31,858 nt of DNA from Candidatus Bathyarchaeia archaeon (GTDB taxonomy: Archaea > Thermoproteota > Bathyarchaeia > Bathyarchaeales > Bathycorpusculaceae), in NCBI GenBank assembly GCA_050012255.1, contig JBEKHN010000021.1, positions 1 through 31,858 of the forward strand, in the 5' to 3' direction. How positions within the stretch are numbered: position 1 is the stretch's first letter; every line of letters starts with the position of its first letter. Below the pieces are notes generated by a model. That model made no database searches and was not told where the DNA came from. It saw nothing but the letters and a program-made list of their open reading frames with translations. A program made the translations under genes and the position numbers. Shown here piece after piece: positions 1 through 31,858 of this stretch.

Positions 1-422
<422 letters not shown>

Positions 423-690
423 TTGCTCCACATTGACCAGCCAGATATTCGTTTATCGGCTGTACAACCGCAAAGTCGACTGGATTTGGAGGGGAATAAA
501 CCACTTTACGCCAAAGCCCAATTCAGACCTAACGGATTAGCTTGTCAGGTCCACATTGCTGTCTCCGCAACTGGAGGCCAACAGTCCTCATTCCATATGG
601 CGACTTTGCGCCGTTGAGGTCGGAGTTGAGCCGCCGCCGAAAAATTGCGGAGCTAACTGATTGCCAAAAAGACAGTGAGGCATCCAAGTA

Positions 691-709
691 GATATAAACG
701 TTTCTTTCA
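691..709 (-). promoter_or_regulatory. Probable rRNA operon promoter (BRE + TATA)
   Basis: Minus strand reads TGAAAGAAACG-TTTATATC, about 270 bp upstream of the mature 16S start. Confidence 0.6.
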
Positions 710-784
710 ACAGGTACTGGTGCGTTAAGGGACATGAATTAATATCCCAAAAGCCATATACAGAAATGGAGCAGCTTAGGAAGT

Positions 785-1873
785 ATGTCACTTCTAACTT
801 ACAAGAAGATAGTAGCACAAGAAACTACTGTTCGTTACGTCGTTTTAGTCTTCTTGGGTGCTGGAATCAACTTCACGCTAGGTTATGCACTTATGGCAGC
901 AGGTCTGACTGCATTGATCCAATCACCAGTTCAAACTCTCACATCCAAAGTTCCACAAACCACGCTTATTTTGGCAGTTTCCTACCTCCTTATTGGAATT
1001 GTCTATTCGCTCGTGGCATCATTAACCTCTCGGCCAAAACGTATCATTTCTCCTCTACATATCCAAATAATTACTGCGACCTTTGTTCCTATTCTTATCA
1101 CATTCTTGCTTGCAACAGTACCGCTAACTCCCCCCATAGATTTGATTGCGGGTTCCGTAATGGCTCTTGCACTCTTCTTCCTTGCCCTTGTGATGTTTGT
1201 TGCTGCGGGTATTGGACAAACAATAGTGGTGAGATATTTGGTAGGTTTGAATGGAACTAAAGAAAATGTTAATTCGTTTGGATTAACGGTCAATGGTAAG
1301 GTAAGGGACATTCTTAGAGTTTTGACTAGTGCCGATGTGAGAGAAGCTCTTGAAATTCATGAAAGAGATGATCGACAAACAGGAGAGCATTCTTATGTTT
1401 TTCGCACATCCCCAAATTCAGGAAAACAACTTTTCATTGCTATAATTGAGGACTCTGAAGATAAAACAAAGACACAATTAGCTACTGTATCCTACAGACA
1501 AACCTATTATGGAATAAGTAAACTAGGGGAGGTCATAGAAGAACAAAGACAAAGGACAATTAAGGCTGCATTAGAGCGAGCTGGTCTAACTTGTGAAGAT
1601 GATAAAACTGATTCTTTAGCTCGCTTGCTTGCGTACAATCATGGTCTATCCATTACAGACTCAAAACTTCTAAGTCTGAGAAGCTTGCCACCTTATTCAA
1701 AGGCAATTCTTACAGGATTGGCTGCAATGATTGTAATAATGACTCTAATGTGGCGATTCACTGATTATGTTTCTGCTGATCTTTATGAGACTTTCCTAGT
1801 GCTTGCAGGATTCTCTGTGTTATTTGATTTATTACCGATTTTAAGAACCAAGCGAAAGAGGTTTGAGACTTAA
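785..1873 (+). CDS. Multi-pass membrane protein of unknown function (transposon passenger)
   Basis: 362-aa ORF with about 4-5 N-terminal hydrophobic helices, a soluble middle domain and 2 C-terminal helices. Confidence 0.8.
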   Translation: MSLLTYKKIVAQETTVRYVVLVFLGAGINFTLGYALMAAGLTALIQSPVQTLTSKVPQTTLILAVSYLLIGIVYSLVASLTSRPKRIISPLHIQIITATFVPILITFLLATVPLTPPIDLIAGSVMALALFFLALVMFVAAGIGQTIVVRYLVGLNGTKENVNSFGLTVNGKVRDILRVLTSADVREALEIHERDDRQTGEHSYVFRTSPNSGKQLFIAIIEDSEDKTKTQLATVSYRQTYYGISKLGEVIEEQRQRTIKAALERAGLTCEDDKTDSLARLLAYNHGLSITDSKLLSLRSLPPYSKAILTGLAAMIVIMTLMWRFTDYVSADLYETFLVLAGFSVLFDLLPILRTKRKRFET

Positions 1874-1891
1874 ACTAGTAAAATGGAGAAT

Positions 1892-1910
1892 GGGGCAAAG
1901 TTTATATATT
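1892..1910 (+). promoter_or_regulatory. Probable transposase operon promoter
   Basis: GGGGCAAAG-TTTATATAT (BRE-TATA) about 45 bp before the ATG at 1951. Confidence 0.55.
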
Positions 1911-1950
1911 TATTATGGCTTATAGGATATGCATAGGACAGTGATAAGCA

Positions 1951-2835
1951 ATGCAATGCAAATATTGTGACTCTGAAAAAGTCGTGAAGGCTGGAATGAA
2001 AGGCGATAAGCAGAGATACCTCTGCAATGATTGTGGTCACAAGTTTGTTGAAGGTTCTGATTTTCCGAGAATGAGAACCGAGGCACGTATCATATCTTCA
2101 AGTATTGACTTTTATTTTGAAGGATTAAGTACAAGGAAAATTCAGACGCAGATTGAGAAACTCTATGGCGTTCACGTTGACCATGTTACAGTTCTACGGT
2201 GGATTCTCAAATACTCTAACCTAGTTTCTCAATACGTTGAAACACTCTCTCCCCAGTTACTAGGTATCTATCACGTTGACGAAACAGCTATCAAGTGCAA
2301 GGGCGTTCAAAAATGGTTCTGGGAGATAATCGATGACCAAACAAAGTTTCTGGTTGCGGGACATCTTTCTGGTTCAAGAACAGCTGAAGATGCGATAGCC
2401 CTTTTTGAGAAAAGTCTCAGAGTAGCTAAGAAGAAGCCAACTTCCATTTACTGTGATGGCCTGCTTCCTTATGTGGAAGCGTTCAACAAGGTTTTCTATA
2501 CGATGCGAAAGGACACAAGACCTGAGCTAATCCGAAGAGTCGGCATAAGGGCAGTACATAATCAGAACGTAGTTGAAAGACTACATAGCACTCTCAAGGA
2601 CAGAATAAAACCAACAAGAGGATTGAAAGGCGAAAACACTGTCAGGACTTTACTTGAGGGTTGGGTAGTTCACTATAACTATGTGAGAAAGCATCAGACT
2701 TTGAAAATGACTCCAGCGCAAGCTTCGGGCCTAGACATGAAGAATGACTGGTACGACCTTGTGAAAGGGGCAACAAAGAACATGGCGAAAAGAGAGGAAA
2801 AGCAAGTTCGGCAAATTGAGGTGACCGTGAAATGA
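1951..2835 (+). CDS. IS6-family DDE transposase with N-terminal Zn ribbon
   Basis: CKYC...CNDC ribbon, HTH (LSTRKI...VDHVTVLRWI), catalytic VDET / YCDG / NVVER, and HYNYVRKH motif. Confidence 0.9.
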   Translation: MQCKYCDSEKVVKAGMKGDKQRYLCNDCGHKFVEGSDFPRMRTEARIISSSIDFYFEGLSTRKIQTQIEKLYGVHVDHVTVLRWILKYSNLVSQYVETLSPQLLGIYHVDETAIKCKGVQKWFWEIIDDQTKFLVAGHLSGSRTAEDAIALFEKSLRVAKKKPTSIYCDGLLPYVEAFNKVFYTMRKDTRPELIRRVGIRAVHNQNVVERLHSTLKDRIKPTRGLKGENTVRTLLEGWVVHYNYVRKHQTLKMTPAQASGLDMKNDWYDLVKGATKNMAKREEKQVRQIEVTVK

Positions 2836-2987
2836 AAAAAGTCTTAGTTAGTCTTCCAGAAGGCATATTCAATCAGGTACGCGACTTGAAAGGGAAACTT
2901 GGAGAAAGTGACAGTGAAGTGATCCGCACTATGGTGATAAGTTTTCTAAGCGAAAAAGGATACTTAACGAAGAGGGAAAAGGAATGA
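2832..2987 (+). CDS. CopG/ribbon-helix-helix DNA-binding protein (51 aa, absent from ORF track)
   Basis: Hand-translated MKKVLVSLPEGIFNQVRDLKGKLGESDSEVIRTMVISFLSEKGYLTKREKE; alternating beta strand plus SxSEVIR helix; ATGA overlaps with both neighbours. Confidence 0.85.
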   Translation: MKKVLVSLPEGIFNQVRDLKGKLGESDSEVIRTMVISFLSEKGYLTKREKE

Positions 2988-3178
2988 GCAAGAAAAAGAA
3001 AGACCATATCAAGGAACTTGCTACGGAAATCAGCATACTAGATCAGATGCTTTCTGCACTCGTAGATGTCTTAGAAAGAAAAGGAGTCTTAACCTCAGAA
3101 GAGTGGGAAAAAGAAATTAAAACGAAGATTGAGACAACAGCAAAAACTACGCAAAGCTTCAGAGAGGTAGAGTCTTGA
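2984..3178 (+). CDS. Small helical hypothetical protein
   Basis: 64 aa, coupled by overlap to both neighbours; ALVDVLERKGVLTSEE segment. Confidence 0.75.
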   Translation: MSKKKKDHIKELATEISILDQMLSALVDVLERKGVLTSEEWEKEIKTKIETTAKTTQSFREVES

Positions 3179-3513
3179 TGGCAAATTCCATTCCCTCAAT
3201 TATTCCTTCGATTGAAACCTTGAAGAAATGGATTGATTATTGGCGCAGGTTCAAAGGGAAACGTGTCAAGATTTTTTTGAAAAGCGGAATGAACGTAAGT
3301 ACTGATGTACACAATTTTAGCCTTGACACATCTATCAAAACGAACTTTTTGGATACTGTGATTGGTACTATTGAAGATGTGGTTGAAAGTCCGTTTGGAA
3401 TTTGGCTCAAAGATGTTTCTATTCCTGAGGAAAAAGAGGTTGAAGGTGCATTTATTCCGATGTCTGAAATAGCGAGAATTTATTCTTTGAGAAAAAAAGT
3501 GGTACAGGGTTGA
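3178..3513 (+). CDS. Hypothetical protein, possible Sm/LSm-like fold
   Basis: KGKRVKIFLKSG...VIGTIEDV...GIWLKDV...AFIPMSEIARI resembles Sm1/Sm2 strand pattern; TGATG coupling to the previous gene. Confidence 0.6.
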   Translation: MANSIPSIIPSIETLKKWIDYWRRFKGKRVKIFLKSGMNVSTDVHNFSLDTSIKTNFLDTVIGTIEDVVESPFGIWLKDVSIPEEKEVEGAFIPMSEIARIYSLRKKVVQG

Positions 3514-3604
3514 ATATGGCAAAATCAGGAAAGTCAACTCTCAGTAATTCTTCATGTCCCTTAACGCACCAGTACCCTTTCAACATCATTATGTTCTTGT
3601 TTGT

Positions 3605-4366
3605 TCATGGTTCATAATTCTCAAGCAGGTCAAGTAACTCTCTTAAGCTCTTGATAACTCCGTCAGGCGGGACTTTCTCGTGTGTTCCTGGCAGTTCGTA
3701 TGAAAGAGTTAACGAATCTCGGGGCGGCTGCTGTCTCTCGATTAGGACAGCATTGAGCCCGACCGTTTTTGCACCTTTGATGTCTGTTCCTGGTGTGTCG
3801 CCGACGAAAACGGCTCTGTCTGCCTCGATGCCTAGGGTTCTCAATGCCCTTTCATATATTTCAGGACTGGGCTTTCGCTTGTTGATGGCGCCTGAAATGA
3901 CGACGGCATCAAAAAAACCATTCATACCAAACTTCTCCAGCAGTTTTGAAGCGCATTCGGGAATGGACAAGTTGGAGACAATCCCGAGCTTGTACTTTTT
4001 GTGCAGTCTCTCCAATACATAGAGTGCGTCATCATCTGGTCTCGTGTACTTCATGAACTCTTCACAGAAGGCTCCGGTGGCTCCTACAACGGTTGAGTGT
4101 GACGCTCCAAGTCTGTATCCGAACTTTTCCAGCGTGCGTGAAACCCTGATGTTGAAGTGCGGGTCTTCGAGACTTTCGCTTGTTTCTTCGTAAACCCTAT
4201 CTCGCACTTCGAAGTACACTCGAACGAAGTCGTCGAAAGGAACGTCAATTTCGTTCTTGACCAAGAAGTTGTGGAGTCTCTTCAATGATGGCATGTAGAA
4301 GGCATCGTCATTTTCAAGCAAGACCAAAGTGTTGAATAGGTCAAAGAGTACCGCCTCCACGCGCAT
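3605..4366 (-). CDS. HAD-superfamily hydrolase
   Basis: FDLFNTL motif I, VSN, KPSP, VGD...DIKGA motifs; ATG at 4366 preferred over the extended ORF start. Confidence 0.92.
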   Translation of the reverse strand: MRVEAVLFDLFNTLVLLENDDAFYMPSLKRLHNFLVKNEIDVPFDDFVRVYFEVRDRVYEETSESLEDPHFNIRVSRTLEKFGYRLGASHSTVVGATGAFCEEFMKYTRPDDDALYVLERLHKKYKLGIVSNLSIPECASKLLEKFGMNGFFDAVVISGAINKRKPSPEIYERALRTLGIEADRAVFVGDTPGTDIKGAKTVGLNAVLIERQQPPRDSLTLSYELPGTHEKVPPDGVIKSLRELLDLLENYEP

Positions 4367-4887
4367 TCTCGCACCCTTTGCTGTAGCAGTTCGCGATAAA
4401 GATAAAAAGAGTTGTTGCACTGAACAACTCAAACTCAATCCAACATCAAATAGATTGCGCACGACATTTCTGCAGGAGAAAGCATGCGGTTGTTCACAGG
4501 CCACCCTCACTTCGGCAACAAAAATTGGACCGTGACTCTTTGATCATGGCGAAGCCAAGTGACATGTCGAACTGCAAAAGCTTCAGGTGCGACATAAATC
4601 TCGCGTCTATCTCTGTCATGCGGAATAATCTGCCGTTAAGCTTATATTGTGTATTGCTACATAATATACGGGAAACGAGCCATGAAGCCCGTGTCAAAAA
4701 ACGAAGAAATCCGATGGCAAGTCATTAAGGCCATGCTTGATGAATTTCCAATGTTGAAAGACAAGACCAGAAAATATCTTGAAAGACAAGGTTCAAATCA
4801 ATAAACGTCTTACTTGTTTGTCCGTGCCACAACATTATTTCTGGCAATTTTTCAAGGAAGCTTTTTGGCAACCAATGCGGGCTGTAC

Positions 4888-5241
4888 TCACATCATGTTT
4901 TGGTTCTTCTTGAGCAGGTGTTGCGGAGGAATTCTGATCCCGTTCTTGCCGTTGTTGTCCTCTTCGCTCTTGAGAAGTTCGGTTATTTCACGGTAGCGTT
5001 GCAGAAAATCCACGCCCTTCTCTGTTGCCCTGTACGTTTCCCTGTCATTCTCCAAGATTTTGCACAGCAAGCTAATTCTCAACATGAAATTAAGATAGTC
5101 ATTCAGCTGCGTGAAACTCAGGTTTGCCCGGTACATGATCTGAGTCTTCAGAGACCCCCCTTTGGCGATTTCGAGGATTTCAGCGATGATGAAAAGCTTG
5201 TCCCTTCTCTTGGCAGACGGATTCGAACCCCAAGGATTCAT
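4888..5241 (-). CDS. Winged-helix transcriptional regulator
   Basis: RRDKLFIIAEILE...KTQIMYRANLSFTQLNDYL...YRATEKG, typical archaeal wHTH family. Confidence 0.88.
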   Translation of the reverse strand: MNPWGSNPSAKRRDKLFIIAEILEIAKGGSLKTQIMYRANLSFTQLNDYLNFMLRISLLCKILENDRETYRATEKGVDFLQRYREITELLKSEEDNNGKNGIRIPPQHLLKKNQNMM

Positions 5242-5427
5242 TTTCTATATGCCTCTTTCAGAACTGTTTTCTGTAACAGAAGGAAGTGGCGCTTTTCTTA
5301 AGCAGTGTTTCGGAGACCAAGCTATTTCAGGAATCGAAATATTCTCTAGAACAAACTTCTAGAGGCCAAAGAGCCTCTTGCAAAGACCTTATTTCCTTCA
5401 GAAGAGAATCTTCAAAATGATGAGAAA

Positions 5428-5925
5428 ATGCTGATAGGACTAATGTCAGACACGCACGATAACCTTCCACAAGTTGACAAAGCAGTCAGAAGACTAAACG
5501 AAGAAAACGTTGAGCTTGTCCTTCACGCCGGAGACTATGTTGCTCCTTTCGTGATCCCAAGATTCAAGGATCTGAAAGCAAGACTGATCGGCGTCTTCGG
5601 CAACAACGATGGCGATCATGAGCTCTTAAAGTTAAGGTTTAAGGAAAACAAACGGCTTGAAATACGCGGAAACTTTGCGTACGTAGAAGCTGACAGGTTG
5701 AAAATCGCGTTGCTGCACGGAACCGACAAGGAGCTCTTGGAGGTTTTGGTCGAACGCGAGAGTTTTGACGTTGTGGTTCATGGGCACTCGCACCTTGAAG
5801 GCGTGCACAAAAAGGGCAGGACGCTGGTCGTGAATCCAGGGGAAGTCTGCGGATATTTGACTGGCACATCGACTGTTTCGCTACTTGACACGGTCAAACG
5901 CAGAGCGAAGATAGTTAGACTCTAA
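5428..5925 (+). CDS. Metallophosphoesterase, MJ0936/YfcE family
   Basis: SDTHD, HAGD, GNND, LHG, GHSH, NPGE motifs. Confidence 0.93.
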   Translation: MLIGLMSDTHDNLPQVDKAVRRLNEENVELVLHAGDYVAPFVIPRFKDLKARLIGVFGNNDGDHELLKLRFKENKRLEIRGNFAYVEADRLKIALLHGTDKELLEVLVERESFDVVVHGHSHLEGVHKKGRTLVVNPGEVCGYLTGTSTVSLLDTVKRRAKIVRL

Positions 5926-5936
5926 TTGGAACTCGC

Positions 5937-6854
5937 TCAGACGGCATCGAGGCGGCTCAGATAGAATCTGTCACCGTAGGTCTTCTTGAATGAGGCGCCG
6001 GAGGTCAGAGGCTTAAACATCATGACCCCCCAGCTCCTGTTCTGAACCATGTAACCGCGAGACCTGTAAACTTCCAAAAGCCTGGCGTCTAGAACTGCCC
6101 TGTCATAGACAGCTCCTCTTGTTCCGTTCTCCAAGATGTCTACTAGCTTGTGCATTTGGTCTGCATTCAACGCGACAAGCTCTCTAATCCATATACCCGT
6201 CTTGTCTTCCCTGAAGATGACATAACCTTCATCATCAACTATGCACTGCTTAGGCTTTATTCCTTCAGTCTTCTTAAGCATCTTAATGTGCGCCCGGTCC
6301 CGAACGACAAAGCCTGTCTTCTCTTTCGAAAATTCAGTGTAGACTGCAAGAATCCTTTCTGGGTCAAACCCCACGATATTCTCTTTTGGATAGTGCTTAG
6401 CTTTCTTGTCGTGAAAGACTTTGTATACGCTTGGAAACTCGATCAGGTCACTGTAACCCAGCTTCTCGTAAAGAGCATGAGCCACAAGTGCTTGGCCCGT
6501 GAACAGGAAGGAAAAACGGTATCGCTTATTCCTAAAGTATTCGTGTGCCTTGTTCATCAGAGTTGTGCAGACGCCCTTCCGCGCGTAGCCTGGCAACGTC
6601 GCGACGCCGTACAATCCGCCAACATATTCGATACTTCGGTCCAGAGTTCGCGTTGCCAGATCCATCACGCCTACGTGTCCAATTATCCGTCCATCTTCAA
6701 CTGCGCAGAAGCTGACCGGGCCGTTCTTTAATCTTGGGTCGATCTTGACGAAACCTTCAGACTGGCTTTGGTTGAAAACCCATTTAAAAGCATGGTCGAG
6801 CAGCGGCAATAGGCCATCCTTTGATTCTAAGTCTCTGTAGGGGATGATCTTCAT
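5937..6854 (-). CDS. GNAT acetyltransferase (Eis-like N-terminal domain)
   Basis: VATLPGYARKGV acetyl-CoA motif and LYEKLGY; start could be GTG at 6887. Confidence 0.85.
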   Translation of the reverse strand: MKIIPYRDLESKDGLLPLLDHAFKWVFNQSQSEGFVKIDPRLKNGPVSFCAVEDGRIIGHVGVMDLATRTLDRSIEYVGGLYGVATLPGYARKGVCTTLMNKAHEYFRNKRYRFSFLFTGQALVAHALYEKLGYSDLIEFPSVYKVFHDKKAKHYPKENIVGFDPERILAVYTEFSKEKTGFVVRDRAHIKMLKKTEGIKPKQCIVDDEGYVIFREDKTGIWIRELVALNADQMHKLVDILENGTRGAVYDRAVLDARLLEVYRSRGYMVQNRSWGVMMFKPLTSGASFKKTYGDRFYLSRLDAV

Positions 6855-6948
6855 TTTTGACTGCCCCTTTTGCGCGTTCTCACTCAAACGTGTGATAAAA
6901 ACCTTGTTTTCAGGCGTGTGCTCTGATTGCTCAATATGGGGCTCTTGT

Positions 6949-7878
6949 TCAGTTCTTGTTGTAGGGCTGTCTTTTCTGGTTGGCGAGCCTGAAAAGTTCT
7001 GTCAGTTGCTCGTCGGTCGCACATTTTCTCAGAGGTGTCAAGATGTCCACAAGGTTGTCATTTCTCATCAAACAGGGCTTGAGTTTTCCGTCACTCGTTA
7101 CTCGAAGACGTGTGCAGTGCAGACAGAATTCAGTGTTCTCTATTGGGTGTACAACCTCAACTCTTGTGCTCGGTAAGTGGTAAACGCGACGGTTATGCAT
7201 ATGCGGCCTACTTTCAACTTTCACCGCATTTTCCTTCAACACTGTTTCATACGTGTCCAAGGACTTGTGATACATTGAATAGAATTCGCTGCTCATGTTT
7301 ATCGGCTCAAGCTCGATCAACTGCAGAATCGCGCCAGTTCTTTCAGCAAACCTAATCATCTCTGGCACAGAAGCATCATTTGCTCCCTTCAGAATGAGCA
7401 TGTTAAGCTTCACTGGAAACAATCCAGCGTTGACGGCAGCTCTTACGCCTGCCAGCGCATGCTGCACTCGACCGCCGGTCAGTTTGTGATAGACGTCCGC
7501 ATCTAGCGTTGGGAGGCTTATGTTCACACGGTTCAAGCCGCCGGAATGCAGTTCCTCAGCAACCGAAGCAAGCAGGGTTCCGTTCGAGGTCATGGAAAGA
7601 TCCGTCAGGCCCGGCGTGGACGCGATTCCTCGAACAATCTCTGCAATGTCCTTGCGCATCAGAGGTTCCCCTCCTGTCAGCTTGACTTTGGAAATGCCCA
7701 TCGTGACAGCAACTCTCACGATGCGGACGATCTCGTCACTCGTCATTTCTCCGTGGCAGAGTTCCGCAGGACTCTCGTCGCCCTCACCGTGACAGTATGA
7801 GCAGTTCAAGTCACATTTTTTGGTGACTGCAATCCGCAGGTTGAGGAGCGGTCGCCCACACTCATCTTTCAAAACCAT
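6949..7878 (-). CDS. moaA: GTP 3',8-cyclase (radical SAM)
   Basis: CDLNCSYC, LTGGEP, FCLHCTRLRVTSDGKLKPCL. Confidence 0.96.
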   Translation of the reverse strand: MVLKDECGRPLLNLRIAVTKKCDLNCSYCHGEGDESPAELCHGEMTSDEIVRIVRVAVTMGISKVKLTGGEPLMRKDIAEIVRGIASTPGLTDLSMTSNGTLLASVAEELHSGGLNRVNISLPTLDADVYHKLTGGRVQHALAGVRAAVNAGLFPVKLNMLILKGANDASVPEMIRFAERTGAILQLIELEPINMSSEFYSMYHKSLDTYETVLKENAVKVESRPHMHNRRVYHLPSTRVEVVHPIENTEFCLHCTRLRVTSDGKLKPCLMRNDNLVDILTPLRKCATDEQLTELFRLANQKRQPYNKN

Positions 7879-8002
7879 CGTTATTCCCGTGCGTGCCTAA
7901 CGATGACAGAGGCTAGCCATCATATAAGACTTGCTTGAGGGGCTCGTGTCTTTTCAACATGAACCGACAAGGCTAAGTGTTTACAAGCCGATCAAACAAT
8001 TG

Positions 8003-8380
8003 ATGGTCTCATTGACAGAGGTTTTTGTGCGTTCGTTCTCACCGTACATGGACGTTGAAACCGCCAGAGACATGGCGCCGCATTCATACTGCTCACCTGG
8101 TACAACCGAGGGACTCGTAAGTGGAGTCCTCTCCAAGTTCAAGGGGCGACTACTCTCTGAGGAAGATTCAACAGCTTTGGAGCGTGTGTTGCAAATCTTA
8201 AAGGAGAACCAAGAATCTGTCAGGGTGTACGATGTTTCACGGATGGCTGACAAGCTACGAGCATTGAAGCGTGGAATTCGAAAAACACCGGCCGTCATAA
8301 TCAATGGAGAAAAATACGAGGGTCTAGAAGCGATTTCCAAAGCGCTTTCAACAAAACAATCACACAAGACGGCCAAATGA
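8003..8380 (+). CDS. Small thioredoxin-fold-like protein, paralog 1
   Basis: C-terminal GIRKTPAVIINGE; start chosen by alignment with the adjacent paralog. Confidence 0.7.
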   Translation: MVSLTEVFVRSFSPYMDVETARDMAPHSYCSPGTTEGLVSGVLSKFKGRLLSEEDSTALERVLQILKENQESVRVYDVSRMADKLRALKRGIRKTPAVIINGEKYEGLEAISKALSTKQSHKTAK

Positions 8381-8471
8381 GCGTGATGGGTCTTTAACAA
8401 ATGATGCTTCCTATCCCCTCTTAGACCGTTTCACGACAACAGGCTTAAGAGTTGATGAGGACATAGATCCC

Positions 8472-8846
8472 ATGGGCACCCTCATGGTTTCATCTTTGAT
8501 AGAAGTTTTTGTGCATTCTCACAGCAAGGATATTGATGTCGGCCACTATCGAGAGATGTCTTACCATTGGGAATGCGGTTTGGCTCAATGGGCCTATGGA
8601 GAACTGGCTGGGCAGTTTAAAGGTCGCATACTCTGTGAGGAAGATGTCGGGGTTTTGCGTCAAGTTCTGGAGATGGCGAAGAAAGAAGGTCGGGAAGTGA
8701 TAGTCTATGATGCCTCACGCATGGGCGACAGAATGAAAGCATTGAGACGTGGGATTTTGAAAACCCCAGCTGCAATCATGAATGGTGAATTGTACGAAGG
8801 TCGGAATGAAATCTCGCAGGTGATTGCGAGCAAACCGAATCCTTGA
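8472..8846 (+). CDS. Small thioredoxin-fold-like protein, paralog 2
   Basis: GILKTPAAIMNGE; aligns end to end with 8003-8380. Confidence 0.75.
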   Translation: MGTLMVSSLIEVFVHSHSKDIDVGHYREMSYHWECGLAQWAYGELAGQFKGRILCEEDVGVLRQVLEMAKKEGREVIVYDASRMGDRMKALRRGILKTPAAIMNGELYEGRNEISQVIASKPNP

Positions 8847-8850
8847 GGCT

Positions 8851-9381
8851 CTACTCGCGTGCATGCTTTACTATATGCGGTGTCTCGGGCAGGATCAGTT
8901 TCTCCATGCAGACTCTCACAGCGTCCGGTGAGCCTGGAATACAGAAAAGGGCTTTGCCCTCAGCCACTCCAGCGATTGCCCTAGACAGCACTGCCGCAGA
9001 TCCGATTTCGTCAAAGCTCAGGCGTCTGAATATCTCTCCAAACCCTGGAAGCGTTTTTTCGAGAAGAGGTGAGACCGTTTCAATGGTCACGTCTGATGGG
9101 GCTATTCCTGTGCCGCCGCAGAACACCGCAGCGTCCAGGTCAGGCGAGGCTAGTGCACGTTTCACACTCTGCCTGATCAGGACGTTGTCGTCAGGAATCA
9201 GCTTCCTTAACGTCACTTGGTGCCCTGCGTTTCTCAATAATTTCTCAATCAAGTCTCCTGAAGCATCTTCAAATTCCTCTCCTTTCTTCGATTGGAGATA
9301 ACGCGATGTGCTGCAGGTGAAAATGCCAAATTTCAGTCTTGCTGGGGCCTCAGCCTTGTGCTTCGTTGCACTTTCGCTCAT
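8851..9381 (-). CDS. moaB: Molybdopterin adenylyltransferase MoaB/Mog
   Basis: DASG, GGTGIAPSDVT, PGFGEIFR, IPGSPDA motifs; ATG at 9381. Confidence 0.93.
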   Translation of the reverse strand: MSESATKHKAEAPARLKFGIFTCSTSRYLQSKKGEEFEDASGDLIEKLLRNAGHQVTLRKLIPDDNVLIRQSVKRALASPDLDAAVFCGGTGIAPSDVTIETVSPLLEKTLPGFGEIFRRLSFDEIGSAAVLSRAIAGVAEGKALFCIPGSPDAVRVCMEKLILPETPHIVKHARE

Positions 9382-9398
9382 TTTTTGAATACCTTCTC

Positions 9399-9839
9399 CT
9401 AACTGGTTTTCTTCACTTTTTTCACGACATGAATGTTTTCTATGGTTGTTGATGGATATTGACCGTGGGCATCCTTCTCGTACTGTTTTACCATGTCCCA
9501 TATCGTGAGAAGACTCGTGGCAGTGGCCGCTAAGGCTTCCATTTCAACTCCCGTTGGGGCTTTCGCCTTGACGTTTGCGGTGACTTTAACTCTCGTTTTG
9601 CCCTCAATTTTCACGTCGATTTCAACGCTAGTCAAAGGCAAAGTGTGGCACAGAGGAATCAACGTGCTGGTTTTCTTAGCCGCCAGGATTCCGGCAATCT
9701 TGGCGGTGTGAAACGGGTCTCCCTTTGCGACTTTTCCTTCTTTGATTAGCCGGATAGTCTCGTTTTTCAGCTTAACAGTTCCCGTTGCTGTTGCTTCGCG
9801 AAGAATTTCGGGCTTATCAGACACGTCAACCATCGACAT
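9399..9839 (-). CDS. moaC: Cyclic pyranopterin monophosphate synthase
   Basis: MVDVSDK, LIPLCH, TGVEMEAL, WDMVK. Confidence 0.96.
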   Translation of the reverse strand: MSMVDVSDKPEILREATATGTVKLKNETIRLIKEGKVAKGDPFHTAKIAGILAAKKTSTLIPLCHTLPLTSVEIDVKIEGKTRVKVTANVKAKAPTGVEMEALAATATSLLTIWDMVKQYEKDAHGQYPSTTIENIHVVKKVKKTS

Positions 9840-9875
9840 TTTAGACTGTCTCCCTAATGTGTTCTGTTTGGGGGT

Positions 9876-10148
9876 CTATTTTTCGTTTTGGTGTTCCCAA
9901 GCGTCAATGAGGTTTTGCAACGCTTTAGTCTTGGGTGATTGCTCGTTGACTCTGTAAAGGCGGATTCTGCCGAACATCTTGCGTTGTAAGATGCCTTCGT
10001 CTTCCAAGATCTTCAGGTGTTTGGTTGCCGAAATGTAGTTGATTCTTAGCCTGCGAGCAATTTCGGAAACGTTTAGCTCGCCGACGTTGAACAGAATCTT
10101 TAAGATCTTCATGCGAAGCCTTGAAGAGAAAACGTCTTCTACGTTCAT
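9876..10148 (-). CDS. ArsR-family HTH regulator
   Basis: ELNVSEIARRL...TKHLKILEDEGI; overlaps the cdc6 stop. Confidence 0.88.
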   Translation of the reverse strand: MNVEDVFSSRLRMKILKILFNVGELNVSEIARRLRINYISATKHLKILEDEGILQRKMFGRIRLYRVNEQSPKTKALQNLIDAWEHQNEK

Positions 10149-11335
10149 GACTTCTCAAGCCTCTTTTCGAAAAAGCTTCTTAACTCTTTCTCCAGTTCGT
10201 GCGCAGGGATTCTGGGCAAAGAAATGGTTGTTGACCTGCCGCGACTGCCGGTCCCGGAGACCTGTGTTTCAACTATGCCGAGGTTTGAAAAGTCCTTAAG
10301 GTATTTCCACAACTGCGTGTGGCTAATTGGCGACGCATCGAATTCTTCACATACAACGGTATACGTTTGCTCCGCTTCAGAGAGCGAGATGCTGGCCTTC
10401 TGGTTTTCTTTGAAGATTCTGGCTATAGCCAGCAGGAAGAGTTTCTCGTGCAGGCCGAGAGTGGCAAGGTCGCCTCTCCGCATAGCTGGGAATATGCTTG
10501 AAACAGCTTCTCGCACGCATTCTGGTGTTACAGTGTCAAAGCCCTCAGCGTCTGCGTATTTTCCAGCGCGCCAGAGCAGCTCAATTCCAAAACGGGCATT
10601 CCCACTTTCGGAAAAAGCAAGCTCGGCAATAAGCGTCACGGTTCCTTCGGGCACGGCTAGGGGCTCGAAGGCCAGGGAAACCCTGTCATTCAGAATGTCG
10701 ACGAGTTGCTGTTTTGCGTATCTGTCAAGGCTTATGATGTTGGACTGCAGGGTGCTTCTTGTGCTGGCATCCAGCTGTTTGACCGTATCCAAATTTCGCA
10801 GAATGCACACGAGCGACAGCCGCTGAGGCTTGTTTTGCCTCGTCTCTTGGAGTCGCGTAAGCTTGTATACAGCTTCAGAGCCTTCTCTCTTAACGAGGCT
10901 TTCAAACTCGTCCAAGCTCAGGATTATGCAAGCATTTTCCTCGTCCAGAATCTGCATAAGCGTGCGCAGGAGTTCTTCGGCCGAATAGCCACGCTTGGGA
11001 AAGTTTGGATGAAAAACCGAGACTACGTGCTGAAGGATGAGAAAAAGGCTTCCACCATACTCTCGGCAATTAACGTGAACGTAACGCAGGTTTATTCCGC
11101 GCGTGCTGGCTTCGTGACCGATGTCAGCTCCGAAACGGTGGGAAAGCGCCGTCTTGCCAGTTCCCACATCTCCAGTGATTATAACTCTCTGGGCCATTCT
11201 TCCTGGAGACTTCAACGCAAAACCAAGGAATCCTCTGAGCAAACCTAGTTCATGTTCCCTGTGAGGGAGCCTTCGGGGAACATAGTTGATGTCGAGTTTT
11301 GTTTCGTCCCTGAACACGCTTCGGCCCTGCGACAA
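10145..11335 (-). CDS. cdc6: Orc1/Cdc6 replication initiator
   Basis: [10 protein letters not shown], Walker [14 protein letters not shown], Walker B LDEFE, GNAR sensor, C-terminal wHTH. Confidence 0.95.
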
Positions 11336-11451
11336 TCAGTCTTCCTCAAAACTACTATGTGCAAAGCTCTGTTATCCTTTTCCCTAACAAAACGATAGTG
11401 TTCCTAGAAAAACAAAAGACTAATAAGCGGACAGATCAATCTATTCGCAAA

Positions 11452-12030
11452 ATGATCCCGAGATATTTCTTCCTAACAAAGGGCACTGGAAAACACAAGG
11501 AACAACTGCAGTCTTTTGAGTTGGCCCTGAGGGACGCAGGAATACAGCATTGCAACATAGTCAGTGTCTCAAGCATCATACCGCCAGGCTGCAAGATGAT
11601 TTCAAGAGAGCGGGGCTTAGAGATGATAAGACCTGGAGAGATAACTTTCATTGTCCTTGCCAGAAACTCGACGAATGAACCGCACAGGCTGATCGCATCA
11701 TCCATAGGCGTCGCCATTCCATCGGGTAAGCACAACTACGGTTACCTTTCAGAACACCACTCTTTCGGGCAGCCTGACGACAAGGCTGGAGACTACTCAG
11801 AAGACCTTGCTGCAACGATGCTTGCCACGACCATGGGAATCCAGTTTGACCCAGAAACCGATTGGCACGAAAAAGAACAGCTTTTCAAAACCAGCGGTAT
11901 GATTATCAAGACGGCAAACGTGACACAGTCTGCAACGGGAGACAAAGGCGGCTTATGGACGACGGCCATCGCAGCCGCGGTCTTTGCTAGAGGAACGAAT
12001 GAGGGGCCATCGAAAAAGAGCACAAGTTGA
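11452..12030 (+). CDS. pdaD: Pyruvoyl-dependent arginine decarboxylase
   Basis: [22 protein letters not shown] self-cleavage site, GYLSEH. Confidence 0.93.
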
Positions 12031-12087
12031 TACTGCGCTGACATAACAAGATCCACAAACACTTTTTCTATTCCAAAACGATATTAA

Positions 12088-12810
<723 letters not shown>

Positions 12811-12826
12811 GTGAGTCTGGGAACAT

Positions 12827-13708
12827 TTGAAGGTCGAAGCTGAATGTGTGGCGTGCATCGTTAGCAGGGGCGCAGCAGAGGCTAAGGAGGCCACAACGAA
12901 CCGTGCGTTGCGTTTCAGAGCGATGAGCGACCTGATGCGATTGCTGACCAAGGAGTTTAGACCGACGGCGGTTCCGGCTGACTTGGGCACGAAGAGAGAC
13001 CGGGTGATAAGAAGAGTCACCGGCAACGATGATCCGTACAAGAGAAGCAAGAGGATAAGCAATGAGAAGGCTCTGAAACTCTTGTCCTACGCGAGAAAAC
13101 TGGTCGAAGAGGGCTACGCGCAAGAGGATCGGTTTAAGAGAGCCTGCCTGTGTGCCATCGTTGGCAACATCATTGAATTCGACATTCCAGGCCACAGGGC
13201 CTCGTTCAGCAGTCTGAAGAAGAATTTCAGAGAGGCGTCAAAAGACTTGGCTATCGACGACATCAACAACGCTTACGCGCTGGCAAAGAAGGCTCGTACG
13301 GTTCTCTACTTGACGGACAACGCTGGCGAAATCGTCTTTGACACGTTGCTTGTTGAACAGTTGAAAAACATGGGTTTAACAGTGACAGTCGCTGTCAAAG
13401 GTGTGCCGGTTATCAACGATGCGACTCTGGAAGATGCTGAGGCTTCTGGAATGAGCAAGGTCGCTGACAGGGTGATAACTACGGGAACGGATTCTGTGGG
13501 ACTAGCAGTGAAAGAGGTTTCGGCAGAGTTTCTTAGCGCGTACGATTCAGTTGACATCGTTTTTGCCAAAGGCATGGGTTACGCTGAAACCTTGACTGAA
13601 TGCAAACTCAAGAAACCGCACTTTTTGCTTTTCAGAGCAAAATGCACTCCAGTGGCAGACTATTTCGGTGTGGCAAGAGAAAAGAATGTCGCTAAGCTGA
13701 TGCCCTAG
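12827..13708 (+). CDS. DUF89/ARMT1-like damage-control phosphatase
   Basis: ECVAC, GNIIEF, DNAGE, NDAT, KGMGYAE, AKC. Confidence 0.9.
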   Translation: MKVEAECVACIVSRGAAEAKEATTNRALRFRAMSDLMRLLTKEFRPTAVPADLGTKRDRVIRRVTGNDDPYKRSKRISNEKALKLLSYARKLVEEGYAQEDRFKRACLCAIVGNIIEFDIPGHRASFSSLKKNFREASKDLAIDDINNAYALAKKARTVLYLTDNAGEIVFDTLLVEQLKNMGLTVTVAVKGVPVINDATLEDAEASGMSKVADRVITTGTDSVGLAVKEVSAEFLSAYDSVDIVFAKGMGYAETLTECKLKKPHFLLFRAKCTPVADYFGVAREKNVAKLMP

Positions 13709-15790
13709 ATGAGACTGCCATCTATAAGCTTTGACCGAGCAGCTCTTTCCAACTTTGAGAACTCGATTCGGAAAGAGTGGCTCATAACAAATGGTTTAGG
13801 CGGCTACGCGTCTTCCACTGTCCTAGGCATAAACACGAGGAAATACCATGGATTGCTGATAGGAGCTGTGCACCCGCCGAGAGACCGAAGAGTGTTCTTG
13901 TCAAAGCTGGATGAGGAAATAGTTTTGGGAGACGATGCCTACCAGCTTGGTGCCAACGAATTTCAGAGTGGAATTCTGCCCCGAGGATCTGATTTTCTGC
14001 GAGAATTTTCTATTTCGCCATTCCCAAAGTATGTTTACGTTGCAAACAACGTGATCGTTCAAAAAGCAATTCTCATGCCCTACGAAAAGAACTGTGTGAT
14101 AGCGATTTACAGTGTTTCAAACAAGGGTAATCTTGAAGCCAAAATGCACGTGTCGTCATTGGTTAACTGGAGACATTTTCACTCAGTCACGGATAGATGG
14201 AAGGCCTCCGATTTCAGCCAAGAGCAGGAAGGCAACGTGGTCAAATTGAGTTTCAAGAATCCTAAGGCAACCCTTCTGATGAGGGCAACAGACGGGGGCT
14301 ACTTTGATGCGGGCAAATGGGTTGAAAGAATTTACCTTCGTGAAGAGGCAAGTCGTGGAGAAAGCTGCTTCGACGACTGTTACCAACCTGGATACTTTGA
14401 AACAAGCGTAAGCACGGGCGAGACCAAGGACTTTGCAATAGTTGCGGTAGCAGACGAAGATGAAGATCGGGCAGGAAAAGCTTTGAAAGAAATCCCTTTG
14501 ACCGTTAGTGACCTCAGGGCCTTGTTCGAAAAAGAAATGGGAAGACGTGAGGATGCATTAACAAGATTCTACGGTTCCCATGAAAACAGCTCTGCAAGCA
14601 ATTGGCTAGACTTGCTTGTCCTAGCGAGTGGGGCATTCATAACGAAAGGTATAGATGATATGCAGAGATCCGTGATCGCGGGCTATCCTTGGTTCAGTGC
14701 ATGGGGGAGGGACACGTTTGTTTCCCTGCCAGGATTGATGCTTGTCACCGGAAGGTTTGAAGAAGCGAGAGCAGTTTTCCTCGGGTTTGCAAAATACTGC
14801 GATAGAGGCCTGATTCCGAACTTTCTTCCAGACGAGGTTGGACCGCCAGCTTACAACACGGTTGACGCTACGCTTTGGTACGTAAACGCAGTGTTGCAAT
14901 ATGTCAAGTACACTGGCGATTTTAGATTTGTTAAACAACACATTTGGCAAGCTCTGAAGGCCTTCATCGAAAACCACGTTGAGGGAACTCTCTTCGGCAT
15001 TCACGTGGATGCTGATGGCTTGCTCTGCCATGGTCCACAGTTGACTTGGATGGACGCGGCAGTTAACGATGAGCCAGTGACGCCTAGGCCTGGAAAGGCT
15101 GTTGAGGTACAAGCCTTGTGGTATAATTCCCTGAAGACCATGGAGTCGCTGGCAACCAGGTTCGGGGAGAGCAGCAGAGCTGAAGAATACCGGCAAATGG
15201 CTGAAATGGTCCAGAAAAGTTTCGTTAGCAAATTCTGGAATTTGGAAAGAAGCTGCTTGTACGATGTGGTTGATGAGCATGAACTAGACGCTTCTCTGAG
15301 GCCCAACCAGATCATTGCCGTCGCATTGGATTTTACGATGCTTGACGATGCTAAGAACCAGAGGGTCGTTGACGTTGTTCAGAATGAGCTTTTAACTCCC
15401 TGCGGTTTGAGAACTCTTGCAAGGAATGACCCGCGTTACGTTGGAGTCTATTCGGGTGATAGAGCAAGCAGAGACAGAGCATACCATAACGGCACGGTTT
15501 GGCCCTGGCTCTTGGGCCCGCTAACCACAGCTTTTCTTAAGGTCAAGGGATATGCAGAGTTGCAGCGCGAATACGCGTTCCAAAACTTTCTGAAACCGTT
15601 GTTCACGCAGAAGGTTTTTGAGGCAGGGCTTGGAACCCTGGGAGAAATCTTTGATGGGGAACCGCCGTACACGCCTAGAGGATGCATCGCTCAAGCGTGG
15701 AGCGTGGCAGAACCTCTCAGAGCTTATGTCGAAGATTTCCTGCAAGTCAGGCCGCAATACGAGAAGAAGGTCTTGCAGAGTTCAGTGTGA
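13709..15790 (+). CDS. Amylo-alpha-1,6-glucosidase (archaeal-type glycogen debranching enzyme)
   Basis: EWLITNGLGGYAS, AGYPWF..WGRDT, TWMDA, LRPNQ, YHNGTVWPWL, QAWSVAE. Confidence 0.93.
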   Translation: MRLPSISFDRAALSNFENSIRKEWLITNGLGGYASSTVLGINTRKYHGLLIGAVHPPRDRRVFLSKLDEEIVLGDDAYQLGANEFQSGILPRGSDFLREFSISPFPKYVYVANNVIVQKAILMPYEKNCVIAIYSVSNKGNLEAKMHVSSLVNWRHFHSVTDRWKASDFSQEQEGNVVKLSFKNPKATLLMRATDGGYFDAGKWVERIYLREEASRGESCFDDCYQPGYFETSVSTGETKDFAIVAVADEDEDRAGKALKEIPLTVSDLRALFEKEMGRREDALTRFYGSHENSSASNWLDLLVLASGAFITKGIDDMQRSVIAGYPWFSAWGRDTFVSLPGLMLVTGRFEEARAVFLGFAKYCDRGLIPNFLPDEVGPPAYNTVDATLWYVNAVLQYVKYTGDFRFVKQHIWQALKAFIENHVEGTLFGIHVDADGLLCHGPQLTWMDAAVNDEPVTPRPGKAVEVQALWYNSLKTMESLATRFGESSRAEEYRQMAEMVQKSFVSKFWNLERSCLYDVVDEHELDASLRPNQIIAVALDFTMLDDAKNQRVVDVVQNELLTPCGLRTLARNDPRYVGVYSGDRASRDRAYHNGTVWPWLLGPLTTAFLKVKGYAELQREYAFQNFLKPLFTQKVFEAGLGTLGEIFDGEPPYTPRGCIAQAWSVAEPLRAYVEDFLQVRPQYEKKVLQSSV

Positions 15791-16819
15791 AGAGGCTTTT
15801 CTCATGCTTTCTGCGGCTGTTTCGGGAGTCATAGTGTTTATGTATACTCCTGTGCTTTTTTCGAATCCAGCCCATGTTGCCAGCTTGGGGTAGACCTCCA
15901 AGTGCCAATGATAGTGGTCAGACGCTTCCTTGCTCGTGGTCTGGTGGAAACCAAAATTGTACGGAGGATCGTGCACTAGGCATTTCAGCCTGCCAAGGCA
16001 CTCTTTTAATGTCTCTGCAAGGGTTTTCACTTCGCCCTTTTGCATGTCGAGCAGCGAGCTCTCGTGGTTTTTAGGAAACATCCAGAACTCCAGGGGATTC
16101 ACACTCGCATAAGGCGTGAAGACCGCAAACTTTGCGTTTTCCAGGACGAGTCTTGGCCCTTTGCTTTCTTTCTCAATTATGTCGCAGAAGACGCATTTCC
16201 TGTTTTCCTTCCAGAATTTCTTTGCTGCTTTAATCTCCTCTTTGACGATCGTTGGCACAAATGGGGTTGCAATTATTTGACTGTGAGCGTGCGAGAGAGA
16301 GGCTCCGGCTTCTAACCCGTGGTTGCGAAAGATTGAAACGTACTGAACATAAGGTTTCGCCGAGAGCTGACACAGTCTGTCAACATAACCGTTGATGACT
16401 AGTACTAGTTGTGTGATTCTTGCGTTCGCCGGGTGTTCATCGTGAACTGGCGATTCAACGAGGACTTCGTGATGTCCGACAGCCATGGTTAGATTTTGAC
16501 TCTTGCTGATCAGCTTCAAGTCGACCTTGCCGTGCGGAGGGGAAAACGCGGGATAAAGGTTTGGGATCGCGCGGATCAACCAGTTCTTGTGTCTCTGGTG
16601 ATCTCTGTCCTCAGTCTTCTTTATACCGCTGCCTGACTTGAGGTAAACCAGAAAGGCTGGTGGAGTCATGTGCTCGTTACCCGGGCACATCGGGCAAATA
16701 CCTGCCTTGGCTGGCTGTGTTTGCTGCTTTGCGAAGTCGGTCGGTCTGCGGCCGCGTCCAGTGGCGATGACGACCCAGCGGTCGAGCAGATAATCCTTGC
16801 GAACCTCGTTGAAAGGCAT
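15782..16819 (-). CDS. galT: Galactose-1-phosphate uridylyltransferase family
   Basis: CPMCPGNE, NLYPA, NHGLEAGASLSHAHSQ, HWHLE, AGFE. Confidence 0.92.
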   Translation of the reverse strand: MPFNEVRKDYLLDRWVVIATGRGRRPTDFAKQQTQPAKAGICPMCPGNEHMTPPAFLVYLKSGSGIKKTEDRDHQRHKNWLIRAIPNLYPAFSPPHGKVDLKLISKSQNLTMAVGHHEVLVESPVHDEHPANARITQLVLVINGYVDRLCQLSAKPYVQYVSIFRNHGLEAGASLSHAHSQIIATPFVPTIVKEEIKAAKKFWKENRKCVFCDIIEKESKGPRLVLENAKFAVFTPYASVNPLEFWMFPKNHESSLLDMQKGEVKTLAETLKECLGRLKCLVHDPPYNFGFHQTTSKEASDHYHWHLEVYPKLATWAGFEKSTGVYINTMTPETAAESMRKASSH

Positions 16820-16931
16820 GCCTAAACTTCCAGTCAACACCAGAATAAACCTTGACGGCATTTATCATTTTCTAGTGCCGATGGAAACGAGTTTGATTGT
16901 TTACGGATTCGGAATCGTTTCACAGAAAAGA

Positions 16932-17247
16932 GCGGTGGGCCACAGGAGATCGGCGCTCAGACTCCGCTGAACCCTCAAACCCTACACTCGTACCCGCATC
17001 CCCCTGAGCGCTGAACGCCCAGACTTAGGTTGCTCCCTCCCGGTCCTGGCCAAGTTCGCCTGGTCAACACTAAAGACAGCTCCCCTACGGAAGCCGCCTA
17101 ATGACCGCCAGCCCCAAGGGACGGATAGTCTTCGTTTCGGAGATGAAGGCCTCAGCAGCCTTAAACGCCTCAGCCCCAGCTTTCGGCCCGTCCTATAGAG
17201 GGTTTACGGTACAGGGGACCCCTAGCCCCCCGCCTAAGACCCACCGC
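16932..17247 (-). ncRNA. ffs: Archaeal SRP (7S) RNA
   Basis: Ends pair (GCGGTGGG/CCCACCGC), helix 8 CCAGGACC-GGGA-GGGAGCAAC, helix 6 TTCC-GTAG-GGGA, about 316 nt, T-run immediately downstream. Confidence 0.93.
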
Positions 17248-17271
17248 AAGAGGACTCTGAACATTTCAGAA

Positions 17272-17288
17272 CTATAAAACTTTGCCCC
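17272..17288 (-). promoter_or_regulatory. SRP RNA promoter; also a variant of the island palindrome
   Basis: Minus strand GGGGCAAAG-TTTTATAG about 25 bp upstream of the SRP RNA 5' end. Confidence 0.75.
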
Positions 17289-17299
17289 TAAATCTAAAT

Positions 17300-17785
17300 C
17301 TATGCTGTTGGTTGAAGCTTCTGCTTTCTTCTCTTCATTTGTTCGTAGAGATACTCCCAGTACTGAAACATGTTGAGGTCGCCAGAATCCTTTCGCATGT
17401 CTACTATCAGAGGCTTGATCTTCTCCCATGATGACTGAATGATGTCTCCCCAAAAATCGTATACAATATCCGCTTCTACCAGTTTTCTGTAAACAAGGAT
17501 GCCTATCCCTTCAAAATAGTTGCCAAGAATCTTCAACATCATATGCTCTGGTTTTTCGGAATATCTTGCGAGATAATCATCATAGTTTTCGTATTCGATA
17601 GAACAGACTTGAGTTATTGCTTCCTGCACTTCTCTGGCGCTCATATTGAACCATGGAGACAGTCTAATCATGCTCTCCGTTTGTCTTAATCTGCTCTGAT
17701 GCCGAATCTCTACGATGTAATATATGACTCCTGCTAGCACACCAGCAGAAGCAATCGCAATGGAAACAGTAGATATGTCAATCAT
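17300..17785 (-). CDS. DUF4760-like membrane-anchored protein
   Basis: N-terminal TM helix, then NYFEGIGILV...W.KIKP.I..MR...WEYLY pattern. Confidence 0.75.
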   Translation of the reverse strand: MIDISTVSIAIASAGVLAGVIYYIVEIRHQSRLRQTESMIRLSPWFNMSAREVQEAITQVCSIEYENYDDYLARYSEKPEHMMLKILGNYFEGIGILVYRKLVEADIVYDFWGDIIQSSWEKIKPLIVDMRKDSGDLNMFQYWEYLYEQMKRRKQKLQPTA

Positions 17786-17867
17786 TGTCGACACCTTGAA
17801 CGCTAAAACAAGATAGTCTTGATTTGGGTCGGCTATAACTTTTCTGCATCTCGATTTTTCGGGTCTG

Positions 17868-17886
17868 AGTTTGGGATAAAACTTTA
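17868..17886 (+). repeat. Island palindrome copy 1 (right arm missing)
   Basis: AGTTTGGGATAAAACTTTA followed directly by GCGCGC. Confidence 0.8.
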
Positions 17887-18094
17887 GCGCGCTGGCTTGT
17901 CCCTAAATTCGCAAAAAACACGAATTTAAAAGCATATACAATTTGCATATACACTTTGCATATACACTTTGCATATACACTTTGCATATACAGTTAACGA
18001 GCATCCTTGAAAACGGTGAGGCTGTTCAGGTCGGATGCTGAGCCGAGTGGGCAGTTCAAGTGCGAACGCACAATAAAGGGACAAGGCAGCGCGC
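17887..18094. repeat. GCGCGC-ended inverted-repeat element A (MITE/hairpin-like)
   Basis: Left GCGCGCTGGCTTGTCCCTAAATT; right end reverse-complemented GCGCGCTGCCTTGTCCCTTTATT; TA on both sides. Confidence 0.8.
17932..17992. repeat. 13-bp tandem repeat, about 4.7 copies
   Basis: GCATATACACTTT units at 17932, 17945, 17958, 17971 and partial at 17984. Confidence 0.95.
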
Positions 18095-18329
18095 TATGTT
18101 TTGTCGGCTGCGAAAGAAAGGAACCGATATTTGTCAATGTCATTTGGGGGATTGAGGATAATCCATGGCTTAGCAGAGCCGGTATGTGATTTTTCCGTCC
18201 GACTTGAGTGGTTAAGTCTATCTCTCATTCCGCCCGTGAATTTCTCTTTGCCATGGGGCTGACACTCCCCCTATAGGCTGAGGTAACAGTTGTGGTAATG
18301 TTGGATGGTAACACACACGTCACAGCAGA

Positions 18330-19301
18330 TCAGGAAAATTCTGCCACCATTCCGTCAACCGCAAGAGCCTTCTTGAACCCCAACGCCTTCACCGTTTCGG
18401 CCAGCTCCTGCTGCGTCGAGGGAACGGTTACGCGAAACCTGTTCACACCAGCAGTCTCAACAACGCATCGTGCGGCATTTATGAGCAGTTTCTCAACGCC
18501 AAGCTTCCTACCCTCGACGTTAGCGTGTATGAACCCGATCTTGCCTACTTCGTTAGTGGTCGTGTACGAGACTTCAGCATAACCAACTATCCTGCCATTA
18601 TGCACTGCAGCAAGCTTTGTTTCCTTCGAGGTACGGAAAAAACGCGCCAGAAACGGTGTCTTCAAATTGTTCTTCCTGAAATCGTACATCTTCAATCGAA
18701 CAGGGTCCTCCGAAGCCACGACAAGCGTGTAAACCTCGTTCAAATCGTCATTCTGAAACGGCCTAATCACGACGCCGTCAACGTCTTCTGGTGCGACAAA
18801 TGAACCTGTTTCTCCAACAAAATAAACAGCATTTTCAAAAGCTCTGAACCTCAGTTTAACATACATGTCTATCGCAGGAACATTCGTCGATAGTACACCC
18901 AACACCGCTCTCGCCTTTCCCCTTTGGCGAACATACTCAAGCGCACGTGTCATTAATCTCGTGGCGATTCCTCTTCTCCTGCAATCTGGATCAACCATTA
19001 CCACAGAAATTGAACTCAATTTCCCCCTATCTGCAACGATCGTTGTTCCCACGAGCTTGCCATCAGCTTCTGCAGCCAGAAACTTCAATGGTCTTTTCCC
19101 AAACAACCCTAACAATCCGAACAAAAACCTGCCACCCCACCCGAACCAACGGTTAACCATTCCCCTGACATGATCAGGATCAAACCCGGTGGCTTCAAAC
19201 TCCTCAGCATTGCACACGGGCAGAAGACGCAGCAAATCATCCAAATCAGACTTACGGAAATCCCTAATCAAAACATTATCGTTCTGTCTGTCAGCTTTCA
19301 A
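18330..19301 (-). CDS. Tandem-domain GNAT acetyltransferase
   Basis: VDPDCRRRGIATRL, NVPAIDMY; second domain GRKLGVEKLL. Confidence 0.88.
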   Translation of the reverse strand: MKADRQNDNVLIRDFRKSDLDDLLRLLPVCNAEEFEATGFDPDHVRGMVNRWFGWGGRFLFGLLGLFGKRPLKFLAAEADGKLVGTTIVADRGKLSSISVVMVDPDCRRRGIATRLMTRALEYVRQRGKARAVLGVLSTNVPAIDMYVKLRFRAFENAVYFVGETGSFVAPEDVDGVVIRPFQNDDLNEVYTLVVASEDPVRLKMYDFRKNNLKTPFLARFFRTSKETKLAAVHNGRIVGYAEVSYTTTNEVGKIGFIHANVEGRKLGVEKLLINAARCVVETAGVNRFRVTVPSTQQELAETVKALGFKKALAVDGMVAEFS

Positions 19302-19423
19302 ACCTGCTCACGTCAATCCCAAAAGGATTGACCATTCTCTTAAGGCTAAGTCTCAACACGTCATCACAAACTGTGACTAAACCTTAATGATGAAATGAAG
19401 AATTCAAACCGAATTAGCACGTG

Positions 19424-19627
19424 TCACTCGCTAAGTCCAATGCCTTCTTGGATCAATTCTGCCAGCCGAAAAGTGAACCGAGCCGCAGGAGCCCCATAAA
19501 CAACGTCCTCATCAGACATCACGGTCAAGCTGAGGAACTCACGAGTTTCAGTTCTATCCTCAACCACTTTCGGCTTCTTCGAAATACCTCCTAGGGCATT
19601 GCCATTCTGTTCTAGGCAGGGCATCAT
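19424..19627 (-). pseudogene. C-terminal fragment of 2-oxoacid dehydrogenase E2-like acyltransferase
   Basis: GGISKKPKVV...REFLSLTVMSDEDVVYGAPAARF matches the E2 C-terminus with the DHxxxDG motif degraded; no N-terminal part. Confidence 0.75.
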
Positions 19628-19631
19628 CGTC

Positions 19632-19659
19632 GTTGGTTGGTTGGATAGAACTTTACCCT
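19632..19659 (+). repeat. Island palindrome copy 2
   Basis: GTTGGTTGGTTGGATAGAACTTTACCCT. Confidence 0.8.
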
Positions 19660-19756
19660 TTTTCTCTCTCCTTTTAATTCTCTAATTCTAATGCTCTAAC
19701 TCTCACTCTCTCTCTACACACACGCACACACAAACACACACAAATGGCGCGCGCTA
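19658..19756. repeat. CT/CA-rich low-complexity arm ending in GCGCGC-TA
   Basis: Homologous to the reverse complement of 28263-28378. Confidence 0.8.
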
Positions 19757-19852
19757 TAGACAGTCAAATCACTCAGCAACTAGAAAAGGTCGAAGTTTTC
19801 CGTTCATATTCCTCTTTCAAATGTAGGGACCAAGTCCTTTCAACTTCAAGTC

Positions 19853-20248
19853 TCACTTGTATTCACTAACATGGACATTCCAATCACCCAAGCCTCCAAG
19901 AATGACAATGTGCAAATAGAATCTGCCTTTCACATCTAGAAGGTCCTCTCCACTGTAAGTTTGAAATGGCGTTTGAATCTCCTTTGTCACGTTATGTGCC
20001 GTGGCGTTCATGACAATAATAAGAAAATTCGAATCAAACGCGTTTATATCGTTGCAACGCCAATTAATCCGCCATTCGTCCCCAGTTATCACAAACTGCT
20101 CTGTAGTCATATCGTTATTCTGTTCGGACCCACTCCAACTTCCAATAGAAACCCATTGTTTTCCTTTTGGCTGAAGTTGACTATTGATAATCCATGCTCC
20201 GCCGATAACCACAACTAGAACTGCAAGGATAGCAGGTACAGCGAGCAT
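19853..20248 (-). CDS. Membrane-anchored extracellular beta-rich protein
   Basis: N-terminal hydrophobic helix; WSGS...F.ITG.EWRINW...GDWNVHV. Confidence 0.7.
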   Translation of the reverse strand: MLAVPAILAVLVVVIGGAWIINSQLQPKGKQWVSIGSWSGSEQNNDMTTEQFVITGDEWRINWRCNDINAFDSNFLIIVMNATAHNVTKEIQTPFQTYSGEDLLDVKGRFYLHIVILGGLGDWNVHVSEYK

Positions 20249-20298
20249 ACTTTTTTCCCATATCTCTTGTCGTCTTCATTCATCTTTGAACCCCTAGT

Positions 20299-21336
20299 TT
20301 ATCTTCTGTTGTAGTGCAGATTTAAGATTAGCTTTCTTTTTGAAGGATGGTTGGTTATTGCGTTTTCTCTAGGTTCTGTCTGACTTTGGCTTGTTTTCAC
20401 GCCTTTCTTTTTGTAGATTATGACTGTTAGTAGTGTTAATAACATGAAAAACATCGTAGCTTGAATCGATGGAAACTCTGGAATTATATATGGAACCATA
20501 AGCGGATAATGGTCAATATTGTTCGTGTCGATTACGTAAGGTCTGTTCCAGACGCCTGAGCTGTGAACTTCAGCGGCGTTCGGATGCTTTGTCAGATAGT
20601 CGCTCCAGTAGTTACCCCTGCTCCCATCATCCCAAATGTTAACCGAGCCTGCTGTGTAGGCTGGGTTGTTCACAAAATTGTTGTGGAAAATGAAGTTGTT
20701 GTTAGAAGAGAAGAGATAAATGCCATAATCGCCGTTTGCGGCGTTGTTCCCCGACAAAGTGTTATCAGAAGAAGAGCGCAGCTCAATGCCAATCCAGTTG
20801 TTTGCGGCGTTGTTGCCCGACAAAGTGTTGTTAAAAGAAGAGTCGAGATAAATGCCATCATAGTTGCCTACGGCGTTGTTGCCCGACAAAATGTTGTTAG
20901 AAGAAGATTCGACTTCAATGCCAACCCAGTTGTTTGCCATGACGTTGTTGCCAGACAAAACATTGCTAGAAGAAGAGCTGAGCCCAATGCCAACGTAGAA
21001 GTTTGTTATCGTCATGTTTCTTACTGTCACGTTGCTCCTGTTCGTAAGCGTTGTTCCGTTCCCGCTTAGGATTCCCGTCACGGTGTAGCCTGCCCCGTTC
21101 AAAACGATGTTGTCTCTCTCAACCACAATTCCATCAGCATTGGCGGTGATGTTGCCAGTTAAGGTGTATGTAATGTTGTCTGCGGTATAGATATGGGCTG
21201 TCGGCGGCTCTATTGAGCCGTCAGCCCGTATGTAAATGGTTCCACCATCAGCCTTGACAACTTGAATCAATCCCGTTATTGACGATACGGAAAGCAAACA
21301 CAGAATTGTAAGCGAAGCAAAAACAACTCTGTTCAT
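20299..21336 (-). CDS. Secreted NosD/PbH1 beta-helix protein with PEF-CTERM-like sorting signal
   Basis: Signal peptide, IYIRADGSI, 22-aa GI.L.SS.NN.LSGNN repeats, GNYWSDY, DHYPL, IPEFPS-TM-KKK. Confidence 0.88.
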   Translation of the reverse strand: MNRVVFASLTILCLLSVSSITGLIQVVKADGGTIYIRADGSIEPPTAHIYTADNITYTLTGNITANADGIVVERDNIVLNGAGYTVTGILSGNGTTLTNRSNVTVRNMTITNFYVGIGLSSSSSNVLSGNNVMANNWVGIEVESSSNNILSGNNAVGNYDGIYLDSSFNNTLSGNNAANNWIGIELRSSSDNTLSGNNAANGDYGIYLFSSNNNFIFHNNFVNNPAYTAGSVNIWDDGSRGNYWSDYLTKHPNAAEVHSSGVWNRPYVIDTNNIDHYPLMVPYIIPEFPSIQATMFFMLLTLLTVIIYKKKGVKTSQSQTEPRENAITNHPSKRKLILNLHYNRR

Positions 21337-21440
21337 CCTTTGTCACTTCCATACATAGTTTACGGATTGATTGAATCAGTTCTTACGGTTTGTGGAAGAA
21401 TCTTCAATTGAAATCGTGACTATAAGAAAGCAAAAAGTTT

Positions 21441-21698
21441 GTGAATATTGAAGCGAATTATTTCTCTGGAGCTGGGTCAAAACCTGAGGAAATTGTTGAC
21501 TCATACATCAATCGAAGGAATGAACTTGTGAGGAGTCACTGGGATTTCATATGGATAACCGATGGAGATGTATGGCGTGTCTCTGAAAACCAAATAGTCA
21601 AAGCATTCAATGGTCTAGATTACATCTTCAATATTGAATTCTCTAGAGGAGGACTGCTCAAAGAAGCTCTAGTTCATATATTTGCTAGAAATAGGTGA
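21441..21698 (+). pseudogene. C-terminal remnant of DpnII-family restriction endonuclease
   Basis: IEANYFSGAGSKPEE...FIWITDG..W matches the DpnII C-terminal motifs; in-frame stop at 21423 and no N-terminal region. Confidence 0.7.
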
Positions 21699-21704
21699 AA
21701 CAGT

Positions 21705-22349
21705 TTGGCGAAATATCCTATTTCTCACAATGGGAGTAAGAGACTAGGAGAATTCTTTGGAGAGATCTTGACTTTTCATATACCGCCATCTAAAGAGAAA
21801 ATGATTCTAGACCCAACTTGTGGAAAGAAGCACCTATGGGATGAATATCTTAAGAAGAACTTTTATGGAAAAACAAGATTGGAAGAATATGGAAAAGTGG
21901 TTTTCTCTGACATAAAACCTTATGGTCAAGAAATTGTTTCAGATGTGAATTCATTGAATTTTGATTATCAGTTTGATGGAATAGTCTATGACTCCCCATA
22001 TTTCTTTGGATACAAAGGTTCTAATGACCCTCGAAGAGAGGATTATGGAGATTATGTTCAAACTTACGAAGAATTACTTGAATTCATGGATATAGCAGAT
22101 ACAAAGTTTCCTGAATGGTTGAAAGAGAATGGGAAACTGATTGTGAAATGTGCTGACCAATATCAGACAAAGGAAAGGAGATTTTATCCACATCACTACA
22201 CTTGGATTAACAGATTATCCAATTTTGAAATCATAGATTTTTTCATTTTCATACACCATAGGATGTCACCAACGGCATTTCAAGTAAAGAATAGACCATG
22301 TTCGGTAATAATGCACACATACTTCCTTGTATTCAATAAGAAACATTGA
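21705..22349 (+). CDS. Putative DNA amino-methyltransferase
   Basis: ILDPTCG SAM motif, FDGIVYDSPY (DPPY-like), LKENGKLIVK; follows the REase remnant. Confidence 0.75.
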   Translation: MAKYPISHNGSKRLGEFFGEILTFHIPPSKEKMILDPTCGKKHLWDEYLKKNFYGKTRLEEYGKVVFSDIKPYGQEIVSDVNSLNFDYQFDGIVYDSPYFFGYKGSNDPRREDYGDYVQTYEELLEFMDIADTKFPEWLKENGKLIVKCADQYQTKERRFYPHHYTWINRLSNFEIIDFFIFIHHRMSPTAFQVKNRPCSVIMHTYFLVFNKKH

Positions 22350-22367
22350 CATTAGCGTTACTGAAAA

Positions 22368-22655
22368 GCGCGCGTGCTGAGAGAAGAGTTAAAAAATGAC
22401 TAAACAAACGAGTCAAAAGAAAGTTGTTGGCAGAAAAGGTCTAGTCCTTCTTGGAATCATGGGTATCATAGGGCTAATCCTTATTGCTTTTGGAGTATTC
22501 TCGATATTCGAGATATCCACACTTCTAGGTCTAATCTCATTGGTTCTAGGGTTCTTCACATACATTATATTTATACTCATAGAAAGAAAGTTAAAGCTTC
22601 TCTAAAAAGTTCAGCTTTAATGATTAATGGATTTCTGACCAGTGTACGCGCGCGC
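22368..22655. repeat. GCGCGC-ended element B enclosing a small gene
   Basis: AA-GCGCGCGTGC ... GTACGCGCGCGC-TA brackets ORF 22396-22605. Confidence 0.55.
22396..22605 (+). CDS. Small two-TM membrane protein
   Basis: 69 aa, basic N-terminus, two hydrophobic helices. Confidence 0.75.
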   Translation: MTKQTSQKKVVGRKGLVLLGIMGIIGLILIAFGVFSIFEISTLLGLISLVLGFFTYIIFILIERKLKLL

Positions 22656-22677
22656 TATTTCGTTTTTTGCTATGTGT

Positions 22678-22706
22678 GTTTGGGATGAAACTTTACCCCC
22701 AAACCC
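22678..22706 (+). repeat. Island palindrome copy 3
   Basis: GTTTGGGATGAAACTTTACCCCCAAACCC. Confidence 0.85.
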
Positions 22707-22756
22707 TAAACGTTCCATGGAAGCGCGGGTCTGGGCCTCTTCTAAAGAGGCATTGA

Positions 22757-23137
22757 TTACGTGGATACGATTTTAGTTTGACGTGTTGAGATTGGAGCAC
22801 GAATGATGAACCATCGAACAGGGAGGGAATAGTGAGTTATTTTGTGTCGCTTCATGGGTGGGACCTTGAGGATTTGCATAGGTTTCAAAGTGACTACTTC
22901 GCTCTCCACTTCTATTTTCAGAGTGCCTTCCAACACGAGATAGTATTCCTCAATGGGAGGTGCATGAGAATGCTCAGTTTCTTTCTCAAGTACACCCTTC
23001 TGGGGATTGTTCACAAACGCAATCTGAATTTGCTCGGAAAAGAATGGCGAAGATTCGGGCACGTCTTCTGGTGTGCCAATGATCCAACGGTTCCAAGCAT
23101 CAGGCTTGCTGAGGTCCAAAACTGCGACTGAAACCAT
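22757..23137 (-). CDS. Cupin domain protein
   Basis: HSH...EEYYLVLEG and VPPMKRH motifs. Confidence 0.88.
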   Translation of the reverse strand: MVSVAVLDLSKPDAWNRWIIGTPEDVPESSPFFSEQIQIAFVNNPQKGVLEKETEHSHAPPIEEYYLVLEGTLKIEVESEVVTLKPMQILKVPPMKRHKITHYSLPVRWFIIRAPISTRQTKIVST

Positions 23138-23293
23138 TTTCTCACTCTTCTCTTTCTACAATTTCTTACTGTACAGCAAATAAGCGTTTAACGCGCGCTA
23201 TTCCAGTAGACAATGTAGCGCGCTAGTTAAATTCAGCTACTAAGAAGGTTCAGGTTTATCGCGCGCTGTAACTTTTTCCGCACTTGTTTTTCC

Positions 23294-23320
23294 TTTGGGT
23301 TTGGGACAAAACTTTACCTC
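23294..23320 (+). repeat. Island palindrome copy 4
   Basis: TTTGGGTTTGGGACAAAACTTTACCTC. Confidence 0.85.
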
Positions 23321-23356
23321 AACACTTTAAATGTTCTAGCCAAGCAATTGAGAATC

Positions 23357-24089
23357 ATGAGTGATAAACGACTCATCGAAAGAATAGTTCAAATTGTTCT
23401 GGAAAACACTGGAAACAGTTTGATTTCACTTTATCTTGTGGGGTCTTTTTTGACGAAGGACATGGTGAAATCAAGTGACATTGATCTTGTTGGAGTAATG
23501 GAGTCATCTTTCGATTTTGGAAAAGAGAAACTGATCAACGAGAGACTGAATGAAAAGATAGTTTCCAGTCACAAAATAGATCTGGGAACAATGAGTGCTG
23601 AAGAATTCTTTGGAGGAAAACAAAAGGGCAGCTTGATGAGGCACATGAACCTTCCTGTTTTCTTGAACTCTTTGAAAAATGCACAAATTGTTTATGGGAA
23701 AGAACTCGATTTTGACGAATTACCGATCAAACCCGCATCAAAAACAGATGAAATGAAATATTGGATCAAAGAATTCAAAAAATACAAGAATGAATTCAGG
23801 AAAAAAGACAAGCTTGGAGTCGATTTTTCTTTAAGATTTTGTAAAGGTCATTTTCTATATTGCCAATCTGCAACTCCAGCTTATAAGAAAAACTAAACAA
23901 AAGAAGAAGAGATATTCAGACATAGCGAATGCTTTCAGAACAGAAAGCAATCATATCGTGCACTATTCGCTGGAATTGCGAAAAAAAGAATCGATAGCCA
24001 ATGAGGAAAAACAGTTATGGTTGGATAAGGCAGAAGTCTATGTAGAGAGCATAGATGATGTCATGAGAAACTCAATCGGTTCGACCTAG
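23357..24089 (+). pseudogene. Nucleotidyltransferase (Pol-beta-like), frameshifted
   Basis: LYLVGS...SDIDL motif; reading continues in another frame from about 23835 (DFVKVIFYIANLQL...) to TAG at 24089. Confidence 0.8.
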
Positions 24090-24120
24090 TGCAGGCAGGA
24101 CCGAATCAATCCTGTTTTTT

Positions 24121-24162
24121 GGTTTGGTTGGTTGGATAAAACTTTACCTCCCAAACCCAAAC
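24121..24162 (+). repeat. Island palindrome copy 5
   Basis: GGTTTGGTTGGTTGGATAAAACTTTACCTCCCAAACCCAAAC. Confidence 0.9.
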
Positions 24163-24206
24163 ATTTGCGCTCTCTCAACCACACTAACGCCTACTCACTC
24201 ATACAC

Positions 24207-24860
24207 TCACTCACACTCACGGCGCGCGCACGCATGCGCCAAATCAATTTTCTTGATTGACTTGATAACCTTGTTTGTCAGTTCTGTACACTGTTTCAAC
24301 GCAGCTTTGTTCTTTAGAACTTCGCCCTTTTCATCACCCGTTCTGACGTTGACCGCTATGAAGGGAGGACGATCGTGTGAGACTAATGTCAACCCAAGAG
24401 ATTCGATATACTCTACAACAGTACGCACTGTTTCTTTCTTGAATCTGCCCGTGCCTGACAAGGCAAAGACGCAGAAAGGTTGTTGCTTTGGTAGAAGCCT
24501 ATAGTTTGGTTCTGTGAAGGTGTGTCTGTAGCCTTTGTGTTTTCGCATATGAACAATTGTGTCCAGTCTTTCCAGGAAAGCTAAAAATTTTGAGGAAGCC
24601 AACAGATACTTGGGGAATATGAATATTATCGCTTCGGCTTTCTTCATCTCTGCGAGGATCTGGTTTAGATCATCTGTCAGGACACAGTCTTCGTGCACAC
24701 ATTTTTCGCAGAGAACGCAAAACTCAATTTTCTTGCTTGCTAGTTGGATTATTCTGGACTTGGGACTTGTAGACTCGAGAATGGACTTGGCTAATGCGTA
24801 GCAATTGCCGTTTTTTCTGTGGGAACCCACTATCGCCAGAAGTTTTGTTTTCATAGACAT
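24207..24860 (-). CDS. Flavodoxin-like iron-sulfur flavoprotein / FMN reductase family
   Basis: GSHRKNGN, CVLCEKC....C...DD, PKY; start ATG 24860 or 24854. Confidence 0.85.
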   Translation of the reverse strand: MSMKTKLLAIVGSHRKNGNCYALAKSILESTSPKSRIIQLASKKIEFCVLCEKCVHEDCVLTDDLNQILAEMKKAEAIIFIFPKYLLASSKFLAFLERLDTIVHMRKHKGYRHTFTEPNYRLLPKQQPFCVFALSGTGRFKKETVRTVVEYIESLGLTLVSHDRPPFIAVNVRTGDEKGEVLKNKAALKQCTELTNKVIKSIKKIDLAHACARRECE

Positions 24861-24897
24861 AATTAGACGGATTTTCATTAAAGTCTTTATTGGTGTA

Positions 24898-25059
24898 GCG
24901 CGCATGCCTGTTCCTAAATTCGTTTGCAAAATGTTTTATGCTTCTGGCTTTGCTCCGTCAATGGATTGTGATCTGCCATGAGATGGGAGAGAGCATCGGT
25001 AGAAGGCGCGTCCCAACTCTCACACTAGAAAAACGGAATTTGGGAACACGCACGCGCGC
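24898..25059. repeat. GCGCGC-ended inverted-repeat element C
   Basis: Left GCGCGCATGCCTGTTCCTAAATTC; right end reverse-complemented GCGCGCGTGCGTGTTCCCAAATTC. Confidence 0.8.
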
Positions 25060-25082
25060 TTGTGGTGTTCAGAAGGAGGTGT

Positions 25083-25116
25083 GGGTTTGGGGGTAGAGTT
25101 TTATCTAACCAACCAA
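25083..25116 (-). repeat. Island palindrome copy 6 (inverted)
   Basis: Minus strand TTGGTTGGTTAGATAAAACTCTACCCCCAAACCC. Confidence 0.85.
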
Positions 25117-25218
25117 ATCTATTGCTTCCGAAATTTGTTTCCAGAATAAGATTTTCCAACTAGTTAAACGAGCAACGCAAGGTTTAATTCTAGCGCGCGC
25201 GGTCGCTTTCTCCAGTTT

Positions 25219-26061
25219 CTATTTCTGGCATTTTGGGCAGACAAACACTTTGCCTCCTCCAAGACTCAGCTCTTCTATAGGAGTGCGGCAAACTGGACAG
25301 TTCTGTTTTCTCATGTTCGGACCCATGGCTGAAACGTAGTGGCCTTGCTTCTGATGAAGATCCGAGAACTGGTTTTTGCCGTTCAGCCGGATTCTCTCTC
25401 GAAGCAAAAGTTTGATGGCATTGTAAAGTGCTCTTTGCTCACCCGAGTTTAACTCCGAGGCCTTTCTTTTCGGATGAAGTTTAGCTCTGTATATGATGTC
25501 TTGAAAGGCGCTGTTACTCAGCCCAACCACTACAGCATCTTTTCCAACAAGAATCGATTTGAGCGCCTTGTTATTATCCTGCAAAAGTTTGGAGAAATTG
25601 TTGAATGTAAACGTCTCATCTATTGGTGACAGTATCTCTGGGTTGAAGTCTCGTTTGAACATATAAGAGTCCATAAGTTCATCATCCTTCAACACCCTCA
25701 TACCTCCCATACTAGTGAATCTCACCGTCAACGCGGTGTTGTCGGAAAAATCTATCTTCAGATGAAACTTTTCTGGAACGGTCGCTTCACTTAAGTGATA
25801 AAAAATCTCGCCGCCGTATTCAGGGCTGAGAATCATGTTCATCCCCCCATCAAGCTTCACGCGTATGGAGTTGCCCCTAGAAATGACAGATTCGACTTCT
25901 CTGTTCACAAGTTGATCAAAGGATTTGTTATCCCTGTTTATGAACCCAATTGTCTGCAATTTTCCGCAGTCTCGAAGAAGATACCTCTTTATGTGTTTAC
26001 CCTTCAGCTCTTTATTCATTTGATCGGCAAGAATCTTTGCTTCTGGAAGTTCAATACTCAT
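25219..26061 (-). CDS. Fpg/Nei-family DNA glycosylase-like protein, atypical
   Basis: ELPE near the N-terminus, H2TH (LKSILV...GLSN...IIYRAKLHP), C-terminal CPVC...CPKCQ finger. Confidence 0.85.
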   Translation of the reverse strand: MSIELPEAKILADQMNKELKGKHIKRYLLRDCGKLQTIGFINRDNKSFDQLVNREVESVISRGNSIRVKLDGGMNMILSPEYGGEIFYHLSEATVPEKFHLKIDFSDNTALTVRFTSMGGMRVLKDDELMDSYMFKRDFNPEILSPIDETFTFNNFSKLLQDNNKALKSILVGKDAVVVGLSNSAFQDIIYRAKLHPKRKASELNSGEQRALYNAIKLLLRERIRLNGKNQFSDLHQKQGHYVSAMGPNMRKQNCPVCRTPIEELSLGGGKVFVCPKCQK

Positions 26062-26228
26062 CTAAAGTCTCCCTAGCACCCGTTCTTGTAACAAACCAGT
26101 GTTTAAATCGTTTATGCACTAACCGGTGAAAGAAGGTCACAGGATATTCGTCAAATGGTTTGAAGTTAGAGCGCGAGCTCTTCGAGCTCACTAACGACTA
26201 ATCTCTTTCCAATCTCTATGCTATGATA

Positions 26229-26414
26229 GCGCGCGCATGCTTGTTCCGAAATTGGCCTAAAATGGTTTTTATTCGCCTTCCATGATTTAAGGAAGGTCTT
26301 GGGCTTCGTATCTGTTCTTGATTTCTTTGAGCAACTGTCTTCTTGAGCACTGGCAGAAATGTGCAAAACGGAATTAAAACCATTTTAGACCATTTTAGGA
26401 ACACGCATGCGCGC
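26229..26414. repeat. GCGCGC-ended inverted-repeat element D
   Basis: About 40-bp imperfect TIRs (GCGCGCATGCTTGTTCCGAAATTGGCCTAAAATGGTTTT vs GCGCGCATGCGTGTTCCTAAAATGGTCTAAAATGGTTTT), TA on both sides. Confidence 0.85.
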
Positions 26415-26887
26415 TAGGTTCAAATATTGGTTTACATTAAATGTAAACGTGCGCGCTTTCTAAAAAAAGTCCATCCATGTTCTCACTGTTTTCTCCTTCA
26501 TCGGGAGTAAGAAACCTCTAGTTGGCTCGAAGCAAGGCCCGCATTTTCAACTGCCACTCCATCTTAGCTCGGCTTGGCAATGAGATATGCTCATGTTTTC
26601 TCATCTTAGCCGCACGCGAGGGTATTTGCACTTAATTAGGTGCGAGTACCGTCTTCCTTAGATTGGAGATATCTCCCGAAGACCCTACTTTTGGTAGGAT
26701 TTCGGATTGACATATCATATTGCCAAAAGAACAAAGTGAGGACAGACACTTAAAAATAATATGTCGAAACCGTTCAACGTGAAAACATGTAGGGAAATGA
26801 TAAATTCTCTAAGATCTTATGAGAAGTGTATTGTTTGAAAGGCTACTCTTTCAATGATTAAGATAACCTGGACAAGAGGTTGAAAAA

Positions 26888-28075
26888 GTGAGTGAGTTGA
26901 AGATGCCTGAAAGGATCAAATTCTTGGCTTTTGAAGCCAGAGAGATTGGTGGAATGATTGTCAAAAACAGGTTAGTTAGATCTGCTACCTATGAGCATAT
27001 GGCTTCTGAAGGTGGTAGCGTTACAGACGAACTCATAAAATTGTATAGGACTCTGGCTGAAGGTGGAGTTGGATTAATAATCACAGGTGCTGCTTATGTG
27101 CAACTTAGTGGTAAGTCTGTTCCTTGCCTGACGGGGATATACAGAGACGATCTAATTCCAGGATTGAGAAAAATCGCAGAAACAGTCCATGAACATGGCG
27201 ATGGTTGCAAAGTTGCGATACAGCTGCTTCATTGTGGTCGTCAATCCTTTGTGTTAGAAAACACCATAGCCCCTTCTGCCGTTTTTGAACCTGTGGTTAA
27301 AAAAATGCCACGAGAAATGACGATTGAAGAAATAGAAGAGACAATAGAAGCTTTTGCAAAAGCAGCGAGGAGGGCAAAGGAGGCAGGGTTCGACGCCGTT
27401 CAACTCCACGCTGCCCATGGATACCTCTTGAGTGAGTTCCTGTCCCCTTACACTAACAGAAGGACAGATGAATACGGGGGCAGCACAGGAAACAGGACCA
27501 AAATCGTTGAAGATATTTACAAAAGGATCGTGGAAAATGTTGGAACGGATTTTCCCATTTTGATAAAGATGAACGTCGACGATTTTCTTGAAGGCGGAAT
27601 AAACCTCAACGAGTCCAAAAAGATTGCAGAAAGGCTTTCAAAAACGGGGTTTGCAGCCATTGAAACCAGCGGATGCATGTGGGAAGTCACGACACGTAGT
27701 AAAGAAGAACTTGGTTGGGTACCAGCTATGTTACCTGAAAGCCGAATAAATATCAGGTCTAAAGATAAGGAAGCCTACTATTTACCTTACGCCAGAGAAA
27801 TCAGGAAAGTGATCGCTGCACCATTAATTCTGGTCGGTGGAATCAGATCCCTTGACGTGATTGAAAACATACTGGCTGAAGGAAGCGTGGATTTCGTTGC
27901 CCTGTGCCGACCCTTGATTCGAAAACCAGACCTTCCAAATAGATGGCTAAAGGAAATTGGAGGATTAACCGGTGACTGTATTTCTTGTAACGGCTGTGTT
28001 CGCAGCACAATAGTGGGTGGCATCAGGTGTATCCCAGAGGAAAGAAGAAATAGAATACGAATCAAAGGTTCTTGA
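26888..28075 (+). CDS. NADH:flavin oxidoreductase (Old Yellow Enzyme family)
   Basis: KNRLVRSAT, GGVGLIITG, QLHAAHGYLLSEFLSP..N.RTDEYGGS, C-terminal CISCNGC; start may be ATG 26903. Confidence 0.95.
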   Translation: MSELKMPERIKFLAFEAREIGGMIVKNRLVRSATYEHMASEGGSVTDELIKLYRTLAEGGVGLIITGAAYVQLSGKSVPCLTGIYRDDLIPGLRKIAETVHEHGDGCKVAIQLLHCGRQSFVLENTIAPSAVFEPVVKKMPREMTIEEIEETIEAFAKAARRAKEAGFDAVQLHAAHGYLLSEFLSPYTNRRTDEYGGSTGNRTKIVEDIYKRIVENVGTDFPILIKMNVDDFLEGGINLNESKKIAERLSKTGFAAIETSGCMWEVTTRSKEELGWVPAMLPESRINIRSKDKEAYYLPYAREIRKVIAAPLILVGGIRSLDVIENILAEGSVDFVALCRPLIRKPDLPNRWLKEIGGLTGDCISCNGCVRSTIVGGIRCIPEERRNRIRIKGS

Positions 28076-28262
28076 AAACCTTAACAGAGAGTGGCTTGAA
28101 CTATGCAGATGGAGAATTAGTGAAAAGAAATTCGTTGTTAAGCACATAGATGCTTGAAAGCATCTATAAACCCTTGTCCTGATATCTGTTCATTTCGGTT
28201 ATAGCTTTTCCGCAAAATCATAGACTGACTTTTTTCTATGCTACGTGTCTGTCTGTGTCTCA

Positions 28263-28395
28263 GTTTGTGTGTGCGTGTGTGCGTGTGTGTGTAGAGAGAG
28301 AGTGAGTGAGTGGGGGAGAGAGCTAGAGGGTTAGAATTAGAGCGTCGTCGTGCGTGTTGAAGAAGAGAGAGAGAAAAAGATAAAACTTTACCCCC
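28263..28395 (+). repeat. GT/GA-rich arm plus island palindrome copy 7
   Basis: Core GATAAAACTTTACCCCC at 28379-28395 preceded by the inverse of the 19658-19743 arm. Confidence 0.85.
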
Positions 28396-28455
28396 ACACA
28401 CAAAAAAATTCAGGAAATGTCGAATGCCTCTGCAAACAAAGTTGCCTCTTAAGCG

Positions 28456-28947
28456 TTATGAGAGAAATTTGCTGTAGATTATCATGTCCAATCCTCTTGT
28501 GTGTTTTCTCAAGAAGCCTTCGGGCAGGAATCCATTCTTGACGTACAGCCTTATTGCTGGCACGAGGTGTGGTGATGTGTGCAGCCAGATTTTGTGGGCT
28601 TTTCTTCTTCTTCCCTCTTTGATGAACCTGTTTAGAAGTCTTGACCCAACTCCTCTGCCTCGGCACTCCTTTGTTACCGCCAGAAATCCGAGACTGCACA
28701 CTCCCGCTGCTTCTCGGCCTAAAGCCATACCTACAATCTGATGGTTTTCCACAGCAATTAGAAGAATCTCGCTCTTGTTTTCTATTCTCTCCCTGAGCTT
28801 CTTGATGTCCTCAGGTTCATGCATGCTCTTGAGTTCAGGGTCAACGAAAGAAGCAGGCAACCACTCACGAAGACTCTCAAAGGTTCTAATCAGACAATTG
28901 TGCAGGTTTTCGCAATCCTCGACAACAGCAAAACGAACCTTGAACAT
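28456..28947 (-). CDS. GNAT acetyltransferase
   Basis: AVTKECRGRGVGSRLL, AIRLYVKNGF. Confidence 0.9.
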   Translation of the reverse strand: MFKVRFAVVEDCENLHNCLIRTFESLREWLPASFVDPELKSMHEPEDIKKLRERIENKSEILLIAVENHQIVGMALGREAAGVCSLGFLAVTKECRGRGVGSRLLNRFIKEGRRRKAHKIWLHTSPHLVPAIRLYVKNGFLPEGFLRKHTRGLDMIIYSKFLS

Positions 28948-29014
28948 TTTTCCTCATCAACATCTTCAGAATCGTCTCGTTGTGTTTTTAAGAATTTTCC
29001 TACAGACGTTCACC

Positions 29015-29054
29015 TTTGGGTTTGGGACAAAACTTTACCCCAAACCAACCAACC
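29015..29054 (+). repeat. Island palindrome copy 8
   Basis: TTTGGGTTTGGGACAAAACTTTACCCCAAACCAACCAACC. Confidence 0.9.
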
Positions 29055-29087
29055 TTTTCAAGAATCAGATTAGCTCGGCACCACCTG

Positions 29088-29438
29088 TTAAACATGGAGT
29101 GCTTTGCGAATTTCTTCAAGGTTATTTGTGGCGACAGGGTCTGTTGACAAGTACTCTTTCAGTTTTTCGCAAGGATAATCGCCGCAATGGGCACAGGTCT
29201 TGACTCTCTTTTCTTCGGCGCACGGTTTTATCTCGCAGAGTTTTCGGCAAAAGCCAGAAATCACATCTGACTTACATCCGTGACAGTCAACGTCTTCTGG
29301 TTTGAATTTAATCTCGCTTTGATCAGACCAGTGTTTGGCTATCCGTTTTTTCCACTCAACGTCTTTCGTTTGAGTCGCTTTGAAAGCTTTGCATTCGTCA
29401 CAGTCAAGTCCACAATAAGCAATCACTTCAGAAATCAT
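29088..29438 (-). CDS. DUF3795 Cys-rich protein
   Basis: IAYCGLDCDEC, CHGC, CEIKPC, CAHCGDYPCEKL. Confidence 0.88.
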   Translation of the reverse strand: MISEVIAYCGLDCDECKAFKATQTKDVEWKKRIAKHWSDQSEIKFKPEDVDCHGCKSDVISGFCRKLCEIKPCAEEKRVKTCAHCGDYPCEKLKEYLSTDPVATNNLEEIRKALHV

Positions 29439-29541
29439 TCTATTGCCTTCTTGTTTGACGGCATCACGTGTTGAATGAGGGTAGCCAACGAGATAAACAT
29501 ACTGCAGTCATATTACGGTGACCCGATCTTTGATTTGGCTA

Positions 29542-29670
29542 GCGCGCACGCTGGACTCCAGAAATCAAATAGTCTCCACGCCAGTAATCATCTCGCCAGA
29601 CTCTTTGGCCAGACGGCATAGAGAACTAGATGTAAGTTCAGACGGATTAGAGAGTCCTTCCTGCACGCGC
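29542..29670. repeat. Degenerate GCGCGC-ended element E
   Basis: TA-GCGCGCACGCTGGACTC ... GAGTCCTTCCTGCACGCGC-TT. Confidence 0.5.
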
Positions 29671-29673
29671 TTG

Positions 29674-30693
29674 TTACATTCTTCGCTCTTGGATAACTTT
29701 GTTAAGTCGGAGGTCGCGTCTGTAGCTTGCTTTGCATGGATGTCCTTCTGCTCTCAGGATCTGAGGCGCGTTCAAAGTTGCGATGACTGACCAGATCGTG
29801 CCCAACCTTATTTTCTGCTGATGCGAACAGACGTAGCCACTGTGGTTTGACAGGATTTTTTCAGCAAGTCTAACGTTGACTTTTCCACTGTTCTCTTCTA
29901 GAATACGCGAAATCGTTGCGTATCTTGGCTGTGAATCCCATTCAGTTGTGCTTCTCGCGTTGGGGTCTTCCTTGTCCTGCATCTCTGGATGGACAAAATG
30001 GTTTGTACACACAATGAAATCTTCGCCCTTGTTGGGCCTCCGTACTCGTACTTTATCGGGCGACGCTTCGACTACGGCAATGTTTCCTTGTTTGTCGGCA
30101 AGAAGATAGTTGAAAGTTGAAACGTGCTGAACGTTTTCGAGAACTCTGACTCCTTCGTCGACGTTGGCGCATTTGTCGAGAACGCATCGGATGGCAAGGC
30201 AGAAGCTCACGCCCGGATGGTTCCCTGGAGAACTCACTCCAGTCATGGCTATGGCCAGACCTTTCTCGTTTATGCCGTCTTCCCGTCCAATGAAAACGTC
30301 TGTGTGGCCAAGACTGCTGTAACCATTTTCGGGGCAAGTTAGGTAGCTTTCGGTGTGCTTTTTGAAACTGTAGAGGAAATCGTAGTTTCGGCCGAACACA
30401 ACGTCGGAGCCTGTGAAGGAAGCGAATACACTGCAGTTAGGTTCGGCTTTGAAGGCGCCGATACTGCACATGAAACCTGTCAGCTGCTCGTACGGTGCGT
30501 TACAAGCGTCTGCAAATCCTCTGATTTCCTCTAGGATCTCGGGAAAGACGCGTTTGACTTCTGGCTCAGATTCTCTACCGAAATCGAGTTTTTCTTTCGA
30601 TTGACTTGAAACTTTGAAACCGTGTCCGTGAAGGACTGTTCCATACCTATGACCCATGTCGTAGTATGTGCCTTTTACCGTTGGATGATACAC
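29674..30693 (-). CDS. C45-family Ntn hydrolase / acyltransferase
   Basis: NCS nucleophile site, GRNYD, DGINEKGLA, TNHF. Confidence 0.9.
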   Translation of the reverse strand: MYHPTVKGTYYDMGHRYGTVLHGHGFKVSSQSKEKLDFGRESEPEVKRVFPEILEEIRGFADACNAPYEQLTGFMCSIGAFKAEPNCSVFASFTGSDVVFGRNYDFLYSFKKHTESYLTCPENGYSSLGHTDVFIGREDGINEKGLAIAMTGVSSPGNHPGVSFCLAIRCVLDKCANVDEGVRVLENVQHVSTFNYLLADKQGNIAVVEASPDKVRVRRPNKGEDFIVCTNHFVHPEMQDKEDPNARSTTEWDSQPRYATISRILEENSGKVNVRLAEKILSNHSGYVCSHQQKIRLGTIWSVIATLNAPQILRAEGHPCKASYRRDLRLNKVIQERRM

Positions 30694-30827
30694 AAGTTAT
30701 CACGTTCTAGTCTGTATTGCTGTCTTGTTTGAGATAATGGTTTCCAGAGGGTTGAGTGATTTTGTTTGCCAACGGGCAAATTTATTTGCTGGGAGGCAAT
30801 ACACTGAATCTTCAAGAAAAGGCGTCA

Positions 30828-31124
30828 ATGATGAGCGGATACGAGACAACTGAAAGGTTTCTGAAGGCTCTTGCTGACAAATCTCGACTCCGAATTCTGG
30901 AGTGCATAGGGCAGGGAGTTTCAAACCCAGGCGAAATTGCAAGGAGGCTCGATCGACATAGGTCGACTGTCGAAAAACACCTAAGAGTGCTTTTGAAAGC
31001 CAAGATTGTTGAAAAAGTTCCATCATTGACTGAGGCAGGTCAGCTTTCTATTCGTTATAAGATATGTGATGATGCGGAAGGTGTTCTGAAAACGATTTTG
31101 AACGCGGCGGCACGGGCGAAGTAA
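30828..31124 (+). CDS. ArsR-family HTH regulator
   Basis: FLKALADKSRLRIL...EIARRL..HRSTVEKHLRVL; divergent from the C45 gene; start uncertain. Confidence 0.88.
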   Translation: MMSGYETTERFLKALADKSRLRILECIGQGVSNPGEIARRLDRHRSTVEKHLRVLLKAKIVEKVPSLTEAGQLSIRYKICDDAEGVLKTILNAAARAK

Positions 31125-31231
31125 TTGTGGCGAATTGGATTATCCAACAACATAACTGTAGGCTAAGTGTTCGCCAGTGGTCGGGCTTCTTCTCATCACT
31201 CGCGCGCGCTTATTGGAGATGACGTCGTTAC

Positions 31232-31669
31232 ATGAAGAAACAAAGCTGGTATTCCAACATCGGTGTTGAAAAAATCGAAGTCACAGAATGTTTGGATTCA
31301 GGAAGCCAGAGAGTATGGATAAAGTTCGAGCCAGTGGACAAGTCAAAACGGATGGAAGTCTGCAACATTCTTGACCAACCAGAAAAAGTCAGTTGGAAAT
31401 ACAAGAACAGTCATTTTGAGACCATCGATAGTCAGAGCAAAAGCAATTATTATGGAGCTGCATCAGCTGGTAGCCTTCGCCTGGCACAAGGGACAACGGA
31501 AATCTCCAAAGATGCTGGAAGCAAGATTATTGTATTTCCTTTGGACAGGGGGGTCAGCTTGGACGTTTACAAATACGCGCTGTCAGGGGAGCGATTCTCA
31601 ATTGCAGTTGACAAACCCACGTGGGTTGGTTATGTGGTAAGCGGTAGTGGAAGCATAAGTCCGACTTGA
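31232..31669 (+). CDS. Hypothetical protein
   Basis: 145-aa ORF with upstream GGAG, lying between a GCGCGC run (31202) and palindrome copy 9. Confidence 0.65.
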   Translation: MKKQSWYSNIGVEKIEVTECLDSGSQRVWIKFEPVDKSKRMEVCNILDQPEKVSWKYKNSHFETIDSQSKSNYYGAASAGSLRLAQGTTEISKDAGSKIIVFPLDRGVSLDVYKYALSGERFSIAVDKPTWVGYVVSGSGSISPT

Positions 31670-31695
31670 GAACCAAATAGCTCTGAATCCTCCGT

Positions 31696-31739
31696 GGTCG
31701 GTCGGTCATAAAACTTTACCCCCAAACCCAAACCCAAAC
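31696..31739 (+). repeat. Island palindrome copy 9
   Basis: GGTCGGTCGGTCATAAAACTTTACCCCCAAACCCAAACCCAAAC. Confidence 0.85.
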
Positions 31740-31858
31740 TAACCTCTTTTCGACTTCCAAACAAGAGCCAGACAAAACGCCACGCAACCAACCGCAAAAA
31801 ATAGGATGAAGTCAACAGCGAAATTCCATACTGCGATGTTCCAGAAATCTGTTCGCCC

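Follow-up and report, generated by a model that had tools for sequence, protein, structure and literature searches.

An integron-like array of accessory-gene blocks bounded by a promoter-like 14-nt sequence in a peat-soil Bathyarchaeia archaeon

Downstream of position 17,272, the window (the whole stretch of DNA that was analysed, 31,858 nt, from a peat-soil Bathyarchaeia archaeon, genome G000) carries mutually unrelated gene blocks separated by copies of one short sequence, which raises the question of what this sequence does at the block boundaries. The sequence is a 14-nt core, GATAAAACTTTACC, present at ten places in the window with up to two mismatches; 0.27 were expected from shuffles, and none of 100 shuffles reached ten. 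Nine cores lie on the plus strand and start at 17273 (two mismatches), 17875, 19644, 22684, 23305, 24135, 28379, 29026 and 31707, and one lies on the minus strand at 25092. The same scan found no match between positions 1 and 17272. All ten cores are intergenic according to the ORF list and our own crude gene calls. The original prediction had placed nine cores between genes and none in the first 17 kb, which is confirmed, with 17273 as an additional variant. The core hardly varies across its positions 1 to 14, and CC comes next in most copies. The GC content of the window drops from about 0.50 to 0.38–0.46 past 17 kb.

Throughout the genome (2.35 Mb in 38 contigs), the core occurs 32 times exactly and 11 times with one mismatch (43 copies), compared with 0 and 1, respectively, in the block-shuffled genome. 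Two-mismatch matches are mostly background (16 in the genome versus 21 in the shuffle), and four of them were retained in the set on the strength of their flanks. Adjacent cores are separated by a median of about 1.06 kb, by 0.4–3.1 kb in most cases, and share their orientation in 86 of 125 pairs. The exact 14-mer is present in all ten same-genus Bathyarchaeia genomes, at 12–27 copies in the six larger ones (86–98% complete), and at 0–2 copies in 30 genomes of other genera; these same-genus genomes, like the loci from related MAGs, are non-independent samples. When 185,579 species genomes were scanned with a 17-mer, the genomes returned were mostly MAGs of Bathyarchaeia.

The left end of the array is anchored by the conserved SRP (7S) RNA gene on the minus strand (16933–17246), which matches Rfam RF01857 over its full length (160.5 bits, gathering score 96.5) and is 95% identical and syntenic in genomes G001 and G007. 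This synteny stops at 17287/17292, inside the first core. The core at this place is the variant TATAAAACTTTGCC (17273–17286, plus strand), the reverse complement of which is the BRE/TATA element of the SRP RNA promoter, 26–40 nt upstream of the SRP RNA 5´ end. The promoter core is single-copy and identical in nine genomes of the genus, where it is followed by seven different sequences. In the sister species G007 and G010, the promoter core passes straight into one conserved flank, which represents an empty allele. G001 carries a single cassette, a 1,033-bp insert that is bounded by a second core and followed by the same flank, and G000 carries an array of about 14.9 kb with ten modules before the flank is reached on contig C8. 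Five further species each have different DNA beyond the promoter core. The 17273 variant serves as the resident (attB/attI-like) site from which the array begins.

Ten modules follow this site, with domain assignments from Pfam. Module 1 (17287–17874, minus strand) contains a DUF4760 gene (17300–17794) and ends at a one-mismatch core (17875–17888), the 3´ end of which is interrupted by a MITE-like element (17885–18096). This element, a 323-aa GNAT gene (18330–19301) and a 67-aa 2-oxoacid dehydrogenase fragment (19424–19627) form module 2 (17889–19643, minus strand); its GNAT gene shares 87% identity with loci of G008 and G004, where cores are absent nearby. After the one-mismatch core at 19644–19657, module 3 (19658–22683) comprises a 131-aa ORF, a NosD/beta-helix protein, DpnII endonuclease and methylase remnants and a 69-aa ORF, and a piece of it (22374–22641) is 94% identical to DNA adjoining a core in G001. 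Module 4 (22698–23304, minus strand), between one-mismatch cores at 22684–22697 and 23305–23318, contains a cupin gene (22757–23137) and has two mutually complementary arms. Module 5 (23319–24134, plus strand) contains a nucleotidyltransferase gene (23348–23896) and is separated by an exact core (24135–24148) from module 6 (24149–25091, minus strand), which contains an FMN reductase gene (24207–24929) and a MITE-like element (24896–25062) and is 92% identical to G009:C27, again with no core nearby there. The next core (25092–25105, one mismatch) is the sole inverted one in the window. Module 7 (25106–28378) carries an Fpg/Nei glycosylase gene (25219–26061, minus strand), a MITE-like element identified from repeats (26229–26416) and an OYE flavin oxidoreductase gene (26888–28075, plus strand). 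An exact core (28379–28392) precedes module 8 (28393–29025, minus strand), which contains a 163-aa GNAT gene (28456–28947), and a one-mismatch core (29026–29039) precedes module 9 (29040–31706), which contains DUF3795, an AAT-family acyltransferase/peptidase and two small ORFs; a piece of the latter module (29666–31209) is 97.5% identical to G007:C7. Past the last core of the window (31707–31720, one mismatch), module 10 starts (31721–31858) and continues on contig C8 from 26575 down to 26192, positions 31734–31858 being 99% identical to C8:26451–26575 reversed. It ends at core C8:26178, and the flank beyond this core is the DNA found directly after the SRP promoter in G007 and G010. The cargo named in the original prediction is recovered for the two GNATs, the cupin, the nucleotidyltransferase and the FMN reductase and OYE flavoproteins; of the restriction-modification genes, only remnants are present, namely an 85-aa piece matching the DpnII C-terminus and a weak partial methylase. 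Within the array, a long C-rich arm after core 19644 (19666–19744) is an inverted repeat of the G-rich arm before core 28379 (28264–28342; 79 nt, 75% complementary). This pair may represent the two ends of one large 8.7-kb insert that now holds later inserts.

Comparison with relatives places the boundaries of mobile DNA at the cores. None of 47 cores has flanks collinear with complete genome G001, whereas 191 of the 400 intergenic points used as controls do (Fisher P = 8e-13). Homology to the complete sister genome crosses none of 46 cores but 516 of 1000 controls, and it stops at the core in 10 of 46 sites versus 48 of 1000 controls (P = 1e-4), that is, 4.5 times more often. The DUF4760 block (17274–17886) is 92% identical to G007:C1:552666-553278, away from the SRP gene, with homology starting and stopping at cores, and the GNAT block (28379–29040) is 95% identical, core to core, to G007:C3:179598-180255; the outer flanks of both copies are unrelated to those in G000. 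The cupin module is absent core to core in a contig of run X4, from a different study of an unrelated wetland sample, in which 22679 is joined to 23300 and 620 nt are skipped, the joint being flanked by 134 and 149 nt. The read evidence consists of assembled contigs, in which most other core-to-core joints have short sides of 24–27 nt, and no circular form of a module was seen in these data. Some indels between G000 and G001 do not involve cores, and several homologous genes in relatives have no cores nearby. The data show where the sites lie, that they are confined to variable DNA, that the junctions are exact, that both empty and occupied alleles exist and, as described below, where the crossover falls: a promoter-like 14-base sequence marks the exact points at which small accessory-gene blocks are inserted, lost and swapped. 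The prediction that the sites delimit the cassettes of a gene-capture array is upheld.

The point of exchange was located from core variants. Position 12 is A in 46 of 47 dispersed cores. The SRP-side core keeps its specific T1 and G12 in 7/7 occupied genomes, and the right-flank core carries the cassette-type G1 (G000 and G001) and A12 (G000). Because T1 and G12 remain on the SRP side, exchange occurs at or after position 13, rather than in AAACTT as originally predicted. Only CC/CCCC is conserved at this place, which is short for the overlap region of tyrosine recombinases (6–8 bp). With modest confidence, we regard the core as the place of exchange in a gene-cassette system of one Bathyarchaeia genus and its viruses, that is, a promoter-mimicking recombination site, with a tyrosine recombinase acting in trans as the most likely enzyme. 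Read in core orientation, a module would consist of a C/A-rich arm, a single gene or a few genes of either strand, a G/T-rich arm and the core. It would leave or enter as a circle bearing one core and recombine with a resident core, the strands crossing at the core 3´ edge in the CC/CCCC run, in a conservative site-specific reaction. Crossover at this edge would leave the resident core intact and add one core per event, and would thereby generate direct-repeat arrays. Insertion just upstream of the BRE would be harmless to the SRP RNA promoter, which is the oldest resident site of the window; the dispersed cores may likewise have promoter activity.

An Xer-like integrase clade is the candidate enzyme, although it is loosely linked to the sites. 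The core lies 57–61 nt past the integrase stop codon, on the same strand, in loci L059, L061, L298, L340 and L355, and 148 nt past it in L010. L061 and L355 share an identical 59-nt spacer and core despite diverged integrase genes, and their DNA is unrelated right past the core. In G000, an integrase 3´-end remnant lies 117 nt before core C5:16499. Among 112 candidate-clade integrase 3´ ends in metagenome contigs, three have a core (≤1 mismatch) within 300 nt and three more have a two-mismatch version, compared with 1 of 105 in an in-gene control. Within 8-kb windows around cores, an integrase was found at 9 of 103 loci (12 ORFs), about twice a rough expectation. None of the nine PF00589 matches in complete genome G001 adjoins a core, the closest lying some 0.9 kb away from a core with one mismatch, and the G001 ortholog of the G000 candidate has no core in the 34 kb examined. 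Relatives of the candidate clade also occur in core-less genera. No serine recombinase was found (best E = 0.008, below the cut-off). For the predicted recombinase encoded elsewhere, this clade is only a candidate, with a core at that distance in a few members.

The flanks of the core differ from the fixed GGTTTGG/CCAAACC arms that had been proposed. Upstream of the core stands one of various G/T- or G/A-rich microsatellites (TTTGGG, TTGG, TG, GA), and downstream of it a C/A- or C/T-rich one, likewise of several kinds. Complementarity between the C-arm of one core and the G-arm of the next is more frequent than in random pairs (P = 4e-4) and more frequent than between the arms flanking the same site (P = 1e-3). 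Within a single site, the two arms are complementary at chance level (P = 0.47), and the sites fold no better than shuffles (z −1.4 to +1.2), with no attC-like hairpin among them. Neither a dif-like anatomy, with two 11-bp inverted arms around AAACTT, nor a stem-loop terminator is therefore supported. The original observation stands, and its interpretation is partly supported.

Contrary to the original view that the sites are not promoters, the core in reverse complement forms a BRE/TATA-type element that matches the SRP RNA promoter at 12 of 14 positions and shows the same pattern as the regions upstream of the tRNA genes of this genome. The main rival explanation builds on this likeness: the core would be a working archaeal promoter that spreads with the genes it serves, as in the PeSL (promoter-early stem-loop) cassettes of phages, with the G-rich and then C-rich arms perhaps forming an attenuator, and general cell or virus recombination on short shared sequence, as is described for the hyperplastic regions of T4-type phages, would need no dedicated recombinase. 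Its appeal is increased by the confinement of the motif to variable regions with indel and replacement endpoints at the motif, as PMC2839356 and PMC4122927 describe for PeSLs, by the shared polarity of the arms with stem-loops that often have a G tract followed by a C tract (PMC2839356), by cores inside head-tailed virus-like contigs beside tail-tube and capsid genes, and by the lack of a recombinase consistently linked to the sites. We nevertheless consider it rather unlikely. The shared sequence of 14–16 nt between dissimilar arms is very short for homologous exchange, and the 14-mer varies much less among its copies than do the tRNA promoters of this genome. The motif holds no consistent position relative to genes: on the promoter-driven side, 22 neighbours present their 5´ end and 24 their 3´ end, single-ORF modules have the ORF on the driven strand in 27 cases and on the other in 20 (P = 0.38), and 12 sites lie between convergent genes. 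The folding values above, a crossover apparently fixed at one core edge and the constant distance past several integrase genes also speak against it.

A regulatory site alone, either a promoter or a binding site for a transcription factor or chromatin protein, used by accessory genes and with the boundary location merely reflecting variable DNA, would fit the BRE/TATA likeness, the imperfect 7-2-7 palindrome read in the core, as expected of a dimeric DNA-binding protein, and the presence of cores no more than about 6 kb from three of the genome's four TBP genes. This account is quite improbable, as it leaves unexplained the base-exact junctions (empty, single-cassette and ten-module alleles at one promoter, and core-to-core recurring modules), the 4.5-fold excess of homology ending at cores and the pairing of arms across modules, and no orientation rule relative to genes was found. 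REP, dif or attC sites serve as targets for some insertion sequences, and long arcs of orientation are known for single-strand transposons. Modules bounded by inverted-repeat arms could accordingly transpose next to the core as a specific target, in keeping with module ends that tend towards inverted repeats, insertion always at the same core edge and the long arcs of core orientation in complete genome G001. However, the core added by each insertion is not identical to the resident core and hence cannot be a target duplication. The modules lack a transposase, no Y1 transposase was detected in the genome, well-matched module arm pairs (≥11/14) amount to only about 15%, and the module contents are mutually unrelated, unlike copies of a MITE or IS; transposition is thus very doubtful.

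Taken as a site-specific recombination system, the array resembles several known ones. Tycheposons of Prochlorococcus and cis-mobilizable elements are integrase-less islands that accrete in tandem at RNA genes, with a tyrosine recombinase in trans. The array similarly places cargo segments, each bounded by an attachment-site repeat, beside a small RNA gene; here, however, the repeat copies the promoter of the RNA gene rather than its 3´ end, the segments are single-gene sized and the same site is dispersed over >12 loci per genome. The pdif site, which flanks the dif modules of Acinetobacter plasmids, has 28 bp arranged as 11-6-11 with arms in inverted repeat, and successive sites around a module point in alternating directions. 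In contrast, the arms here are variable and not complementary within a site, the crossover is off-centre and most neighbours (86 of 125 pairs) form direct repeats. According to PMC6449649 and PMC13141974, Acinetobacter plasmid dif modules also consist of accessory genes between short Xer-type tyrosine recombinase sites, are shuffled between replicons and depend on an enzyme encoded elsewhere, and the candidate enzyme here is Xer-like.

The array is integron-like, although it is built on a different kind of site. Like integrons, including the archaeal ones of PMC9668308, it lines up small cassettes whose accessory cargo includes GNATs and cupins; both have one recombination site per cassette at one end and a resident site that receives cassettes, and include many arrays without a nearby integrase, like CALINs (clusters of attC sites lacking integron integrase). 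In both, crossover at the site edge keeps the site with its cassette. Unlike integrons, the present system has no IntI (best TIGR02249 score 43 bits, cut-off 265), a conserved 14-mer with variable arms instead of a structure-defined attC hairpin, genes in both directions and many small arrays per genome instead of one, and its resident site is an RNA-gene promoter; the non-attC sites and mixed gene directions of the original prediction hold. A counterpart in motif type is found in the PeSLs of T4-type phages. In PMC2839356 and PMC4122927, these combine a short conserved motif of host promoter consensus with a G tract and then a C tract (PMC2839356), are concentrated in hypervariable regions where the insertions, deletions and replacements that distinguish close relatives have their endpoints at the motif, and accompany small modules of one gene, most of them with an unknown or accessory function. 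Mini-circles were demonstrated for PeSLs, but none were seen in the assembled contigs here, and the motif has neither a fixed position upstream of ORFs nor a stable stem-loop. The present motif occupies a cellular archaeal chromosome as well as viruses, is BRE/TATA instead of sigma-70, has a conserved part of 14–16 nt, recombines at one edge and is carried at a fixed distance by a few integrase genes.

The core, a 14-nt motif that bounds the gene modules (a module being the DNA between adjacent cores), is preceded by a G-rich arm and followed by a C-rich arm. A search of the window for GATAAAACTTTACC with at most two mismatches gave 10 matches against 0.27 expected; all nine core positions of the original prediction were recovered, the tenth match lies at 17273, and none falls within 1-17272. 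The window's own genome (G000), of which the window is the entire contig C21, is a MAG of 2.35 Mb in 38 contigs with 98.5% completeness and 5% contamination, and is archaeal, with four TBP genes and no sigma-70. It carries 32 exact and 11 one-mismatch cores, compared with 0 and 1 in a shuffled genome. The G000 site set (n = 47) comprises the copies with at most one mismatch and four two-mismatch sites chosen for typical flanks. Core positions 1-14 are nearly invariant and are usually followed by CC, and the cores are grouped in a small number of regions and on small contigs of lower GC. The TBP genes are located at C1:287164, C10:23093, C33:240 and C29:2519, three of them in variable regions, no more than about 6 kb from a core. 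The 5' 395 positions of 16S rRNA (Rfam) were observed at the contig start (window 1-422, minus strand); despite this 5' part, an RF01959 search of the whole of G000 gave no match.

The first core, TATAAAACTTTGCC at 17273, is located 26-40 nt upstream of the 5' end of the SRP RNA gene (16933-17246, minus strand; Rfam). Archaeal promoters combine a BRE with a TATA box that lies some 26 nt before the start, and on the minus strand TATAAAACTTTGCC reads as a BRE rich in A and then a TATA element rich in T, a pattern also found upstream of G000 tRNA genes. The dispersed core differs from this SRP-promoter core at two positions, 1 and 12, so that its reverse complement matches at 12/14. The match to the SRP promoter and the tRNA-gene pattern make the core promoter-like, and it would fire toward its G-rich side; judged by its bases, it appears to contain the host promoter consensus. 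A role of the core as promoter or terminator of its neighbours was considered and rejected. By our own crude gene calls, the neighbours at the 47 G000 sites are divergent in 12, convergent in 12, and tandem in 10 and 8; the other 5 sites lie at contig ends. These four arrangements are about equally frequent, so neither role accounts for the placement of the core. The fired side of the core meets gene 5' ends 22 times and 3' ends 24 times. Among the 47 single-ORF modules of G000, the complete same-genus genome G001 and the fetched loci, the ORF is on the core-driven strand in 27 and on the opposite strand in 20 (P = 0.38), as anticipated by the claim that the genes face both ways.

Nine genomes of the genus each carry one copy of the SRP-promoter core, without sequence differences, and the DNA that follows it varies. 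In G007 and G010, a conserved flank, shared by both, adjoins the core directly. In G001, the core and this flank are separated by an insert of 1,033 bp and a second core, GATAAAACTCTGCT, in this order. In G000, the core leads into the full array; the contig's final 125 nt are identical to C8 reversed, and this second contig continues to a core at C8:26178 and then to the conserved right flank. With its end joined through C8, the array counts eleven cores and ten modules in about 14.9 kb. In G002, G003, G004, G006 and G009, the SRP core has yet other neighbours, five unrelated sequences. The last module has two left junctions in the assembly, one with a direct core (window 31707-31740) and one with an inverted core at C8:26613 (C8:26583-26626) that leads to other DNA. 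This second junction represents either an inversion, strain polymorphism or heterogeneity, or a second copy of the module.

Collinearity with sister genomes ends at the same place. Window 8672-17287 is collinear with G001 at 95% identity and 9261-17292 is collinear with G007, and homology to both stops inside the SRP-promoter core. The right-hand 14.9 kb has no collinear counterpart in the ten same-genus genomes, and single genes map to scattered places. Genome-wide, the flanks of the core are collinear in G001 at 0/47 sites compared with 191/400 random intergenic points (Fisher P = 8e-13). In all counts of this analysis, same-genus genomes, like loci from related MAGs, are not independent of one another. 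One flank maps in 21 of the 47 sites, neither in 25, and both but apart in 1. In the same comparison, inter-species homology crosses 0/46 cores and 516/1000 control points, and it ends at the core in 10/46 cases compared with 48/1000 controls (P = 1e-4); where it ends at a G000 core, G001 carries a core at the same end. Both a preference for hypervariable regions and indel endpoints at the motif were thus observed. Several array genes occur in relatives without nearby cores, and some indels between G000 contig C5 and G001 lack any core, which indicates that cores explain only a subset of the genome mosaicism.

Individual modules were observed to move as units. The first module (DUF4760; window 17274-17886) is 92% identical to a locus on contig C1 of G007 that is far from the SRP gene of that genome, and the eighth (28379-29040, a 163-aa GNAT) is 95% identical to a locus on G007 contig C3. 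In both cases, homology runs from core to core and the outer flanks are unrelated. A contig from a wetland run of another study (X4) joins 22679 to 23300 with sides of 134 and 149 nt; the 620 nt skipped are the cupin module, from core to core. Read evidence of this kind consists of assembled contigs, in which the deletion allele but no circle was seen, with several other core-to-core joints, whose sides measure 24-27 nt, left out. The original prediction that the sites delimit gene cassettes is borne out by the alleles, the shared modules and the breakpoints, and its proposed check against synteny came out in its favour, since breakpoints relative to G001 and G007 coincide with cores. A MITE or insertion sequence as the module type was discarded: module contents are unrelated, and the second core is no copy of the resident core. 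Three MITE-like elements of 170-210 bp, different from the modules, are present in the window (17885-18096, 24896-25062 and 26229-26416). Their terminal inverted repeats begin TAGCGCGC, and many copies with 72-99% identity occur in G000 and its relatives. The element at 17885-18096 sits in the 3' end of the core at 17875 and contains a 13-bp tandem repeat (17932-17996; unit GCATATACACTTT, about 5 copies). Among the intergenic words of G000, the strongest enrichment is that of 8-mers containing GCGCGC; AGCGCGCG, for example, occurs 370 times in intergenic and 113 times in coding DNA.

The position of the exchange can be read from the two variable bases. The dispersed cores of G000 have A at position 12 in 46/47 cases. 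On the SRP side, the core keeps T1 and G12 in 7/7 occupied genomes; at the right flank, it has the cassette-type G1 in G000 and G001, with A12 in G000. Sequences diverge directly after ...GCC or ...ACC(CC). We infer from the retention of T1 and G12 on the SRP side and from this divergence that the exchange lies at or after position 13, and not in a central AAACTT spacer as had been supposed, and that the core travels with the module on the module's G-arm side. Selection on the SRP promoter could also cause the retention of T1 and G12.

The arms are composed of simple repeats. The upstream flank is nearly C-free (TTTGGG, TTGG, TG or GA repeats) and the downstream flank is nearly G-free (CCCAAA, CCAA, CA or CT repeats). 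Complementarity between the two arms of one site is at chance (P = 0.47, 283 sites). Across a module, in 86 pairs of neighbouring cores with the same orientation, the C-arm of the first and the G-arm of the second show higher complementarity than random pairs (P = 4e-4) and than same-site arms (P = 1e-3), with at least 11 of 14 bases paired in 15% of across-module pairs compared with 7% of random pairs. Modules therefore tend to end in inverted repeats, which is expected if a circle bearing arm, core and complementary arm opens at the core. Cores within arrays would then be hybrid sites, with arms from different modules. A 79-nt inverted arm pair in the window (19666-19744 with 28264-28342) suggests that 19644-28379 entered as one piece and then took later inserts. 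Only 14-16 nt of the site are conserved, and the flanks are variable microsatellites that are not complementary within a site, which does not agree with the dif-like site of two 11-nt arms around a 6-nt spacer originally envisaged. An attC-like hairpin is likewise rejected: in addition to the within-site complementarity, folding of the ten window sites as ssDNA gave z values of -1.39 to +1.17, and none clearly beats its shuffles. Adjacent cores are direct repeats in 86/125 pairs, with a median spacing of 1,055 nt (10-90% range 437-3,092 nt). In G001, core orientation forms arcs, being minus from about 2.29 Mb through 0 to 0.39 Mb and also at 0.684 Mb, and mostly plus from 0.79 to 2.285 Mb. Replication polarity as the cause of these arcs was rejected, since GC skew and gene-strand bias show no replichores. 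The two orc1/cdc6 genes of G001 are located at 692 kb, at a distance of 7 kb from the SRP locus, and at 1,457 kb.

Outside G000, the motif was found almost only in MAGs named Candidatus Bathyarchaeia or Bathyarchaeota from peat, soil and wetland (82 listed of 115 loci); 12 of the 82 are single matches in unrelated bacteria or a Methanocellales MAG, a frequency as by chance. Loci L083-L117 are included in later locus counts whatever their organism. In IMG/VR, the 17-mer occurs in 11 stretches, 7 of which have typical arms and represent six distinct sequences (L264 and L269 are identical). Cores in virus stretches adjoin a tail-tube gene and a capsid gene. On the virus-labelled contig L264 (8192-10681), they surround a Shedu SduA-like gene and a TIR-domain gene of the CAP12/Pycsar effector family, which places defence genes among the cargo. 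The most common families in 103 8-kb loci around cores are NosD/beta-helix (22), GNAT (13), STAND NTPases (11) and one integrase clade (9). Direct repeats of 66-69 nt in the NosD/beta-helix gene of the window (20695-21000) are beta-helix coding repeats. Of a DpnII-type restriction-modification system, window 21441-22349 retains no more than remnants: an ORF of 85 aa aligns with positions 204-277 of the DpnII profile (278 positions), and one of 214 aa has a weak, partial match to a methylase. Literature combining Bathyarchaeia with integron, integrase, attachment site or mobile elements gave no account of the motif, and among the 12 literature matches to the motif 11-mer, the 10 listed were all in unrelated contexts.

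The best IntI match (TIGR02249) in G000 scores 43.3 bits against a cut-off of 265, and the core-adjacent integrases score 60-70 bits. No Y1 transposase was detected in G000, nor a serine recombinase above the cut-off. Its 14 PF00589 matches include no tyrosine recombinase consistently located beside cores. A six-member tyrosine recombinase family (420-490 aa, 41-76% mutual identity), located mostly at contig ends (C1:303292-306029, C6:4397-5755, C6:107809-109188, C7:6-863 and C8:36902-38221), is probably a separate mobile element family. The clade that recurs at cores is Xer-like and below every NCBIfam cut-off, its best match being archaeal XerA (36-100 bits against 220). In loci L061 and L059 a core stands 59-60 nt beyond the stop codon of the clade member, and in L010 148 nt beyond it, always on the same strand; these cores lack a G-arm, as does the SRP site. 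Although their integrase genes have diverged, L061 and L355 share an identical 59-nt spacer and core, and their DNA is unrelated directly after it. In G000, a clade member at C5:14983-15990 has a duplicated 3'-end remnant 117 nt before the core at C5:16499. A survey of metagenome contigs for the clade, by means of a DNA pattern derived from the gene's conserved 3' end, gave at least 120 loci. Among those with enough downstream DNA, a core with at most one mismatch lies at 57-61 nt in 3/112 and a two-mismatch core in 3 more of the 112, all on the same strand (control 1/105). Overall, 5 loci have a core 57-61 nt downstream of a Xer-like integrase stop codon, and the DNA beyond the core differs. 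The integrase-core link is recurrent and geometrically fixed, yet rare within the clade. No integrase abuts any core in the complete G001, and the window array begins at an RNA-gene promoter, not at an integrase gene. A phyletic link between the clade and the motif was rejected, as relatives are present in many genera without cores. As to an XerA- or IntI-like gene near the clusters, a Xer-like gene lies at a few cores, no IntI was found, and no recombinase is a consistent neighbour. Two metagenome contigs (L288 and L291) carry core-like variants and the same CCAA or CCCAAA arm after integrase genes of this clade, which hints that other Bathyarchaeia lineages use variant cores.

Breakpoints, alleles, shared modules, crossover position and arms identify the core as the place where modules enter, leave and are swapped. 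The most likely process is conservative site-specific recombination, in which a circular module recombines with the resident core; the enzyme is probably a Xer-like tyrosine recombinase that acts in trans. Because of its promoter likeness, the core would do no damage to the resident promoter, and it may equip the incoming DNA with one. A wider proposal is put forward tentatively, at a confidence somewhat short of even: a previously undescribed gene-capture system of Bathyarchaeia and their viruses that would be a functional integron analogue. Its BRE/TATA-mimicking site would be anchored at the SRP RNA promoter, and each cassette would have the site at one end and inverted repeats of the microsatellite type at both. 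Exchange at the core edge would be the work of a dedicated Xer-like tyrosine recombinase that has a resident site of its own, and promoter-equipped, orientation-free cassettes, defence genes among them, would pass between chromosomes and viruses.

Bathyarchaeia rank with the most abundant uncultured archaea of sediments and peat, and to our knowledge their gene acquisition is largely unknown. The core provides a concrete sequence marker for their accessory gene pool, and the empty, single and multiple insertions at one locus form a natural series that makes the mechanism directly testable. If a dedicated recombinase takes part, the cassette-array principle would have been invented a second time and independently, here with a promoter-like site, which would be of interest for mobile-element evolution. 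Since we know of no genetic manipulation system for Bathyarchaeia as yet, it would also be a possible tool for gene insertion at a safe, promoter-adjacent site.

The main rival to site-specific recombination is a mechanism of the PeSL type. The PeSLs of T4-type phages are described (PMC2839356, PMC4122927) as promoter plus stem-loop cassettes shuffled by general recombination. A promoter consensus, the G-then-C polarity and a hypervariable setting are common to both systems. However, the shared homology is just 14 nt here and the crossover appears fixed. The stable stem-loop terminator of PeSLs was not found (no excess folding), and the sites lack the PeSL position immediately upstream of a served ORF, 12 of them lying between convergent genes. 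PeSLs also give rise to mini-circles through exchange between adjacent motifs; in the assembled contigs examined here, a deletion allele was seen and no circle. If no recombinase is involved, the array would extend the phage PeSL principle to cellular archaeal genomes.

Compared with Xer/dif modules, which have a 28-bp site with two 11-bp inverted arms, a 6-bp spacer and central exchange, the site reported here shares none of these features. Archaeal integrons, as the relevant part of PMC9668308 presents them, use IntI and classical attC sites; the Bathyarchaeia array is therefore not one of them. The view that these are not attC sites holds, as neither ssDNA folding nor arm complementarity gives a hairpin, and the integron feature of genes oriented mostly one way relative to the site is absent (27 vs 20). 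As in integrons, single cassettes come and go and the crossover lies at the site; this is seen in the three SRP alleles, the X4 deletion and the modules shared from core to core.

Follow-up and report, generated by a model that had tools for sequence, protein, structure and literature searches.

GCGCGC-ended elements in a variable bathyarchaeal region as probable MITEs of a distant IS5-like insertion sequence

Beyond its SRP RNA gene, the 31,858-nucleotide bathyarchaeal stretch analysed here (the window) carries inverted-repeat elements with similar GCGCGC-led ends and dissimilar interiors, which raises the question of what these elements are. The initial annotation offered two answers, single-stranded hairpin recombination sites of the attC type or the ends of a transposon family, and read the TA dinucleotides beside them as a lead towards IS630/Tc1. 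We conclude that the elements A, C and D are very probably MITEs, non-coding sequences of 166–212 bp in which nothing of an insertion sequence (IS) is left but its terminal inverted repeats, and that the solitary GC runs are most likely debris.

GCGCGC runs and elements in the window

The motif GCGCGC occurs 24 times in the window, compared with 4.20 ± 2.18 times in shuffled sequences, of which 0 of 100 reach 24. One match, at 10566, lies within cdc6; the other 23 lie at or beyond 17887. Counted as maximal runs of at least three GC units, there is 1 run in positions 1–17246 versus 17 in 17247–31858, in agreement with the clustering after about 17.8 kb that had been described. The placement at gene boundaries holds up as well: 16 of these 17 runs fall outside our gene list, within 3,921 intergenic bases, and the seventeenth (24222–24229) lies inside the last codons of an FMN-reductase ORF. 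In the first 17 kb, intergenic DNA amounts to 2,232 bases and contains no GC run. The SRP RNA gene (16933–17246, minus strand, 160.5 bits) is the last conserved feature ahead of a variable region, and the similarity of two related loci (L022 and L075) to the window stops at 17286. Small accessory genes encoding GNATs, cupin, nucleotidyltransferase and FMN reductase are found in this region, which we take to be fast-turnover DNA made up of such genes together with gene fragments, in which elements of this kind accumulate.

The end common to A, C and D fits GCGCGCNKSCNTGTYCCNWWAWT. At up to 3 mismatches, this pattern has exactly six matches in the window, the six ends of the three elements, with 0.04 expected, which confirms that A, C and D are inverted-repeat elements with common ends. 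MITE A (17885–18096; 212 bp including its TA flanks) has type-1 ends, GCGCGCTGSCTTGTCCC, with inverted-repeat arms of 25 nt; it holds a 13-bp tandem repeat in four copies (17932–17996), and its insertion site is a TA within the core of a copy of repeat M, described below. MITE C (24896–25061; 166 bp) has type-2 ends, GCGCGC-RTGCNTGTTCC. MITE D (26227–26416; 190 bp) likewise has type-2 ends, and its inverted repeats measure about 45 nt (arms of 44 nt). The TA flanks that had been reported are present on both sides of A; C has a left-hand TA but TT at its right, and D a right-hand TA but TA-GC at its left. The three elements overlap only chance ORFs, none longer than 69 aa, and no Pfam match and no transposase similarity was found in them. 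Their interiors are mutually dissimilar within the window, as had been observed, and fall into three separate clusters. Two further sequences, B and E, had been listed as weaker elements and are taken here as 22368–22655 and 29542–31209; they do not qualify, as a profile of 158 ends picks up only the GC run and a few further bases in them.

Relatives and transposase-bearing copies

One scan of 185,579 species genomes (one genome per species) with the 23-nt end as query returned at least 121 loci, at least 109 of them labelled Bathyarchaeia or Bathyarchaeota; these counts are lower bounds and no census. The window's own genome is absent from the loci, and the best match to the window among them is 94% over one gene. 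Because the search pattern demanded GCGCGC, its invariance among the fetched ends is in part built in. Among the matches listed, clustering the interiors of 46 distinct paired elements gave families that span genomes, with sizes of 13 for D, 4 for C and 2 for A. Nine copies of the D family aligned over their full length with a mean column identity of 74%, and full-length relatives of D in L108, L060, L083, L021, L068 and L038 are 80–86% identical to it. C has full-length relatives in L046, L113 and L061 (71–79% identity), and the 3′ 137 bp of A are 87% identical to L009. Because each element belongs to its own family with an interior that is conserved elsewhere, we read A, C and D as MITEs of a distant IS5-like IS and not as attC-like sites or IS630 derivatives.

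Two end types can be distinguished: type 1, with TGSCTTGTCCC after GCGCGC, is present on A and on the full copies described below, and type 2, ATGCNTGTTCC, on C and D. Among the matches listed, TA precedes 56 of 158 distinct ends (35%; 34 of 56 for type 2 and 20 of 93 for type 1), and the background of TA in the loci is 5.3%. For the 46 paired elements among these matches, TA lies on both sides of 9 (A included), on one side of 20 and on neither side of 17, so that only 9 of 46 show a clean 2-bp duplication. Two comparisons with close relatives, C of the window with L008 and L105 with L015, show similarity that reaches a TA and ends exactly at the start of the element, and the unoccupied point in both relatives has TA and lacks GCGCGC. 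C is missing at the corresponding point of L008, where the adjoining gene is 94% identical. Because the far flank is non-collinear, neither comparison is a clean pair of filled and empty sites.

Among the matches listed, seven copies of 1104–1663 bp lie between two such ends, and six of the seven encode intact proteins of 327–354 aa with pairwise identities of 42–80%; TA is found on both sides of only one long copy, that in L059. The 1104-bp copy in L079 encodes a 335-aa transposase that matches PF01609 (DDE_Tnp_1; 1.1e-12, 48.5 bits against a cut-off of 23) and PF05598 (DUF772; 5.4e-8), and both of its 23-nt ends are identical, letter for letter, to both of A's. Transposase pieces adjoin ends in 32 of the 121 loci among the matches listed, and a protein database contains 2,297 relatives of the transposase at E ≤ 1e-5. 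We take the autonomous partner to be an IS, about 1.1 kb long and widespread in Bathyarchaeia, that has GCGCGC-led ends as on the MITEs and a single gene for a DDE transposase of about 335 aa. The proposal that the elements are ends of a transposon family is thus supported, and the possibility raised with it, that the ends are those of an IS with a full copy and the elements ordinary MITEs, is what the relatives exhibit. The two end types point to at least two related transposases; beside type-2 ends, a transposase is seen only as a remnant, in L075, where the left end has shrunk to a GC run. The window itself contains no transposase of the family that shares the A, C and D ends (best tblastn E = 0.18).

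The partner is a distant member of the IS5/IS1182 group. It resembles that group in the size of its autonomous copies, its one transposase gene with PF01609 and PF05598, its terminal inverted repeats and its bias for a TA-containing target. It differs from it in that the best named relatives, plasmid genes annotated as 'IS5 family transposase', are only 24–26% identical; in that every match to the NCBIfam IS5/IS1182 models falls below its curated cut-off (best scores: IS1182, 80.1 bits with a cut-off of 270; IS5_4, 69.8 bits with a cut-off of 140); and in that its termini are a GC-only palindrome with a matching duplication in 9 of 46 elements. The IS630/Tc1-mariner lead had its basis in the TA beside many ends, but TA is found at only 35% of them and the transposase belongs to another family, the L079 protein showing only PF01609 and PF05598; we therefore reject it. 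REP/REPIN sequences mobilized by a RAYT were also considered and rejected: no Y1 (IS200-like) transposase is present in the window, and the partner is a DDE enzyme.

A transposase supplied from elsewhere in the genome would bind the repeats of 25–48 bp, excise the element and insert it at a new site, presumably with a preference for TA, often in AT-rich intergenic DNA, as for A, which interrupts an M copy in its TATA-like core. Known archaeal and bacterial MITEs include the Sulfolobus SM elements and the Neisseria Correia elements. The bathyarchaeal elements are similarly short, non-coding, multi-copy and intergenic, sometimes inside promoters, with ends borrowed from an IS; unlike those examples, several families with unrelated interiors use one end type, and tips persist as solo GC runs. 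IS5-like MITEs of this sort are of an ordinary kind, although apparently not yet catalogued for Bathyarchaeia.

Solo GC runs and alternative readings

Eleven solo runs of three or four GC units are found in the window. (GC)4 at 19747–19754, followed by TA, closes a CA/CT-rich tract that lies downstream of an M copy. GCGCGC at 22368–22373, taken as the left edge of B, is followed by GTGCT, with which a type-2-like end begins, and (GC)4 at 22648–22655, taken as its right edge, is followed by TA, with an M copy 31 nt beyond. Three GCGCGC runs lie within 74 bp (23193–23266; starts at 23193, 23218 and 23261), the middle one reading TA-GCGCGC-TA. The (GC)4 run at 24222–24229 forms the 3′ edge of the FMN-reductase block, and a full type-2 end occupies the same point in L008. 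Another (GC)4, preceded by TA, lies just beyond the 3′ end of the Fpg gene (25193–25200), and a GCGCGC lies 35 nt past MITE D (26451–26456). GCGCGC at 29542–29547, taken as the left edge of E, has TA before it and the degenerate end ACGCTGGACT after it; no inverted repeat links it to (GC)4 at 31202–31209, taken as the right edge. Alternating purine–pyrimidine tracts lie beside solo runs at 19666–19744, 24175–24220 and 28250–28370.

TA occupies 7 of the 22 sides of the window's solo runs (P = 2e-5). Related loci totalling 256 kb contain 136 solo runs versus about 41 expected by chance; 82 of the 136 lie outside ORFs, where only 28% of the bases are, and TA is present on 50 of 272 sides. Some solo runs retain the first 4–8 bases of an end (GTGC, ACGC or TGGCTTGT). 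Because the end profile finds nothing at the window's solo runs beyond a few bases, their origin is a matter of inference: most likely, earlier copies left them behind as terminal remnants or as footprints. GCGCGC is self-complementary, so an element's two tips repeat each other both directly and in inverted orientation. Slippage between such tips, or loss of the hairpin that they form, could leave TA-(GC)n-TA, as could rejoining of the flanks after excision, and truncation could fuse a tip to foreign DNA. Footprints of element tips between two TAs would resemble the excision scars of mariner-type elements.

The solo runs might instead be a host feature unconnected with the transposon, such as spacers at gene ends that are prone to form Z-DNA or that bind proteins, given that they are intergenic, adjoin other alternating purine–pyrimidine tracts and resemble ends over only a few bases. 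We consider this very improbable: the 2.2 kb of spacer DNA in the window's core part has none of them, they carry the same TA bias as the element ends, and some continue as recognizable starts of ends, one of them (24222) aligning with the full end in L008. Alternatively, GCGCGC could be a duplicated palindromic target and not the element tip, the solo runs being empty or restored targets. IS5-group elements often duplicate short palindromic targets, and such a target would be found at every end, as GCGCGC is, and would appear as both a direct and an inverted repeat; the reading would also account for those ends that lack TA outside the hexamer, and solo runs are common near elements. Nevertheless, the unoccupied points in the two close relatives carry TA and no GCGCGC, and the 16-fold higher density in the region's spacers compared with those of the first 17 kb (none) is left unaccounted for; also to be weighed here, the bases after GCGCGC are more variable than those further in, which is unusual for a true terminus. 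Overall, we judge a duplicated target to be very unlikely.

An attC-like reading would make A, C and D integron-like single-strand hairpin sites, conserved in the stem and free in the loop, with an integrase moving the intervening genes. Within the window the elements do have like ends and unlike interiors, they are imperfect palindromes at gene boundaries that fold as long hairpins (z = −4.2, −7.1 and −5.4 for the three elements), and the region resembles a cassette array of small accessory genes. However, such folding is expected of any inverted-repeat element, and in the single-strand folds pairing is confined to the inverted repeats. Within each family the interior sequence is conserved from genome to genome, DDE-transposase genes are bounded by the same ends, and all 81 window ORFs of at least 80 aa lack an integrase domain (PF00589), although an array may extend past the window. 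Whereas attC core sites are ordered RYYYAAC ... GTTRRRY, the left end here reads ...TGTTCC... and the right end ...GGAACA..., the opposite order, and full elements stand at just 3 of about 17 gene boundaries. This reading is already largely refuted, and we hold it to be extremely unlikely.

Repeat M and the gene units

Ten copies of a second repeat, M, with core ATAAAACTTTACC, a GT-rich left side and a CA-rich right side, are distributed over 17266–31733: 17266–17298, 17866–17886 (cut by A), 19633–19658, 22673–22711, 23293–23330, 24124–24162, 25078–25117 (the one on the minus strand), 28379–28402, 29014–29052 and 31698–31733. With up to 1 mismatch allowed, the first 17 kb contain no copy. M is promoter-like, and its first copy (17266–17298) occupies the expected position of the SRP RNA promoter.

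Recombination between M copies, by a site-specific recombinase or homologous exchange, could move or lose gene units, the GCGCGC elements being only passengers and scars within the array. The ten copies lie within 14.6 kb, nine in the same orientation regardless of gene strand; several M-to-M units, 590–950 bp long, contain one gene; and a truncated 2-oxoacid dehydrogenase fragment terminates at an M copy. Moreover, L045 carries a 2.7-kb segment between two direct M copies where L015, 91–96% identical, has a single M, with the crossover within a shared 24-nt stretch. This is one indel only, and it would look no different had a deletion occurred between two 24-bp repeats. M also resembles a plain strong promoter: in three genomes it lies 28–40 nt upstream of where the SRP RNA starts, and a near-copy precedes an IS6 transposase gene. 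The window contains no recombinase, M forms no consistent hairpin (z below −2.5 in 2 of 14 copies), and the FMN-reductase block common to the window and L008 ends at a GC run and TA, not at M. These observations make M-mediated recombination doubtful, albeit worth entertaining.

A larger proposal, that the DNA beyond the SRP RNA gene forms a new sort of archaeal gene-cassette platform with the 13-nt promoter-like M core as its exchange point and the IS5-like elements as a second layer, strikes us as unlikely. Were it true, units of one to a few genes would be gained and lost at M, which would first have been present at the SRP RNA promoter, and the M-flanked segment of L045 and L015 would be one such exchange. 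The GCGCGC tips would let flanks rejoin after excision, and the (GC)n scars would record this traffic and mark further breakpoints. As for the suggestion that the GCGCGC elements delimit the cassettes, elements and GC runs do lie at gene boundaries and synteny breakpoints, but M is the more regular boundary and marks the units better than they do.

The GCGCGC-ended elements and their setting

The window is a piece of archaeal chromosome. On its minus strand lie an SSU rRNA gene, represented by its 5′ part (1-422), and an SRP RNA gene (16933-17246). These two were the only Rfam matches in the window at gathering thresholds, with nothing at the elements, and no tRNA genes were found in it. Core genes, among them cdc6/orc1, moaA/moaC and those for pyruvoyl arginine decarboxylase, triosephosphate isomerase and glycogen debranching enzyme, lie between 2 and 17 kb. 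Beyond the SRP RNA gene, the content shifts to small, mutually unrelated accessory genes on both strands, which encode three GNAT acetyltransferases, a NosD-like beta-helix protein, a DNA methylase, a cupin, a nucleotidyltransferase, an FMN reductase, an Fpg-type glycosylase, an old-yellow-enzyme type oxidoreductase, a DUF3795 protein, an acyltransferase and an ArsR regulator. A megablast search with 17247-31858 against plasmid and phage collections returned no match.

Broken genes are also present in this variable part. Of two fragments, at 21441-21698 and 19424-19627, the first lies next to the DNA methylase gene and retains the final 74 residues of a DpnII-type endonuclease; the second retains the final ~50 residues of a 2-oxoacid dehydrogenase acyltransferase and ends at a copy of the repeat M. 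The nucleotidyltransferase frame ends at 23896 and another open frame occupies 23958-24089; the region 23348-24089 may represent one gene that has been split, or one made of two parts.

GCGCGC occurs 24 times in the window, against an expectation of 4.2 ± 2.2, and 23 of the 24 matches lie at or beyond 17887. Counted as maximal GC runs, 17 are found beyond 17247 and one before it, which confirms the concentration in the later part of the window described in the initial annotation. Intergenic DNA amounts to 3,921 bases in the variable part, where it contains 16 of the 17 runs, and to 2,232 bases in the core part, where it contains none.

The conserved ends of elements A (17885-18096), C (24896-25061) and D (26227-26416) were likewise borne out. 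The pattern GCGCGCNKSCNTGTYCCNWWAWT, with up to three mismatches, matches the window at exactly six places, which are both ends of these three elements, where 0.04 matches are expected. A profile built from 158 ends among the matches listed recovered the same six ends and no others when run over the window. The weaker examples B and E, which have no comparable ends, therefore do not stand as elements, and neither they nor the solo runs (GC stretches outside any recognisable end) are decayed full ends. This 23-nt signature is now available for annotating such elements.

An IS5-like group in Bathyarchaeia

A wider search for the end, which the initial annotation had suggested, located it in at least 121 loci, at least 109 of which are titled Bathyarchaeia or Bathyarchaeota, the 109 listed coming from about 50 different assemblies. 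Most of the 12 listed loci outside Bathyarchaeia look like chance matches; three of the 12 carry real pieces. The pattern is present in loci L121, L056 and L047, whose contigs carry the labels Promethearchaeati (LC30) and Limnocylindrales, reflecting either transfer or mis-binning; L121 and L047 show transposase similarity, and L121 additionally matches C. Many of the listed ends are situated at contig ends, as fits repeats that break assemblies. Pairing of inverted ends yielded at least 46 distinct elements, including the three in the window, and the 46 listed fall into size classes of ~130-165, 180-185, 210-245, 300-305, 390-500 and 1104-1663 bp.

At least seven long copies (1104-1663 bp) carry homologous open reading frames (ORFs) that are 42-80% identical among themselves; among the matches listed, six are intact at 327-354 residues and one is broken. 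The protein from locus L079 contains DDE_Tnp_1 and DUF772 domains. Its best NCBIfam matches are IS1182 and IS5 models, every score lying under the cut-off, and in the plasmid collection the annotated relatives that match best, with 24-26% identity, are ‘IS5 family transposase’ genes. Relatives of the transposase in the protein database number 2,297 at E ≤ 1e-5, and pieces of it adjoin ends in 32 of the 121 loci listed. The autonomous, transposase-bearing copy that had been sought is thus found in relatives, as in L079, both of whose 23-nt ends are identical to both ends of A. On the minus strand of L079 (2427-3104), 1.3 kb from the full insertion sequence, lies a tyrosine recombinase gene (Phage_integrase, 1.5e-7) that is open at the locus end.

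In the window itself, a tblastn search with the ORFs of the seven long copies gave a best E value of 0.18, and the sole transposase is of an unrelated IS6/IS240 type (1951-2835). We considered A as an internal-deletion derivative of the insertion sequence and rejected this origin, as merely ~24-28 terminal bases match. Two types of end can be distinguished. Type 1, with TGSCTTGTCCC after the hexamer, is found on A and on all long copies among the matches listed; type 2 (ATGCNTGTTCC) is shared by C and D. Among the matches listed, a type-2 end adjoins a trace of transposase only in L075, where the remnant has 36% identity to the L079 protein over 63 residues.

The finding in the window is explained as three MITEs (non-coding derivatives) of a distant IS5-like group, together with their probable remnants, and the group is abundant in Bathyarchaeia. 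A full-text search, in the literature as far as it was accessible, found no publication treating MITEs in Bathyarchaeota or Bathyarchaeia, and the accessible portion of the literature on Bathyarchaeia insertion sequences and transposases yielded none on these elements. The analysis defines, for this major lineage of uncultured archaea, an IS/MITE group that is abundant and apparently uncatalogued.

Interiors, insertion points and solo GC runs

The conserved ends and unrelated interiors had suggested attC-like recombination sites. Inside the window the interiors are indeed unrelated, but outside it those of A, C and D match other genomes. D has full-length matches in at least six loci (80-86%) and clusters with at least 12 other elements, C has matches in at least three loci (71-79%) and the 3′ 137 bases of A match L009 at 87%. 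Nine copies of the D family can be aligned over their whole length, at a mean column identity of 74%, and have inverted repeats of ~45 nt. This conservation of interiors across genomes points, at the level of sequence, to the behaviour of MITE families and not of attC sites. Folding of the elements as single strands, proposed earlier as a check, gave pairing in the repeats and nowhere else, and no integrase domain was detected in any of the 81 window ORFs of at least 80 residues. Both results also speak against attC-like sites, and the elements are best regarded as ordinary transposon derivatives rather than a new recombination system. Inside A, a 13-bp tandem repeat is present four times at 17932-17996; the L009 match starts only at 17958.

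The TA flanks noted initially do exist, though not at every end. Of 158 distinct ends among the matches listed, 56 follow a TA, against a background of ~5%; by type, this holds for 34 of 56 type-2 ends and 20 of 93 type-1 ends. Of the 46 paired elements listed, nine have TA on both sides, 20 on one side and 17 on neither. A comparison of all end flanks with all loci listed gave two partial cases of an empty site and no clean one. The FMN-reductase gene is 94% identical in L008, where the adjoining sequence reads ...GGTA and runs on without GCGCGC; at this point the window has ...GTGTA followed by element C. Similarly, L015 reads ...CATTA and continues, whereas L105 (95% identical) reads ...CATTA and then enters a type-2 end. 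As L008 and L015 have the TA but run on without an element, the hexamer is part of the inserted DNA and the join lies at TA. The same comparisons disfavour GCGCGC as a duplicated target instead of an element tip, because the unoccupied point carries TA without GCGCGC. In both, the DNA past the element differs from that after the relative’s TA, so there is no clean filled and empty pair and the elements sit at synteny breakpoints. With TA at each outer flank, C, the Fpg gene and D were also considered as a composite transposon; this was rejected because the sequence past D is unlike that after TA in L008.

Eleven runs in the window lie outside any recognisable end. TA occupies 7 of their 22 sides (P = 2e-5). 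Related loci among the matches listed, 256 kb in all, contain 136 solo runs where ~41 are expected; 82 of these lie outside long ORFs, which is where 28% of the bases are, and 50 of 272 sides are TA, with run lengths of 6, 8 or 10 bases. Some solo runs extend into the first 4-8 bases of an end. The window run at 24222 lies exactly at the position of a full type-2 end in L008, and the transposase remnant of L075 has its left end reduced to a GC run. At L053 1409-1497, a mini-palindrome consists of two ~39-nt type-2 repeats with only TA-(GC)5-TA between them, and looks like a nested-insertion scar or a MITE without its interior. The TA bias, the excess, the end-like continuations and these three cases tie solo runs to the transposon, and we infer that former copies left them behind as tips. 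The hexamer is self-complementary, which makes the two tips of an element direct repeats in addition to inverted ones. TA-(GC)n-TA would then remain if the interior were lost or the flanks rejoined once an element is excised; a truncated copy would end in a tip abutting foreign DNA.

The M repeat and the surroundings of the SRP RNA gene

A second repeat, M, has ten copies in the window, spanning 17266-31733, with none in the first 17 kb. It consists of a 13-nt core (ATAAAACTTTACC), GT-rich to the left and CA-rich to the right. Nine of the ten copies share an orientation regardless of the strand of the neighbouring gene; five point towards a downstream gene or RNA, and the other five lie beyond gene 3′ ends. 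The first copy is 28-40 nt upstream of the SRP RNA 5′ end, is kept there in L022 and L075, and on the opposite strand looks like an archaeal BRE/TATA promoter, judging from its sequence. A near-copy of M, the promoter-like GGGGCAAAGTTTATATA, precedes the IS6/IS240-type transposase gene at 1951-2835. Two other roles for M were tried and rejected: as a hairpin site, only 2 of 14 copies beat shuffles at z below −2.5, which is not consistent, and as part of an element bounded by GC runs, the arrangement differs between copies.

A is inserted at a TA within one M core, and a GC run in L058 occupies the other TA of an M core. L045 and L015, which are 91-96% identical, differ by a 2.7-kb segment (L045 835-3561) located between two direct M copies, in place of which L015 has a single M (2842-2869). 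The exchange point falls within a shared 24-nt stretch, inside the M core; the M at this site lies just past a TFE (TFIIE-alpha) gene. The difference could represent site-specific gain or deletion between repeats. It means that unit boundaries in such regions are set by M at least as much as by GCGCGC elements, so the proposal that the elements delimit cassettes holds in part: they do stand at breakpoints, but share that role with M.

The stretch that adjoins the SRP RNA gene and carries the MITEs has a high turnover. In L022 and L075, the related loci covering this point, 72% similarity stops at 17286, just upstream of the gene. As in the window, both relatives sharing the SRP RNA gene carry a MITE or IS remnant of the same family upstream of its promoter, at ~100-700 bases (L022 1891-2152; L075 1439-2023). 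In at least three genomes, then, the DNA adjoining the SRP RNA gene is flagged as a hot spot of turnover.

Between D and the oxidoreductase gene, ~430 bases (26457-26887) contain no credible ORF and match no Rfam family at gathering thresholds. Tracts rich in CA/CT (GT/GA on the other strand) adjoin M copies and GC runs at 19666-19744, 24175-24220 and 28250-28370. Two of the three are 75% complementary over 79 nt, and similar tracts are present in L002, L008 and L055.
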